Virus record (IMG/VR): IMGVR_UViG_3300020181_000005
Coordinates: 1 to 40,241 of that record
Direction: 5' to 3' (one strand)
DNA length: 40,241 nucleotides
Origin: a virus
Shown here: positions 1 to 40,241 of the stretch, in pieces
Numbering within the stretch: position 1 is the stretch's first letter
How the letters are laid out: each line of letters begins with the position of its first letter
Program-made: the position numbers and the translations under genes
Notes under the pieces: generated by a model
Seen by the model: the letters and a program-made list of their open reading frames with translations, nothing else
What the model was told of the DNA's origin: nothing
Database searches by the model: none

Positions 1-127
1 CAGGGCTGCAGCGCGACCGAAGCACGCGATCTCGCGAAGGGATACGGCGCTGATCGTCGCCGGATCAAGATCGAGAAGCTGACCGGCGAACGCCCCGATC
101 TCACGGGTAACCGCTACATCGAGCGCG
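1..127. repeat. Terminal direct repeat, copy 1; identical to 40115-40241 (circular-assembly overlap or terminal redundancy)
   Basis: Read directly: both copies start CAGGGCTGCAGCGCGACCGAAGC and end CTACATCGAGCGCG, with no mismatches seen. Confidence 0.95.
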
Positions 128-948
128 GCAACGTGCGTGAGCCGTTCATCGCAGCGTGGATCGAAGAGAACTTCGATATCGCGCCGAACCAGCATGTGTT
201 CATTGACGCAGCGAAGCGGGGACTGTGCACGCCGGACGGCGTCTCGAACTGGTTCGAGTTCGACGGGCTGCTCGCCGAGATCAAGACGTCGAAGCACGAC
301 CTCACGCCGGGCCCGATCGAGCAGGGCGTGCTGCGCATGGAGCTCGTGGACGGCAGCTGGCGCCGCTCGCACTTCTGGACGACCGGCTATTACGACCAGA
401 TGCAGTGGCAGATGTACGTGCTCAACGGCGCGCGCACCCTGTTCGTCTGGGAGCAGCACGATGACAACTGGCCGGACCCGCAGCCGCTGCACGACTCGCC
501 GTCGTGGTGCTGGGTGCTGCGCGATGAGAAGAGGATCTCGGAGCTCCGCGCCATCGTCGACGACTTCCTCGATGAGCTCGACCGCTCGCATCCGGACGAG
601 CTGCCCGCTATGGGCAGCTTCGACGCTGAGGAAGCGCTGCTCGTGCAGCGTCTGCTGAAGTATCGCGACGACGAGGCGGTCGCGAAGAAGGCGAAGGAGG
701 ACGTGTGGAAGCAGCTGCAGGCGAAGCGGCTCGCTGAGGGCGCCCCTGACTTCCAGGCAGAGAACGACGTCGCGTCGATGAGTGTGACGACGACGACGAA
801 GGACGTCGCGGTGCTCGACGAGGCGAAGATGCGCGAGAAGGCGCCCCGTCTCGTCGCCCAGTACGAGGCACTCGTGCAGCGCTATACCGTCGTGAAGACC
901 GAAACGAAGCGGACTCTGAACGTGACCGCGAAGAAGAAGAAGGGCTGA
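1..948 (+). CDS. YqaJ / lambda-Exo-like recombination exonuclease (3' part; the gene starts at 40019 across the circular junction)
   Basis: Open in frame from base 1. GNRYIERGNVREPF..., ...CTPDGV... and LLAEIKTSKH resemble YqaJ-type PD-(D/E)xK exonucleases. It sits directly upstream of a RecT-like gene. Confidence 0.85.
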   Translation, partial: QGCSATEARDLAKGYGADRRRIKIEKLTGERPDLTGNRYIERGNVREPFIAAWIEENFDIAPNQHVFIDAAKRGLCTPDGVSNWFEFDGLLAEIKTSKHDLTPGPIEQGVLRMELVDGSWRRSHFWTTGYYDQMQWQMYVLNGARTLFVWEQHDDNWPDPQPLHDSPSWCWVLRDEKRISELRAIVDDFLDELDRSHPDELPAMGSFDAEEALLVQRLLKYRDDEAVAKKAKEDVWKQLQAKRLAEGAPDFQAENDVASMSVTTTTKDVAVLDEAKMREKAPRLVAQYEALVQRYTVVKTETKRTLNVTAKKKKG

Positions 949-953
949 ACACC

Positions 954-2042
954 ATGAACAACGAGATCGCGAGAAACGATAGCTACGCAGCGTCACCGCT
1001 CGACCAGCGCATGACATATGCGCGCACACTCTCGGCGGCGGGGTCGCTGATCCCGGTCGGGCTGTGCGACGACGAGCTCCGCGACAACGGGCGCGGCGTC
1101 ATGCTGCCTGTCAAGGTGCCCAATCCGGGCAAGGTGTTGCTCGTGCTCGAGACGGGCAGCATGCTCGGCGTGCATCCCGTTGCGGCGCTGCAGGGCGTTC
1201 ATATCATCGAGGGCAAGGCGACGATCTCGCCCGCGCTCATGAGCGCCGTCGTCAGGCGGGCGGGTCACAAGCTGCAGGTGGAGACGCGCGGCAGCGTCGC
1301 GAACGGCGATTTTGCGGCCAAGGCGGTGCTCGTGCGCCGCGACGACCCGGAGCACCCGTTCGTCGTCGTCTGGGATCGCCCCCGCGCTGAGCGTGCAGGG
1401 CTGCTCAATAAGGGCCCGTGGACGAAGTATTTCGAGGCGATGTGCAAGGCGCGCGCGATCTCGGAAGTCTGCCGTGAGGGGGCGACGGACGCGCTCATGG
1501 GTGTCGGCTACATGCCCGAAGAGCTCGGCGCTGACGTCGACGAGCAGGGGGAGATCGTGCTGGACGCTTCGCTGGCGCAGGAGACGCGGCAGGCGCCCGC
1601 TGAGCCGTCTGCGAGCGCCGCGACGACTGAGAGTGCGCCCGCACCCTCGAACGCGTCGCAGGCGAGCGCTCCGCAGGCGGCGAGCGCGTCGCAGCCGGTC
1701 GTTACGCAGCCGAAGCAGACCGCGACGGACTGGCGTGCTGAGGCTGACGCTGCGATGACCGCTGACGCGGTGCTGCAGATCTTCAACCGCTGCCGCGACG
1801 CAGGCGAGCTCGGACAGACGACCGACGTCGACGGCGAGCCGATGCAGCTGCGCGTCTACCTCCGCAAGCGCGGCGAGACGCTGCGCGCGAAGGAGGCTGA
1901 GAAGGACGTGCGGGAGGACGAGATCGTGGAGGCGGAGATCGTCGACGACACGCCGGGAGTGCTCGACGAGACTCTGAACGCTGACCCGCGAACGGGCGAG
2001 CTGCCTGAGCGCGACCAGCACACGACGGGCGGCGCGTACTAG
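954..2042 (+). CDS. recT: RecT-like single-strand annealing protein
   Basis: 362 aa, immediately after the exonuclease, which is the classic exo/annealase pair. The core ...LQGVHIIEGKATISPALM...KGPWTKYFEAMCKARAISEV... is RecT-like. The C-terminus is an Ala/Ser/Pro-rich acidic tail. Confidence 0.6.
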   Translation: MNNEIARNDSYAASPLDQRMTYARTLSAAGSLIPVGLCDDELRDNGRGVMLPVKVPNPGKVLLVLETGSMLGVHPVAALQGVHIIEGKATISPALMSAVVRRAGHKLQVETRGSVANGDFAAKAVLVRRDDPEHPFVVVWDRPRAERAGLLNKGPWTKYFEAMCKARAISEVCREGATDALMGVGYMPEELGADVDEQGEIVLDASLAQETRQAPAEPSASAATTESAPAPSNASQASAPQAASASQPVVTQPKQTATDWRAEADAAMTADAVLQIFNRCRDAGELGQTTDVDGEPMQLRVYLRKRGETLRAKEAEKDVREDEIVEAEIVDDTPGVLDETLNADPRTGELPERDQHTTGGAY

Positions 2043-2476
2043 TGGTCATGCCCGACGATCAGGCGATCGCTCAGCTCGAGAAGTCGGTGACCTATCTCGC
2101 CGAGATCCACGAGACGAGCGAGCCGCTCAACCCGGTCGAGGTCGAACGAGCGATCCGTGACGCGGCGAACCATGTCGCGCGGGCGGTGCGCATCGTGAAC
2201 GGCGCTCTCGAGCGTTACCGCGACGCGTCGCGTGAGTACGATCTGGCCTACGCGCAGGAGCTGCTCGAGGCGCCCGGAGCGGTCGCGACGAAGAAGTTCC
2301 ACGCGGAGGTCGCGACGACGCTGCTGCGTCAGGAGCGCGACGCCGCTGAGGTCGCGTGGCATCTCGCGGATCGGCTCGCGGCTGCGGCGAGCAAGAACCT
2401 GACCGCGTACCAGTCGATCAACAAGAGCGTGACGACGATGTACGGGGCAGCCGGTTCGCAGGGTCACGGTGGGTAG
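2042..2476 (+). CDS. hypothetical protein (all-helical)
   Basis: 144-aa ORF with high GC3. The GTG start overlaps the recT stop; an ATG at 2048 is an alternative start. Confidence 0.65.
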   Translation: MVMPDDQAIAQLEKSVTYLAEIHETSEPLNPVEVERAIRDAANHVARAVRIVNGALERYRDASREYDLAYAQELLEAPGAVATKKFHAEVATTLLRQERDAAEVAWHLADRLAAAASKNLTAYQSINKSVTTMYGAAGSQGHGG

Positions 2477-2843
2477 CTCTCCCACTGCGGCGACGTGCGC
2501 CGCCGTCGATGAACGCGACGACTACTGCTGCGTGCGGTGTGGTCGCTGGATCGACGGCGGCTCACGTCATCATCGACAGCTGCGCCGCTTCGGCGATCAC
2601 TCGACGGCGAATCTGATCCTGCTCTGCGGGAGCGGCACGACCGGCTGTCACGGCTGGGTGCATGCGCACCCGAAGATCTCATACGAAAACGGCTGGCTGG
2701 TGCACGGGTGGCACGAGTCGGCGGCGGTTCCGCTGCTCACCTATGGTGGGCGCTGGCGACTGCTGAACAGCGAAGGAAGCTACTCCCATATGACTCCCAC
2801 ACAAGCGCGCGAGCGTCTCGAAGAGCTCGGCGTTCTCTCATGA
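2469..2843 (+). CDS. HNH endonuclease
   Basis: CVRCG...SRHHRQLRRFGDHSTANLILLCGSGTTGCHGWVH is an HNH/Zn-finger motif. Codon usage is visibly less GC3-biased than in the neighbouring genes. Confidence 0.8.
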   Translation: MGSSPTAATCAAVDERDDYCCVRCGRWIDGGSRHHRQLRRFGDHSTANLILLCGSGTTGCHGWVHAHPKISYENGWLVHGWHESAAVPLLTYGGRWRLLNSEGSYSHMTPTQARERLEELGVLS

Positions 2844-3637
2844 CGTGGTTCAAGGTCGACGATCGGCTCGCATTCCACCCGAAGGTGCTCTCGGCGGGGA
2901 ATGAGGCGATGGGCCTCTGGGTGCGGGCGGGCGCGTACTGCGCGCAGATGCTGACGAACGGGCACGTGCCGCTGTCGATGCTCGCCCCTCTCGGGGCTGA
3001 CGAGAGTGTCGCTGAGCGTCTGGTCGCTGCGGGGCTGTGGCGCGAGGAGATCGACGGCTACAGCTTCCACGACTGGCATGATCTGCAGCCCACTCGTGAG
3101 AGTGTCGAGGCGGATCGTGAGGCTGCTCGTGAGCGGATGCGTGAGCTCCGAGCCGGTCGGAAGTCTCATAGGAACTCCACAGATGTTCGGGCGAACATCG
3201 ACCGAAGTTCGGAAGAAGTTCGTAACCCCGGCCCGTCCCGTACTTCTAACGAAGTACAAGCGCCGCAGAGCAGCGCGAAGACGCGAGGCACACGACTCCC
3301 TGACAGCTTCGAGCTCGACGACAAGTTGATCGCCTACACGCGCGAGAAGGGGCCCGCAGTCAACCTCGACCGGGAGCTCGAGAAGTTCCGCAACTTCTGG
3401 GCGTCAGCGTCAGGAGCGAACGCGGTGAAGCGCGACTGGCGACGTGCCTGGCAGAACTGGGTGCTCTCGGCTCAAGAGCGCGCAGAGGCGAACGGCTGGA
3501 AGCCGAGCGCTCAGCCTGTACCGTCGAAAGCGTCGGCACGGGATGCCTGGCTAGCAGCGCGGGGCGTGACCCGCGAAGAGTACGACCGTCGCAAGGGCGA
3601 AACGGGTTGGCTCGAGTCACTGAAGGAGAAGCCGTGA
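2840..3637 (+). CDS. Putative replication initiator / replisome organizer (DnaD-like C-terminus)
   Basis: The ATG overlaps the HNH stop (ATGA). The N-terminus MTWFKVDDRLAFHPKV...GLWVRAGAYCA and the C-terminus FRNFWASASGANAVKRDWRRAWQNWV are typical of actinophage replication organizers. It lies directly upstream of dnaB. The longer ORF from 2537 overlaps the HNH gene and was not used. Confidence 0.55.
   Translation: MTWFKVDDRLAFHPKVLSAGNEAMGLWVRAGAYCAQMLTNGHVPLSMLAPLGADESVAERLVAAGLWREEIDGYSFHDWHDLQPTRESVEADREAARERMRELRAGRKSHRNSTDVRANIDRSSEEVRNPGPSRTSNEVQAPQSSAKTRGTRLPDSFELDDKLIAYTREKGPAVNLDRELEKFRNFWASASGANAVKRDWRRAWQNWVLSAQERAEANGWKPSAQPVPSKASARDAWLAARGVTREEYDRRKGETGWLESLKEKP
3159..3257. promoter_or_regulatory. 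Putative origin-like iteron cluster embedded in the replication-initiator gene
   Basis: A low-GC patch. It contains an exact direct repeat GAAGTTCG at 3204-3211 and 3215-3222 (11-bp phasing) and degenerate copies GGAAGTC (3159) and GAAGTAC (3251). It also has the palindromes ATGTTCG-gg-CGAACAT (3183-3198) and GTACTTC-taac-GAAGTAC (3240-3257). Many A/T-ending codons occur here only. Confidence 0.45.
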
Positions 3638-4917
3638 GTGGCATGGAAGTTGATACGCGCACCGCAGAGCGCTCAGTGCTCGGCGGCATGCTGCTGGCGA
3701 AGCGCGTCGTGTGGGACGTCGTCGACGAGGTCGAGCCGGGAGACTTCGCGGACGGGCGTCACGAGACGATCTTCCGCACGATCGTCGCGCTCGCCCAGGA
3801 GAACCGCCCGACTGACGTGATCGCAGTCACTGAGCAGCTGGCGACCGCTGGCGAGCTCGAGCGTGTCGGCGGCGCCGCGCTGCTGCACGAGCTGACAGAC
3901 GAAGTGCCCACTGCAGCGAACGCGGGCTATTACGCGAGCATCGTGCGCAGGCACGCGATCAAGCGGCGACTGTTCGAGGTCGGCCAGCGTGTCGCGCAGA
4001 TGGGGCAGGCGACTGAGGGCGACGCGTACGAGCTCGTCGAGCATGCCCGCCGCGAGGTCGATGCGGTCGCGTCTGCAGCGCGCTCTGAGATCGCGCCCGT
4101 CGGCGACAGCGTCGAGGGCGTCGTCGACGCGCTACGCACCGCGCCGCGCTTCACGCCTACGCCGTGGACGTCGCTGAATGGGCTGATCAACGGCTTCCGC
4201 CCTGGCGCCATGTACGTGATCGGCGCCCGCCCGGGATCCGGTAAGACGATCATGGGGCTGCAGGCTGCGGTGCATCTCGCGCGTTCGGGAACGGTCGCGT
4301 TCTCGTCGCTCGAGATGGACACTGCAGATCTCACGCGACGGATCTTCGCTATGCGCGGTGGCGTGCATATGACGAGCCTCACGCGCAACGCGCTGACGCC
4401 GACCGACTGGGAGCGCATCGGCGCACTCAGGCCCGAAGTGCGCAAGATGCCGCTGTTTATCGACGACCGCTCAGGGGCGACCATGACGCAGATCAAGGCG
4501 CACGCTCGCAGCGTCGCACGTCGCGGCCAGCTCAGCGCGATCGTCGTCGACTACCTGCAGCTGATCAGGGCGACGGACCCGAAGCGGCCCCGCTGGGAGG
4601 TCGTCGGCGAGTTCTCGCGGGAGCTCAAGATCATGGCGCGCGAGCTCGAGGTTCCGGTGATCGCGCTCTGTCAGCTGAACCGCGAGAGCGAGCAGGGCGG
4701 GCGTCGTCTGCCGACTCTCAGCGATCTGCGGGAGTCTGGGTCAATCGAGCAGGACGCGGACGTCGTGCTGCTGCTGCAACGCGGTTGGGATGAGCAGCGG
4801 GAAGAGCATGACGATCAGCTGAACGTCGTGATCGCGAAGAACCGGCACGGGTCGACGGGGAAGATCTCGCTGTTCTGGGAGGGACACTTCGCGCGAGTGT
4901 CGGATATCCCCTGGTAG
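3634..4917 (+). CDS. dnaB: DnaB-type replicative DNA helicase
   Basis: The N-terminal domain ERSVLGGMLL...FADGRHETIFRTI, the Walker A motif GARPGSGKT and ...VVDYLQLI...CQLNRESEQ... are canonical DnaB features. The GTG start (GTGA overlap) follows a GAAGGAG ribosome-binding site. Confidence 0.9.
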   Translation: MSGMEVDTRTAERSVLGGMLLAKRVVWDVVDEVEPGDFADGRHETIFRTIVALAQENRPTDVIAVTEQLATAGELERVGGAALLHELTDEVPTAANAGYYASIVRRHAIKRRLFEVGQRVAQMGQATEGDAYELVEHARREVDAVASAARSEIAPVGDSVEGVVDALRTAPRFTPTPWTSLNGLINGFRPGAMYVIGARPGSGKTIMGLQAAVHLARSGTVAFSSLEMDTADLTRRIFAMRGGVHMTSLTRNALTPTDWERIGALRPEVRKMPLFIDDRSGATMTQIKAHARSVARRGQLSAIVVDYLQLIRATDPKRPRWEVVGEFSRELKIMARELEVPVIALCQLNRESEQGGRRLPTLSDLRESGSIEQDADVVLLLQRGWDEQREEHDDQLNVVIAKNRHGSTGKISLFWEGHFARVSDIPW

Positions 4918-4950
4918 TAGTTAGACTGACCGAAACAAGGAAGGAACACC

Positions 4951-5316
4951 ATGAGGGCACGAGCGAGTGACTTCGAGATCACTCGAATAGGCGCGTACGC
5001 GAGAGCGACCGCCGCTGCCGAGGCTCGCCAGCGCGAGCTCGAAGCGATGATAGACGCCGCCGTGCAGATGCTGCGCGCCGGATGCGACGCTGACGACGTC
5101 GTCCCGCTGCTGACGAGCGCCGACAACGCGGCGCTGAACGAGTACCGCGAGAACGTCGTCGACACGACGCTGTCTCTCGCTCACGAGATCGTCGTGACCA
5201 CGCTCCCGAGCACGGAGATCGACCCTGGACTGCCCGCCTATGAGCAGGCGCTGCACGACGCTGCAGCGCGACTCGAGACGAAGCGGCAGCTGCTCCGTGC
5301 CCCTGGTGGAGAGTGA
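4951..5316 (+). CDS. hypothetical protein
   Basis: 121-aa ORF preceded by GGAAGGAACACC-ATG. Confidence 0.65.
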   Translation: MRARASDFEITRIGAYARATAAAEARQRELEAMIDAAVQMLRAGCDADDVVPLLTSADNAALNEYRENVVDTTLSLAHEIVVTTLPSTEIDPGLPAYEQALHDAAARLETKRQLLRAPGGE

Positions 5317-5317
5317 C

Positions 5318-5647
5318 ATGAGCGCGCGCGAGGTCGCTGAGATCGTCGTGCGCATGCGTGCGCTGCTCAATGCCGGAATGATCGCCGAGCTCAAGGGCGA
5401 CGACGACGAGCACGCACGTCTGCTGTTCGACTTCGAGCAGCTCGCTGCGGCGCTGCCCCTGCGGGTGGTCTGGGGCGGCGGCATCGCGCGTCGTGTCATC
5501 GACCCTGCGCGCCGCAAAGTCGACCGCGAAGGCATTCTCGCCCAGTCGCCCGACTCGCAGCACGTGCATCTCATGATCATGGTCAGCGTCGGCGTGTGGC
5601 GCTGCTCTGACGAGTCGTGCCCCTTCGAGTACGGGAGCAAGCAGTGA
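5318..5647 (+). CDS. hypothetical protein
   Basis: The ATG lies 1 nt after the upstream stop. 109 aa with high GC3. Confidence 0.6.
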   Translation: MSAREVAEIVVRMRALLNAGMIAELKGDDDEHARLLFDFEQLAAALPLRVVWGGGIARRVIDPARRKVDREGILAQSPDSQHVHLMIMVSVGVWRCSDESCPFEYGSKQ

Positions 5648-6039
5648 AGCGCGAGCGGCGCCTTGCCAGCGAGGTGCGGCTGATCTCGGACCTCGCCCTG
5701 AGTATGACGAACGCCCCGCGTGCTCTGGTCGCCCAGGAGACTCATCTGCTCGTCGATCGGCTGCTGCGCTCATGCAACGCCCCCGACTTGGAGACGCTGC
5801 GCGTGCGCACCCGACACGAGCTCGAAGCGGACGGGCTCGTGGTCGAGGTCCGCGTCGACGACTGGGTCGACGCACCCGACTACTTCGAGCAGGTGGAGAT
5901 CGCTGTCGGACGCGTCCTGCAGGATGGGCTGAGGAAGTTCGACACCCTTCAGCGGCAGCTCGATCGCTCGCTGATCGTCCATCGCGGCGTAACGCACACC
6001 ATCGACAGCCCCAGCTGGCCGTTCCAGCTGGCTGTCTGA
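5644..6039 (+). CDS. hypothetical protein
   Basis: The GTG start overlaps the upstream stop (GTGA). 131 aa. Confidence 0.6.
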   Translation: MKRERRLASEVRLISDLALSMTNAPRALVAQETHLLVDRLLRSCNAPDLETLRVRTRHELEADGLVVEVRVDDWVDAPDYFEQVEIAVGRVLQDGLRKFDTLQRQLDRSLIVHRGVTHTIDSPSWPFQLAV

Positions 6040-6093
6040 AGACTCCCGCCCACACAACAATCGAGTGACTTCACTCAGGAAAGGAATGACAGC

Positions 6094-6561
6094 ATGGCCG
6101 GAGAGACACCGCTCACGATCGTCGGCAATCTGACCGCCGACCCGGAGCTCCGCTACACGCAGAACGGGCTCGCCGTCGCGAACTTCACGATCGCCGCGAC
6201 CGAACGAACCTTCGACCGTCAGGCGAACGACTGGAAGGACGGCGACCCGCTGTTCCTTCGCTGCTCGATCTGGCGCGACTACGCCGAGCACGTCGCGGGC
6301 TCGCTCACCAAGGGTACCCGCGTGATCGCCACGGGCAGTCTGAAGCAGCGCAGCTACGAGACGAAGGAGGGCGAGAAGCGCACGGTGTTCGAGCTCGACG
6401 TGCTCGAGATCGGTCCGGCGCTGCGGTTCGCGACGGCGCAAGTCGTGCGCGCCACACAGGGCGGGGCGCCGGTGCAGCAGCAGCAGCAGCAGAGGCCGCA
6501 GCAGGACGACGTCTGGAACACGCCCGGCGCGGCGAGCTACGACGACGAGACGCCGTTCTGA
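6094..6561 (+). CDS. ssb: Single-stranded DNA-binding protein
   Basis: The OB-fold N-terminus reads [34 protein letters not shown]...[10 protein letters not shown] Gln-rich linker and the acidic tail DDETPF follow. Confidence 0.95.
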
Positions 6562-6620
6562 TCGAGTAGACTGGACGGCGATCCGGGCGGGTTTCATGGT
6601 GGCCCGCAGTGATCATTCTG

Positions 6621-6654
6621 AGCGGGGCGACGTATGGGAGTGCGTCGCCCCGCT
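6621..6654 (+). terminator. Intrinsic terminator after ssb
   Basis: An 11-12 bp GC stem (GCGGGGCGACG / CGTCGCCCCGC) is followed by TTCATTATT. Confidence 0.7.
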
Positions 6655-6661
6655 TCATTAT

Positions 6662-6677
6662 TGGTACGATGCAAACA
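6662..6677 (+). promoter_or_regulatory. Candidate extended -10 promoter giving a leaderless ParB-like transcript
   Basis: TGgTACGAT (TGn + TANNNT) at 6662-6670 is followed by 6 nt and then the ATG at 6677. No SD sequence is present. Confidence 0.4.
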
Positions 6678-7207
6678 TGAGCATGCAGGTTGTAAGCGTC
6701 CCCATCGCAGATCTCAATGCGTTCGAGGGAAACGCTCGCCGCGGCAACGTCGACGCGATCGCAGAGTCGCTCTTCACGAACGGGCAATACAAGCCGATCG
6801 TGGTGAATCGCGGCACGCACACCGGCAAGCCGAACGAAGTGCTCGCCGGGAATCACACTCTCGAGGCTGCAGCGTCGCTCGGCTGGGATGCGATCGAGTG
6901 CGTGTTCGTCGACGTCGACCGGGCGAGCGCTCTGAAGATCGTGCTGGCTGACAACCGGACGAACGATCTCGCGGCGTACGACGACCGCGAGCTGGTCGCG
7001 CTGTTGCAGGAGCTGCCGGATCTCGACGGCACCGCGTTCGATCAGGACGCTCTCGACCGACTGCTCGCGGGACTCGAGGCGCCCAACTTCGAGCCCGACG
7101 ACGAGGAAGACGTGCGACTCGACCGGAAGAGCGTGACGACGTGCCCTGAGTGTGGGCACGTGTTCACGCCCGTCACGCGCACAGCGACTGAGGACGATCT
7201 GCTGTGA
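6677..7207 (+). CDS. ParB-like nuclease-domain (ParB/Srx fold) protein with a C-terminal zinc ribbon
   Basis: ...NAFEGNARRGNVDAIAESL...YKPIVVN...VLAGNHTLEAAASLGWDAIECVFVDVD... is a ParB N-terminal domain. The C-terminus carries CPECGHVF. The upstream in-frame extension from 6596 would run through the terminator hairpin. Confidence 0.75.
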   Translation: MSMQVVSVPIADLNAFEGNARRGNVDAIAESLFTNGQYKPIVVNRGTHTGKPNEVLAGNHTLEAAASLGWDAIECVFVDVDRASALKIVLADNRTNDLAAYDDRELVALLQELPDLDGTAFDQDALDRLLAGLEAPNFEPDDEEDVRLDRKSVTTCPECGHVFTPVTRTATEDDLL

Positions 7208-7386
7208 CTCTCGCGCGTACTCGCGTGAAGAAACTCTCGCGACAGGTCGGCGTGCTCATGCACGAGCTCAGCGAGGACGATCCGGAGGCGTACGAGTTGC
7301 TGAAGGAGTATCACCACGCGCTGCGTGGTGCTGTGATCGAGCTGCGCGTCGAATTGCGCGAGCTCCGAGCGAAGGAGCTCACGTGA
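7204..7386 (+). CDS. hypothetical small coiled-coil protein
   Basis: 60 aa, coupled by GTGA overlaps on both sides. Confidence 0.55.
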   Translation: MTLARTRVKKLSRQVGVLMHELSEDDPEAYELLKEYHHALRGAVIELRVELRELRAKELT

Positions 7387-8015
7387 CACTGAAGATCGCG
7401 CCCGCCAGTCACGAGGCGGCGCTGTACGCGGTGCAGCACTGGCACTACAGCCGCAAGCTGCCCAGCGGCAAGCTGTTCCGCAGGGGCGTCTGGGAGCACG
7501 ACAAGTTCATCGGTGTCGTGATCTTCTCGCGCGGCGCGACGAACACGATCGGCAGCCCGTTCGGGCTGACACAGACGCAGTGCGTCGAGCTCACTCGTGT
7601 CGCCCTGAATGCGCACGATGCGCCGGTGTCGCAGATCGTCGCTGCAGCGATCCGAGATCTCAAGGCAGGCAATCCCGGGCTGAGACTGATCGTCAGCTAC
7701 GCCGACCCCATGCAGGGGCACCACGGCGGCATCTACCAAGCCGGGAACTGGATCTATGTCGGCCAGGGCAAGGCGGCGCCCGAGTTCGTCGTGAACGGCG
7801 TGCAGATGCACATGCGCAGCATTCACGCGAAGGGCTGGAAGCAGACGCTCGAGTGGCTGCGCGCGAACGTCGACCCGAAGGCGCGTCGCGTCGAGATCAC
7901 TCCGAAGCACAAATACGTGATGCCCCTCGACAAGCCCATGAGGCGGTCTGTCGCGAAGCTCGCGGTGGAGTATCCTCGAAGTGCGACGTCGGAAACGGCG
8001 ACGGACAGCGTCTAG
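7383..8015 (+). CDS. Mom-like GNAT-fold protein (possible DNA adenine-modifying enzyme); tentative
   Basis: The pattern HWHYSRKLP...FGVWE..KFIGVVIFSRGA...ELTRVAL...LIVSYADPMQGHHGGIYQAGNWIYVGQG matches my memory of the phage Mu Mom family (HYS...SYAD..GH.G.IY.A.NW). This was not verified by any search. The longer ORF from 7152 overlaps two upstream genes. Confidence 0.5.
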   Translation: MTLKIAPASHEAALYAVQHWHYSRKLPSGKLFRRGVWEHDKFIGVVIFSRGATNTIGSPFGLTQTQCVELTRVALNAHDAPVSQIVAAAIRDLKAGNPGLRLIVSYADPMQGHHGGIYQAGNWIYVGQGKAAPEFVVNGVQMHMRSIHAKGWKQTLEWLRANVDPKARRVEITPKHKYVMPLDKPMRRSVAKLAVEYPRSATSETATDSV

Positions 8016-8033
8016 CGTCGCACTGTCCAACAT

Positions 8034-8105
8034 GCGGGTGAAGCATCTGAGGCGATGCGCCGGACGACCAATCCGGAGGGGCTGGTTCGAACCCAGTCGC
8101 CCGCT
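8034..8105 (+). tRNA. tRNA-like element (72 nt, full cloverleaf, non-canonical anticodon loop CGACCAA)
   Basis: Folded by hand. Acceptor stem GCGGGTG/CGCCCGC is 7 bp with one G-U pair. D stem is GCAT/ATGC, with GG in the loop. Anticodon stem is CCGGA/TCCGG. T arm is GCTGG-TTCGAAC-CCAGT. Deviations from a standard tRNA: A8, C14, G33, and no encoded CCA. Confidence 0.4.
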
Positions 8106-8116
8106 CGGGGGCGGCA

Positions 8117-8150
8117 GCGCCGCGAGCCTTTTCGGGAGGGCTCGCGGCGC
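8117..8150. terminator. Bidirectional terminator hairpin between convergent transcription units
   Basis: The stem GCGCCGCGAGCC(TT)/(AG)GGCTCGCGGCGC is about 14 bp and is followed on the + strand by TTCGTCGTTT. It lies between the tRNA-like element and the 3' end of the reverse gene. Confidence 0.7.
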
Positions 8151-8159
8151 TTCGTCGTT

Positions 8160-8402
8160 TCAGTCGATCGTCACGCCCCGAAGAATCGCGGCGATCTCGC
8201 GCTCTGCGTCCTCGCGGGTGGGCACGTTCTCGATCGCGGTCGGTGCGCCGCTGTCGATGATCACGACGAGGCGCTGCAGCTGCGTCGAGTAGGTCGCGGT
8301 GACGGTGTGCGTCATGTAGTCGATGCGCAGCAGGTGGGAGACGGTGGGGCGCATGTTGCGGGGAGCGGCGGTCATCTTCACGGTGATCTTCGTTTGCGTC
8401 AT
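8160..8402 (-). CDS. hypothetical protein; the only reverse-strand gene (possible HicB-like or regulator; speculative)
   Basis: 80 aa (MTQTKITVKM...VPTREDAEREIAAILRGVTID) with strongly GC3-biased codons, unlike the overlapping + strand ORFs. A good promoter sits directly upstream, and there is no SD sequence (leaderless). Confidence 0.7.
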   Translation of the reverse strand: MTQTKITVKMTAAPRNMRPTVSHLLRIDYMTHTVTATYSTQLQRLVVIIDSGAPTAIENVPTREDAEREIAAILRGVTID

Positions 8403-8437
8403 GGATACATAGTAAGCAATCCAGTCGGCTATCTCAA
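8402..8437 (-). promoter_or_regulatory. Sigma70-type promoter for the reverse gene (leaderless)
   Basis: On the - strand: TTGAGA (8437-8432), a 17-bp spacer, TACTAT (8414-8409), 6 nt, then ATG (8402). Confidence 0.6.
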
Positions 8438-8462
8438 ACCGTCGCCCTCTGGCGTGTCCAGC

Positions 8463-8500
8463 TTGCGCGGTGTCGTCGGCCACCTGTAACTTCGTTCTCA
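8463..8500 (+). promoter_or_regulatory. Promoter-family copy A (leaderless)
   Basis: TTGCGC (8463) - 18 bp - TAACTT (8487) - CGTTCTC - ATG (8500). The segment is homologous to copy B over about 45 bp. Confidence 0.55.
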
Positions 8501-8706
8501 TGAGCGAAGCGAAGAACATCCGCAAGATCCTGACCGGCCTCGAGCAGCAGGGAGCACGCGTGAAGCCGACCCGCGACGGCTGGCAGATCCTGTGCCCATC
8601 GGGAGACATAGTGACGATGCACGGCACTGAGTCAGATCACCGGGCGATGCGCAACACGCGCAGTCGAATCAAGCGAGCCGGTCTGCAGTGGCCGCTCGAC
8701 AAGTGA
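8500..8706 (+). CDS. HicA-like small protein (tentative)
   Basis: 68 aa. IRKILTGLEQQGARVKPTRDGWQILCPSGDIVTMHGTESDHRAMRNTRSRIKRAGLQW resembles the HicA/YcfA toxin fold pattern. GC3 is lower than in the neighbours. The ATG lies exactly 7 nt after TAACTT. Confidence 0.4.
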   Translation: MSEAKNIRKILTGLEQQGARVKPTRDGWQILCPSGDIVTMHGTESDHRAMRNTRSRIKRAGLQWPLDK

Positions 8707-8717
8707 AGGGAGGCGGC

Positions 8718-9056
8718 GTGGCCGTCACAGATGAAGTGCGCATGGCGATCTACACCGAGGCGATGGGCGACCAGCCCAGTCGAGAGCTGACGCATCTCGA
8801 GCGCGCGGAGTACCACGCGGACAAGGCGTTCGAGCTCGCGCACTCGAACGCCCCGGAGCACGCTCAGCAGTCGCTGGTGCATTCGCAGCTCGCGAGCGTG
8901 CAGCTGCAGCTCGACGCTCTGAAGCGCGCGGAGATCGACCCTGAGCTCGTGCGACTCGCTCGCGATGGGCGCGACGCGATCGGGGCTGATTGGCCGCGCG
9001 GCGTGCTTGAGGCCCTGGTGGCGTTCATCGAGTACGTCGAGCACGCGAAGGGGTAG
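8718..9056 (+). CDS. hypothetical protein
   Basis: A GGGAGG ribosome-binding site lies 5-6 nt upstream of the GTG. 112 aa. Confidence 0.6.
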   Translation: MAVTDEVRMAIYTEAMGDQPSRELTHLERAEYHADKAFELAHSNAPEHAQQSLVHSQLASVQLQLDALKRAEIDPELVRLARDGRDAIGADWPRGVLEALVAFIEYVEHAKG

Positions 9057-9067
9057 GACACGCCGAA

Positions 9068-9100
9068 AGGTGCCCAGCTTGCACGTCGAGCTGGGCACCT
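9068..9100 (+). terminator. Terminator-like hairpin that encloses the -35 of promoter B
   Basis: A perfect 12-bp stem AGGTGCCCAGCT/AGCTGGGCACCT with a 9-nt loop. Confidence 0.6.
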
Positions 9101-9115
9101 GTAACTTAGTTCTCA
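9079..9115 (+). promoter_or_regulatory. Promoter-family copy B
   Basis: TTGCAC (9079) - 17 bp - TAACTT (9102) - AGTTCTC - A (9115). Confidence 0.6.
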
Positions 9116-9157
9116 CGACGCGAACAGCGTCACTCACTCCCAACAGAAAGACACACC

Positions 9158-10177
9158 ATGTCGCACGAACTGAACGAACTCGCCCCCGGCCAGCACTCCT
9201 ACGTCGGCGCCCGCGTCGACGCGTGGCACCGTCTCGGCGTCACCCTCGAGAGCACCTTCGACGCGCAGACCGCGCTCGAGAAGGGACTGCTCGCGAACTG
9301 GGACGTCCGCAAGGTGCCGCTGCTCGCCGTCGACGACAAGAGCGACCGGCAGCTCGAAGTCGACAACCGCTGGGCGACCGTCTACACGAACCCCCTCACC
9401 AAGCAGACGCAGTACCTCGGCGTCGTCGGCTCGCACTACGAGCCCATTCAGAATGAGACGCACGTCGATCTGCTGAATGCGATCGTCGACGAGAGCGGCG
9501 CGCACTTCGAGACGGCTGGATCTCTGCGCGGCGGCAAAGAGACGTTCGTCACGATGAAGATGCCGAAGACGATGCAGATCGGCGGGCAGGATCCGGTCGA
9601 CCTCTACCTCGTCGCGCTGAACAGCCACGACGCGAGCAGCGCATTCCGGTTCCTGATCACGCCCGTCCGCGTCGTCTGCGCCAACACTCAGGCCGCAGCG
9701 CTCGGCAGCGCACAGTCGTCGTTCTCGATCCGCCACGTGCGCGGCGCTCAGGGCCACGTGCAGGAAGCGCGCGAGGCGCTCGGGCTGACCTTCGCGTACC
9801 TCGACGCGTTCGAGCTCGAAGCTCAGCAGATGATCGAGAAGACGCTGACCGACAAGACCTTCGAGAAGGTCACCGCGCGCCTCTTCGACGCCGACGTCGC
9901 CACGACGACGCGTCAGAAGAAGACCGCAGCGCAGCACATCGAGGGCGTAATGAGCCTGTGGCACGGCGACTCGCCCACCATGAAGGACGTGAAGGGCACC
10001 CGCTGGGGCGGTTACCAGGCGATCACCGAGTACGCCGATCACTTCATGGACGTCCGCGCCGGAGGGCGCGACGTGACGCTCGCCCGGGCGGTGCGCACCG
10101 TCACGAGCAAGCCGACGATGCAGCTGAAGGAGCGCGCCTTCGCAACGCTCTCCCGCAAGGTGCTGGCGTTCGCGTGA
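9158..10177 (+). CDS. DUF932-like (phage/plasmid-like protein family) protein
   Basis: 339 aa. ...WHRLG...YLGVVGSHYEPIQNE...GGKETFVTMKMP...LYLVALNSHDASSAFRFLITPVRVVCANT... matches the DUF932/TIGR03299-type pattern as I remember it. Confidence 0.6.
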   Translation: MSHELNELAPGQHSYVGARVDAWHRLGVTLESTFDAQTALEKGLLANWDVRKVPLLAVDDKSDRQLEVDNRWATVYTNPLTKQTQYLGVVGSHYEPIQNETHVDLLNAIVDESGAHFETAGSLRGGKETFVTMKMPKTMQIGGQDPVDLYLVALNSHDASSAFRFLITPVRVVCANTQAAALGSAQSSFSIRHVRGAQGHVQEAREALGLTFAYLDAFELEAQQMIEKTLTDKTFEKVTARLFDADVATTTRQKKTAAQHIEGVMSLWHGDSPTMKDVKGTRWGGYQAITEYADHFMDVRAGGRDVTLARAVRTVTSKPTMQLKERAFATLSRKVLAFA

Positions 10178-10182
10178 CCCGC

Positions 10183-10212
10183 AGGGGGCGAGCTCACACG
10201 AGCTCGCCCCCT
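10183..10212 (+). terminator. Terminator-like hairpin after the DUF932-like gene
   Basis: A perfect 12-bp stem AGGGGGCGAGCT/AGCTCGCCCCCT with a 6-nt loop. Confidence 0.6.
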
Positions 10213-10218
10213 CTCGTG

Positions 10219-10232
10219 TAACATTGTTCGCA
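10219..10232 (+). promoter_or_regulatory. Promoter-family copy C (-10 only; leaderless)
   Basis: TAACAT (10219) - TGTTCGC - ATG (10232), the same 7-nt geometry as copy A. There is no clear -35. Confidence 0.4.
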
Positions 10233-10480
10233 TGACGACAGCGAAGCTACTCACGCTCAGCGATATCGCGGAGCGCATCGACGTCGGTGTCGACTCGATC
10301 CGCGTCTATCACCAGCGCGCATCGAAGAACCGGCGCGACGGCAACCCGCGCCCCGGAGATCTCCCCGCACCCGATCGCTACTACGGTCGATCCCCCGTCT
10401 GGAAGCTCGCGCAGATCATGGCCTGGGAGCGTTCTCGCCCCGGTCGCGGCGCGGGCGGCGGACGCAAACCCACCAGCTGA
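10232..10480 (+). CDS. Helix-turn-helix DNA-binding protein (excisionase/MerR-like)
   Basis: LLTLSDIAERIDVGVDSIRVY...PAPDRYYGRSPVWKLAQIMAWERSRPGRG is typical of actinophage Xis-type HTH proteins. Confidence 0.65.
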   Translation: MTTAKLLTLSDIAERIDVGVDSIRVYHQRASKNRRDGNPRPGDLPAPDRYYGRSPVWKLAQIMAWERSRPGRGAGGGRKPTS

Positions 10481-10494
10481 AAGAGAGCCACACC

Positions 10495-10638
10495 ATGAAG
10501 CCTCGTCTCTCGCTCCCCGTGTTCATCGGGAAGTACATCGTCGGCCCGCTCGTGCTGATCCTCGCGGCGCTCATCGTCGTCGCCGCGATCGTCGCCGTCG
10601 CGCGGCTGATCGTCGGCATGCTGTCGGGGTCGCTGTGA
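10495..10638 (+). CDS. small membrane protein (47 aa)
   Basis: Not in the ORF track because it is under 60 aa. GAGCCACACC-ATG; MKPRLSLPVFIGKYIVGPLVLILAALIVVAAIVAVARLIVGMLSGSL has one TM helix. Its stop overlaps the next GTG. Confidence 0.5.
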   Translation: MKPRLSLPVFIGKYIVGPLVLILAALIVVAAIVAVARLIVGMLSGSL

Positions 10639-10850
10639 GCGAGCTCGAGCGACGGCAGCGACTCACGCGCGGCAACCGCAAGTCGAAGACTCACTGGGTT
10701 CGCTACGTCGAGGCGGGCGTTATGGGTGGCCGCTTCGTCACTCTCTGCCGCAAGCGGATGGGCGTGAACGAGTCGAAGCAGGTCTGGGATCGCGTCGACT
10801 GCGTCCCCTGCGTGCAGGGCAAGGTCGAGCACGACCGGCTGCAGCGGTGA
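10635..10850 (+). CDS. hypothetical Cys-containing small protein
   Basis: GTGA coupling; 71 aa; ...LCRKRMG...CVPCVQ. Confidence 0.55.
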   Translation: MSELERRQRLTRGNRKSKTHWVRYVEAGVMGGRFVTLCRKRMGVNESKQVWDRVDCVPCVQGKVEHDRLQR

Positions 10851-11140
10851 GCATCGTCAGCGACGCGATCGCCACGTGGCGGCTCTGCAGGGCCGACTTC
10901 GAGGACTACCGGATCGCCGAGTATCTGAAGGCTGAGCAGGCATGCAATGGCCGACTGCTGAATCGGCGGGGCATCGACGCGGGTGTCGACTCCCTCGATC
11001 TGTTCATGGGCAATGAGATCCGGGCGCACGCGTACGCGAGTGAAGAGCTGCTCGAGTGGTGGCGCTCGCATCCGCGCCCTGTGTATGAAGCGTTCGAGCG
11101 CCAGTGGGTGCAGATACGGGAGGCGGAACGTGGCTACTGA
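10847..11140 (+). CDS. hypothetical protein
   Basis: GTGA coupling; 97 aa. Confidence 0.6.
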   Translation: MSIVSDAIATWRLCRADFEDYRIAEYLKAEQACNGRLLNRRGIDAGVDSLDLFMGNEIRAHAYASEELLEWWRSHPRPVYEAFERQWVQIREAERGY

Positions 11141-11402
11141 GGAAGAGCTGCACGAAGAGATCTCGACCGTCGGCGAGCAGATTGGGCGGCTGGTGCAGCG
11201 TCACGCTGAGCTGCGAGCTCTCTGCACCGGCGACCCTCTGATCGCGAACCCGTACGTGCGCGGCTGGGCTGTCGCCTACGAGTACACGAGTCACCAGCTC
11301 GAGATCGCCGAGCAGTCGGGGCGGGGCGTGATCATCCCCGACGGGCAGATGATCAGCGCCTCACTGGGGCTGGGCGTGCATCTGCAGGACAGGTTCACGT
11401 GA
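11130..11402 (+). CDS. hypothetical protein
   Basis: A GGGAGG site lies 6 nt upstream of the GTG at 11130. 90 aa. Confidence 0.55.
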   Translation: MATEEELHEEISTVGEQIGRLVQRHAELRALCTGDPLIANPYVRGWAVAYEYTSHQLEIAEQSGRGVIIPDGQMISASLGLGVHLQDRFT

Positions 11403-11650
11403 TCGAGGCACCGAAGCTCGAGCCTGTGCCGACCGTGAAGGAGCTCGTGCGTAATCAGCTGGCCGAGCCGATCGCGCAGTCGCACTATCGGATCTCCCCT
11501 GAGGGGCAGCAGATCGTCTACGACGTCATGGCCCGTAACGCGGCGAAGCTGCGCGAGTATAACGAGCAGCGGGCGGCGCTGAAGCGTGCAGTGCGTCGTC
11601 GTGCGCAGGCTGCTGCTGTCGACTGGGCTGCAGACGCGTTCGCTGAGTAG
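11399..11650 (+). CDS. hypothetical protein
   Basis: GTGA coupling; 83 aa. Confidence 0.6.
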   Translation: MIEAPKLEPVPTVKELVRNQLAEPIAQSHYRISPEGQQIVYDVMARNAAKLREYNEQRAALKRAVRRRAQAAAVDWAADAFAE

Positions 11651-11662
11651 CAGCGGGTCGGC

Positions 11663-11699
11663 TTGCGCTCGCCCCTCGGAGCGCGTAACTTAGTTCTCG
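11663..11699 (+). promoter_or_regulatory. Promoter-family copy D
   Basis: TTGCGC (11663) - 17 bp - TAACTT (11686) - AGTTCTC - G (11699). A weak 6-7 bp hairpin (11665-11684) overlaps it. Confidence 0.55.
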
Positions 11700-11730
11700 T
11701 CATCGCAACACTCCCAATGAAAGGCACACC

Positions 11731-12153
11731 ATGACCGGATACAACAAGGCGCTGGTCCTACAGGGCGTCCGCGACGAGCTCGCGGAAGCCACGCGCCGCG
11801 CCGACGTCGCCCACCAGAAGGCGCGCGCCGACTGGCAGAGCTCCGCCGAGCGGATCGGAAAGCTGCGCCGCGAAGCTCTCACCATCGTCGCGACCGCGCT
11901 CGCAATCGACGACGACGAAGAGCGCGCCCAGTACCTGTTCCCGAAGGGACGCATGTATAACAGCCCTCTGAACAGGCTCGAGGATGCAGGCCACCCGATC
12001 CCGCCCGAGCCGGAACGCGTGGTCACTCACCGCGAGAAGCAGCTGCAGAACGTCATCGCGATCATCGAGTCGGCAGACGCGCCGACCGTCACCGTGGCTG
12101 ATCTGCGTGCGCTCGGTGTGCTGCAGTTCGTCGCTGTCCCGAAGGGAGCCTGA
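11731..12153 (+). CDS. hypothetical protein
   Basis: Preceded by the conserved leader ACTCCCAATGAAAGGCACACC-ATG. 140 aa. Confidence 0.7.
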   Translation: MTGYNKALVLQGVRDELAEATRRADVAHQKARADWQSSAERIGKLRREALTIVATALAIDDDEERAQYLFPKGRMYNSPLNRLEDAGHPIPPEPERVVTHREKQLQNVIAIIESADAPTVTVADLRALGVLQFVAVPKGA

Positions 12154-12155
12154 TC

Positions 12156-12551
12156 ATGGTCAGCGTTCGACAGCACCAGCTCGTCGCAGCGCGCGCCGAG
12201 CTCGAGCGTGCCCAGGGTGAGCGTCGCGCAGCAGAGGCGCGTGTCCGCATGATCGAGCAGCGCATCGAGAAGCTGCGCCGCACGCCGAACGAGCCGGTCG
12301 GAGAGGGAGCGATCGTGTCGTTCGCGATCCGGTTCAATCCTCCCGGCTTCGGCTCGCAGCAGGTCTACCGCTACGCCGCGATCCGCTCGCGCTCGCGCTG
12401 GTTCACGACCGGCTCGTCCTGCCCGGCGAACGGCTACAGCTGGGGCGAGCTCTGCGCGTTCATCGACGAGCATGTCGTGTTCGAGCCGCTGGCCGTGCTG
12501 AAGACGTCGAACCGGCTCACCGCCGCGCTGCTCGAGGGGATCCAGTCGTGA
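12156..12551 (+). CDS. hypothetical protein
   Basis: 131 aa, starting 2 nt after the upstream stop. Confidence 0.65.
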   Translation: MVSVRQHQLVAARAELERAQGERRAAEARVRMIEQRIEKLRRTPNEPVGEGAIVSFAIRFNPPGFGSQQVYRYAAIRSRSRWFTTGSSCPANGYSWGELCAFIDEHVVFEPLAVLKTSNRLTAALLEGIQS

Positions 12552-12631
12552 TCCTCGTCTTCGCCGCCGTCTACGTTATGGCGGTCTGCGCGACGCTCTC
12601 GGCGCTCGACACCTGGCGGGAGCTGCGGTGA
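12548..12631 (+). CDS. possible 27-aa hydrophobic peptide
   Basis: GTGA-coupled at both ends (VILVFAAVYVMAVCATLSALDTWRELR). It fills an otherwise non-coding gap. Weak call. Confidence 0.3.
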   Translation: MILVFAAVYVMAVCATLSALDTWRELR

Positions 12632-12831
12632 GGGACTTCGACGAGCTCGCCGATGCGGGCGACGACAAGCGCACCGCAGATCGCGAGCAGCGCGCCCTCG
12701 AGCAGCACAACACCTGGTCATGGGGCTGCGCCGTCCCGACCGATGAGAGAGCGAACGGCGACGCACTCGACGCGCTCGCTGTCTGCTCGATCTGCGAACC
12801 GAAGACTCCCGACGCTCAGTCGGGTAACTGA
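12628..12831 (+). CDS. hypothetical acidic protein
   Basis: 67 aa. Confidence 0.55.
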   Translation: MRDFDELADAGDDKRTADREQRALEQHNTWSWGCAVPTDERANGDALDALAVCSICEPKTPDAQSGN

Positions 12832-12844
12832 GAAGGAGAACACC

Positions 12845-13075
12845 ATGCAGGGAACTGACCAGCCGAAGACTCGCCGCGCATCGCTGGGCGAGTGGCTGAC
12901 CAGCAAGATGGGGCTGCAGCGCATGCTGCTGCAGCGCATGAACGACGACGAGCGGCAGCGCCCCGGCACCATGTACCTCGGCACCGCTGACGCGAAGAAG
13001 GTCGCGAAGCGGCGCGCGAAGAACCGCGTCGCCCGCCGCAGCCGCGCGATCAACCGGAGGGTGGCGAAGCGATGA
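12845..13075 (+). CDS. hypothetical basic protein
   Basis: GAGAAGGAGAACACC-ATG; 76 aa with a Lys/Arg-rich C-terminus. Confidence 0.6.
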   Translation: MQGTDQPKTRRASLGEWLTSKMGLQRMLLQRMNDDERQRPGTMYLGTADAKKVAKRRAKNRVARRSRAINRRVAKR

Positions 13076-13602
13076 GCCGCAAGCAGCATGAGCTGAAGGT
13101 GGGCGACCGTGTCCGCTTCACGAACGAGGCACGCGCCCGCTCATTCCTCCGACGGACCGACGGGCATGTTCACGTCGTGCAGGCGCTCGCAGATCCCGAC
13201 GAGGCGAACGTGCAGCTCGAGGACGGAGAGATCTGGGACGGCAAGCTCTTCGACCGCATCGAGTTCGGATGGGCGCGACGCGACGACGAGTCCGTCGACG
13301 AGGCGCGCACCCGCATCATCCAGGAGGCTATCGGCGCGGCGTCCGTCTGCTGGGTCGAGAGCGACGGCGAACGGATCTTCGACGCGGAGCTCGCTCTCGA
13401 GATCGCCCACCAGCTCAAGGCCGCTCTGACAGATCTCGCCGAACCGCCGCGCACGTCGGGCGTCTACCGGCAGGCGTCGCTGCAGCTCGCTGTCGCCACG
13501 CTCTCCAAGTGCGAGACGTGGAACACGGACATGGTCGTGCCGCTCGCCGCGCAGTACGACCTGTTCCTCGAGTCGGGCGCCGCGCCCGGAGCTGTCGGAT
13601 GA
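13072..13602 (+). CDS. hypothetical protein
   Basis: ATGA coupling; 176 aa. Confidence 0.65.
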   Translation: MSRKQHELKVGDRVRFTNEARARSFLRRTDGHVHVVQALADPDEANVQLEDGEIWDGKLFDRIEFGWARRDDESVDEARTRIIQEAIGAASVCWVESDGERIFDAELALEIAHQLKAALTDLAEPPRTSGVYRQASLQLAVATLSKCETWNTDMVVPLAAQYDLFLESGAAPGAVG

Positions 13603-13826
13603 ACCTCGGCGAGCGCGCGGCGCTCTCTGTCGCCGTGCTGCTCGTCGCGGCGGGCTTCGCGGTCGGTGTCGTCTATCTGATCGTGCTCACTGAAGGCGTG
13701 CTGCTCGCGGTGCTGTTCATCGGCGCCGTCGGCGCGTACATGAGCTTCGTCACCGTCCTGGGCGCATGGACGGTCGCGGGCTGGCTGCTGAAGCTGCGAC
13801 GCAAGCGGAAAGGGGTAAGCGAGTGA
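13599..13826 (+). CDS. membrane protein (2 TM)
   Basis: ATGA coupling. MNLGERAALSVAVLLVAAGFAVGVVYLIVL...AVGAYMSFVTVLGAWTVAGWLL. Confidence 0.6.
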   Translation: MNLGERAALSVAVLLVAAGFAVGVVYLIVLTEGVLLAVLFIGAVGAYMSFVTVLGAWTVAGWLLKLRRKRKGVSE

Positions 13827-14002
13827 GGACAGTGATCAAGTACGAGGCGCGCGGGGACGGAACGCCGACACCGGGCGAGCTGATCGCCGCGCTCTCCGAG
13901 TTCCCCGCTGACGCGAAGCTGCAGACGCTGCGTCTGCTCGACTCGCAGCGTGACGGGGTGTCCTGGGAGATCGTCGCTGTCGTCGTGGCGGGTGAGCTGT
14001 GA
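13823..14002 (+). CDS. hypothetical protein
   Basis: GTGA coupling; 59 aa. Confidence 0.5.
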   Translation: MRTVIKYEARGDGTPTPGELIAALSEFPADAKLQTLRLLDSQRDGVSWEIVAVVVAGEL

Positions 14003-14712
14003 TCGCCCCCGACTCGTTCGCCGGAAGTTCGGGCGAACACGAAGCGAACAGCGACGAGCAGCAGTGCGAGGCGCTGGCGCGCGTCCAATGGGATAGCGAC
14101 GCGGACAACAACGGGATGACGTGGGATGAACTGACCAGCAAAGCGGCAGCCCGCTTAGTCGATTACGCCGAGAATCGGGAGTACTGGCTGAACGCCGCGG
14201 GGGCGGCCATCGCTGCAGGCTGGGTGTCCCCGGAGGTTCACGCTGCCGCGATCCGGGAAGCCGCCGCAGCACAGGCCGTCATCGACGCCGCGCTCGCGCC
14301 GCACCGGGAGGGTGTCGCATACGCAGACGATATTGCCGAAGGGACCGACGTTCCCGAGGACTACGAGCGCCACTACTGCGATTGGGATGGCGAGGACTGG
14401 CCGTGTTCGATGGTCCGCGTCCTGTCCGCCGCCCCGCACGACGCGCTCGACTCCAAGCTCCGGGAAGCGCGCGCCGCAGCGGTCCAGGAGTACCACGAGC
14501 GGCGCGAGGCCGGTCAGTCGCACTACTCGATCCTTCGCGACATGGGTGCGCTCTCCGAACAGGAGGCGGCCAGCCCCGAGACGCCCGCCCAGTGCCTCAG
14601 CTGCGACGAGCCGCGCGCCGACTCTGGCGAAGGTCGCTACTGCGGCCAGTGCCAGGACTACGAGGGCACCTGCATAAACGATCACTGCCTCACGTGCGGG
14701 GCGTCGACGTGA
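13999..14712 (+). CDS. hypothetical acidic protein with a Cys-rich C-terminus
   Basis: 237 aa. The C-terminal CLSCDEP...YCGQCQDYEGTCINDHCLTCG is zinc-ribbon-like. Confidence 0.65.
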   Translation: MIAPDSFAGSSGEHEANSDEQQCEALARVQWDSDADNNGMTWDELTSKAAARLVDYAENREYWLNAAGAAIAAGWVSPEVHAAAIREAAAAQAVIDAALAPHREGVAYADDIAEGTDVPEDYERHYCDWDGEDWPCSMVRVLSAAPHDALDSKLREARAAAVQEYHERREAGQSHYSILRDMGALSEQEAASPETPAQCLSCDEPRADSGEGRYCGQCQDYEGTCINDHCLTCGAST

Positions 14713-14969
14713 ACTCGTTCCTGCTGCCCGCGACGACACCGCTCGTGACCCGCTCCCCGCTCGTCACTCCCGGCACGGCGATCATCATCGACGGGCCCCA
14801 GTTCGAGGACGGGCGCCGCCGCATCGTCGCACCCGCCGACTGGGGCGACGACGTCGTGAAAGCGGTCGAGCTCGTGCTGAGAGAAGTCGAGCATGACGAA
14901 GGGCGCGCCCGCTGGCTCGCTGACCTGCTCACGAAGACCCCGCCGCGCGACGGCATCGCGCCCAACTGA
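14709..14969 (+). CDS. hypothetical protein
   Basis: GTGA coupling; 86 aa. Confidence 0.55.
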   Translation: MNSFLLPATTPLVTRSPLVTPGTAIIIDGPQFEDGRRRIVAPADWGDDVVKAVELVLREVEHDEGRARWLADLLTKTPPRDGIAPN

Positions 14970-14982
14970 GAGAGAGAAGCAC

Positions 14983-15132
14983 ATGACCGAAGCACAGATG
15001 CAGGAGTTCCGCGAGCGGCTGCAGAAGGCGATCCAGGACTGGCCGGATGCCGAGAGCGTCGAGATCGTGGACGGCGACGTGCTCGCCTCGTTCCCCGACT
15101 TCGATATCGCTGTGATGATCGAGCCCGTCTGA
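14983..15132 (+). CDS. hypothetical small acidic protein
   Basis: GAGAGAGAAGCAC-ATG; 49 aa. Confidence 0.45.
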   Translation: MTEAQMQEFRERLQKAIQDWPDAESVEIVDGDVLASFPDFDIAVMIEPV

Positions 15133-15153
15133 GCACGCCCGTCTCCTGACGCT

Positions 15154-15195
15154 GAACGCCGTCCCGTGAGTCCTTCGTCGACCGGGGCGGCGTTC
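15154..15195 (+). terminator. Hairpin separating the small-gene block from the packaging genes
   Basis: A 13-bp stem GAACGCCGTCCCG/CGGGGCGGCGTTC (one G-U pair) with a 16-nt loop. There is no clear U-tract. Confidence 0.5.
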
Positions 15196-15266
15196 ACGCG
15201 TCTCCGAGCATCCTCCGCGCGCACAGCGCAGGTACACTCGCATGAGGCAAACAGTAGGCGGGACCT

Positions 15267-15746
15267 ATGGCGACGAAAACAGCGAAGCAGAACGAGGCGG
15301 GCAAGTCGCGCACGCAGATCACGCTCGAGAACAAGCAGCGCGCTCAGAAGGCGCTGCAGCTTCGCACGATGCGCGTCTCATGGGAGTCGATCGCGAAGCA
15401 GTGCAACTATGCGTCGCGGGGCGCCGCCTACAACGCGGTGCAGCGTGAGCTGCAGCGGATCCCCCGCGAGGCTGCGAAGGAGCTCCGCACCGCTGAGCTC
15501 GAAGCGCTCGACGTCGCCCAACGTGCGATCGCCAACCGGATCGCGCGCGGCGACTTCGCTGCGATCGACCGCATGCTGCGGATCATGGACACTCGAGCGA
15601 AGCTGACCGGCCTGTACGAGAACATCGTCGACACGGGTGTCGATGAAGTGAAGGGCGTGCTGCAGGCGTGGCTCGCTGACGTGGAGAAGGAAGTCGACTC
15701 TGAGGATGCCGAGCTGGCGGAAGGCGAGCAGGAGGGCGACGCGTGA
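15267..15746 (+). CDS. terS: Terminase small subunit
   Basis: 159 aa upstream of terL. An HTH-like segment (MRVSWESIAKQCNYASRGAAYNAVQREL) is followed by ...AELEALD...GDFAAIDRMLRIMDTRAKLTGLY, a pattern common in actinophage TerS. Confidence 0.6.
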   Translation: MATKTAKQNEAGKSRTQITLENKQRAQKALQLRTMRVSWESIAKQCNYASRGAAYNAVQRELQRIPREAAKELRTAELEALDVAQRAIANRIARGDFAAIDRMLRIMDTRAKLTGLYENIVDTGVDEVKGVLQAWLADVEKEVDSEDAELAEGEQEGDA

Positions 15747-15907
15747 AGATCCGACTGGCTATCTCGCTCAGCTTCGAGCGTCGACGCGACGAGCCTGAGC
15801 AGCACGAGCACCGAGATCTCGACTCGCTCGCCAGCGAACGCCCGCAGCCCAGCTACATCGGCTTCCAGCGCGAAGACGAGCTACCGGAAGAGCGCGCTCA
15901 TGGGTGA
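15743..15907 (+). CDS. possible small protein (54 aa)
   Basis: Not in the ORF track. GTGA-coupled to terS and overlaps the terL start by 8 nt. It fills the terS-terL gap. Confidence 0.35.
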   Translation: MKIRLAISLSFERRRDEPEQHEHRDLDSLASERPQPSYIGFQREDELPEERAHG

Positions 15908-17234
15908 GCTGATCGACCTCGACACAGAGCGCCGCGAGCGCGTCCCACCGCTGTCACGCAAGCAGCGCCGCGCGCTCGCCCGGTCGAAGGCGCGCGTGAA
16001 CCTGCTCGAAGGGAGCATCCGGTCGGGCAAGACGTTCATCTGGCTCGTCCGCTGGTTCACGTTCATCACGCTCGCCCCGAAGCGCGGCGCGCTGCTCATG
16101 GTCGGCAAGACCCGCGAGTCGCTGTTCCGCAACGTGTTCGAGCCGCTCGAGAACGATCCGACGCTGGCCGTCTTCGCGCCGTTCATCCACTACCGGCAGG
16201 GCGCCCCGACAGCGCTCATGTTCGGGCGAACGGTGCACATCATGGGCGCCGCTGACGCGAAGGCAGAGAGCAAGCTGCGAGGCATGACGCTCGCGGGCGC
16301 GTTCGTCGACGAGCTCACGACCCTGCCGCACGACTTCTTCCGGCAGCTGCTGGGACGTATGAGCGTGAAGGGCGCGCAGCTGTTCGCGACGACGAACCCT
16401 GACGCGCCCGGCCACTGGCTGAAGAGCGAGTACCTCGACCGCATCGGCGAGCTGCCCGACTGGTATGTCGAGCACTTCACGATGGACGACAACCCGGGCC
16501 TGACACGCGAGTACCGCGAGTCGCTGGAACGCGAGTACACAGGGCTCTGGTATCGCCGCTTCGTGAAGGGCGAATGGGTCGCTGCAGAGGGCGCCGTCTA
16601 CACGCAGTGGGATCAGGACCGCCACGTCATCTCGCCCGCCCAGCTGCCGCCGATCGAGCGGGTGCTGATCGCAGCGACCGACTACGGCACAGAGCACCGC
16701 ACGCGCGCCTACCTGCTCGGCTTGGGCACCCCTGAAGGGGCGACGTCGCCGAACCTGTACGTGCTCAGCGAGTTCGCGCCCGACACGGCGACAGTCGGCC
16801 AGCACGCGGCCATGTACTACGAGTGGCTGCGCGAAGTCACGAAGACGAACCGGTGGCCGCAACCCGAATGGCATGCAGTCGACCCTGCAGCGAAGGTCTT
16901 CCGTCAGCAGCTGTTCGACGACGGGATCTCCAACCTCATGGGCGCGCACAACGCCGTGTTGCCCGGCATCCAGACGGTCGCAGCGCTGCTCGCATCGTCA
17001 CGGCTGCTCGTCGTCGACACTTGCACTGAGCTGATCAAGATGCTGCCTGGCTACCGCTGGGACAGCGCAGCGACGAAGCGGGGCGCGACGAAGCCGATCA
17101 AGGAGAACGACGACGAGGCAGACGCGCTCCGGTACGCTGTCTACACGAGCCGTAGGTTCTGGCGGGACCTGATACCCCTCACGGCAGCAGCAAACGGTCA
17201 GAGCTACGAGATCGACGAGAGGGAAGCCGCCTAA
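15900..17234 (+). CDS. terL: Terminase large subunit
   Basis: 444 aa. Walker A is GSIRSGKTF, Walker B-like is AFVDELT, and the C-terminal nuclease-like region includes ...DDEADALRY. Confidence 0.9.
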   Translation: MGELIDLDTERRERVPPLSRKQRRALARSKARVNLLEGSIRSGKTFIWLVRWFTFITLAPKRGALLMVGKTRESLFRNVFEPLENDPTLAVFAPFIHYRQGAPTALMFGRTVHIMGAADAKAESKLRGMTLAGAFVDELTTLPHDFFRQLLGRMSVKGAQLFATTNPDAPGHWLKSEYLDRIGELPDWYVEHFTMDDNPGLTREYRESLEREYTGLWYRRFVKGEWVAAEGAVYTQWDQDRHVISPAQLPPIERVLIAATDYGTEHRTRAYLLGLGTPEGATSPNLYVLSEFAPDTATVGQHAAMYYEWLREVTKTNRWPQPEWHAVDPAAKVFRQQLFDDGISNLMGAHNAVLPGIQTVAALLASSRLLVVDTCTELIKMLPGYRWDSAATKRGATKPIKENDDEADALRYAVYTSRRFWRDLIPLTAAANGQSYEIDEREAA

Positions 17235-18811
17235 TGGGACTGCCTGGCAAGGGTGAGGCGTGGCCCCCCGCAGATCACACTGCGCGCTACTCGCGCATGA
17301 AGACGGCAGCGACGTGGTACGCGGGCAGCCCCGCCCAGCTGGGCGACCTGTACGGGTCGGTCGCTTCACGCGGCCAGGAGGGCGTGCTGAACCGTGCGCT
17401 GCGCTGGTTCTGGTCGACGCCCGAGCAGGGCCCGACTGAGCACAAGCTGCACGTGCCGCTGCCGCGCGATATCGCCGTCATGAACAGCGAGCTGCTCTTC
17501 AGTGAGGGTGTCCGCTTCGTCGTGCAGCACACTCGATTCACTGAGGACGGCACGCCCGACGAGTCGCAGGACGCTGAGGTCGCTGCCACGCAGGCGCGTC
17601 TCGACGAGCTGCTCGACTACTCGAACTTCGAGAGCGTGCTGCTCGCTGCAGCAGAGACATGCTCTCCGCTGGGCAGCGTCGGTCTGCGTATCGGCTGGCA
17701 GAAGAGCGCGGGCCTGAAGATGCCCGTGATCATGCGCGTCGACGCTGACGCGATCGTGCCTGAGTACCGCTGGGGACAGCTGACCGCCGTCACCTTCTGG
17801 CGCACAGCGTCTGTCGGCAGCGTCGTGTACTTCCATCTCGAGCGTCACGAGCGGGGCCGGATCTTCCACGGCCTGTACGCGGGGCAGGACGGCAACCTGG
17901 GCAACCCGGTGCCGCTCACTGATCACGAGATGACGCGAGATCTCGCGCCGCTCGTCGACGAGCAGTCGAGTATCGCGCTGGTCGACGATGAGACGTTCAC
18001 TGCTGTCTCGGTCCCGAACGCGCTGCCCGACCCTGAGGACCGTCACTCGCTCGCGGGTCGCAGCGACTACTCGCCGGGCGTGCTGACGCTGTTCGACGCG
18101 ATCGACCGCACTTACACGAGCCTGCTGCGCGATATCGAGGACGGTCGTTCTCGGCTGATCATCGCCGACTACATGCTGAACTCGAACGGCGCCGGTCGCG
18201 GCGTGAGCTTCGACGAGGATCAGCACCTGTTTACGCGGGTGAAGGCTGCCCCCGCTGAGGACGGCACGAACCCTCCGATCGAGCAGGTGCAGTTCCGTAT
18301 CCGGGTCGACGAGCATCTGCGCACGCTGGACAATCTGATCAGCCGGGCGGTGCGCATGTCGGGCTACTCGCCGGACGCCGATCAGGCTGACTCTGGCGGG
18401 CAGCAGACTGCGACCGAGTACGTCGGTAAGGCGCGCCGGTCGATGCAGACGCGGCGGAAGAAGTTGCGCTACTGGCAGTCGCTTGAGGGCCTCATGGAGT
18501 CGCTGCTGAAGGTGGATGCCGCCTACTTCGGGTCGGGTGTCGTGCCGCTGCCGGTGCGCATGGAAGTGCCTGCTGCTGTGCAGCCGTCGATGCGTGAGCT
18601 CGCGGAGACGGTGTCGCTGCTGCGTCAGACTGAGGCGACGTCGATCGCTGTGCGGGTGCGTGCGCTGCATCCTGACTGGGATCAGAAGGACGTCGATGCT
18701 GAGGTCGATCGGATTCAGAGCGAGAGCTCAGTCGTTGATCCTGCGACGTTCGGTCTGCCTGCGCCTGTTCGCGCGAACAGCGACGGAACTTCAGGCGAAC
18801 AGGATGAGTAG
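17234..18811 (+). CDS. Portal protein
   Basis: 525 aa, coupled to terL by a TAATG overlap. Called from size and position between terL and the MuF-like gene. Confidence 0.7.
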   Translation: MGLPGKGEAWPPADHTARYSRMKTAATWYAGSPAQLGDLYGSVASRGQEGVLNRALRWFWSTPEQGPTEHKLHVPLPRDIAVMNSELLFSEGVRFVVQHTRFTEDGTPDESQDAEVAATQARLDELLDYSNFESVLLAAAETCSPLGSVGLRIGWQKSAGLKMPVIMRVDADAIVPEYRWGQLTAVTFWRTASVGSVVYFHLERHERGRIFHGLYAGQDGNLGNPVPLTDHEMTRDLAPLVDEQSSIALVDDETFTAVSVPNALPDPEDRHSLAGRSDYSPGVLTLFDAIDRTYTSLLRDIEDGRSRLIIADYMLNSNGAGRGVSFDEDQHLFTRVKAAPAEDGTNPPIEQVQFRIRVDEHLRTLDNLISRAVRMSGYSPDADQADSGGQQTATEYVGKARRSMQTRRKKLRYWQSLEGLMESLLKVDAAYFGSGVVPLPVRMEVPAAVQPSMRELAETVSLLRQTEATSIAVRVRALHPDWDQKDVDAEVDRIQSESSVVDPATFGLPAPVRANSDGTSGEQDE

Positions 18812-20823
18812 TGCCTGAGATCGTCGACGTGCAGCTCGCCGAGAAGGTGGGACGGCTGTACGCAGACGCTGAGACGCAGATCCTCGCCCGCATCGCCGGA
18901 TACCTCGCACGCGGCGTCGACGCCCCCGACTGGGAGACGACGACACTCGCGCGGCTGCAGAATCTGCGACGCGAGGCGCTCGCCGATCTCGCACGCGCGA
19001 ACGCTGCAGCTGCTGACGAGATCTCAGCTGCAGTCGCCCAGTCGTACAGCGACGGGAACGCCGACGTGTACCGAGATCTCGCCGACACGATCGACCCCGT
19101 CCACGTGTCGACGCTGCAGCAGCGCGCTGCAGTACGTCAGCTGGCCGACGAGCTCACGAACGGGCTGCAGTCGACGGTCGCCCCGGTGCTGCGCCGCACA
19201 GAAGACGCATACCGTTCGATCGTCGGCGAGGTCGTAGCGACGACTGCAGCGCGTGGAGAGTCGCGGCGAGCTGCAACACAGCGGGTGCTGAACCGCTTCG
19301 CAGACGAGGGCGTGGCGACGTTCCGTGACTCTGCAGGGCGGCAGTGGCATCTCGACGACTACGCGAACATGGCCGTGCGGACAGGGCAGTCGCAGGCGCT
19401 GATCCGAGGGCATGAAGACGTGCTCGATGCGAACGGGCTCGATCTCGTCGTCGTGCAGCCGGGGCCTCGAGCGTGCAGCGTCTGCGACCGCTTCGCGCGG
19501 CAGATCCTCTCGCGCAGCGGCGCCCGCACCGGCGCCCTGACTGTCGAGTCGATGACGACGGGGCGACCGTTGCAGATCGTCGTCGACGGCACTCTCGCGC
19601 TCGCTCGAGCTGCGGGCTTCCAGCATCCGAACTGCCGCTGTCGTCTGCGCGCGTATCTGCCGGGCGCGACTGATCCGAGCGTGCTGCAGCGTCCCCCGTG
19701 GGATCGCGAGGGGTACGAGGCGCAGCAGCAGCAGCGCGCGATCGAGCGCAAGATTCGGGCGGCGAAGCGGCGCGAGGCCGTCGCGGTCGACCCTGACGCG
19801 AAGCGGCGCGCGACAGCTGAAGTGCAGGCCGGGCAGCTGCGGATGCGTCAGCATCTCGACGAGCATCCGCAGCTGAAGCGTCGCAGCGACCGCGAACAGG
19901 TGCGTACGGGGGCGACGGGTACGCAGCCGCCGCGTGCGACGAGATCTCCCGCGCCGCGCACGCCCGCACCCGCGCCTGCAGTGACGCCAGAGCCTAAGTT
20001 CGTCGACTCGCTGACGAGTCAGCTCGAGTCGGGGAAGATGACGCCCGCGCAGCTGCGCAAGGCCGCTGAGAGCGCGTCGCCGCTGGGGCAGGCGAACGCG
20101 AGGGCGGCGATCGAGCGGTTCGAGCAGCGTCGTGCCGTACAGGCGCCCCCTGAGCCGCCCGCGACGGGTCGGGCGTACCCGAAGCTCGCCGACGAGGCGC
20201 GCGACGCCCTGCAGCCGAAGCGGGGCGGCTGGACGACGAAGACGAGTAAGGCGACGATCGCGAAGCTGAACGAGACGCCGCAGGGGCGCAGTATCGCGAA
20301 GACGCTGAAGAGCTTCCAGTCCGGGGGCGCTACAGCGATCCCGCGTCTGCGCACCGATATCGAGTCGTACCTGTCGGGCGGTGAGCTCGCTGCGGGACGC
20401 GTCGAGTCGATCGAAAACCTGCTGGGCGCGATCAACAGCAGCGAGGCGGACAGGCCGATCTATCGCGGCATGGTGATCCCCGGCGAGCTGGATGAAGTGC
20501 TGGCACGCTACAGCGCGGGCGACCGGGTCGATCTGTCGCTGGCGTCGTTCACGAGCGACCGGAAGACGGCGGTCGAGTTCTCGACAACGTCGGCGGGTAA
20601 GCGCGTGCAGACGAAGCGGAACACGCCGGTCGTGCTCGAGGTCGTGGGGCGTGCGCATGCGCTGCCGATCGAGAACATAAGCCCGTCGGGGACGTTCGCG
20701 CAGGAGCGCGAGTGGATCACGTCGGGCCGGTATCGTGTGAAGGAGTCGCGTGTCGCGAAGCGCGGCGGGGCCGATACCGTGGTCGTGCAGATCGAAGAGG
20801 TGGAGACATGGCAGCGCCGGTGA
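18811..20823 (+). CDS. MuF-like minor head protein fused to a C-terminal ADP-ribosyltransferase domain
   Basis: The MuF core contains ...CSVCDRFARQI...HPNCRCRLRAY. A long Ala/Pro/Arg-rich linker follows. The C-terminal R-S-ExE ART triad is IYRG (20461), ASFTSD (20545) and QEREWI (20701). Confidence 0.8.
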   Translation: MPEIVDVQLAEKVGRLYADAETQILARIAGYLARGVDAPDWETTTLARLQNLRREALADLARANAAAADEISAAVAQSYSDGNADVYRDLADTIDPVHVSTLQQRAAVRQLADELTNGLQSTVAPVLRRTEDAYRSIVGEVVATTAARGESRRAATQRVLNRFADEGVATFRDSAGRQWHLDDYANMAVRTGQSQALIRGHEDVLDANGLDLVVVQPGPRACSVCDRFARQILSRSGARTGALTVESMTTGRPLQIVVDGTLALARAAGFQHPNCRCRLRAYLPGATDPSVLQRPPWDREGYEAQQQQRAIERKIRAAKRREAVAVDPDAKRRATAEVQAGQLRMRQHLDEHPQLKRRSDREQVRTGATGTQPPRATRSPAPRTPAPAPAVTPEPKFVDSLTSQLESGKMTPAQLRKAAESASPLGQANARAAIERFEQRRAVQAPPEPPATGRAYPKLADEARDALQPKRGGWTTKTSKATIAKLNETPQGRSIAKTLKSFQSGGATAIPRLRTDIESYLSGGELAAGRVESIENLLGAINSSEADRPIYRGMVIPGELDEVLARYSAGDRVDLSLASFTSDRKTAVEFSTTSAGKRVQTKRNTPVVLEVVGRAHALPIENISPSGTFAQEREWITSGRYRVKESRVAKRGGADTVVVQIEEVETWQRR

Positions 20824-20906
20824 ACTTCGACCCGTACATGAACGGGACGATCTCTGAGCAGAGGGATGAGCCGGAGCCTCGTGTCGAGCCTCCGGCGCTC
20901 GAGTGA
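20808..20906 (+). CDS. possible 32-aa protein
   Basis: GGAGAC-ATG, overlapping the end of the MuF-like gene. It fills an 80-nt gap. Weak call. Confidence 0.3.
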   Translation: MAAPVNFDPYMNGTISEQRDEPEPRVEPPALE

Positions 20907-21172
20907 AGCGTCGGAGGGTGACGTGCCCGCGTCCTGACAAGGTGGCGCACCCTGATCTGTTCTCGGCGAAGCAGGCGGCGCGTACGTTCGCGCGGAAGCT
21001 GATCGCGCGGGGTGAGCGGTTCGAGCCGCTCTTCGGCTATGAGTGTCGCTGTGGGCGGTGGCACTCGACGCGGCATGCGCAGCACCAGGGGCGTGTGAAC
21101 GTGCTGCTGTGGGCGGTGCCGGATGATCTGCAGGTGTGGGCGCGTGGCGGCGTGTCCGAGTTGCCCGACTGA
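20903..21172 (+). CDS. hypothetical protein with a CxC...H motif
   Basis: GTGA coupling; 89 aa; ...GYECRCGRWHSTRH. Confidence 0.55.
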   Translation: MKRRRVTCPRPDKVAHPDLFSAKQAARTFARKLIARGERFEPLFGYECRCGRWHSTRHAQHQGRVNVLLWAVPDDLQVWARGGVSELPD

Positions 21173-21197
21173 GGTAGTGCGCGTAACTTAGTTCATG
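21161..21197 (+). promoter_or_regulatory. Promoter-family copy E
   Basis: TTGCCC (21161) - 17 bp - TAACTT (21184) - AGTTCAT - G (21197). Confidence 0.55.
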
Positions 21198-21233
21198 TCA
21201 GCAGAACACACTCCCAGTCACGAAAGGCACACC

Positions 21234-21473
21234 ATGTCCTCCCTCTTCGGAACCTCCCGCCAGGCGCTCGTGATCATCCACCAGCGCGAGGTCGGCACCG
21301 GCATCGCGCACAAGACCACGACTGCGCTGCGACTCGAGATCGACGCCGCTCGTCGCGCGGCCAAGAGCTTCCCTGTCGACCGCATGCACAGCGCGACGAT
21401 CGGCAAGCTGATCACGCTGCACGAGCTCACGGGCACCGCGTACCCCGTGAGCGGCGATCTCTTCGCAAGGTGA
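21234..21473 (+). CDS. hypothetical protein (cassette 1 of 3)
   Basis: Conserved leader ...ACTCCCAGTCACGAAAGGCACACC-ATG; 79 aa. Confidence 0.65.
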   Translation: MSSLFGTSRQALVIIHQREVGTGIAHKTTTALRLEIDAARRAAKSFPVDRMHSATIGKLITLHELTGTAYPVSGDLFAR

Positions 21474-21485
21474 CGAGATCTCAGC

Positions 21486-21515
21486 TGGGCGGCTGGTTGC
21501 GAGATCAGCCGCCCA
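21486..21515 (+). terminator. Terminator-like hairpin enclosing the -35 of promoter F
   Basis: A 10-bp stem TGGGCGGCTG/CAGCCGCCCA. The 10-nt loop contains TTGCGA. Confidence 0.55.
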
Positions 21516-21533
21516 CCTGTAACTTAGTTCCTG
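21497..21533 (+). promoter_or_regulatory. Promoter-family copy F
   Basis: TTGCGA (21497) - 17 bp - TAACTT (21520) - AGTTCCT - G (21533). Confidence 0.55.
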
Positions 21534-21562
21534 TCAGCGAAACACTCCCAGAAAGGCCGATC

Positions 21563-21811
21563 ATGTCGACTCTCCCCGCTCTCACCCCCGCTCAGCGGGC
21601 CATGCTCGACGCGATCAAGGCGGGCGCGGTCGTTCGCAGCAACCACCGCACCGATCGCTGGACGATCGACGGGCGCACTGCGACGAGCGGCGAGGGTCGC
21701 GTCATCGACGCGCTGCAGGCGAAGCGTCTCGTCCGCTGGGTCCACGAGGACGTGCGCATCGTCGGCATGAACGGCACGAAGCGGATGCTGCGTCTCGAGG
21801 CGAAGGCGTAG
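21563..21811 (+). CDS. hypothetical protein (cassette 2 of 3)
   Basis: Leader ...ACTCCCAGAAAGGCCGATC-ATG; 82 aa. Confidence 0.65.
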   Translation: MSTLPALTPAQRAMLDAIKAGAVVRSNHRTDRWTIDGRTATSGEGRVIDALQAKRLVRWVHEDVRIVGMNGTKRMLRLEAKA

Positions 21812-21812
21812 G

Positions 21813-21849
21813 TTGCGAACCCAGTCGCCCACCTGTAACTTAGTTCTCA
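21813..21849 (+). promoter_or_regulatory. Promoter-family copy G
   Basis: TTGCGA (21813) - 17 bp - TAACTT (21836) - AGTTCTC - A (21849). Confidence 0.55.
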
Positions 21850-21875
21850 CAAGCAGAACGAACGAAAGGCACACC

Positions 21876-22115
21876 ATGCAGAACAGCAACTACGCCCGCC
21901 GCCTCGCAGAGCGCGCCGCCCGCGCCACCGCTGCTCTCGTCGCCGCCGCTGACGAGCGCGACGCTCCCGCCGAGCTCGAGACGATCAACAATCGCATCGA
22001 CTACCTGAACGAGCTCGAGCCCACCGCCGACAACGAGACGCGACTGCGCTGGGCGCTGCAGGATCGCGCCTACGCTCGCCGCAGCGCGCGCCTCGCGAAG
22101 CGCGTCGCCGCGTGA
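21876..22115 (+). CDS. hypothetical helical protein (cassette 3 of 3)
   Basis: Leader ...GAAAGGCACACC-ATG; 79 aa. Confidence 0.65.
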   Translation: MQNSNYARRLAERAARATAALVAAADERDAPAELETINNRIDYLNELEPTADNETRLRWALQDRAYARRSARLAKRVAA

Positions 22116-22129
22116 GATCTCGACCACTG

Positions 22130-22159
22130 AACGCCCCGGCTCGTCTGAGTCGGGGCGTT
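22130..22159 (+). terminator. Intrinsic terminator
   Basis: A 13-bp stem AACGCCCCGGCTC/GAGTCGGGGCGTT with a 4-nt loop, followed by TTTCTG. Confidence 0.8.
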
Positions 22160-22185
22160 TCTGCATGTACCGGCCAGCTCCCCCG

Positions 22186-22198
22186 TATGCTGTTCTCG
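22186..22198 (+). promoter_or_regulatory. Promoter-family variant K upstream of the scaffold and capsid genes
   Basis: TATGCT-GTTCTC-GTCAGC shares the discriminator and leader start with copies D-F. There is no clear -35. Confidence 0.35.
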
Positions 22199-22235
22199 TC
22201 AGCCGAACAGAGATTCGGGCACCGAGAGGGAGATC

Positions 22236-23012
22236 ATGGCAGACGGACAGGGCGCCGGGGGCGACCAGGGACAGCAGCAGAGCGGCGAGCAGCAGGGCGG
22301 CGACGGCCAGCAGCAGCAGAACGGCCAGCAGGGCGGAGAGCAGCAGCAGGGCTCGCAGCAGCAGGGCGAGCAGCAGCAGCAGAACGACCAGCAGCAGAAC
22401 GAGCCCTGGGCGGATCCCGTCAAGGCTCGCGCCGAGATCGAGCGACTGCGCCGCGAGCGCGGCGACGAGCGCATGAACGCGAAGCGTGAGGCTCGCAATG
22501 AGGGCTTCATCGCCGGGCTGAAGCAGTTCGCGACCGAAGCGGAGCTCGGCGTCGACCTCGAGGGGAAGAGCGCCGACCAGATCATCGACGCGCTGAAGCA
22601 GGGGCTGACGAGCTCGGGCGCAGCCGTGCAGGAACGCGACCAGGCGCGACAGCAGGCGCGCGACACGCAGCTAGAGCTCGCCGTGGTGCGCGAAGCGTGG
22701 AAGCAGGGCGTCGACCCGAAGAAGCTCGATTACCTCAGCTTCACGCTGACACGCCGCGACGACTTCGGCCAGCTCGACCCCACAGCGAGCGACTTCTCCG
22801 GTAAGCTCGCGGGCGTGATCGGTCAAGCGATCACTGAGGACTCGTCGCTCAAGCTGTCTGGGGCAGCACAGGGCACGGGCGCGGAGCAGTTTGGTGGAGC
22901 CAACGGGAGCACCGCACTCACAAAGGAACAGTTCGCAGCTCTGCCGCTGGCAGAGAAGTCGCGGCTGTATCGGGAGAACCGGTCAGAGTTTGACCGGCTG
23001 AGCGCACTCTGA
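22236..23012 (+). CDS. Capsid scaffolding protein
   Basis: 258 aa directly upstream of the major capsid gene. It has a Gln/Gly-rich N-terminus, then charged helical segments (...ARAEIERLRRERGDER...). Confidence 0.7.
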   Translation: MADGQGAGGDQGQQQSGEQQGGDGQQQQNGQQGGEQQQGSQQQGEQQQQNDQQQNEPWADPVKARAEIERLRRERGDERMNAKREARNEGFIAGLKQFATEAELGVDLEGKSADQIIDALKQGLTSSGAAVQERDQARQQARDTQLELAVVREAWKQGVDPKKLDYLSFTLTRRDDFGQLDPTASDFSGKLAGVIGQAITEDSSLKLSGAAQGTGAEQFGGANGSTALTKEQFAALPLAEKSRLYRENRSEFDRLSAL

Positions 23013-23025
23013 GAGAGGCAAGCAA

Positions 23026-23913
23026 ATGGCATCTGAAACCACCACCGCATCCGACCTGATCATCCCCGAAGTCTGGGGCGCAGCTGTCGGACTCGCCGTC
23101 CCCGGTCGCACGGTCATGGCACCCTTCGCGACCGTCGACACGACCCTGCAGGGTCAGCCGGGCGACCGGATCAACGTGTCGAAGTTCGCGTACATCGGCG
23201 ACGCCGAGGATCTCGCCGAGGACGACGTCATCGAGACGCGCAAGCTCACGATGACTTCCACGAGCTTCGGGATCAAGGAGGCCGGAACCGGCATCTCCCT
23301 GACCGACCGGGCGATCCTCAACGCGATGGGCAACCCGCAGGATCAGGCCGTCGCGCAGCTCGCGCTGTCGGTCGGTCGCAAGCTCGACACCGATCTCCGC
23401 GCCGTCGCGGCGGCTGACGTCGCCGCAGACGCAGAGAACGGCGTGCTGCCGAGCTCGCCGCTGCGGCACACCGTCGACGGCGCACTCGACTACGAGTCCG
23501 TGGTCGACGCGACGTCGCTGCTCGGCGACGAGTGGGACCCCGCCGCGATGCAGGGCATGGTCATCCACTCGCAGCAGTACCGTGCGCTGCGCAAGGACCC
23601 CGACTTCATCTCCGCCGACAAGGTGGGGGCGAACAACCAGGCGATCGTGACGGGTCGTGTGGGGCAGGTGTCCGGCATCGACGTGGTCGTGTCTGACCGA
23701 GTGACGCGCACCGGCGCGGGCACCCCGGAAGACCCGTACCGCTACCAGGCGCTGCTGATCCGTCGCGGCGCGCTGACCCTCGCGTACAAGCGTCGCGCGA
23801 TCGTCGAGAAGGCCCGCGATATCGAGGCCCGCAAGACGATCATCACCACGAACGTTCACTACGGAGTCGTCCGCAACGACGACAACGGCGTGATCGTTCT
23901 CACCACTCGCTGA
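23026..23913 (+). CDS. Major capsid protein (HK97-fold type)
   Basis: 295 aa. The N-terminus reads ...ASDLIIPEVWGAAV.... Position after the scaffold gene and a terminator-like hairpin further downstream support the call. Confidence 0.8.
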   Translation: MASETTTASDLIIPEVWGAAVGLAVPGRTVMAPFATVDTTLQGQPGDRINVSKFAYIGDAEDLAEDDVIETRKLTMTSTSFGIKEAGTGISLTDRAILNAMGNPQDQAVAQLALSVGRKLDTDLRAVAAADVAADAENGVLPSSPLRHTVDGALDYESVVDATSLLGDEWDPAAMQGMVIHSQQYRALRKDPDFISADKVGANNQAIVTGRVGQVSGIDVVVSDRVTRTGAGTPEDPYRYQALLIRRGALTLAYKRRAIVEKARDIEARKTIITTNVHYGVVRNDDNGVIVLTTR

Positions 23914-23925
23914 TCGGGGCGGCTC

Positions 23926-24492
23926 ATGTCGATCACCACTGCATCCAGCATCCGACGTCGTCGGCACGAGCAGAACCGCAACACGGAGGGGGCCGAGGTC
24001 TTCAATGCGAACGGCCTCGCCCCCGCCGCTGCGGGCGCTGACGTGCTGACTGATCACACTCAGTCACCCGCTGTCGTCGGGGAGCGTCCGCCGCTCACCG
24101 GTCGCGGCAGCGGGAAGGAGTCGTGGACAGCGTTCGCGACGAGCAACGGCTACGCGGAGAGCGATCTCGACGGGCTGACCCGCGACCAGATCGCGGCGCT
24201 CGAGTATCCGAAGCCGGGCGAGCCTGACCGGGGCGACGACGGCGGCGTCGTCGACGTCACTCAGACGGAGGTCGAGAGCTCGAGCGAGCTCGAGGCTGAC
24301 ACTGAGGGCGAGCGCGTCGGCGACTACGCGGACACGCCCGGCGTCGACTCGGAAGAGTCGCTCGTCGAGGTCGAGGCGGCTCCCGCTGACGGTGAGGACG
24401 GCCCTGCCGGGTCTGTCGTCGTCGACGGCGTCGAGTATGAGGGCGAGATCCCCGCGAGCGCGGCTGTCGAGCCCGCCCGCGAGAACGACTGA
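23926..24492 (+). CDS. hypothetical acidic protein with a HeH/Rho-N-like motif
   Basis: 188 aa; ...ESWTAFATSNGYAESDLDGLTRDQIAAL...; Asp/Glu-rich C-terminus. Confidence 0.6.
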   Translation: MSITTASSIRRRRHEQNRNTEGAEVFNANGLAPAAAGADVLTDHTQSPAVVGERPPLTGRGSGKESWTAFATSNGYAESDLDGLTRDQIAALEYPKPGEPDRGDDGGVVDVTQTEVESSSELEADTEGERVGDYADTPGVDSEESLVEVEAAPADGEDGPAGSVVVDGVEYEGEIPASAAVEPAREND

Positions 24493-24504
24493 CCGCACGA
24501 CCAT

Positions 24505-24544
24505 GAACCGGCTGCCTGAGGCTCGCGCTTCGGGTAGCCGGTTC
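24505..24544 (+). terminator. Hairpin after the capsid block
   Basis: Outer 9-bp stem GAACCGGCT/AGCCGGTTC, with further inner pairing. Confidence 0.45.
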
Positions 24545-24567
24545 GTCGTATCTGGGAGGATGACGGC

Positions 24568-25089
24568 ATGACGATCTACGCGACCCCTGAGCAGCTGCGC
24601 GTGTTCATGTTCGGGGCAGACTCGAGCGAGCAGACGCCCGTGAACGCGTCGCTGCTGCTACGCAAGGCGTCAGGGCTCGTCTCTGACGCGACGAAGGCTG
24701 CAGTGTACGAGACGACGAGCGACGGCCTGGCGAGCGATCCTGCAGTCGCTGACGCGCTGCGCACGGCGACTCTGCAGCAGGCTGAGGCATGGGCGCTGAA
24801 CGGCATCGTGCCGGGCACGCTGGCGGCGACGAAGCAGCGCGTCGCGTCGAAGTCTCTCGGCGGCGCGAGCGTCTCGTACGAGGCGAACGCTGAAGCGGTG
24901 GCTGCAGCGAACGCGCTCGCGTCCGGCGAAGAGCTGGTGGGTGACGCCTACCGCACGTTGCGGGCGGCGGGGCTGCTGTCGACGCGTGTGAACGGCGGCG
25001 AGCGTGTGGGAGCTGCCTACGTCGGCAGCTGGCCGCTCGACGTGCCGACTGGGCGAGAGATCGGCCCCGGCGACGTGGGGCTGCCGTGA
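24568..25089 (+). CDS. Head-to-tail adaptor (connector) protein
   Basis: 173 aa. MTIYATPEQLRVFM...LLLRKASGLV...TLQQAEAW... is a typical gp6/gp15-like connector N-terminus, and the position fits. Confidence 0.6.
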   Translation: MTIYATPEQLRVFMFGADSSEQTPVNASLLLRKASGLVSDATKAAVYETTSDGLASDPAVADALRTATLQQAEAWALNGIVPGTLAATKQRVASKSLGGASVSYEANAEAVAAANALASGEELVGDAYRTLRAAGLLSTRVNGGERVGAAYVGSWPLDVPTGREIGPGDVGLP

Positions 25090-25415
25090 GCGACTTCGGG
25101 GAGGTCTTCGACGAATGGCTTACCGAGACTGTCGAGATCAGCCCTCGGCTGGGCGCGGGCGCGGAGGGCGTGCAGTACGGCGAGCCGCAGCGGATCGAGG
25201 GCTGCATGATCGACGACAGCGCTCGTCTCATCCGCGCGAGCGACGGCAACCAGATCGTGAGCGACACGACGATCTACGTGCCGACGAGTAGGGCGGATGC
25301 TGTGGAGCTCCACGCTCGAGTGAAGCTGCCGAGCGGGCGTGTCGCGACTGCTGAGCGCATCGCCCGGCCTGAGGTCTACGGCATCTTCGATTTCGTGGTG
25401 GTGAATCTCGCGTGA
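25086..25415 (+). CDS. Head closure / head-tail joining protein
   Basis: GTGA coupling; 109 aa; called from position in the connector module. Confidence 0.5.
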   Translation: MSDFGEVFDEWLTETVEISPRLGAGAEGVQYGEPQRIEGCMIDDSARLIRASDGNQIVSDTTIYVPTSRADAVELHARVKLPSGRVATAERIARPEVYGIFDFVVVNLA

Positions 25416-25774
25416 GTAAGGGCGGGGTGGATCTCGACGTGAGCGGCGTGCTGAGCAAGCTGCTGCGCGCGAAGACGAACGGGCGCAAGGGCGCGCTGAA
25501 GGGCGCGTACCGCGCTGGGGAGCACGTGCTGGGCGTCTCGAACGAGCGGGTGCCGCATGAGGAAGGAGATCTCGAGCGCTCAGGCGGCGTCTCGCAGGCG
25601 GGCGACGTGACGGCGATCAGCTACGACACGGATTACGCGGTCGTGCAGCATGAGGATCTGAGTCTGAATCACGACGACGGGCGGCAGGCGAAGTATCTCG
25701 AGAGCGCGCTGATCAGTGAGCGTGAGACGATCAAGGCGCTGATCGCGCAGGGCGCGAAGGAGGATCTGCTGTGA
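25412..25774 (+). CDS. HK97 gp10-like tail completion / neck protein
   Basis: ...ERVPHEEGDLERSG...ISYDTDYAVVQHEDLSLNHDDGRQAKYLESAL is a gp10-family pattern. Confidence 0.6.
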   Translation: MSKGGVDLDVSGVLSKLLRAKTNGRKGALKGAYRAGEHVLGVSNERVPHEEGDLERSGGVSQAGDVTAISYDTDYAVVQHEDLSLNHDDGRQAKYLESALISERETIKALIAQGAKEDLL

Positions 25775-26199
25775 ACTGGGTGACGACGCTGCGATACGCC
25801 GTCGCGAAGGCGACAGCTGACGAGTCGGGCGGGCTGATTACGTGGCGGCAGCCGCCCGGCGTCTATCTGCCGACTGAGCTGGGCATCTACAACACGGTGC
25901 TGCCTGAGTCGCCGAATGAGGCGATCGCGCTCGGGCTGTACCCCGTCACTGAGGGCGTTGAGACGACGATGGGCGTCCAGTTCCGCTATCGCGCGGCCAC
26001 GGATGCCCGACTGGATGAGATCGAAGACCGGTTGTCGAACAGCTGGACGCAGCGCGAAGCTGGTACTCTCGAGCCGATAGAGCTGATCATGTGCCAGTGG
26101 TCGTCGGGTGCGTCTCTCGGGCAGGACAGCGGCGGACGGCTCACCCGTTCGGCAAACTTCTACCTGACGGCGAACAGGCCGCTCAGATATCGCACCTGA
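25771..26199 (+). CDS. Tail terminator-like protein
   Basis: GTGA coupling; 142 aa; immediately upstream of the major tail protein gene. Confidence 0.5.
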   Translation: MNWVTTLRYAVAKATADESGGLITWRQPPGVYLPTELGIYNTVLPESPNEAIALGLYPVTEGVETTMGVQFRYRAATDARLDEIEDRLSNSWTQREAGTLEPIELIMCQWSSGASLGQDSGGRLTRSANFYLTANRPLRYRT

Positions 26200-26212
26200 A
26201 AGGACTGGGCAA

Positions 26213-26722
26213 ATGGCAGTAGCAGATCGCACTCCGCTCGGCGCCACGACCACGAACCGGAAGTGGTTCCTCGACGTCGACGCTGCGAGCGACGCTGCGA
26301 CCCCCGACTGGACGGGCGTGCATGGCATCACTGCCTTCACGCCGGGCGTCGAGGGCTCGCTGCAGGACGACTCCGACTTCGACGGCGGCGGCTGGGGCTC
26401 GCAGACGAACACGCGGAACGCGTGGGCGAACGAGCTCACCGTGAAGCGCGGCACCGTCAAGGGCTCGACGCCGAAGGTCTACGATCCCGGCCAGGAGATC
26501 CTTCGTCTCGCCGGGGCTCGCACCGGCGAAGAGAACAGCGTGCATGTGCGCTGGTACGAGATGGAGCGCAACGGCCCCCGCGTCGAAGCGTACGAGGGCT
26601 GGGCTGCGGTGACGTGGACCGACGACGGCGGCGACAGCGCTGCTCTCTCGACGGCCACGATCACGCTCACCGGCCAGGGCGAGCGCATCGAGATCGCGCA
26701 CCCGGACACGACCGCGGGCTAA
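26213..26722 (+). CDS. Major tail protein
   Basis: 169 aa. GAAAGGA ribosome-binding site. It precedes the chaperone/frameshift pair, and a strong hairpin lies downstream. Confidence 0.75.
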   Translation: MAVADRTPLGATTTNRKWFLDVDAASDAATPDWTGVHGITAFTPGVEGSLQDDSDFDGGGWGSQTNTRNAWANELTVKRGTVKGSTPKVYDPGQEILRLAGARTGEENSVHVRWYEMERNGPRVEAYEGWAAVTWTDDGGDSAALSTATITLTGQGERIEIAHPDTTAG

Positions 26723-26733
26723 CTTAGTTCGCG
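26720..26733 (+). promoter_or_regulatory. Promoter-family motif copy H (no -35); overlaps the major tail gene stop codon
   Basis: The exact 11-mer TAACTTAGTTC starts at the TAA stop. The sequence 17 bp upstream (CGCACC) is not -35-like. Confidence 0.3.
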
Positions 26734-26746
26734 TTTCCCGTACACT

Positions 26747-26784
26747 AAGGGGAGTCGTCAGCAGCTTGCTGGTCGGCTCCCCTT
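26747..26784 (+). terminator. Strong hairpin after the major tail protein gene
   Basis: Stem AAGGGGAGTCG...CGGCTCCCCTT plus an inner stem CAGCA/TGCTG, about 16 bp in total. It is followed by TTAGTTCGTTCTCA. Confidence 0.7.
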
Positions 26785-26812
26785 AGTTCGTTCTCACCAT
26801 AGGAGCAGCGTC

Positions 26813-27346
26813 GTGGCAGATCTCTCTCAGTTCATGGACTTCATGGAAGACGAGGGAGGTGTCGGCGGCTTCGACTCGCCGCTCATGCCGTCGCGTAGCC
26901 ACCCGAACGGGAAGAGCTACCACGTCCCCTCCCCGGACGCTGCTACCGGCATGTGGCTCTCGACGCTCGCTGAGCTGAGCATGAAGGCGAAGCAGGGCGG
27001 CAAGCTCCACGAGGGCGACGCTGAGCGGCTGAAGCTCGACGACGAGCAGGAGCGCGAGTTCATCCCGCGCGTGCTGTCGCGTCCCGTCTTCGACGAGATG
27101 GTCGCTGACGGCGTGCGGTGGGAGCATATGAAGCGGCTCTCGAGCTTCGCGTTCACGTACTTCGCGATCGGCAAGGACGTCGCGACGTCGGCTGCCGAAG
27201 CGGGAGCGTTCTCGGGAAAAGTGCTGGCTCCCGCGAACCGGGAGCAGCGGAGGGCAGCGACGAAGAAGACAACGCCGACGAGTGGAACCCGCGCAACGAC
27301 TTCGGGCTCCGGCGCTTCGAGGACGCGGAAGACGACTCCGAGCTGA
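26813..27346 (+). CDS. Tail assembly chaperone (G-like, unshifted product)
   Basis: 177 aa, between the major tail and tape measure genes. Contains the slippery site. Confidence 0.8.
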   Translation: MADLSQFMDFMEDEGGVGGFDSPLMPSRSHPNGKSYHVPSPDAATGMWLSTLAELSMKAKQGGKLHEGDAERLKLDDEQEREFIPRVLSRPVFDEMVADGVRWEHMKRLSSFAFTYFAIGKDVATSAAEAGAFSGKVLAPANREQRRAATKKTTPTSGTRATTSGSGASRTRKTTPS

Positions 27347-27570
27347 CGCTGACGAATATCCTGCGCCGCTGGAATCTCGTCGAGCTCGACTTCCAAGAGG
27401 TCTACAGCATCGACATTGCCGAGCCGGGGCTGTTGCGGCGCCGGTCGTGGCGCTGGATGCGGCTGCGACTCATTGGGCTACTATCGACTGAGAGTCGGAT
27501 TCAGCGGGTCCTGAATCCTACGCCTGAGCAGAAGAAGGCGCTCGCGAAAGCGCGCCAGGAGCAGCGATAG
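26813..27570 (+). CDS. Tail assembly chaperone, -1 frameshift product (G-T-like; 26813..27220 joined to 27220..27570)
   Basis: The downstream ORF is in the -1 frame and has no credible start or ribbosome-binding site of its own. The heptamer G_GGA_AAA lies in the zero frame at 27214-27220. Confidence 0.75.
27214..27220 (+). other. Programmed -1 ribosomal frameshift slippery heptamer GGGAAAA
   Basis: X_XXY_YYZ in the frame of 26813..27346 (..TCG GGA AAA GTG..). Confidence 0.75.
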
Positions 27571-27585
27571 GAAACGGACCCGCGC

Positions 27586-29673
27586 ATGGCACTCGATCTC
27601 GGAGAGCTCGTCGCGAAGCTTCGCATTGACGACTCCGACTGGTCGGGCGCTCTCGATCGTGCTGACGGTAAGGCGCGGGGCTTCGGCTCGAGCGTGCTGG
27701 GCACGATGGGCGGCGTCGTCGGCGGCATCACTGCTCTGTGGGGCGGCGTCGAGATCGGCCAGTTCTTCATGGACGGCATCGACTACGCGTCGGATCTCAG
27801 TGAGACGCTGAGCAAGAGCACGAAGATCTTCGGCGACCAGGCGGGCGCTGTGGAGGCGTGGTCGCGTAACGCGTCGACGAGTGTGGGCCTGTCGCAGAAC
27901 GCGGCTGTCGCTGCGGCTGCGGGCTTCGGCGATATGTTCACGCAGATCGGCTTCGCCGGTGCTGAGGCAGCCAACATGAGCACGAACGCCGTGCAGATGG
28001 CGGCGGATCTCGGGTCGTTCTCGAACCTCGACACTGCCGACGTCGCCGACCGGATGAGTGCCGCGTTCCGAGGCGAATACGACTCGCTTCAGGCTGTCAT
28101 CCCCGGTATCAATGCGGCGCGCGTCGAGAGCGAAGCGCTCGCGATGACCGGCAAGGATACGGCGGCGTCGCTGACCGCTCAGGAGAAGGCTGCAGCTGTT
28201 CTCGCGATCGTGCAGAAGGACGGCGCTCGCGCGATGGGCGACTTCGCCGACACGAGCGACGGCTACGCGAACAGCTCGAAGATTGTCGCCGCTCAGATGG
28301 AAGAGCTCGGCGGCAAGGTTGGGCAGCTCGTGCTGCCCGCGCTGCAGGGGCTGCAGGCGATCCTGCTCGACAACGTCATCCCCGCGATGGAGGGTGTCGT
28401 CGAGTGGATCGGGCAGAACCTCGATCTGCTCGGCCAGCTCGGGACAGCGCTCGCGATCGCGGGCGGCGCCTGGGTGATCATGACTGCGGGCGTCGCCGCA
28501 TACAACGCGATCATGACGACGTACCGGGCGATCCAGGCTGCGGGCACGGTCGCGCAGTGGGCCTTCAACGCTGCAGCTGCAGCGAACCCTGTCGGGCTCG
28601 TCATCATCGCGATCACCGCTCTCATCGCCGTAATCGTGCTGCTCGTCATGAACTGGGACACCGTCGTCTCGTTCATCACCGAGATCTGGAACGGCTTCAT
28701 CGCGTGGATCGTCGAGGTCACTGCAGGCTTCGTCGAGGGCTGGAACGCCATGTGGGCGGCGGTCGGCGCGTGGATCTCTGAAGTGTGGAACGGCATCGTG
28801 ACTGCCGTGTCCGGCTTCGTGCAGGGCATGGTCGACTTCATCGTCGCTGTGATCACCGGCTACGTCTCGTTCTGGATGGGTGTCTGGCAGAGCGTGCTCG
28901 ACTTCGTCGTCGGCGTGTGGAACGGGATCGTGTCGGGCGTCTCGGGCTTCGTGACGGCGCTCGTGAACTTCATCATTGCCGCGATCACGGGCTACGTCGC
29001 GTTCTGGCAGAGCGTTTGGCAGGGTGTCGCATCGTTCGTCGCTGGCGTGTGGAACGGCATCATGTCGACCGTCTCGGGGATCGTGAGCGGGCTCGTCAAC
29101 TTCTTCCGCTCGAGCTTCCAGGGCGTCGCCGACTTCCTGTCGGGTATCTGGCGCGGCATCGCTTCAGTGATCTCTGACACCTGGAACGGCGTCATGAGCT
29201 TCCTCAGCGGCATCCCCGGGCAGATCATGGGATTCTTCAGCGGCATCGGCGGCTGGCTCTACAGCGCGGGACGCGATCTGATCAACGGTCTGCTGAACGG
29301 GATCCGCTCGCTGGCTGGCACGATCGGCTCGTTCTTCCTGAACATGCTGCCCGACTGGATCGTCGGTCCCTTCAAGGCTGCTATGGGCATCGCGTCGCCG
29401 TCGAAGCTGTTCCGCGAGTACGGGCAGAACACCGTGCAGGGGTATCTGCGCGGTGTCGAGGATCTGAAGCCCGATCTGGACGCCGAGATGGCGCAGCTCG
29501 TGAACGCTCCCGAAGTGCAGCTCGCGGGGGCTGCAGCGCCGAGCTCGAGCGTCGACGCCAGGCCGAACGTGACGACGCACAAGGAGATCCACTACCACGC
29601 AGCTGAGCACCAGTCGCTCAGCTCCGAGGAAGCGCTGTTTGCAGCGCTGTCGAGCCCCAGGGCGGAGGACTGA
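27586..29673 (+). CDS. Tape measure protein
   Basis: 695 aa after the chaperones. It has hydrophobic repeat blocks (VWNGIV(S/T)xVSGFVxxxVxFIxAxITGYVxFW, repeated). Confidence 0.9.
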   Translation: MALDLGELVAKLRIDDSDWSGALDRADGKARGFGSSVLGTMGGVVGGITALWGGVEIGQFFMDGIDYASDLSETLSKSTKIFGDQAGAVEAWSRNASTSVGLSQNAAVAAAAGFGDMFTQIGFAGAEAANMSTNAVQMAADLGSFSNLDTADVADRMSAAFRGEYDSLQAVIPGINAARVESEALAMTGKDTAASLTAQEKAAAVLAIVQKDGARAMGDFADTSDGYANSSKIVAAQMEELGGKVGQLVLPALQGLQAILLDNVIPAMEGVVEWIGQNLDLLGQLGTALAIAGGAWVIMTAGVAAYNAIMTTYRAIQAAGTVAQWAFNAAAAANPVGLVIIAITALIAVIVLLVMNWDTVVSFITEIWNGFIAWIVEVTAGFVEGWNAMWAAVGAWISEVWNGIVTAVSGFVQGMVDFIVAVITGYVSFWMGVWQSVLDFVVGVWNGIVSGVSGFVTALVNFIIAAITGYVAFWQSVWQGVASFVAGVWNGIMSTVSGIVSGLVNFFRSSFQGVADFLSGIWRGIASVISDTWNGVMSFLSGIPGQIMGFFSGIGGWLYSAGRDLINGLLNGIRSLAGTIGSFFLNMLPDWIVGPFKAAMGIASPSKLFREYGQNTVQGYLRGVEDLKPDLDAEMAQLVNAPEVQLAGAAAPSSSVDARPNVTTHKEIHYHAAEHQSLSSEEALFAALSSPRAED

Positions 29674-29674
29674 C

Positions 29675-30553
29675 GTGCGGGTAATGTCTCTGAGCTCGGT
29701 AGGCGGCGAGGTCGTCGCTGACGGTCGATCCGGCGTGCGCGCGAAGACGCGTCTGCGTGGCACGGGGCTGCCCCCTGTCGCTACGCAGTGGTTCGAGGGC
29801 GCCGGTGACGGCGCCGTGTACCGCACGGGGCGCGTGCTCGCTCGAACGATGGATCTCGATCTGAAGGTGTACGGCAAGAATCGCGAGCAGGTGCGCGCGG
29901 GGCTGTCGCTGCTGGGCAAGATCTTCGCGCCCGGTGCGGGCGACGTGCGGCTGACGGTCGATCTCGACGGCGATCCGTGGTTCGTCGACGTGCGACGCAC
30001 GGGCGGCGGCGATTGGTCGTGGGACAGCGACACGGACGGCAGTACGTTCGTGAAGACGATCATTACCGTGCAGGCGGGTGACCCGTATTGGACGCGCGTC
30101 GACGAAGAGCAGCGGTCGATCACTCCGGGCGGACTGGATCGCGGCCTGCTCAACAATGTGTCGCTGTCGCAGCTGGCGGTGTCGACGACGACGGCGCTGG
30201 GTGAGGTCGATATCGAGAACACCGGCGACGTCGAGGTCTTCCCTCGCACGACGATCTGGGCGCCGTTCACCGGCTTCGAGCTCGTTTCTCCGAAGGGTGA
30301 GCGGGTGCTGTGGGGAAGTGGCGGGCGCGGCACGTTGGGTGAGCCGAAGACGTCGGGCTTCATCACGGTCGATCACGTGTTGGGCACGGTCGAGGACGAA
30401 ACAGGGCAGAATCTCTACCGGGGGCTGGGTAACGCTCCCCGATTCTGGGCGCTGCAGCCGGGGACGAGTCGAGCACTGATCACGGCGTTCGACGGTGGAG
30501 CAGGCACCCGGATTGACATGCTGTGGCAGCCGAAGCGATGGGTAATGTTCTAA
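29675..30553 (+). CDS. Distal tail protein (Dit-like minor tail protein)
   Basis: The GTG lies 4 nt after a GGAGGAC site; an ATG at 29684 is an alternative start. About 292 aa, directly after the tape measure gene. Confidence 0.6.
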
Positions 30554-33500
30554 TGAGGCGAACCGACGTTCTGGTCGAGATCCGCAACCGCGAGCTCGAG
30601 CGGGTGGGCGTGATTACGCCCCGGTATCTGAACCTCAAGGCGACGCTGCGGCACAACAATGTGGGCGACTGGGAGCTGAAGCTGCCGGGCAATCACCCGC
30701 GCGTGCCGGATCTCTCGACTCCCGGCTCTGGTGTCGTCGTGTCGATGCTGAATGAGTCGGGCGAGCTCGAGCCGCGTTTCTCGGGGCCGACGTCGCACCC
30801 GAAGCGCAAGCGCGATCGCGAGAACCCGGACGGCACGCTTACGTTCACGGGCGTTACGGACACCATTCTGCTCGCTGACGCGCGCGCGTTCCCTGACCCG
30901 ACGAACCCGAACCCTGCTCAGCAGGCGAAGACGAACGACACGCGCAGCGGCAACGCTGAGGCGCTGCTGCGCGCGTACGTGAGTCTGAACATCACCGCTG
31001 CAGGGGCGCCCCCGCAGCGCGTGGCGGGGCTGAGGCGCTTCCTCCGCGTCGAAGAGCAGTCGCTGCAGCGTGGCGCATGGATGACGAAGTCTCCGCGCTT
31101 CCAGAACCTGCTCGAGCTCTGCAACGAGATCGGCACACTCGCCCAGCTGGGGTTCCGCGTCATTCAGCGGGGCGACGATCTGGTCTTCGAGGTGCTCGAC
31201 GTGCGCGACGTGAGCGACACTGTGCGACTCGACATTGACAACGGCACTCTGATCAGCGAAGAGGTTGAAGAGTCCGGGCCGAGCGTGACACGCGTCATCG
31301 TCGCCGGGCAGGGGCAGGGCACTGAGCGGCAGATCCTGACGCGCACGACCGCAGAGTCGGCGGCAGCCGAGAACACGTGGGGTCGCGTCATCGAGGACTT
31401 CGTCGACGCTCGCGACACGGACGACGTCGCTGAGCTCGAGCAGTCGGGTGACGAGAAGCTCGTCGAGGGAGGCTCACCCGCGACGAGTGTGAAGGTGATC
31501 GCTGCCGACGATCAGACGATGCGCTATTCGATCGACTGGCGTGAAGGCGATATCGTCGGCGCTGTCGTCTCCGGGCAGAGCGTCTCGACCGTCGTAACGG
31601 CGGCGACGATCATCGTCAACAGCGAGTTCGTCGGCGTAGGCGCCGCGATCGGCGACGTCGTCGGCTTCGACAAGAATGCGGCGCTCACGAAGCGCGTCGA
31701 CGATATCGACTCCCGCGTCGAGCGCATCGAGCGCACACACGAGGGCGGCGGCGACGGACTTCCCGGCCCTGAGGGGGAGCAGGGCCCTCCCGGCCCGCCG
31801 AACGCGCTGACGATCGGATCTGTGACGAGCAGCGGAGACGGCGGAGCGGGCTCCGTGACGATCACGGGCGAGCCGCCCGCGCAGACTCTGAGCTTCGTTC
31901 TGCCGCGCGGATCTCGAGGCTCACAGGGGCCGCAGGGCCCGATCGGCGCGACCGGCCCGACGGGACCGACTGGCCCGAAGGGCGATAAGGGCGACACCGG
32001 CGCAACCGGCCCTCAGGGGCCGATAGGTGCGACCGGGGCGCAGGGCCCTCAGGGCGTCAAGGGTGACACGGGTGCAACGGGTGCTGTAGGAGCTCCCGCG
32101 ATCGTGTCGACTCACTCGACGGCGACAGCGCAGATCGTCGGGCCCGGGTCGATGGTCGGCCTGTCGCTCGAGACGGCGACGTCGGCGCTGCGCTGGGGCG
32201 ACGGGCAGACCGTGACGATGCGACCTGACGCCGACAAGAGCATTTTCATGACGGGCACTGTGGGCGGGGGATCGCCGACGGGCTACGTCTTCGACATTCA
32301 GGACACGAACGGCGTCGTCGGCGCTTCGTACACCGGCTGGTCAGTGACGATCTCGGGAGCTCGCGGCGCGAAGGGCGACACGGGATCTCGCGGCCCGACT
32401 GGCGCGACTGGACCGACGGGGCCGAAGGGTGACACTGGTGCTACGGGCCCGCAGGGGCCTCAGGGGCTGAAGGGCGACACCGGCGCTACCGGACCGACCG
32501 GACCGAAGGGTGACACTGGGCCGCAGGGTCTTCAGGGGCCCAAGGGAGATACGGGAGCTGTCGGCCCTCAGGGCCCGACGGGGGCGACGGGCGCGACCGG
32601 ACCGAAGGGTGACACCGGCGCGACGGGGCCTCAGGGACCGTCAGGCACGATCACGTCAGCGACTGCTGCAGCGCTCGCTGCAGGGGCGACTCCGACGATC
32701 ACGCTCGGCGGTACACCGCAGGCGCGTACTCTCGCGTTCGGCATCCCCAGGGGCGCTACGGGCGCAACCGGGCCGCAGGGCCCTGTCGGGGCGACTGGCC
32801 CTCAGGGGGCGAAGGGCGACACGGGCGATCGTGCGCGCGTTTCTGCGCAGGCGGACGGCACCGCGCAGCTCGTCGCGCCGGGGCAGATATTCTCGATCGG
32901 CCACACTCCGGGGCCTGAAGTGCTCATGTGGGGCGACGACCAGACGGTGATCATCCGCCCGTTTGACAGCTCGACGGACTACATGATCGGCACGCTCGGC
33001 GGCGGTGGGCCGACCGGCTACTTCTTCGATATCACGGACACAGTCGGCCTCGTCGGGACGTCGTACACCGGCTGGTCTATCGCGATATCGGGCCCTCGCG
33101 GTCCTCGCGGCGAGATCGGTCCTGTCGGGCAGCGTGGCACGCCGGGCGATCCCGGCATCACGCACGCAGAGTCGTCGAGCTCGGCAGATATCCCTGCTGT
33201 CGGTTCGACGCTGCAGCTCGACATGGTCCCGCCTGCGAACCGTCTGCAGTGGGGCGACCGGCAGACGGTGCTGCTGCGACCGACGAGCAATGACCAGCTG
33301 TGGGTGCTCGCGATGCTCGTCGATCAGGGCAGCAGTACGCACACGTACGAAGTGATCGACACGAACGCTCAGCTGGGCAACTCGTACAGCGGCTGGTCGG
33401 TCGCGATCGCTGGCGTGCGCGGTCCTCAGGGCGAGCAGGGGCCTCGAGGGAACACGGGCCCGACGGGAGCGACCGGACCGCAGGGTGTGAAGGGTGACAC

Positions 33501-34584
33501 CGGGGCGACCGGACCTCAGGGGCCCGTCGGTGCGACGGGACCGACGGGGCCTGCAGGGACGATCACGGGCGCGAGCGCGACTGCTCTCGCCGAGGGTGCA
33601 GCGCCGACTGTGGCGCTGGGTGGCAGCGCGACGGCGCGCACGTTCGCGTTCGGTATCCCCAGAGGGGCGACGGGAGCTCAGGGCCCGCAGGGCGTGAAGG
33701 GCGATACGGGCGCGACTGGGGCGACTGGCCCGGCTGGTCCGACGGGGCCCAAGGGTGACACGGGCGCAGTGGGTCCGACGGGGCCGACCGGCCCGAAGGG
33801 GGACACGGGAGCTCAGGGCCCGAAGGGCGATACTGGCGCTGCCGGGCCGAAGGGCGACACGGGGGCGACGGGACCGACCGGCGCGACTGGCCCGAAGGGT
33901 GACAAGGGCGACAAGGGCGACCCCGCTCGAGTGAGCACTACATCGACTTCGAGCATCATCATCGGGACCGTGTCGCCGACGTTCGCGCTCGCTCAGCCGC
34001 TCGATCTGACCGTCGGCGCGTACGTGCGCGCGTCGCGGATCGGCGACCCGACGGTCTACATGGCCGGGCATGTCACGGCGATCTCGGCGTCGTCGATCAC
34101 GTTCACCGTGTACGAGTCGGCGGGGGCGGGGACGTTCACCGACTGGCGCATCGAGCTCGCGGGACGTCGCGGCGAGCAGGGCCCTCGCGGTCTGACCGGC
34201 GTCACGGGCGCGACTGGCCCGAAGGGCGACACGGGGGCGACCGGGCCGCAGGGACCGCCTGGACCGGGCATGGAAGACACCGGCTGGCTGTCTCTGACGC
34301 CGAGCGGCAGTTTCTCGTCGGGTGGCGTGGTGCGTTATCGCGTCATGGATCGAGTCGTTCACCTGCGCCTCGACGTGCAGGCGCCCAACGGCGTGCCGGG
34401 CGGCGCGGTGATCGCGACGCTGCCGCCGTCTGCGCGTCCCGGCGCGGATGCGTGGCTGCCTGCAGCGTTCTGGGGCAACGTCTTCACGCCGATCAAGGTG
34501 ACGTCGGGCGGAGTGATCTCTGTAGGCGCGTCGATGGGCGGCGGTACGGGCGTGCTGGGTAACGCCTCATTCCCGGTCGGGTAG
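30553..34584 (+). CDS. Minor tail protein: Sipho_Gp37-like N-terminal domain fused to a long collagen-like beaded fibre with a globular C-terminal head
   Basis: TAATG coupling. The N-terminus [45 protein letters not shown] is Gp37-like. Many Gly-X-Y tracts are interrupted by repeated globular modules. 1343 aa. Confidence 0.85.
31756..34269 (+). repeat. In-frame collagen-like (Gly-X-Y)n tracts alternating with two families of repeated modules
   Basis: [25 protein letters not shown]-type triplets. About 45-aa modules occur three times (..LGG..A(R/Q)T(L/F)(A/S)F..PRG..). About 85-90-aa modules occur four times (..WGD.QTV..RP...Y(T/S)GWS(V/I).I(S/A)G.RG). Confidence 0.9.
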
Positions 34585-34613
34585 GGCAGAATAGCAGCGA
34601 CGAGAGGCACGAC

Positions 34614-36029
34614 ATGGCAGAGAACAGCTGGCCGTTCGAGAATCAGCTGACCACCGAAGCGCAGTACAGCAAGCTCTTCGCGACCGCGCTCGACACGGGC
34701 GTCGTGTCGGGGCTGGGGCTGTCTGCGGGTTCCGGCATGGTCGTGAACGTCGCGGCGGGTGCCGCGATCCTGCAGGGTTTCTATTACGAGAACACGAGTG
34801 CGAAGGCGCTCACGGTCGGCGCCGCGCCTGCTGCGGGGACAGCTCGCAAGGACTACGTGCTGCTGCGACTGGATCTCACGGCAAACACGATCACTGCCGT
34901 CGTGAAGGCGGGCACCGCGAACGCGTCGGGCGGCACGCTGCCCGCGCTGACGCAGACCGCTGCAGTCTGGGAGCTGCCGCTGGGTGAGATCAGCGTCGCC
35001 TCAGGCGTCGTGTCGATCACGTCGGCGATGATCGTCGAGCGCGCGGTGCGCACGGGGCTGAGAGTCATCCCCTACGCGACGTCGGCGACTCGCCCGTCGC
35101 CTGCTGCAAGCCAGATCGCGCTCGGCGTGAACACGACCACGCGGCAGATCGAGGTCTGGGTGAGTGGCACGTGGTACTCGATCACGCCGGATCTGTCGTG
35201 GTCGGCGATCACCGGCAAGCCGACGACGTTCGCGCCGTCTGCGCACTCGCACAGCTGGGCGTCGATCACCGGCAAGCCGACTGAGTTCCCGCCTGAGGTA
35301 CACGAGCACGGCCCGACTTCGGTGAACATGGGGTCGACGCTGGGGAACCTCGCGCTGAAGCAGTGGGCCGAGCAGATCGACGCTATCGTCCGGGGCGCGG
35401 CGACTGACGCGACGAACAACAGCCTGGCGAAGCGTGACGCGAACGGCGGTCTGACGGTCCGGTCGCTGTGGATGAACGAGCAGGGGCAGAACCGTCAGCA
35501 CGCCGCCCAGCGCGGCTACGTCGACGATCGTGTCGCGGGACTCGCGACGAAGGGCGACGTCGACGCTCGCGCGACGTGGAGCGCGACTGACGGGCTGTAC
35601 GACGGGCGACTGAGCCCGAACGTCTTCAACCGCATCCTGTCGACGAACTACCGCGCCGTGTGGATCGGCGGCGACGGTGTTCTCGGGCATGTGCCGTCGT
35701 CGCGACGGTTCAAGCAGAACATTGAGGACGCCCCGTCGCTCGTGCAGGCGCTGCTCGACGCGCGAGTCGTCACGTACCGCTATCGGGCAGCCGTGCGCGA
35801 GCAGGGCGATCGCGCGCCCGTCGAGTTCGGTCTGATCGCCGAAGAGGCGCACGAGGCGGGGCTGACCCCGTTCGTCTACTTCGACGAGAAGGGGCCGCTG
35901 GGCGTCAACTACGACCGCATTACGGTCGCACTCATCCAGGCCGTGCAGAGCTTGGCGGAGGACAATCGGGATCTGCTCGCTCGAGTCGATGAGCTCGAGC
36001 GGCGGACTATCACCATGACAGGAGAGTGA
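34614..36029 (+). CDS. Tail fibre protein with a C-terminal intramolecular chaperone (peptidase S74-like) domain
   Basis: Two tail-fibre repeats occur: ITGKPTTFAPSAHSH and ITGKPTEFPPEVHEH. The C-terminus SSRRFKQNIEDAP...VEFGLIAEEAHEAGL...VNYDRITVALIQAVQSL is typical of auto-cleaving chaperone domains. Confidence 0.8.
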   Translation: MAENSWPFENQLTTEAQYSKLFATALDTGVVSGLGLSAGSGMVVNVAAGAAILQGFYYENTSAKALTVGAAPAAGTARKDYVLLRLDLTANTITAVVKAGTANASGGTLPALTQTAAVWELPLGEISVASGVVSITSAMIVERAVRTGLRVIPYATSATRPSPAASQIALGVNTTTRQIEVWVSGTWYSITPDLSWSAITGKPTTFAPSAHSHSWASITGKPTEFPPEVHEHGPTSVNMGSTLGNLALKQWAEQIDAIVRGAATDATNNSLAKRDANGGLTVRSLWMNEQGQNRQHAAQRGYVDDRVAGLATKGDVDARATWSATDGLYDGRLSPNVFNRILSTNYRAVWIGGDGVLGHVPSSRRFKQNIEDAPSLVQALLDARVVTYRYRAAVREQGDRAPVEFGLIAEEAHEAGLTPFVYFDEKGPLGVNYDRITVALIQAVQSLAEDNRDLLARVDELERRTITMTGE

Positions 36030-36033
36030 TCGC

Positions 36034-36294
36034 ATGAGCTTCGTCGAGATCGACGGGCACAAGGTCGATGAGCGGTTGGTCGATCGGTTCTACAACGCGC
36101 ACGACGGGTCGCGCGTCAGCGATGAGGACTGGGACGAGTCGAAGCGTCGCGAACTCGCGGCTGTCGACGACGTCGCCGAGACTGAGGAAGAGGCTCTCGC
36201 GCGCATGGCGCGGCTGCGTGCCCGCGTGCTGCCGCCGTCCCCGGCTGCAGTGTCGGCGCCGGTCGAGCGTCTCGCGGAAGATGGGGAGCTCTGA
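36034..36294 (+). CDS. hypothetical acidic protein
   Basis: GGAGAG ribosome-binding site; 86 aa. Confidence 0.6.
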   Translation: MSFVEIDGHKVDERLVDRFYNAHDGSRVSDEDWDESKRRELAAVDDVAETEEEALARMARLRARVLPPSPAAVSAPVERLAEDGEL

Positions 36295-36296
36295 TC

Positions 36297-37127
36297 ATGG
36301 CCGGGACTCTGAATCTGTTCGACGGCGTCGATCTCACGGCGCCGAGTGAGTACGCGTCGCGGCTCGGTGAGAAGCCGCAGTATCTCGAAATCCATCACGG
36401 CACGCTGACGTCGTTCAGTGGGCTGAAGTCACTCATGGCGCCCGGTGGCCGGACTGTGTCGGCCAACGGCGCTATGTCGAACACGGGGTGGCTCGACGAG
36501 GTCGTGCCGTTCTGGTCGCGTGCGTTCACTTCGGCGAGCGCGTTCGACCGGAAGGCATTCACGGTCGAGGTCTGTAACACGACGCTGGGTCCGCAGTGGG
36601 GGATCTCGGCGCTGTGTCGTGAGCGTCTCGCGATCCTCGCGGTGGCGCTCTACAAGGCCGGATTCCTGGGGTCGCTGACACGCGCCCATATCATCGGTCA
36701 CAATGAGGTGCCCGGCACGTACGCGACGGCCTGTCCGGGGCCGGATATGAACCTCGACTGGATCGTCCAGCGAGCGCAGCAGATCTACAAGGGAGAAGAC
36801 GACGTGGCCGCTGAAAACGACTACATGACCAACTTCATGGGGCACGAGGTTCCCGTAGCGACGGTGCTGAACGGCATCGAGCTGCGGCTGTCGGGCCTGG
36901 GCGACTGGATCGGGGATCTGCGCGTGCAGCTGCTCGAGCTCGCCAACTACAAGGGCGAGACGGTCGGCCTGCCCGCGATCGCGAGCGCGACTGAGGGTCG
37001 CGTGTCCGAGGTTCAGGCTGCGCTGCGTGAGATCGCGCAGCGTCCGCTCTCGCTCGATCTCGCGACGGTGTCGGACGAGTACCTCGAGGCGGCGGCTGCT
37101 GAGCTCGCGCGTCGACGGAACAAGTGA
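36297..37127 (+). CDS. Endolysin, N-acetylmuramoyl-L-alanine amidase (amidase_2/PGRP type)
   Basis: ...YLEIHHGT...FTVEVCN...IIGHNEVPGTYATACPGP... are Zn-amidase motifs. 276 aa with a helical C-terminal region. Confidence 0.8.
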   Translation: MAGTLNLFDGVDLTAPSEYASRLGEKPQYLEIHHGTLTSFSGLKSLMAPGGRTVSANGAMSNTGWLDEVVPFWSRAFTSASAFDRKAFTVEVCNTTLGPQWGISALCRERLAILAVALYKAGFLGSLTRAHIIGHNEVPGTYATACPGPDMNLDWIVQRAQQIYKGEDDVAAENDYMTNFMGHEVPVATVLNGIELRLSGLGDWIGDLRVQLLELANYKGETVGLPAIASATEGRVSEVQAALREIAQRPLSLDLATVSDEYLEAAAAELARRRNK

Positions 37128-37609
37128 AGAGCGAGCTGCTCGTCGGCGCCAAGCGCGTCCGGCTTGAGAGGGCGATCTGGGTTGTTGACCTGATCGCCTA
37201 TCTCGTGCTGGCCGTGGCTGGCGTCGGCGCAGCAGTCGACCCATCGGAGTACGTGCAGCGCACTGTGCAATTCGAGTGGGCGCTGTGGGTCTGGGGCTTC
37301 CTGCTCGCGGGGGGCGGCGCTGTCGCGTTCATCGGGCGGCTGTCGCGAGTGTGGGCGCTCGAGTTCCCGGCGAACGTCGCTGCAGGGTGGGGCGCCGCTC
37401 TCTACGGGCTCATTCTCGTGCCGACGATCCAGTCGGGCGGTTCGCTCGCGCTGGCGGCTATCGTCGTCGTGGCGGGGCTGTTCGTGCTGCGGCGCTACAT
37501 AGAGCTGAAGATCTTCACGAACGAGCCGGGCGTCGACTCGATCCGTAAGCGGCTGGATGCCGCATTCAGGAGACGAACCAAGAACATCGTGCCCCGCATG
37601 CACTACTGA
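37124..37609 (+). CDS. Membrane protein (about 4 TM), holin-like
   Basis: GTGA-coupled to the endolysin gene. Multiple hydrophobic helices. Confidence 0.6.
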   Translation: MKSELLVGAKRVRLERAIWVVDLIAYLVLAVAGVGAAVDPSEYVQRTVQFEWALWVWGFLLAGGGAVAFIGRLSRVWALEFPANVAAGWGAALYGLILVPTIQSGGSLALAAIVVVAGLFVLRRYIELKIFTNEPGVDSIRKRLDAAFRRRTKNIVPRMHY

Positions 37610-37619
37610 GGGGGCTGCT

Positions 37620-38024
37620 GTGAACTTCGAGGCGATGCTGCCCTGGCTGGTAGGTGTGGGCGGCGGTGGGGGACTGCTCGCGCTGGTGAAGGCGATCATG
37701 GAGGTCGTCGGCAAGGTGCGGGCGGGCGTGTCTGCGCGCGAGGGGAAGAGGCGCGTGGATCTCGTCGAGCAGCGGGACGCGGCGGTGCTGAAAGCGCAGC
37801 TGGCCGAAGAGCGCGCGAACCGCTACCGCGATGAGCGCGACGTGGCCGATCAGGTGGCGCTCGCGTCGCGACGTAACGAGCAGCGCGCTCGTGAGCATGC
37901 GGCGGAGCTGCGCATCGAGCTCATGGAGCGTGCGGGGATGCGGCGCGAAGAGCTCCCACCGTGGCCTGAAATGGAGGACACTATTCCTCGTAGCGCACTA
38001 CCCAATCGAAAGGATGACCAATGA
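37620..38024 (+). CDS. Membrane-anchored coiled-coil protein (lysis-associated)
   Basis: GTG start. One N-terminal TM (LPWLVGVGGGGGLLALV), then a charged helical region. 134 aa. Confidence 0.55.
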   Translation: MNFEAMLPWLVGVGGGGGLLALVKAIMEVVGKVRAGVSAREGKRRVDLVEQRDAAVLKAQLAEERANRYRDERDVADQVALASRRNEQRAREHAAELRIELMERAGMRREELPPWPEMEDTIPRSALPNRKDDQ

Positions 38025-38281
38025 CCAATACCCCTGGTGTGGGCGATCATGTCGCCCCCAGTGACACTCCGAACGTCGTGGTGCAGAGCCCCGGCGTTCG
38101 CAAGGCGATCAACGTCGGAGTGTCGGCTGTCGCGATCGTGCTCGGCACGGTGATCGTCGTCGACGCTGCTGCGCCGGAGTTCGATCTGGCTCAGTTCACG
38201 AACCCTGTTTCGGCGGCGGTGCTGTACCTCGCGAGCGTGTTCAACCTCGCGGTGAGCCTGCCGAACACGCCGCGCCGCTGA
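38021..38281 (+). CDS. Small 2-TM membrane protein, holin-like
   Basis: ATGA coupling; 86 aa; two hydrophobic helices. Confidence 0.6.
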   Translation: MTNTPGVGDHVAPSDTPNVVVQSPGVRKAINVGVSAVAIVLGTVIVVDAAAPEFDLAQFTNPVSAAVLYLASVFNLAVSLPNTPRR

Positions 38282-38309
38282 CAGGCGACGCTCTCACAGG
38301 CGAACAGCG

Positions 38310-38339
38310 CGCCCTCGGTGTCTTCGGACGTCGGGGGCG
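38310..38339 (+). terminator. Intrinsic terminator at the end of the late/lysis operon
   Basis: GC-rich stem CGCCCTCG.../...CGGGGGCG with an inner GTC-TTCG-GAC tetraloop, followed by TTTCTGTG. Confidence 0.75.
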
Positions 38340-38372
38340 TTTCTGTGCCCGCAGATCGCCGCTGAGCTGGCC

Positions 38373-38390
38373 GCGTTTCACGTGAAACGC
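38373..38390. promoter_or_regulatory. Perfect 18-bp palindrome GCGTTTCACGTGAAACGC (candidate operator)
   Basis: Read directly. It lies in the 220-bp non-coding region between the late terminator and the first early-region gene. Confidence 0.4.
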
Positions 38391-38504
38391 GAGCGCTGAC
38401 GGACACGCCCGAGATGCACGACGGTTAGACAACGTTGTTCTACTGGTAATAGCATCGTGTCAACGAGCCAGGCGCTCGACTCCCCTACACACGAAAGGCA
38501 CACC

Positions 38505-38927
38505 ATGACGAATGACGAAGCAGTGCAGGCGCTGCGCGAGCTGCGCGAAGCGCGCCCGGCACTCGACCCCGAAGAGGTCGTACGTCGCGCGACGATGATC
38601 CTCGACCGCAGCACGCTCTGCCCGCTGGATCTCACGACGTATCTCGCCGTCGACCGTGGACTCGAGGGCGTCGCTCTCGCCCGCACCGTTGGCCGGTTCG
38701 CGACTCGCGTCGCCGAGCTGTACGAGAGCAAGCATGGCGCCCGCCCCCTGAAGCGCTACGAGTTCGTGCCCGGTGTCGGCATGCGACCCGTGAGCGCCTA
38801 CGTCGAAGACGACCGCCCCCTGTTCGATCGCGCATGGCGCGAGATCACCGGCGACTGGGACGCTCTCGGCACGAAGATCGACGCGCTGTGCGTGAATGAA
38901 GAGACGATGCTGCGGGCGGTGAGCTGA
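38505..38927 (+). CDS. hypothetical protein (first gene of the early region)
   Basis: Exact conserved GAAAGGCACACC-ATG; 140 aa. Confidence 0.7.
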   Translation: MTNDEAVQALRELREARPALDPEEVVRRATMILDRSTLCPLDLTTYLAVDRGLEGVALARTVGRFATRVAELYESKHGARPLKRYEFVPGVGMRPVSAYVEDDRPLFDRAWREITGDWDALGTKIDALCVNEETMLRAVS

Positions 38928-38928
38928 C

Positions 38929-39177
38929 GTGGCCGTGTTCGCCTTCGAGCGTGAGCTGTCTATCCCCGTCGAGGCTGGCGGCGTCGAGATCTCGCGACTC
39001 CACGTCGCGATCATCGACAGCGCGTCGCTGGATCGGATCAAGTTCGACGGTCAGCGCGGCGCCGACTCGACGCGCACGCTCGAGCAGATCGAGAAGGTGC
39101 TGCGGCAGCCTGCGCCGACGGCGGAGCGAGTGTCGCTGGCGCTCGAGCTCGTCGAAGAGTGGCGGCTGAAGCAGTGA
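38929..39177 (+). CDS. hypothetical protein
   Basis: The GTG lies 1 nt after the upstream stop. 82 aa. Confidence 0.6.
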   Translation: MAVFAFERELSIPVEAGGVEISRLHVAIIDSASLDRIKFDGQRGADSTRTLEQIEKVLRQPAPTAERVSLALELVEEWRLKQ

Positions 39178-39194
39178 GCGGCGCAAGTCAGCGC

Positions 39195-39220
39195 TAACTT
39201 AGTTCTACTCGTTCTAACTT
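39195..39220 (+). promoter_or_regulatory. Promoter-family copy I, with a second TAACTT 20 bp downstream
   Basis: TAACTTAGTTCTACTCGTTCTAACTT. No clear -35. Confidence 0.35.
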
Positions 39221-39234
39221 CCCCAGGAGGGGTC

Positions 39235-39414
39235 ATGAAAACCATTCTCGGAGGGCTCGCCCTCATCGTCGGCTGGTATCTGCTGCACGTCGTCATCGCC
39301 GTGCCGCTGCTGGCTCTGATCGTCGCCGTCGCCCTATGGGTCGCGTTCGCTCTCGTCCTGCGCGCAGAGCGTCGCCGCGCACAGGAGCGCCTCGACTACA
39401 TGGCGCGCCGGTGA
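39235..39414 (+). CDS. small membrane protein (59 aa)
   Basis: Not in the ORF track. CAGGAGGGGTC-ATG; MKTILGGLALIVGWYLLHVVIAVPLLALIVAVALWVAFALVL...; its stop overlaps the next GTG. Confidence 0.55.
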   Translation: MKTILGGLALIVGWYLLHVVIAVPLLALIVAVALWVAFALVLRAERRRAQERLDYMARR

Positions 39415-40022
39415 TCGTCGCAGGCGCCGACGTGTCGCTGACAGGGCTCGCGCTCGCGTTCATCGACACGAAGAGCAGGCGCATCCGCTGGTCGCTGCAC
39501 TCATCGGCCTCGATCCCGCGCGTGCCTTCCCCGGGCGGCGGACGCAAGGGACGATCGAAGGATCGCGGCGTGACCCCCGTCTGGCTGCGAGCTCGCCGCA
39601 TCGACACGCTCGCTCAGCAGGCGCTGCTGAACATGCCCCGCGACCTGCACGCCGCCGCGATCGAGGCGCCCAGCTACATGAGCAAGAGCGTGTCCACGCA
39701 CGAGCGGTCGGGCGTCTGGTGGCAGATCGGCATAGCGCTCGAGCAGCGCGCGCACGGCAACCTCGTCGAGATCTCCCCGCGTCAGCGCGCACAGTACGCC
39801 ACCGGCGACGGCGGCGCCGACAAGGAGTCGGTGGTCGCGCATAGCCTGGCCCAGTACCCGCAGCTCGACAGCCGAGACGACAACGTCGTCGACGCCGTCG
39901 TACTCGCGGCTATGGTCGCTCGTCATCTCGGCGAACCGATCGAAGAGTTTGACCCCGCTCCCGGCAATCTCGAGGCGCTGCGCTTCGTGCTCTGGCCTGA
40001 TCACCTGAAAGGAACACCGTGA
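39411..40022 (+). CDS. RuvC-like Holliday junction resolvase
   Basis: VIVAGADVSLTGLALAFID..., ...AAIEAPSY... and ...GDGGADKESV...DDNVVDAVVLAAM are RuvC-fold catalytic motifs. 203 aa. Confidence 0.75.
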   Translation: MIVAGADVSLTGLALAFIDTKSRRIRWSLHSSASIPRVPSPGGGRKGRSKDRGVTPVWLRARRIDTLAQQALLNMPRDLHAAAIEAPSYMSKSVSTHERSGVWWQIGIALEQRAHGNLVEISPRQRAQYATGDGGADKESVVAHSLAQYPQLDSRDDNVVDAVVLAAMVARHLGEPIEEFDPAPGNLEALRFVLWPDHLKGTP

Positions 40023-40241
40023 ACACGATCACTACTCTCTCGAGGGTCGGCATTCTCGACCGACTGCGGGGCCCGTCGAGCGACGACCGTGCCGCATGGC
40101 TCGAGGCGCGTCGCCAGGGCTGCAGCGCGACCGAAGCACGCGATCTCGCGAAGGGATACGGCGCTGATCGTCGCCGGATCAAGATCGAGAAGCTGACCGG
40201 CGAACGCCCCGATCTCACGGGTAACCGCTACATCGAGCGCG
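40019..40241 (+). CDS. YqaJ-like exonuclease, 5' part (continues at base 128 of the window through the 127-bp repeat)
   Basis: The GTG overlaps the resolvase stop (GTGA). The reading frame runs in phase into the repeat and on to 948. The reconstructed gene is 1044 nt (347 aa). Confidence 0.8.
   Translation, partial: MNTITTLSRVGILDRLRGPSSDDRAAWLEARRQGCSATEARDLAKGYGADRRRIKIEKLTGERPDLTGNRYIER
40115..40241. repeat. Terminal direct repeat, copy 2; identical to 1-127
   Basis: Same 127-nt string as the window start. An ORF reads through the join in frame. Confidence 0.95.

What the first reader, a model, noticed from the sequence alone, without database searches (positions are those of the whole stretch)
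6621..8150. Self-contained ParB-like / 60-aa / Mom-like GNAT operon ending in a tRNA-like element: candidate DNA-modification (anti-restriction) module
This unit is bounded by the ssb terminator (6621-6654) and a bidirectional terminator (8117-8150). It has its own extended -10 promoter, TGgTACGAT, placed 6 nt before a leaderless ATG at 6677.

It encodes three translationally coupled proteins. The first is a ParB/Srx-fold nuclease-domain protein with a zinc ribbon. The second is a 60-aa coiled-coil protein. The third is a 210-aa protein whose motifs (HWHYS..., ...SYADPMQGHHGGIYQAGNWIY) resemble the phage Mu Mom family. Mom is a GNAT-fold enzyme that converts DNA adenine to N6-methylcarbamoyl-adenine and blocks restriction.

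ParB-like domains are commonly partnered with DNA-modifying enzymes in phages, but I do not know of a described ParB-like + Mom-like pairing. The tRNA-like element sits 18 nt downstream and is probably co-transcribed. Carbamoyl-adenine chemistry is otherwise a tRNA A37 modification, which makes the adjacency intriguing, but any functional link is pure speculation.
Basis: partly seen in the sequence, partly recalled or inferred. Interest (0 to 1): 0.7.

Follow-up and report, generated by a model that had tools for sequence, protein, structure and literature searches.

The report
Phage Mom DNA-modification operon with own tRNA-Gly
This phage operon encodes a ParB-like protein, a Mom-type enzyme that decorates DNA adenines with glycine taken from charged tRNA-Gly, and its own odd tRNA-Gly, and this three-part cassette turns out to be conserved in over a hundred phages and prophages, which suggests that the phage supplies the enzyme's glycine carrier itself.

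Summary
Window 6677-8106 carries three overlapping ORFs: ParB-like, a 60-aa ORF and Mom-like. A tRNA follows 18 nt downstream, and two very stable hairpins flank the unit.

The 210-aa protein belongs to the Mom family (Pfam PF25680, 5e-49). Its model matches the Mu Mom crystal structure 8bv8 best. The tRNA is a tRNA-Gly with every GlyRS identity element but a non-canonical anticodon loop (G33, A34) and A8.

Mu Mom was shown in 2023/2026 to use Gly-tRNA-Gly as its glycyl donor. In 148 related loci, 125 carry a tRNA-Gly-like element at the mom 3' end, usually overlapping the ORF. GlyRS determinants are invariant, while features needed for decoding drift (U33, U8, the D and T loops). One subgroup lacks the D arm and encodes CCA. 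A ParB-like gene upstream co-occurs almost perfectly with this element (110 have both, 20 have neither, 2 are mixed).

The 60-aa ORF is an insertion unique to this window. The "zinc ribbon" is a single CxxC knuckle.

Best reading: an anti-restriction adenine-hypermodification cassette that brings its own glycyl carrier. I found no description of this linkage. It is a new variant of a known kind.

The parts
6620..6655 (+). Hairpin downstream of ssb (6094-6561). It is the likely intrinsic terminator that marks the upstream boundary of the unit.
   Evidence: A 16-bp stem followed by a T-rich tail. It folds at -32.1 kcal/mol, z = -5.6, and 0 of 200 shuffles fold as well. Equivalent hairpins precede the ParB-like gene in L086, L001 and L003. 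Terminator function is inferred.
6662..6670 (+). Extended -10-like element TGGTACGAT (hexamer TACGAT at 6665-6670), placed 6 nt before the ATG at 6677. It is a candidate promoter for a leaderless transcript.
   Evidence: Read directly from the sequence. It is conserved base for base in L086, and Appavirus phages have an analogous TAGACT 7 nt before their ATG. No Shine-Dalgarno sequence lies upstream. The two-hexamer scan does not call it. Function is inferred.
6677..7207 (+). ParB/Srx-fold protein of 176 aa. It has GNHT where CTP-binding ParB proteins have GERR, and a C-terminal acidic tail with a single CPxCG knuckle.
   Evidence: PHROG 723 at 2.9e-50. Pfam ParB_N scores 21.8 bits, below its 26.3 cut-off. 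The AF2 model has pLDDT 88.4. The best Foldseek hits are ParB-CTP structures 7bnr and 6sdk at about 1e-7, TM 0.63. G58, N59 and H60 are invariant in 35 homologues. Homologues are 165-185 aa long, which supports the 6677 start over 6596.
7204..7386 (+). A 60-aa ORF that overlaps both neighbours by GTGA. It is a lineage-specific insertion of unknown function.
   Evidence: GC by codon position is coding-like at 0.74/0.34/0.79. It has no hit in Pfam, PHROGs or NCBIfam. It has no tblastn hit in the loci then held. It is absent from the closest relatives, where the ParB-like gene abuts mom directly. The alignment shows a ~180-nt insertion.
7383..8015 (+). Mom-family GNAT of 210 aa. It is predicted to be a Gly-tRNA-Gly-dependent DNA adenine-N6 aminoacyltransferase.
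   Evidence: Pfam PF25680 at 5.1e-49. PHROG 1384 at 2.1e-59. PDB 8bv8 by sequence at 1.3e-6. The AF2 model has pLDDT 90 and its top Foldseek hit is 8bv8 at 9e-11. Residues equivalent to Mu H58, Y59, R111, S124, D149 and Y159 are conserved, while Mu R151 is Met here.
8034..8106 (+). tRNA-Gly gene 18 nt after the mom stop codon. The anticodon loop is C-G33-A34-C35-C36-A-A, with the anticodon ACC at 8067-8069. It has A8, discriminator U73 at 8105, and no encoded CCA.
   Evidence: ARAGORN. Rfam RF00005 scores 36.3 bits against a gathering score of 29. The family model R1 scores 80.8 bits. G1:C72, C2:G71, G3:C70, U73, C35 and C36 are read directly from the sequence. The cloverleaf is supported by covariation across 18 relatives. 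It is the only tRNA in the 40-kb window.
8110..8156 (.). Very stable hairpin between the tRNA and a convergent minus-strand ORF. It is the likely bidirectional terminator that closes the unit.
   Evidence: It folds at -39.6 kcal/mol (z = -5.8) on the + strand and at -30.1 kcal/mol (z = -4.8) on the - strand. The terminator pattern scan does not call it. AT skew flips sign at 8100-8500.

Best explanation
The unit is a post-replicative DNA-hypermodification (anti-restriction) cassette of the phage Mu Mom type that carries its own co-substrate gene.

Proposed mechanism:

1. A leaderless transcript starts just after the ssb terminator. It runs through the ParB-like gene, the 60-aa ORF, mom and the tRNA, and ends at the 8110-8156 hairpin.
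2. The tRNA is excised from this transcript and matured by the host CCA-adding enzyme.
3. Host GlyRS glycylates the tRNA. All its identity elements are kept: G1:C72, C2:G71, G3:C70, U73, C35 and C36.
4. The Mom-family GNAT transfers the glycyl group to N6 of adenines in double-stranded phage DNA. The adduct then rearranges to N6-carbamoylmethyl-adenine, which blocks restriction enzymes.
5. The tRNA's G33, A34 and A8 make it a poor decoder. It is therefore best read as a dedicated glycyl carrier, analogous to the non-proteinogenic tRNA-Gly that feeds the Fem transferases in Staphylococcus.
6. The ParB-like protein is an obligate partner of this tRNA-carrying form of the system. Most likely it is an NTP-gated DNA-binding factor that directs or stimulates Mom on phage DNA.

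What is shown here: homology, fold and catalytic residues of Mom; the tRNA-Gly identity of the RNA; and the conserved three-part linkage.

What is shown elsewhere: the use of Gly-tRNA-Gly, for Mu Mom.

What is inferred: co-transcription, charging of this tRNA, its use as donor, the modified base, and the role of the ParB-like protein.
For: **Mom membership**
- establish family, fold and catalytic residues.

**Published mechanism**
[quoted passage not shown] All three E. coli tRNA-Gly isoacceptors work. tRNA-Ala mischarged with glycine does not. The authors therefore propose recognition of the acceptor end (PMC13219725).

**The tRNA**
-.
- Covariation across 18 relatives: 98.4% of cells are paired, 13 pairs show compensatory changes, and 0 of 500 shuffles reach the observed covariation score, percentage of cells paired, double-sided cell count or number of extra pair types; 4 of 500 reach the count of pairs with a double-sided change.

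**Linkage of the tRNA to mom**
- ARAGORN finds 24 tRNAs in the first 93 sources (92 loci plus the window). Of these, 23 are Gly, and 22 of the 23 sit at or within about 60 nt of the mom 3' end.
- Covariance models R1 and R2 find an element at the mom 3' end, on mom's strand, in 125 of 148 loci that have a complete Mom C-terminus. The Appavirus copies are the exception to the strand rule: they lie just downstream, on the opposite strand.
- The only other hits below E 0.001 are two tRNAs further downstream of mom (L050, L063) and two more in the bacterial loci: an annotated tRNA-Met next to the element in L174 and a 29-bit hit upstream in L142.
- At least 25 of 29 Mom clusters at 70% identity have the element.
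- The cassette sits in different genomic settings: next to SSB and replication genes, or next to TerS, TerL and portal genes. It occurs in prophage-like loci of many phyla.

**Selection pattern in 40 distinct cloverleaf elements**
- Invariant or nearly so: G1C2G3 in 40/40, C70G71C72 in 40/40, U73 in 40/40, C36 in 40/40, C35 in 39/40.
- Drifting: U33 in only 25/40, position 34 is U, A, C or G, position 55 is U in 24 and G in 16, and a GG in the D loop is present in 23/40.
- A D-arm-less subgroup (19 aligned) always encodes GCU-CCA. In it, 12 of 19 pairs show compensatory change.

**Detection by standard tools**
- Rfam's tRNA model reported nothing in 12 such loci at E <= 0.1. ARAGORN calls a tRNA in only 23 of the first 93 sources.

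**ParB-like partner**
- Among 132 loci with room on both sides: ParB+/element+ 110, ParB-/element- 20, mixed 2.

**Other context**
- Distant Mom clades have neither ParB-like gene nor element: Mu-like, Corynebacterium phage Darwin, Bacillus BC-6, Enterococcus Alamo and a Salmonella phage.
- This is the only tRNA in the window. Phage Appa is lytic and has exactly one tRNA (PMC7302621 Table 1).
- None of the ten window proteins scanned is an integrase.
Against: - No experiment exists on this phage or its clade. The modified base, charging of the tRNA and its use by this Mom are all inferred.
- Mu Mom works with host tRNA-Gly alone, so a phage copy is not chemically required.
- Most cloverleaf copies (25 of 40) keep U33 and a UCC anticodon. 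UCC reads GGA, which is a rare codon in this 67% GC genome (a rough count gives GGC 632, GGG 243, GGT 127, GGA 111). A translational role for those copies cannot be excluded.
- In Appavirus the tRNA lies on the opposite strand, behind a terminator, so co-transcription is not universal.
- The association of the ParB-like gene with the element is not corrected for phylogeny. The 20 double-negative loci come from few lineages.
- The ParB-like protein lacks the GERR CTP-binding motif, so an NTP-gated clamp mechanism is only an analogy.
- Mu R151, essential in Mu, is Met here. It is also not conserved in the other non-Mu clades.
Confidence: 0.7

Rival explanations
1. The tRNA-Gly is an ordinary phage tRNA kept for translation. 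It would supplement rare Gly codons in a high-GC host, and its place next to mom would be inherited synteny with no functional coupling.
For: - Most cloverleaf copies carry a UCC anticodon with U33.
- GGA and GGT are the rarest Gly codons in the window.
- About a third of Microbacterium phages carry 1-4 tRNAs (PMC7302621).
- In Appavirus the tRNA is canonical in its anticodon loop, encodes CCA and lies on the opposite strand.
Against: - The window's copy has G33 and A34. Fifteen of 40 distinct cloverleaf copies lack U33. All 40 have A8 rather than U8. Many lack G18G19 or U55.
- A large subgroup has no D arm at all.
- Of 24 tRNAs found by ARAGORN near these mom genes, 23 are Gly.
- The element stays at the mom 3' end when the cassette moves between replication and terminase neighbourhoods and across phyla.
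- It is absent from the distant Mom clades sampled, none of which has a ParB-like gene next to mom, and from nearly all loci of this clade that lack the ParB-like gene.
Confidence: 0.13
2. The tRNA-like element acts mainly in cis on the mom mRNA rather than as a glycine donor. It could be a 3' processing, stability or dosage-control device. For example, RNase P cleavage inside or just after the ORF could limit expression of a toxic enzyme.
For: - In 73 of 82 viral loci the element starts inside the mom ORF, up to 157 nt before the stop codon. Excising it would therefore truncate the mRNA.
- In the window it lies 18 nt after the stop codon and before the terminator.
Against: - A pure processing signal would not need the full GlyRS identity set, invariant C35 and C36, U73, and in the derived forms an encoded CCA.
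- The Appavirus copy is on the other strand and cannot act in cis on the mom mRNA.
- The two roles do not exclude each other.
Confidence: 0.1
3. The Mom-like protein of this clade does not make N6-carbamoylmethyl-adenine in DNA. It might use another donor such as an acyl-CoA, or another acceptor such as RNA or protein. The ParB-like protein would then be an unrelated nuclease or partition-type protein.
For: - Identity to Mu Mom is only about 24%.
- Mu R151 is not conserved.
- GNAT substrates cannot be predicted from the fold (a point made in PMC13219725).
- The gene is annotated simply as 'acetyltransferase' in many phage records.
Against: - The protein scores far above the Pfam Mom threshold.
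- Its best structural match by six orders of magnitude in E-value is Mu Mom, including the Mom-specific insertion.
- Six of seven proposed active-site residues are kept.
- The exclusive association with a tRNA-Gly-like gene is itself what a glycyl-tRNA-dependent enzyme predicts.
- No ParA gene is nearby, so this is not a partition locus.
Confidence: 0.05

Closest known systems
Phage Mu Mom (PDB 8bv8; Silva et al. 2026, PMC13219725)
   Same: Both belong to the same Pfam family and share the GNAT fold with the Mom-specific insertion. Residues H58, Y59, R111, S124, D149 and Y159 are conserved. The predicted chemistry is the same: glycine from Gly-tRNA-Gly goes onto N6 of adenine in dsDNA and then rearranges to N6-carbamoylmethyl-adenine, which protects against restriction.
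   Different: Mu mom is a solitary gene at the end of the genome with no ParB-like gene or tRNA beside it, and the published work supplied E. coli tRNA-Gly. Here mom is the third gene of a cassette with a ParB-like partner and its own tRNA-Gly. Sequence identity is about 24%, and Mu R151 is Met.
Non-proteinogenic tRNA-Gly isoacceptors that feed the FemXAB transferases in Staphylococcus aureus (from my own knowledge: Giannouli 2009; Rietmeyer 2021)
   Same: Both involve a dedicated tRNA-Gly. It is charged by the normal GlyRS but carries departures from translational tRNA features. It donates glycine to a GNAT-fold aminoacyl-transferase for a non-ribosomal purpose.
   Different: The acceptor there is a peptidoglycan precursor, not DNA. 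Those genes are chromosomal, not phage-borne, and are not physically fused to the transferase gene. The window's copy keeps the GG in its D loop. EF-Tu avoidance was not tested here.
DpdA/DpdB 7-deazaguanine DNA modification (from my own knowledge: Yuan 2018; Gedara 2023)
   Same: A DNA-modifying enzyme related to a tRNA-handling enzyme works with an obligatory ParB-like NTPase partner encoded next to it.
   Different: The enzyme family (transglycosylase) and the chemistry differ. No tRNA gene is part of that system. The ParB-like protein here lacks the canonical GxxR phosphate-binding motif, and its NTPase activity is untested.
ParB-like domains fused or adjacent to phage DNA methyltransferases, and the 'ParB-Tls' loci next to terminase (mentioned in PMC4738411; PHROG 498)
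   Same: A ParB-like module is paired with a DNA base-modifying enzyme. In relatives L087-L089 the ParB-like and mom genes lie directly upstream of TerS, TerL and portal genes.
   Different: The modifying enzyme is a Mom-type GNAT, not a methyltransferase. The cassette includes an RNA gene. In the window it lies in the replication module, not next to terminase.
Viral tRNA-like structures, such as the plant-virus 3' TLS (from my own knowledge)
   Same: The derived elements in relatives are aminoacylatable-looking tRNA mimics at the 3' end of a viral coding sequence, with CCA termini.
   Different: Those are RNA-genome elements involved in replication and translation. These are DNA-phage elements tied to a single enzyme gene. 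The window's copy is a full cloverleaf tRNA.

Membership tests
Mom family (Pfam PF25680; phage Mu Mom type) | Matches the family HMM above the curated threshold | tested here: met
   167.1 bits against a cut-off of 27.1, E = 5.1e-49, covering 3-198 of 210 aa. PHROG 1384 at 2.1e-59.
Mom family (Pfam PF25680; phage Mu Mom type) | GNAT fold with the Mom-specific insertion; closest solved structure is Mu Mom | tested here: met
   The AF2 model has pLDDT 90.0. Foldseek top hit is 8bv8_A at E = 9e-11, TM 0.71 over 208 columns, while the next hits are generic GNATs at E >= 1.5e-4. The region aligned to Mu 175-209 is present.
Mom family (Pfam PF25680; phage Mu Mom type) | Residues shown to matter in Mu: H58, Y59, R111, S124, D149, Y159 | tested here: met
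   They correspond to H21, Y22, R72, S82, D108 and Y118 of the window protein. Residue roles are taken from PMC13219725.
Mom family (Pfam PF25680; phage Mu Mom type) | Mu R151 (essential in Mu) | tested here: not met
   It is Met110 here (ADPMQGHHG against ADERCGRAG). It is also not conserved in the Corynebacterium, Bacillus, Enterococcus and Salmonella phage homologues, so it is not a family-wide feature.
Mom family (Pfam PF25680; phage Mu Mom type) | Forms N6-carbamoylmethyl-dA on dsDNA using Gly-tRNA-Gly | not testable with these tools
   This needs nucleoside LC-MS or an in vitro assay. The conserved adjacent tRNA-Gly gene is indirect support.
tRNA (Rfam RF00005), glycine-specific | Cloverleaf that scores above the Rfam gathering threshold | tested here: met
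   36.3 bits against 29 in a local search. The speed filters missed it in the whole-window run. ARAGORN calls it tRNA-Gly. Cloverleaf covariation is shown across relatives.
tRNA (Rfam RF00005), glycine-specific | Bacterial GlyRS identity set: G1:C72, C2:G71, G3:C70, U73, C35, C36 (established knowledge: McClain 1991; Nameki 1997) | tested here: met
   Read directly at 8034-8106. These positions are invariant or nearly so in 40 distinct relatives.
tRNA (Rfam RF00005), glycine-specific | Universal decoding and architecture features: U33, U8-A14, and an anticodon used in bacteria (GCC, UCC or CCC) | tested here: not met
   The window has G33, A34 (anticodon ACC), A8 and C14. The closest relative, L140, has U33 with A34.
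tRNA (Rfam RF00005), glycine-specific | Is transcribed, processed and aminoacylated | not testable with these tools
   No RNA data are available.
ParB/Srx superfamily (Pfam PF02195 ParB_N) | Family HMM match | tested here: inconclusive
   Pfam scores 21.8 bits, below the 26.3 cut-off. PHROG 723 'ParB-like' hits at 2.9e-50. TIGR00180 scores 26.6 bits, below its cut-off of 58. The collection's precomputed Pfam hits list PF02195 for the 203-aa gene call.
ParB/Srx superfamily (Pfam PF02195 ParB_N) | ParB N-domain fold | tested here: met
   Model pLDDT is 88.4. Foldseek hits 7bnr, 6sdk, Noc, KorB and PadC at E = 1e-7 to 1e-4, TM 0.55-0.63, and sulfiredoxin more weakly.
CTP-dependent ParB partition/clamp proteins (ParB, Noc, KorB) | GERRxR-type nucleotide-binding motif | tested here: not met
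   The motif is G58-N59-H60-T61, invariant or nearly so in the subfamily. More distant Mom-linked ParB-likes have GH[GAL]R.
CTP-dependent ParB partition/clamp proteins (ParB, Noc, KorB) | Partner ParA ATPase and a partition-locus context | tested here: not met
   The neighbours are SSB upstream and mom downstream. The ten other window ORFs scanned against PHROGs include no ParA. The same holds in relatives.
Zinc ribbon | Four Cys/His ligands in two knuckles | tested here: not met
   There is a single CPECGH (C147, C150, H152). Pfam Zn-ribbon E-values are 0.13-0.22. pLDDT is 52-72. The single CPxCG is nevertheless conserved across the family.

The most novel reading that the evidence does not exclude
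A widespread, undescribed class of phage-encoded tRNA-Gly mimics serves as dedicated glycyl carriers for DNA hypermodification rather than for translation. The class runs from near-canonical tRNA-Gly, through the window's G33/A34/A8 form, to D-arm-less, CCA-encoding mini-tRNAs embedded in the 3' end of the mom ORF. These RNAs are inherited as one cassette with a Mom-type enzyme and a ParB-like partner whose function is tied to the RNA. This would be a new role for viral tRNA genes and a new kind of three-component DNA-modification system made of a protein, an enzyme and an RNA co-substrate.
Probability: 0.5. Interest if true: 0.85.

Novelty: new variant of a known kind. Interest (0 to 1): 0.75.

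Why it matters
How Mom works was unknown for 40 years. It was solved only recently, when Gly-tRNA-Gly was shown to be the donor. That work used host tRNAs and, in its main text, does not discuss gene context.

The data here show that the largest sampled Mom clade almost always carries its own tRNA-Gly-like gene fused to the mom 3' end. In that gene the determinants for glycylation are frozen, while the determinants for decoding decay. This has four consequences:

1. It is independent genomic corroboration of the tRNA-dependent mechanism, well beyond Mu.
2. It gives phage tRNA genes a function other than codon supplementation or evasion of tRNA-targeting defences.
3. It gives the ParB-like genes common in phages a testable partner role.
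4. It flags tRNA-like elements in cultured, available phages (the Arthrobacter Marthavirus group) that no tRNA feature covers in the record checked and that ARAGORN misses.

The question of whether phages make private aminoacyl-tRNA pools for DNA chemistry becomes directly testable with existing isolates.

Tried and rejected
- **Rfam at gathering threshold over the whole window.** It found nothing. The tRNA appears only in a local E-value search. This is a filter artefact, not absence.
- **ARAGORN alone.** It badly under-counts the elements: 23 Gly calls against 85 covariance-model calls in the first 93 sources.
- **Rfam's tRNA model on relatives.** It finds none in 12 loci.
- **A relaxed acceptor-stem-only scan (6 of 7 pairs).** It hit 23% of control windows and was discarded. 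Only the covariance-model calls are used for the tallies.
- **The 60-aa ORF.** I found no homologue. It has no hit in Pfam, PHROGs or NCBIfam and no tblastn hit in the relatives searched. Its alignment to the 77-aa Marthavirus ORF at the same position is weak. The 67-aa ORFs in L048 and L074 are unrelated.
- **tRNA as an attP remnant.** Rejected. The tRNA is full length. None of the ten window proteins scanned is an integrase. Phage Appa is lytic. The tRNA's partner is always mom.
- **ParB-like protein as a partition protein.** Rejected, because there is no ParA gene and no partition context.
- **Literature.** Searches combining Mom with ParB, Mom-like with ParB-like, Mom-like with tRNA, momylation, and phage-encoded tRNA with glycyl-tRNA returned nothing that describes the linkage. 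I could not obtain Iyer et al. 2009 or 2013, which may discuss Mom gene neighbourhoods. The supplements of PMC13219725 are not held either.
- **A scan seeded with Mu Mom.** It returned only near-identical Mu-like prophages and so added little diversity.

Full report
**What is in the window**

Region 6600-8160 reads as the first-stage reader described it.

- ssb (6094-6561) is followed by a 16-bp hairpin at 6620-6655. The hairpin folds at -32.1 kcal/mol, z = -5.6.
- TGGTACGAT lies at 6662-6670, six bases before the ATG at 6677, and there is no Shine-Dalgarno sequence.
- Three ORFs overlap by GTGA: 6677-7207, 7204-7386 and 7383-8015.
- GC by codon position supports these frames. It rejects the long upstream extension of the Mom frame. 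The 6596 start, which a public gene caller chose for the ParB-like ORF, has only a weak coding signal (GC3 0.63) and gives a protein longer than its 165-185-aa homologues.
- A tRNA occupies 8034-8106.
- A -39.6 kcal/mol hairpin at 8110-8156 separates the tRNA from a convergent minus-strand ORF.
- The -10/ATG arrangement is conserved base for base in relative L086, and Appavirus phages have an analogue. A leaderless transcript is therefore plausible but unproven.

The window looks like a complete ~40-kb lytic-type actinophage genome. It has 66.8% GC. It encodes RecE-like and RecT-like proteins, DnaB, SSB, a DUF932 protein and a RuvC-like protein. None of the ten proteins scanned is an integrase. 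It is distantly related to Microbacterium Appavirus and Arthrobacter Marthavirus phages.

**The proteins**

*Mom-like protein (210 aa).* It is a Mom-family member by every test available:

- Pfam PF25680 at 5.1e-49, 167 bits against a cut-off of 27.
- PHROG 1384 at 2.1e-59.
- A direct sequence hit to the Mu Mom crystal chain 8bv8 at 1.3e-6.
- An AF2 model with pLDDT 90. Its best structural match is 8bv8 at 9e-11, TM 0.71 over 208 columns. This is six orders of magnitude better in E-value than any generic GNAT.
- The residues that Silva et al. found important in Mu are conserved: H58, Y59, R111, S124, D149 and Y159. R151 is Met here, but R151 is not conserved in other non-Mu clades either.

*ParB-like protein (176 aa).* It has a ParB/Srx N-domain fold:

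- PHROG 723 at 2.9e-50. Pfam ParB_N falls just below its threshold.
- The model has pLDDT 88.4 and its best matches are CTP- or CDP-bound ParB, Noc, KorB and PadC.
- Its subfamily has an invariant G-N-H with a nearly invariant T after it, where CTPase ParBs have GERR. There is no ParA gene nearby. It is therefore not a partition protein in the usual sense.
- Its C-terminus has one conserved CPxCG knuckle, not a four-ligand zinc ribbon.

*60-aa ORF.* It looks coding but has no homologue. It is a ~180-nt insertion absent from every relative examined. That includes the closest one, L140, whose Mom is about 90% identical and whose ParB-like gene overlaps mom directly. Other lineages carry unrelated small ORFs at the same junction.

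**The tRNA and why it belongs to the module**

The RNA is a tRNA-Gly. It has G1:C72, C2:G71, G3:C70, discriminator U73, C35 and C36. That is the bacterial GlyRS identity set (established knowledge). Its anticodon loop is C-G33-A34-C-C-A-A and it has A8 instead of U8.

That is not the relevant connection. Silva et al. (bioRxiv 2023; Nat Commun 2026, PMC13219725) showed three things about Mu Mom:

- It transfers glycine from Gly-tRNA-Gly to N6 of adenine in dsDNA.
- The adduct then rearranges on the base to N6-carbamoylmethyl-adenine.
- All three E. coli tRNA-Gly isoacceptors work, but Gly-tRNA-Ala does not, so the enzyme probably reads the acceptor end.

The operon therefore ends in a gene for the enzyme's co-substrate.

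**Is the adjacency more than chance?**

I collected four sets of loci:

- 80 viral contigs encoding relatives of this Mom at 48-67% identity.
- Ten metagenomic loci from six closer relatives at 77-90% identity.
- Three annotated phage loci.
- 60 bacterial-genome loci.

ARAGORN found 24 tRNAs in the first 93 sources (92 loci plus the window). Of these, 23 were tRNA-Gly, and 22 of the 23 lay at or within about 60 nt of the mom 3' end.

An alignment of 18 of them shows a cloverleaf with 98.4% of cells paired. Thirteen pairs show compensatory changes. No shuffle out of 500 reaches the observed covariation score or the percentage of cells paired.

A covariance model built from that alignment (R1) then found elements at the same place in many loci where ARAGORN saw nothing. 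These include the cultured Arthrobacter phages of the Marthavirus group. Their Mom loci scanned with ARAGORN gave no call, and the BarretLemon record annotates no tRNA there.

The remaining loci carry a derived form at the same position. It is 64-70 nt long, with a 7-bp acceptor stem, a reduced D region, an anticodon-like arm, a T-like arm with a bulged A, and an encoded GCU-CCA end. Twelve of its 19 pairs show compensatory change. A second model (R2) detects these at 65-93 bits.

With R1 or R2 at E < 0.001:

- 125 of 148 loci that have a complete Mom C-terminus and at least 90 nt downstream carry an element at the mom 3' end.
- The adjacent elements are on mom's strand, except in Appavirus, where the copy is inverted just downstream.
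- Away from the mom 3' end there are only four other hits. Two are tRNAs further downstream of mom (L050, L063). Two are in the bacterial loci: an annotated tRNA-Met next to the element in L174 and a 29-bit hit upstream in L142.
- In 73 of 82 viral loci the element begins inside the mom ORF, so it is also read as the C-terminal tail of the protein.
- At least 25 of 29 Mom clusters at 70% identity have it.
- The cassette occurs next to replication genes (the window, Appa, L084) and next to TerS, TerL and portal genes (L087-L089). It occurs in prophage-like loci of Alpha-, Beta- and Gammaproteobacteria, Actinomycetota, Planctomycetota, Acidobacteriota, Saccharibacteria and others.

**Pattern of constraint**

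Among 40 distinct cloverleaf-type elements:

| Feature | Count |
|---|---|
| G1C2G3 | 40/40 |
| C70G71C72 | 40/40 |
| U73 | 40/40 |
| C74 | 40/40 |
| C36 | 40/40 |
| C35 | 39/40 |
| A58 | 40/40 |
| A8 (canonical tRNAs have U8) | 40/40 |
| U33 | 25/40 |
| Position 34 | U 33, A 4, C 2, G 1 |
| Position 55 | U 24, G 16 |
| GG in the D loop | 23/40 |

Several further points follow:

- The derived forms have lost the D arm and the T-loop consensus altogether.
- The window's G33-A34-C-C-A loop recurs in many derived elements as CGACCAG. Its closest relative has U33-A34. The window's loop is therefore a recurrent variant, not a sequencing oddity.
- Rfam's tRNA model reports nothing in 12 such loci.
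- What is frozen is what GlyRS, and by the published inference Mom, read. What drifts is what the ribosome needs. This is the signature expected of a glycyl carrier that is not primarily a decoder. It parallels the non-proteinogenic tRNA-Gly used by the Fem transferases in Staphylococcus (my own knowledge).

**The ParB-like partner**

An HMM built from the ParB-like family finds a hit just upstream of mom in nearly all loci that have the element. This includes divergent versions with a GH[GAL]R motif that share the same C-terminal FEPG..QGKLD..CPHCG tail.

For the 132 loci with room on both sides:

| | Element present | Element absent |
|---|---|---|
| ParB-like present | 110 | 1 |
| ParB-like absent | 1 | 20 |

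Fisher's exact test gives 2e-21. It is not corrected for phylogeny. The double-negative loci are mostly one Pseudonocardiales prophage lineage plus a few others.

Distant Mom clades have neither component: Mu-like, Corynebacterium phage Darwin, Bacillus BC-6, Enterococcus Alamo and a Salmonella phage.

The unit of inheritance is therefore ParB-like + Mom + tRNA-Gly-like. What the ParB-like protein does is not shown. By analogy with DpdB and with ParB-methyltransferase pairings, I favour an NTP-gated DNA-binding helper that directs or stimulates Mom. A direct role with the RNA cannot be excluded.

**Rivals**

- *Translation.* A purely translational role (supplying the rare GGA or GGU codons) remains possible for the canonical UCC copies. 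It does not explain the exclusive Gly identity, the fixed position at mom, the non-canonical loops or the D-arm-less forms.
- *Cis-acting RNA processing or dosage control.* The overlap with the ORF suggests this. It may coexist with donor function. It does not explain conservation of the GlyRS identity set and the CCA end, or the inverted copy in Appavirus.
- *attP remnant.* This is excluded by the full-length tRNA, the lytic relatives and the absence of an integrase among the ten window proteins scanned.

**Comparison with what is known, and novelty**

- Mom and its dependence on tRNA-Gly are known.
- The ParB-like and 'acetyltransferase'/Mom-like genes, and in Appavirus the tRNA-Gly, are annotated individually in GenBank records.
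- I found no paper in the searchable library that describes the ParB-Mom pairing or the mom-tRNA-Gly linkage. The main text of the mechanism paper has no match for ParB or for any of the gene-context terms searched.

I therefore class the finding as a new variant of a known kind: a Mom system that has acquired a ParB-like partner and a private, partly translation-incompetent tRNA-Gly.

**Verdict**

Confidence is about 0.9 that this is a Mom-type DNA-modification module. It is about 0.7 that the tRNA functions as its glycyl donor. Interest is 0.75.

Noticed in passing
L002:3601-3672 (Arthrobacter phage BarretLemon, NC_031252); also L004-L006:4601-4672: Cultured Marthavirus phages carry a tRNA-Gly-like element (R1 68-69 bits) that overlaps the stop codon of their Mom-like gene. 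The BarretLemon record has no tRNA feature there, and ARAGORN does not call it.
   Followed up: partly
L019:1185-1254, L142:3100-3169 and about 40 other loci: D-arm-less mini-tRNA-like elements of 64-70 nt, with an encoded CCA and a bulged T-like arm, lie inside the 3' end of mom ORFs. They are conserved from Proteobacteria to Saccharibacteria prophage-like loci. Neither Rfam nor ARAGORN recognises them.
   Followed up: yes
alignment A4 (40 distinct elements); window 8041: Position 8 is A in every Mom-linked cloverleaf tRNA-Gly, whereas U8 is near-universal in tRNAs. Position 14 is a pyrimidine instead of A. This is unexplained.
   Followed up: partly
L024:3360-3992 and L027:3360-3992: A second, divergent Mom paralogue lies directly upstream of the Mom gene, giving tandem mom genes. 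A ParB-like HMM hit still lies within 1.5 kb upstream of the downstream copy.
   Followed up: no
L013:768-875: An ALIL pseudoknot (an Rfam cis-regulatory family; 46.8 bits, just under its gathering score of 50) lies in the 1.3-kb gap between the ParB-like gene and mom. This family is associated with insertion sequences (from my own knowledge), so an insertion sequence may have landed inside the cassette.
   Followed up: no
L143, L148-L150, L152, L153, L155, L158, L160, L162, L164, L165, L177: Actinomycete genomes of the genera Amycolatopsis, Lentzea, Actinosynnema, Umezawaea, Actinokineospora and Crossiella carry a solo Mom of this clade with neither the ParB-like gene nor the tRNA-like element. 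This looks like a lineage that lost, or never had, both.
   Followed up: partly
L087:1001-3637, L088, L089: In these relatives the ParB-like and mom genes sit immediately upstream of TerS, TerL and portal genes, and the tRNA lies wholly inside the mom ORF. The mom stop codon overlaps the TerS start.
   Followed up: partly
window 8034-8106: The Rfam search of the whole window at gathering threshold returned no hits at all, although the tRNA scores 36.3 bits (gathering score 29) when a 251-nt stretch is searched. The speed filters drop this atypical tRNA.
   Followed up: yes
window 2469-2843 (+): An ORF with an HNH-like motif (CVRCG...HH...CHGWVH) lies between the gene at 2042-2476 and the replication-initiator/loader region. 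A relative (L084) has an HNH gene between ssb and the ParB-like gene instead.
   Followed up: no
window 8160-8627 (-): This is one of very few apparent leftward genes in an otherwise rightward-transcribed genome. It converges on the operon's terminal hairpin. It has no PHROG hit, its true start is uncertain, and AT skew supports about 8160-8450 as the extent.
   Followed up: partly
L048:705-908, L074:3802-4005, L077:3004-3207; L002:2771-3004: Unrelated small ORFs of 67 and 77 aa occupy the same junction between the ParB-like gene and mom as the window's 60-aa ORF. The junction appears to be a hotspot for small-gene insertion.
   Followed up: partly

Follow-up and report, generated by a model that had tools for sequence, protein, structure and literature searches.

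A non-canonical tRNA-Gly-like element at the 3' end of phage mom genes and its probable role as a glycyl carrier for DNA modification

The DNA analysed here (the window) is the complete genome, 40,241 bp with direct terminal repeats, of a phage with a single tRNA, as judged by ARAGORN and the Rfam tRNA model. This element lies directly behind a gene of the Mom family, downstream of the replication module. The relevant features are these:

954-2042: RecT-like protein, upstream replication module
2537-3637: replication initiator-like protein, upstream replication module
3607-4917: DnaB helicase, upstream replication module
6094-6561: SSB, upstream replication module
6596-7207, + strand: gene for a ParB-like protein (ParB N-terminal domain), by PHROG 723 (E 1e-50) and a weak Pfam ParB_N match
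7204-7386, + strand: small ORF of 60 aa between the ParB-like gene and mom, from sequence and translation
7383-8015, + strand: mom, encoding a Mom-family GNAT of 210 aa (Pfam PF25680), starting with GTG at 7383
8034-8105, + strand: tRNA-Gly-derived RNA, 72 nt up to discriminator U73 (ARAGORN, Rfam RF00005)
8107-8160, + strand: G+C-rich hairpin directly 3' of the tRNA, between converging genes, from its fold

The stop codon of mom is separated from the element by only 18 nt. That this neighbor is mom was not part of the original prediction, and it bears on everything that follows. The gene product is assigned to the Mom family by its score for PF25680 (E 1.4e-48, 165.7 bits against a curated cut-off of 27.1) and by the presence of both essential residues of Mu Mom in an alignment to PDB entry 8bv8, where the Arg of an ELTR motif and the Ser of a PVSQI motif correspond to Mu R111 and S124 (allowing for an offset of 9 in the truncated chain, deduced from the S124A chain). 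PHROG 1384, "Mom-like DNA modification protein," gives E 2e-59. The mom ORF is open from position 7152, but homology begins only at 7383, where the GTG is preceded by an RBS-like GAAGGAG; the 77 N-terminal residues of the longer ORF are not conserved.

The ParB-like gene is the apparent first gene of a unit consisting of the parB-like gene, the small ORF, mom and the tRNA. The small ORF is tied to its neighbors by GTGA overlaps, with the ParB-like stop at its start and with the mom start at its stop, and its position matches that of the small gene 71 of Arthrobacter phage StevieBAY. Its product is helical. A ParB-like gene just upstream of mom is also found in phages Appa and phiEf11 and, with a small ORF between, in StevieBAY, which suggests that the ParB-like protein and Mom work together. 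A search of the + strand from 6500 to 8100 gave no sigma-70-like promoter, and co-transcription with mom is therefore the simplest reading of how the element would be expressed. The hairpin that follows is far more stable than its composition predicts (-42.6 kcal/mol, z -5.4, with none of 200 shuffles as stable), and beyond it lies a gene on the opposite strand. From this predicted fold, the hairpin is likely to be both a transcription terminator and a 3' processing boundary. A simple terminator scan did not call it, because its T tract is interrupted. The other Rfam matches near the element (DUF3800-IV and microRNA models, E > 1) fall on this hairpin only.

The element itself forms a complete cloverleaf, as the original prediction had described from folding by hand, and both the sequence and the ARAGORN drawing agree with that description. 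The acceptor stem has 7 bp (GCGGGUG/CGCCCGC, with a single U6-G67 wobble), the D stem 4 bp (GCAU/AUGC, with a loop of 8 nt that contains GG) and the anticodon stem 5 bp (CCGGA/UCCGG), while the T arm, GCUGG-UUCGAAC-CCAGU, has a canonical loop. The departures from tRNA rules that had been pointed out are equally present in the sequence. The anticodon loop, CGACCAA, reads C32 G33 A34 C35 C36 A37 A38, giving a nominal anticodon of ACC; position 8 is A and position 14 is C; and no CCA is encoded, the next nucleotides being CGG. A canonical elongator tRNA would have U33, U8 and A14, and the element has none of the three. A34 is also unusual in bacterial tRNAs, where it is normally found only in tRNA-Arg(ACG).

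Two of the searches that had been proposed as checks recover the element. ARAGORN calls a tRNA-Gly(acc) at 8034-8106, and the RF00005 covariance model matches along its full length (positions 1-71 of 71) with 36.3 bits, above the gathering cut-off of 29 and not below noise (E 3e-6 in a local scan and 9e-8 over the whole phage). A gathering scan of the whole window with Rfam reported no tRNA at the element, because of the speed filters. The expectation that so much pairing is unlikely by chance holds on some grounds and fails on another. The minimum free energy structure is indeed the cloverleaf (-32 kcal/mol), but its energy is not significant against shuffles (z -1.5, 14 of 200 equally stable), and in a genome of 67% G+C thermodynamics alone does not distinguish the element. 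What sets it apart from chance is instead the covariance-model score together with covariation in homologues, described below.

In other respects the element has the marks of a glycine acceptor. In E. coli, G3:C70 is an additional member of the GlyRS identity set, and the element has this pair. It also has every nucleotide of the bacterial GlyRS identity set, namely G1:C72, C2:G71, U73, C35 and C36 (PMC10464925).

Such a resemblance could be a relic of integration, and the original prediction had considered an attP-type remnant, a copy of part of a host tRNA gene. The 3' acceptor and T region does resemble actinomycete tRNA-Gly(UCC), the best matches in 401 Actinomycetes genomes (the host class, chosen via a Crossiella locus, and including the unpublished genomes G304, G263, G007, G030, G373, G043, G032, G036, G024 and G015, on which the negative partly rests) being 28 nt at 89% and 39 nt at 82%. 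With no long identical stretch among these genomes, this shows ordinary resemblance to tRNA-Gly(UCC) rather than the identity of a core site, and the element does not qualify as an attP/attB remnant. Nor does the complete genome encode a tyrosine or serine recombinase (no PF00589 or PF00239 match), in agreement with the earlier failure to find an integrase. By its position the element belongs with mom and not with an integration module, and distant phages have kept a full cloverleaf with compensatory evolution, at a constant location with respect to mom. An origin as an integration remnant can thus be set aside almost entirely.

How general is the association with mom? Of the Mom loci taken from IMG/VR, metagenomes and bacterial genomes, 22 have an ARAGORN-called tRNA at the 3' end of mom (25 entries with the three Appa-region copies L005, L015 and L028 and the window). 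These represent 17 distinct sequences, and all 17 are tRNA-Gly, mostly UCC, with CCC in two and ACC in the window; they range from an overlap of 38 nt to a distance of 64 nt past the end of the Mom match. The only other tRNAs that ARAGORN calls in the fetched loci are Asn and Trp; they belong to a single group of related viral contigs and lie some 1.2 kb upstream of mom. A covariance model, R1, was built from the 17 Mom-linked sequences. It has a same-strand match (E < 0.01) at the mom 3' end in about 97-100 of 173 loci, and in 12 of the 23 loci from bacterial genomes, most of which are metagenome-assembled and assigned to many phyla. The sole other matches at E < 0.01 in mom loci are the tRNA-Trp genes about 1.2 kb upstream of mom. 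The window element scores 79 bits, which is not independent evidence since it is one of the seeds. Ordinary actinomycete tRNA-Gly genes also score 55-62 bits with R1, and the Mom-linked family is therefore defined by its position and odd nucleotides, and not by score alone. A member lies on the same strand as mom, within about 100 nt of its 3' end, and has A8 and the invariant set of nucleotides given below; the window element has all of these.

Several cultured phages belong to this group. The closest Mom proteins to that of the window (65% identity) are from Arthrobacter phages, in which R1 matches at the mom 3' end and neither ARAGORN nor the GenBank annotation has a tRNA at the mom locus. 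In the Marthavirus StevieBAY (MT310895; L001, 4570-4640), and likewise in L002, L003 and L016, an unannotated tRNA-Gly-like gene (64-68 bits with R1) with UCC in its loop overlaps the 3' end of the gene annotated as "acetyltransferase" (Mom); ARAGORN misses it because its D loop lacks the GG. Microbacterium phage Appa has the same gene order as the window (helicase, SSB, ParB-like, Mom, tRNA-Gly), with its annotated tRNA-Gly(ccc) on the strand opposite to mom. The Appa-group tRNA (gene 48; L005, 3654-3728) combines A8 with U14, has its CCA encoded, and is mismatched at G7-A66 and C29-A41. In the cultured Salinibacter phage B2_17 (OR896349; L219, 2082-2154), 33 nt separate an unnamed homologue of Mom from the annotated tRNA-Gly that follows it. 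This tRNA has the loop CGUCCAG, with G33, and a D arm like that of the window element, and it is not called by ARAGORN. Indeed, ARAGORN missed most members of the family, including those of B2_17 and the Arthrobacter phages. Rfam is also a poor detector, since it passed over the element in the whole-window scan and reported nothing at E 0.01 in L018, although ARAGORN calls a tRNA-Gly with G55 there.

The association is not universal. No such element accompanies mom in Mu, Enterococcus phage phiEf11 or Corynebacterium phage Darwin, and about 40% of the related mom loci have none that is detectable. On a FastTree phylogeny of 145 distinct Mom proteins, with the element present in 82 and absent in 58 (where "absent" may include copies invisible to the model), its presence requires at least 20 state changes, compared to 45 for shuffled labels. 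Presence of the element is thus largely inherited, but repeatedly lost or gained.

The association is also recovered from the opposite direction. IMG/VR was searched with a pattern that made no reference to Mom (GCG, four free bases, AAGCAT, six free bases, CGATGC), and 80 loci were listed; a match was considered genuine if it had 7/7 acceptor pairing and U73. Among the matches listed, 45 were genuine, and in 35 of these a same-strand Mom homologue lay no more than 800 nt upstream. Of the other ten genuine matches, three have less than 340 nt of upstream sequence. None of the 28 chance matches among those listed had Mom anywhere in the locus. Two further searches gave no near relative of the window element: an exact search of IMG/VR with the 17-nt anticodon arm returned two matches, both by chance and inside coding sequence, and a metagenome search with the window Mom found nothing above 59% identity and no near orthologue of the window tRNA there.

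The nearest relative of the window tRNA (L231/L299; L299, 1-3527, minus strand) agrees with it in the GCGGGUG acceptor strand and in the D stem, has AGACCAG as its loop, and does not follow mom. It comes after a DUF488 gene, a gene with fused PF22555 and PF22559 domains and a 313-aa ORF that has no Pfam match, and a Mor-like gene lies downstream in this cassette. The fusion gene combines a Dam-like domain with a phage GNAT-like domain, and is a candidate for another DNA-modifying acyltransferase.

The junction between mom and the tRNA varies. In many loci no stop codon closes the mom frame ahead of the tRNA; the frame crosses the entire tRNA and ends directly behind it (L017, 1180-1266; L056, 3093-3190; L068, 3066-3154; L070, 1546-1644; and likewise L091 and L095). 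Excision of the tRNA would then leave a mom mRNA without a stop codon, which could couple Mom synthesis to tRNA processing. In other loci mom is interrupted by about 560 nt, with the Mom homology divided between two ORFs (L004, 1253-2535; L018, 507-1771; L019; L037, 2501-3759); the insertion in L018 matches no Rfam intron model.

Such arrangements raise the question of whether the element acts mainly in cis, as a 3' module of the mom mRNA, for instance as an RNase P or RNase Z site or a stabilizer that sets the level of Mom expression. Its location at the mom 3' end and on the mom strand, the lack of a visible promoter of its own in the window, and the removal of the stop codon upon excision where the mom frame crosses the tRNA would all fit. 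A processing signal, on the other hand, needs only acceptor and T arms, and this leaves unexplained the invariant C35 and C36, the G1-G3/U73 set and the encoded CCA in 46 of 76 copies. The Appa tRNA has also been retained in spite of its opposite orientation. A predominantly cis-acting element is consequently unlikely, although processing in cis could still be an added role besides that of a carrier.

What has selection preserved in this family? An alignment of 76 distinct copies (A4) gives a clear division between conserved and variable positions. In the four helices, 93.5% of the cells are paired, compared to 29-46% when the partners are slid by 1-3 columns, and there are 442 double-sided changes, with compensatory change in 17 of the 21 pairs, so that the cloverleaf is upheld by covariation, with the reservation that the alignment was fitted to the model. 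G1:C72, C2:G71 and G3:C70 are invariant in all 76 copies, whereas pairs 4-7 occur in every combination. C35 and C36 are invariant in 72 of 72 seven-base loops, and U73 is invariant as well. Judged from these copies, the glycine identity nucleotides and the cloverleaf are under clear purifying selection.

The features that have been released are of a different kind, mattering for decoding and for the tRNA core. Position 33 is U in 40 of the 72 loops, G in 15, A in 13 and C in 4, so that 44% lack U33; position 34 is U in 47, A in 21, C in 4 and never G; and positions 32-34 and 37-38 of the loop are very variable across the family. A8 replaces U8 in 71 of 76 copies (93%), while all of the host tRNAs compared have U8, and G55 replaces U55 in 44 of 75 (59%). 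CCA is encoded in 46 of the 76 copies, and its absence from the window copy is not in itself anomalous, since CCA-less tRNA genes occur in actinomycete genomes, where they are normal. A high-confidence subset (at least 40 bits and an intact anticodon stem, n = 54) agrees, with C35 and C36 in 54 of 54 and a nucleotide other than U at position 33 in 19 (35%). The combination of G33 and A34 recurs in eight further copies (L073, L137, L088, L155, L089, L074, L134 and L078), and on this comparison its occurrence in the window is not a private accident. Since the invariant set is the GlyRS identity set and the decoding features have been released, the RNA appears to have been selected for glycine charging and not for codon reading. 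The proposal that the element is a degenerate phage tRNA, in the sense of decay, is not supported for the same reason: its odd features, A8 and the lack of U33, are family-wide, and they coexist with purifying selection on the cloverleaf and on glycine identity.

Low-scoring members of the family have lost the D arm and are only about 65 nt long, nearly all of them still with CCA. Examples are found in L063 (728-792), L173 (815-879), L075 (3103-3167), L089 (3097-3161) and L099 (1224-1288). These members retain the G1-G3 acceptor, an NNNCCAN loop, a TGCAAC-type T loop, U73 and the encoded CCA, and are candidates for natural minimal glycine acceptors. A large subgroup (for example L148, L056 and L131) has a conserved G50-A64 mismatch in the T stem, a pair that is unpaired in 48 of the 76 copies, and an additional C where the T stem meets the acceptor stem.

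Phage tRNAs have been seen as a supplement to codon supply, and the element might be an ordinary tRNA-Gly for codon compensation, with its adjacency to mom either an inherited accident or a response to a need for Gly-tRNA created by the drain through Mom. It passes the Rfam cut-off for tRNA, its T loop is canonical and its D loop contains GG, and most family members have U33 and a UCC anticodon. The window copy, on the other hand, has G33 in place of the near-universal U33, along with the unusual A34, and GGU is a minor codon here, accounting for 12% of glycine codons compared to 56% for GGC (shares that rest on a rough GC3-based gene call), so that no decoding rationale is apparent. In the family at large, C35 and C36 are fixed but positions 33 and 34 drift, universal nucleotides are replaced by A8 and G55, and some members of about 65 nt have no D arm. 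Codon compensation is thus improbable as the main function. Nevertheless, as a G33 tRNA the element may retain residual decoding, and most of its relatives, with their U33 and UCC anticodon, could by their sequences serve translation as well.

Evasion of host defenses offers another possible reason for loop variation. Some phage tRNAs are known to escape anticodon nucleases through changes in their anticodon loops (van den Berg et al., eLife 2023, PMC10264068); like the Mom-linked family they are phage-encoded and have loops that depart from the host consensus. The very variable loop positions 32-34 and 37-38 could then reflect an arms race, with the element standing in for host tRNA-Gly as a nuclease-resistant replacement or diverting anticodon nucleases as a decoy. 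A replacement must still decode, as those tRNAs must, which conflicts with the 35-44% of copies without U33, and a decoy needs neither the GlyRS identity set nor CCA. The Mom-linked departures include position 33 itself and are confined to glycine and bound to mom, and neither version explains the constant glycine type or the attachment to mom. An anti-defense function is therefore very doubtful.

The identity of the neighboring gene provides a more direct explanation. Mom of phage Mu moves glycine from Gly-tRNAGly onto N6 of adenine in double-stranded DNA, with a subsequent rearrangement to N6-carbamoylmethyl-adenine (Silva et al., Nat Commun 2026, PMC13219725). The enzyme is selective for the tRNAGly body: it accepts all three E. 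coli tRNAGly isoacceptors and does not use glycine on tRNAAla (PMC13219725). In that study the tRNA is treated as a scavenged host resource, and phage-encoded tRNAs are not mentioned. The original prediction had also raised the possibility of a functional mimic, acting either as a decoy, for which there is no support, or as a substrate or scaffold for neighboring enzymes. The substrate or scaffold option is now favored, because the neighbor, Mom, is a Gly-tRNAGly-dependent DNA aminoacyl transferase. It is probable, at about 70%, that the element is a phage-encoded descendant of tRNA-Gly that acts as a dedicated, non-decoding glycyl carrier for the Mom encoded upstream.

A plausible sequence of events can be put together from the genes and nucleotides involved. 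The element would be transcribed as the 3' tail of the parB-like/small-ORF/mom operon, ending at the hairpin, and would be released by host RNase P and 3' trimming, with CCA added by the host CCA-adding enzyme. Host GlyRS would charge it by way of G1:C72, C2:G71, U73, C35 and C36. G33 and A34, together with A8 and C14, would probably make it a poor substrate for the ribosome, and poor use by EF-Tu and the ribosome would keep the charged RNA out of translation. The cognate Mom would use it preferentially, placing the glycyl group on N6 of adenine in double-stranded phage DNA to yield N6-carbamoylmethyl-adenine and block restriction, a chemistry that is known for Mu Mom and presumed for the homologue in the window.

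Why would a phage bring its own tRNA for this purpose? Mu Mom works with every host tRNAGly isoacceptor, and a private tRNA is therefore not required in principle. It must also be noted that the window copy has the TTC of its T loop and the GG of its D loop intact, so that only G33 and A34, with A8 and C14, speak against decoding. The window Mom and Mu Mom are otherwise alike in belonging to PF25680, in keeping the essential Arg and Ser (PMC13219725; PDB 8bv8), and in having a tRNA-Gly-type molecule with matching identity nucleotides as the glycyl donor, which for the window is the predicted arrangement. They differ in that Mu has no tRNA near mom and is described as scavenging any host isoacceptor, whereas the window and about 100 related loci supply a non-canonical tRNA-Gly of their own at the mom 3' end.

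There is a cellular precedent for such a division of labor. In Staphylococcus aureus and S. epidermidis, the non-proteogenic tRNAGly species NP1-NP3 are the glycyl donors for FmhB, FemA and FemB, and they have TGC or TGT in the T loop and a UCC anticodon and bind EF-Tu weakly (PMC7826273). Both groups would supply glycine, as dedicated carriers, to a GNAT-fold aminoacyl transferase that works outside translation, the Mom-linked side of the comparison being drawn from genes and sequences; both have kept GlyRS recognition and lost features needed in translation; and TGC in place of TTC in the T loop is found in 59% of the Mom-linked family as well. The staphylococcal tRNAs, however, are cellular, limited to staphylococci, have kept U8 and serve cell-wall synthesis, whereas the Mom-linked family is viral, is presumably devoted to DNA modification, and has A8, often no U33 and in some members no D arm. 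The window element, with TTC and ACC rather than TGC or TGT and UCC, does not belong to the staphylococcal group, and by this analogy resembles it in function only, not in lineage.

The literature on Mom and momylation contains no description that we found of Mom-linked tRNA genes. Dedicated non-ribosomal aminoacyl-tRNA donors and momylation by Mom were already known; the viral tRNA family that would connect them was not described in the literature searched. Extended to the family as a whole, the argument has somewhat better than even odds: many phages would encode fast-evolving, private carriers derived from tRNA-Gly and fused to the 3' ends of mom-type GNAT genes. Among them would be phages of soil, freshwater, marine and saline habitats, and prophages or phage contigs in genome assemblies of at least ten bacterial phyla. 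The family would span the range from near-canonical tRNAs to the D-arm-less forms, and would direct glycine to DNA hypermodification and not to the ribosome. The Mom proteins of such clades would have co-evolved to prefer the private RNAs, insulating DNA modification from translation, and where the mom frame crosses the tRNA, excision would also govern Mom synthesis.

Phage tRNAs have so far been explained by codon supply and, lately, by evasion of tRNA-cleaving defenses. A viral tRNA that is kept for charging, freed from decoding and wired to a DNA-modifying enzyme would, if this reading is correct, constitute a third role. It would also extend the 2026 finding on Mom, in that many phages would supply the cofactor themselves and not draw on the host for it. 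Most members escape both standard tRNA finders and GenBank annotation, as the unannotated gene of StevieBAY illustrates. Microbacterium phage Appa, the Arthrobacter Marthavirus phages and Salinibacter phage B2_17 are cultured and provide engineerable systems, and the family would offer natural minimal glycine-acceptor RNAs with which to probe what GlyRS, EF-Tu and aminoacyl transferases need from their tRNAs.

Follow-up and report, generated by a model that had tools for sequence, protein, structure and literature searches.

The window, a 40,241-nucleotide stretch of viral DNA analyzed here at its full length, carries multiple copies of the 11-mer TAACTTAGTTC, which we consider likely to represent the –10 hexamer TAACTT and the first five discriminator bases (AGTTC) of a family of host-type, sigma-70/SigA-like promoters. 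The window is the complete circular genome, ~40.1 kb long, of a siphovirus-like, uncultured phage of high-GC Actinobacteria. The genome has a GC content of ~67% and all of its genes but one on the plus strand. Microbacterium phage Appa and Curtobacterium phage Parvaparticeps are distant relatives, and the host probably belongs to the Microbacteriaceae. Scans against Pfam and PHROG, covering most open reading frames and all of those adjoining motif copies, revealed no phage RNA polymerase or sigma factor.

A recurrent motif on one strand

In agreement with the initial annotation, we found the exact 11-mer seven times, always on the plus strand (9102, 11686, 21184, 21520, 21836, 26720 and 39195), compared with 0.00 expected in dinucleotide-preserving shuffles. 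Nine sites, again all on the plus strand, lie within two mismatches (0.64 expected) and include the previously annotated near-copies at 8487 (TAACTTCGTTC) and 10219 (TAACATTGTTC); a further annotated variant is present as TATGCTGTTCTC at 22186–22197. The copies had been described as lying between genes or at a gene end. All are intergenic except the one at 26720, where the major tail protein gene uses the TAA of the 11-mer as its stop codon. An open reading frame upstream of copy 8487 (8055–8489) was considered and rejected as a gene; as a tRNA-Gly and a minus-strand gene occupy that stretch, the copy is placed in a divergent intergenic region. The genes downstream of the motif copies are mutually unrelated, and the repeat is thus part of the control region rather than of duplicated genes.

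A full cassette has the form TTGCNN, a 17–18-nt spacer, TAACTT, AGTTCnn and then a purine. The copies comprise seven full cassettes (P1–P7), one –10 variant before the scaffold gene, two core-only copies and two degenerate copies; the start-associated repeat discussed below is listed with them:

8463–8500, plus strand: P1, full cassette; TTGCGC 8463–8468, 18-nt spacer, TAACTT 8487–8492, CGTTCTC, ATG 8500; 40.6 bits
9069–9115, plus strand: P2, full cassette; hairpin 9069–9099 (11-bp stem, z = –5.1) with the –35 TTGCAC (9079–9084) in its loop, 17-nt spacer, core 9102–9112, predicted start A9115
10184–10232, plus strand: P3, cassette; hairpin 10184–10211 (z = –5.2) in place of the –35, –10 TAACAT 10219–10224, TGTTCGC, ATG 10232
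11663–11699, plus strand: P4, full cassette; TTGCGC, 17-nt spacer, TAACTTAGTTC 11686–11696, predicted start G11699
11719–11733, plus strand: start-associated repeat GAAAGGCACACC-ATG; exact copies at 11719, 21222, 21864 and 38493
21161–21197, plus strand: P5, full cassette; TTGCCC, 17-nt spacer, core 21184–21194, predicted start G21197
21487–21533, plus strand: P6, full cassette; hairpin 21487–21514 (z = –4.6) with the –35 TTGCGA (21497–21502) in its loop, 17-nt spacer, core 21520–21530, predicted start G21533; 44 bits, the best copy
21813–21849, plus strand: P7, full cassette; TTGCGA, 17-nt spacer, core 21836–21846, predicted start A21849
22132–22198, plus strand: variant promoter; terminator-like hairpin 22132–22157 with TTTCTG tail, then TATGCT-GTTCTC-G 22186–22198
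26720–26730, plus strand: core-only copy; perfect 11-mer, no –35, upstream of a strong hairpin
26747–26797, plus strand: hairpin 26747–26784 (z = –5.6) and partial copy TTAGTTCGTTCTCAC 26783–26797
38430–38443, plus strand: degenerate copy CAACGTTGTTCTAC, repeat family D16
39195–39205, plus strand: core-only copy; weak –35 (CAGTGA), 5.9 bits

Promoter-like geometry

The –35-type hexamers and spacer lengths proposed earlier are all present. TTGC lies 17–18 nt upstream in six of the nine copies, against a background frequency of 0.0013 at that offset, and the variants of the –10 hexamer (TAACAT and TATGCT) stay within TANNNT. This geometry is far beyond chance and, computationally, supports the proposed sigma-70/SigA reading. 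In Mycobacterium smegmatis, 79% of promoters have ANNNT between –6 and –13, preferably as TANNNT, and leaderless transcripts account for 24% of the total (PMC6448022). A discriminator AGTTCTC had been called invariant; AGTTC is invariant after the hexamer, and the next two bases vary, being TC in three of the seven exact copies (9102, 11686 and 21836) and AT, CT, GC or TA elsewhere. A purine 7 nt after the hexamer is found in the full cassettes; at 39195, C occupies position 14 and the closest purine is one position earlier, at 13.

A sequence-only model trained on the seven full cassettes scored these at 32–44 bits and the partial copies at 11.8 (26720), 7.5 (22186), 5.9 (39195) and 5.6 bits (26783). 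A generic sigma-70 scan flagged none of the motif sites, the scores of TAACTT and TTGCNN against TATAAT and TTGACA being too low.

In two copies, the annotated coincidence with a start codon was exact: ATG begins 13 nt from the motif start (8500 and 10232), 7 nt past the hexamer, with no Shine–Dalgarno sequence. P1 is thus predicted to be the leaderless promoter of a 68-aa gene (8500–8706) and P3 a leaderless, –10-only promoter of an 82-aa helix-turn-helix (HTH) gene (10232–10480). The other cassettes stand further from their genes. P2 would give a 43-nt leader up to the DUF932 gene (ATG 9158), and P4 a 32-nt leader ending in GAAAGGCACACC before ATG 11731, at the head of a long unit continuing to the terminase, portal and MuF-like genes. 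P5, P6 and P7 precede small genes of 79, 82 and 79 aa (ATG 21234, 21563 and 21876). The scaffold, capsid and tail-shaft genes form a unit (ATG 22236) led by the variant at 22186. Several cassette leaders have the repeat GAAAGGCACACC-ATG at their 3' end; with near copies at 9146, 4939, 10483 and 40007, this repeat has eight sites within two mismatches (0.03 expected). The degenerate copy at 38430 precedes a leader that also ends in this repeat (38493–38507).

Copies 26720 and 39195, which have no proper –35, speak against the promoter reading, and 26720, upstream of a strong hairpin, is oddly located for a promoter; its promoter function is uncertain. The hairpin at 26747–26784 probably acts as a terminator or attenuator. 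Between the major tail protein gene and the tail assembly chaperone gene (GTG 26813), it is followed by the partial copy at 26783, whose –10 is poor. Copy 39195 occupies the sole gap separating the late genes from the recombination/replication block, which extends from 39235 across the circular junction to ~8015, and is a candidate promoter of that block.

Strong hairpins overlap three full cassettes (9102, 10219 and 21520), where they would end the preceding gene. Together with the one at 26783, they (all with z below –4.5) raise the alternative that a hairpin followed by UGUAACUUAGUUCUC acts in RNA, serving in read-through transcripts either as the tail of an intrinsic terminator or as a target of RNase cleavage, cleavage splitting a long polycistronic RNA into units and creating a 5'-terminal AUG in two cases. 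The motif is U-rich as RNA, copy 26783 retains TTAGTTCGTTCTC after its hairpin with a good –10 missing, and as the genes, and hence the copies, are on one strand, the strand bias cannot tell a DNA signal from an RNA signal. We nevertheless regard such a role as very unlikely: the strong hairpins accompany just 4 of the 12 copies, a terminator scan reported none at the motif-associated hairpin sites, Rfam gave no family matches, and the fixed 17–18-nt distance to TTGC, the TTGACA of orthologues (see below) and the confinement of variation to TANNNT would be left unexplained.

The motif is also short, asymmetric overall and repeated 7–10 times in one orientation in short intergenic gaps, resembling the stoperators of cluster A mycobacteriophages, at which an immunity repressor blocks elongation. 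Stoperators need neither a fixed promoter geometry nor the fixed start-codon distance of the leaderless units, both of which are seen here. In addition, the Pfam and PHROG scans detected no integrase, immunity repressor or partition system, and, lacking a detectable integrase or repressor, the phage is probably lytic, as are its relatives, Appa and its group (PMC7302621). We therefore consider stoperator-like sites extremely unlikely.

Orthologous sites in related phages

Orthologous promoters in related phages retain TTG, TAnnnT and GT(T)C exactly, with the remainder drifting. The P1 orthologue in L130 reads TTGTGC-17-TAACTT-TGTTCCC-ATG. In the footprint of the DUF932 promoter across five phages, the only invariant upstream columns are TTG, TAnnnT and GT, and three of the five promoters are canonical, with TTGACA-17-TATCTT or TTGACA-17-TATTGT. 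Orthologues of the scaffold-gene promoter read TATGCT-GTTCCT-G (L124), TAGACT-GTTCTC-A (L123) and TAGACT-GTTGCT-G (L127). Certain copies in related phages fall outside TANNNT, namely TTACTT (L124) and CAACTT (L123), and count against the promoter reading. Appa has, at the site equivalent to 39195 (Appa 21146), a full TTGCGC-17-TATCTTTGTTCAT promoter. For the HTH gene, TANNNT is placed 6–7 nt before the same Met in five of five phages, with the other upstream DNA unrelated, and its mRNA is therefore probably leaderless; a Shine–Dalgarno sequence is absent from all five.

The cassette model matched intergenic, same-strand sites in L130, L124, L128, L013, L123 and the cultured phage Appa at 13.6–29 bits; in a Microbacterium resistens prophage, which also has a DUF932 gene, nothing exceeded 6.2 bits.

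Cassettes copied with incoming genes could, alternatively, be functionless duplication relics or recombination linkers, kept only by their recency. From –35 to –10, P6 and P7 share 89% identity over 36 nt (repeat family D17), the phage encodes RecE/RecT-like proteins, and the promoter-led genes in the slot between the MuF-like and scaffold genes differ between the window and L124, its closest relative, in which the P5-led gene has no homologue. However, a perfect core within near-random flanks indicates selection rather than recency, and orthologous sites preserve these elements in phages whose proteins are just 50–79% identical. We give this explanation almost no credence.

Excess conservation of the core

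The initial annotation had judged the core more conserved than SigA needs, and this is borne out: identity between copies is 94% in the core and 31–45% in the flanks. In M. smegmatis promoters, no base is preferred at the NNN of TANNNT (PMC6448022), and SigA recognition alone leaves unaccounted for both the invariant AAC within the hexamer and the invariant AGTTC after it. The constraint on the 11-mer is thus much stronger than SigA recognition alone explains. Among the causes put forward earlier, plain spread by duplication is poorly supported because the flanks are close to random and the genes downstream unrelated, and a phage factor or shared operator is possible, if unproven.

The 11-mer might be both –10/discriminator and binding site of a phage-encoded or non-SigA host factor that switches the whole set together, one candidate being the conserved 82-aa HTH protein, which is 65–79% identical among five phages sharing GTTC-type promoters. 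Near-identity among copies is restricted to the lineage of the window phage: orthologous promoters of relatives vary at the NNN of the hexamer, making the homogenization lineage specific. The exact composite TTGCGC-N17-TAACTTAGTTC was absent from all actinobacterial representative genomes searched. Both core-only copies retain a perfect 11-mer without a –35. The 11-mer contains a 9-bp palindrome, AACTTAGTT, which copy 10219 preserves through two changes at the paired positions 5 and 7. This single compensatory pair, spotted post hoc, is an anecdote, however, and the palindrome is disrupted in copy 8487 and absent from promoters of relatives (e.g., TATCTTTGTTC and TAAGCTAGTTC). Its 4-bp half-sites are centered merely 5 bp apart, a poor fit to the usual HTH dimer. 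Among the reading frames scanned, no family of repressors, activators, sigma factors or anti-sigma factors was detected, and selection for maximal host-polymerase strength might equally fix one sequence. On balance, we find a second reader of the motif unlikely.

Proposed function and precedents

Under the preferred reading of the cassettes as host-type promoters, host RNA polymerase with its housekeeping sigma factor would bind TTGCNN and TAACTT, 17–18 bp apart, and open the AT-rich island within the GC-rich genome. Transcription would start at the purine 7 nt past the hexamer. At 8500 and 10232, this purine is the A of ATG, predicting leaderless mRNAs, while starts at 9115, 11699, 21197, 21533 and 21849 would yield leaders of 27–43 nt. 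Four of these five leaders would end in the conserved putative ribosome-binding repeat GAAAG(G/A)CACACC-ATG and the one from 21533 in a diverged GAAAGGCCGATC-ATG. The hairpins at 9102, 10219, 21520 and partial copy 26783 may end the preceding gene, overlapping the –35 and spacer.

Features of this kind are known; the set is a clean case and involves no new mechanism. A close precedent is mycobacteriophage Adephagia, in which a 46–47-bp intergenic motif with SigA-like –35 and –10 elements 17–18 bp apart occurs in seven copies (PMC11373665). The cassettes likewise resemble the ESAS/SAS motifs of cluster K mycobacteriophages, and the window phage, too, has a start-associated repeat. Together with a few other promoter-like sites, the cassettes would divide a one-directional genome into short, independently transcribed units, among them the three small promoter-led genes in a hypervariable slot ahead of the capsid genes.

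Results

Copies of the repeated motif

The 11-mer TAACTTAGTTC, made up of the −10 hexamer TAACTT and the first discriminator bases, was flagged in the initial annotation as the mark of a promoter family. Its coordinates, counts and hexamers check out, so the observation is confirmed with small corrections only. We found seven exact copies (9102, 11686, 21184, 21520, 21836, 26720 and 39195), all on the + strand, and none in dinucleotide-preserving shuffles. With the variants at 8487 (TAACTTCGTTC) and 10219 (TAACATTGTTC), a search allowing at most two mismatches gives 9 sites against 0.64 expected; a further variant, TATGCTGTTCTC, lies at 22186. The TTGC-type hexamers are separated from the −10 by 17 nt in five copies and by 18 nt in the sixth, at 8463, and in two copies an ATG follows 13 nt from the start of the motif (8500 and 10232). 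The corrections concern the bases after the hexamer. Where an invariant AGTTCTC had been described, AGTTC is invariant and the final TC is not. The purine 7 nt past the hexamer is present in eight of nine TAAC-type copies, the exception being 39195, where position 14 is C and a purine falls at 6 nt; each of the seven full cassettes has A or G at position 14.

A position weight matrix built from the copies was overfitted, added only the site at 26783 and was dropped in favor of R1, a covariance model built from the sequences of seven copies, whose E-values are rough. R1 separates the copies into two tiers, with seven full cassettes of about 55 nt each scoring 32–44 bits and the partial copies far lower.

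Table. Copies of the motif, named by the position of the core. Leader lengths were computed from predicted transcription starts and ATG positions.
8487, + strand: full cassette; −35 TTGCGC, 18-nt spacer; leaderless gene, ATG 8500
9102, + strand: full cassette; −35 TTGCAC, 17-nt spacer, within a hairpin; 43-nt leader to the DUF932 gene
10219, + strand: full cassette; hairpin in place of −35; leaderless HTH gene, ATG 10232
11686, + strand: full cassette; −35 TTGCGC, 17-nt spacer; 32-nt leader
21184, + strand: full cassette; −35 TTGCCC, 17-nt spacer; 37-nt leader
21520, + strand: full cassette; −35 TTGCGA, 17-nt spacer, within a hairpin; 30-nt leader
21836, + strand: full cassette; −35 TTGCGA, 17-nt spacer; 27-nt leader
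26720, + strand: partial copy, 11.8 bits; perfect core overlapping the stop codon of the major tail protein gene; without −35
22186: partial copy, 7.5 bits; −10 TATGCT, ahead of the scaffold gene
39195, + strand: partial copy, 5.9 bits; perfect core, weak −35
26783: partial copy, 5.6 bits; TTAGTTCGTTCTCAC, 3′ of a hairpin
38430: degenerate copy, CAACGTTGTTCTAC

We considered whether the repeat could be a by-product of duplicated genes and rejected this, as an all-against-all BLASTP comparison of the proteins encoded 3′ of the copies found them mutually unrelated, with no paralogues.

Genome context and relatives

The first and last 127 nt of the window (1–127 and 40115–40241) are 100% identical, which indicates that the assembly is circular or terminally redundant and that the genome is complete, with a length of about 40,114 bp and about 67% G+C. 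Pfam and PHROG matches identify genes for RecE-like, RecT-like, replication initiator, DnaB helicase, SSB, ParB-like, Mom-like, DUF932, small HTH, terminase, portal, MuF-like, scaffold, major capsid, major tail, tail assembly chaperone, tape measure and tail proteins. GTG 40019 is the probable start codon of the RecE-like gene, which would cross the circular junction. All genes are on the + strand except one of 80 codons (8402 to 8160), which has no Pfam or PHROG match. The gene scans of the window detected no integrase, repressor or ParA. Pfam and PHROG scans of most open reading frames, which very divergent proteins could escape, detected no RNA polymerase or sigma factor; the best sigma-type match, Sigma70_r4_2 in the HTH protein, was insignificant (E = 0.24).

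The nearest cultured relatives are Curtobacterium phage Parvaparticeps, with a capsid protein ~56–57% identical, and the group of Microbacterium phage Appa, where DNA identity (~73%) is limited to the terminase gene. Appa, a phage of Microbacterium foliorum, is lytic and circularly permuted with all genes rightward, and the related cultured phages are lytic (PMC7302621). Searches with the capsid protein (L122, L123 and L124) and the DUF932 protein (L127–L130) yielded uncultured relatives that are closer.

Several other features were recorded in passing. A tRNA-Gly gene (anticodon ACC; 8034–8106, + strand) is followed by a hairpin with a 12-bp stem (8117–8150), a potential terminator for transcription arriving from either side; the syntenic place in Appa also has a tRNA-Gly gene, on the opposite strand. 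DNA modification by the phage is suggested by its Mom-family protein (7152–8015; PF25680, E = 1e-48). The gene in the small-terminase position (15267–15746) matches phrog_645, whose label "Rnase E" is probably misleading. The 1353-codon tail gene at 30523–34584 has long arrays of 9-nt period (D1 and D2) encoding collagen-like Gly-X-Y repeats, and the tape measure gene has three 132-nt repeats (D3; 28783–29159). The window has a single copy of a perfect 18-bp palindrome, GCGTTTCACGTGAAACGC (38373–38390), 3′ of a terminator-like hairpin (38309–38339). Single copies of its 12-bp core, TTTCACGTGAAA, are also found in Appa (10561–10572, in the gap from the major tail protein gene to the chaperone gene) and in L129 (9912–9923, 5′ of the DUF932 gene).

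Putative promoter elements in the window and at orthologous sites

The reading of the motif as a promoter family is well supported by the −35/−10 pattern of the window and of the orthologous sites in relatives. All −10 hexamers of the window fit TANNNT (TAACTT in eight copies, TAACAT and TATGCT), and TTGC stands 17–18 nt 5′ of the −10 in six of nine copies, against a background frequency of 0.0013; the −35 is absent at 10219, 26720 and 39195. At 8500 and 10232 the ATG lies 7 nt past the hexamer (after GTTCTC and GTTCGC, respectively) with no Shine–Dalgarno sequence, and the predicted transcription starts make both genes candidates for leaderless mRNAs.

Table. Promoters of the DUF932 gene in related phages, as −35, spacer length (nt), −10, discriminator and predicted start base.
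L127: TTGACA-17-TATTGT-TGTTCAC-G
L128 and L130: TTGACA-17-TATCTT-TGTA(T/C)CT-G
Appa: TTGCGC-17-TATCTT-TGTTCAT-G

In a five-way alignment of the DUF932 promoter, the only invariant columns 5′ of the leader are TTG, TA...T, GT and five scattered single bases. Upstream of the HTH gene, the DNA of five phages is unalignable apart from TA...T and the ATG; a TANNNT hexamer (TAACAT, TACTAT, TACTAT, TAACGT and TATCAT) precedes the same ATG by 6–7 nt, without a Shine–Dalgarno sequence, and the encoded N-terminus is common to all five (MTTAKLLTL in three). The scaffold promoter reads TATGCT-GTTC in the window and L124 and TAGACT-GTT(C/G) in L123 and L127. These patterns are what −35 and −10 elements would predict, and the relatives provide the strongest support for promoters. 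Intergenic same-strand matches to R1, at 13.6–29 bits, were found in L130 (two), L124, L128, L013, L123 and Appa (two), while the negative control, 21 kb from a Microbacterium resistens prophage in which a DUF932 gene is also present, gave nothing above 6.2 bits. The Appa-group phages were rejected for footprinting, their DUF932 promoter regions being 95–100% identical and thus too close.

The relatives have an operator-like palindrome, AGTTAGC(T/C)AACT, just 5′ of or overlapping the DUF932 −35 (L127 ~1540, L128 ~5850, L130 ~7445, L129 ~9925 and 15590; AGTTGCCCAACT in L129), which is not present in the DUF932 promoter copy of the window. Some GenBank gene calls of Appa look at odds with the promoter family (21045–21176, 30821 and 32408). 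The call of gene 32 overlaps a TTGCGC-17-TATCTTTGTTCAT promoter (region 21045–21176), and gp52 probably starts at a leaderless ATG three codons later than called, as judged from an alignment of orthologues. For gp50, the start may lie beyond a leader that has a hairpin at its 5′ end (GTGAG...CTCAC); the corresponding hairpin of the twin promoter at 21146, GTCAC...GTGAC, shows covariation with it.

Hairpins, leaders and a start-associated repeat

Strong hairpins (z < −4.5) adjoin the motif at only four of the 12 copies (9102, 10219, 21520 and 26783), and we therefore rejected the hairpin as a constant part of the element. Arm sequences differ from copy to copy, and the hairpins of other copies are weak or absent. 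At 9102 and 21520 the loop holds the −35 hexamer. The hairpins look as if they closed one transcription unit and overlapped the promoter of the next. The tail following the hairpins, UGUAACUUAGUUCUC, is U-rich with no U run, and a terminator scan makes no call at these sites. Rfam 15 gave no match at gathering score across the whole window.

A second repeat, GAAAGGCACACC, directly adjoins the ATG of four genes exactly and of four more with one or two mismatches, where 0.03 sites are expected.

Table. Copies of the GAAAGGCACACC-ATG repeat.
Exact copies: 11719, 21222, 21864 and 38493
Near copies: 9146, 4939, 10483 and 40007

Four of the five leaders end in GAAAG(G/A)CACACC-ATG; the fifth, from 21533, has the diverged GAAAGGCCGATC-ATG in that place. 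The repeat is conserved beyond the need of ribosome binding, as is the SAS of cluster K and cluster EF phages. Its copy at 38493 indicates that the gene called at 38457 truly starts at ATG 38505. A GTTC...GAAC inverted repeat around the start site was set aside, as its spacer varies from 4 to 11 nt among the copies and relatives, and it was not used as evidence because a T-rich discriminator beside an A-rich leader may produce it as a side effect. The scaffold/capsid leader (22198–22235) and its orthologues in L124 and L123 contain a small 5′-proximal hairpin whose stem varies by phage (CCGAA...TTCGG, CCGAAC...GTTCGG and CCCG...CGGG) and which may stabilize the mRNA.

Excess conservation of the core

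Between copies, the 11-mer is 94% identical in comparison with 31% for the 24 bases upstream and 42% for the 19 bases downstream. Such sharp edges point to selection on the core and argue against recent duplication or long gene-conversion tracts; the spread of one cassette by duplication, which the initial annotation had entertained, is thus poorly supported by the flanks. Its other proposition, that the core is more conserved than SigA needs, holds, and SigA recognition requires no fixed bases inside TANNNT (PMC6448022). In relatives, the −10 varies (TAACTT, TATCTT, TACTAT and TAAGCT) and the GTTC after the hexamer is kept in most, which makes two layers of constraint: conservation of GTTC extends across most of the phage group, and homogenization of the whole 11-mer is confined to the genome of the window.

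The invariance of the 11-mer may reflect optimization for the polymerase of the phage's own host or a second factor that reads the core besides SigA. We consider such a second reader unlikely. The core does contain a palindrome, AACTTAGTT, which copy 10219 retains, its two changes lying at paired positions, but copy 8487 and the relatives break the palindrome, and half-sites 5 bp apart are a poor fit to a typical HTH dimer. A candidate for the role could be the conserved leaderless HTH protein, which has no significant Pfam match and no PDB sequence match, or an unrecognized polymerase-binding factor. In the full form of this idea, to which we give a low probability, the perfectly conserved, partly palindromic 11-mer would be a code specific to the phage lineage, superimposed on ordinary SigA promoters and read by a phage protein that switches nearly all units together in a phage lacking a polymerase and sigma factor of its own.

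Proposed transcription units

From the sequence features and their conservation we infer that host RNA polymerase with its housekeeping sigma factor would bind TTGCNN and TAACTT, melt the AT-rich island and start at the purine 7 nt past the hexamer, with termination presumed at the hairpins. Two of the units would be leaderless and five leadered, and the family, together with other promoter-like sites, would cut the genome into short units. The three small promoter-led genes at 21234–22115 have no homologues in L124, whose slot between the MuF-like and scaffold genes holds other promoter-led genes; the units thus behave like exchangeable, moron-like cassettes.

Promoter-like sites outside the family include TAGACT at 4922–4928 and 6567–6573, and TACACT-CGCATGA (15233–15245) after a hairpin (15154–15195) and ahead of the small-terminase-position gene, for which L127 has TAGACT-CGCATGA. 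TAGACT/TACACT forms a second promoter-like −10 flavor, with TAGACT also found as the scaffold −10 of L123 and L127, in gaps of Appa and at the start of the cluster EC motif. The minus-strand gene has its own promoter-like site outside the family, TTGAGA-17-TACTAT, and looks leaderless (TTGAGA-17-TACTAT-GTATCC-ATG; 8160–8437). It stands back to back with the cassette at 8487, with 25 bp between the two −35 hexamers, in an arrangement resembling a divergent switch region.

Searches beyond the window

A scan of IMG/VR for CTGTAACTTAGTTC gave 93 single-copy matches, which were set aside as chance-like except for L013 (IMGVR_UViG_2974565550_000001). This 53.9-kb viral contig of 68% GC has two members of the promoter family within positions 1–830, 750 nt apart (TTGCGC-17-TAACTTAGTTCGT-G and TTGTGC-17-TAGCTTTGTTCTC-A), with the upstream box TCAGCGGAGTTG common to both. 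A metagenome scan for CACCTGTAACTTAGTTC returned seven matches, all chance-like and without the flanking elements of the family (six in DNA of 36–48% GC), and no sibling genome. Among representative genomes, TTGCGC-N17-TAACTTAGTTC had 14 matches, none of them actinobacterial; the pattern is strict and uninformative on the host consensus, and the result indicates only that the exact composite is not a common chromosomal promoter. The literature search found no report of TAACTTAGTTC in such a context and no mapping of transcript start sites for Microbacterium phages.

Discussion

Of the systems described so far, the ESAS/SAS pair of cluster K mycobacteriophages comes nearest, and the motifs of the window are of the same kind in a different phage lineage and with unrelated sequence. 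In Adephagia, a cluster K phage, the ESAS has seven intergenic copies of 46–47 bp with SigA-like −35 and −10 hexamers 17–18 bp apart and an imperfect inverted repeat, while the SAS is a 13-bp start-associated sequence at many start codons; neither has been assigned a clear role (PMC11373665). A similar pair is known from Microbacterium cluster EF, where GGGAAAGGACCCC is the start-associated sequence (PMC7302621). Common to the window and these systems are a motif of ~50 bp repeated about seven times in intergenic gaps with the same hexamer geometry, and a second conserved, ribosome-binding repeat at the start codon (GAAAGGCACACC in the window, GGGAAAGGACCCC in cluster EF), the sequences being unrelated apart from GAAAGG. 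The inverted repeat is often present in ESAS, whereas the window has a strong one in three full cassettes only, with varying sequence, and its conservation peaks on the −10 and discriminator instead. The SAS lies 3–9 bp from the start of 13–19 genes; the repeat of the window adjoins the ATG and has only four exact copies, and the two leaderless copies consequently have none. Further differences are the leaderless variants themselves, the hairpins overlapping the −35, a host that is probably not a mycobacterium and a phage without detectable integrase or repressor.

Clusters EC and EI carry an 18-bp motif, TAGaCTaTaGGTgTaAgC, in 12 copies 21–30 bp 5′ of start codons, of unknown function, and encode their own sigma factor (PMC7302621). 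They share with the window the probable host family, a single orientation, short gaps, a set distance from start codons and a copy in the slot adjacent to the MuF-like gene, and the EC motif starts with the TANNNT-type TAGACT seen in promoter-like sites of the window and its relatives. The sequence differs, however, no −35 element or leaderless arrangement is reported there, and no sigma factor was detected in the window. As neither a phage polymerase nor a sigma factor was detected in the scans of most open reading frames, we do not regard the cassettes as promoters of such an enzyme.

The stoperators of cluster A mycobacteriophages are likewise short intergenic sites with many copies in one orientation, and they require an immunity repressor and a temperate lifestyle. 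The gene scans of the window gave no sign of either, its sites have promoter geometry, and the family is therefore not a stoperator system.

In Mycobacterium smegmatis, 79% of promoters have ANNNT at −6 to −13, with TANNNT preferred, a consensus −35 is lacking, and leaderless transcripts make up 24% of the total (PMC6448022). The window resembles these SigA promoters in having TANNNT 6–13 nt before the predicted start, a purine start after a pyrimidine, frequent initiation at the start codon and a −35 that is weak or dispensable, but M. smegmatis shows no preference at NNN and no conserved discriminator (PMC6448022), whereas 11 consecutive bases are fixed in the window.

Repeated intergenic motifs are known from many actinobacteriophage clusters and are mostly called of unknown function (PMC7302621). 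The anatomy of the present family is unusually clear, with a canonical −35 in orthologues, −10 variation within TANNNT and predicted leaderless genes that would fix the start base. The cassettes also help to correct gene starts, those of Appa gp52 and gp50 and of the window genes at 8500 and 38505, and the 55-nt cassettes are candidate compact promoters, leadered or leaderless, for the genetics of Microbacteriaceae. The result points to no new mechanism. A phage reader of the core, if real, would also point to a role for the ESAS-type motifs of other actinophages, so far unexplained, and this phage group is well suited for testing whether such motifs are plain strong host-type promoters or carry a phage-specific signal too.
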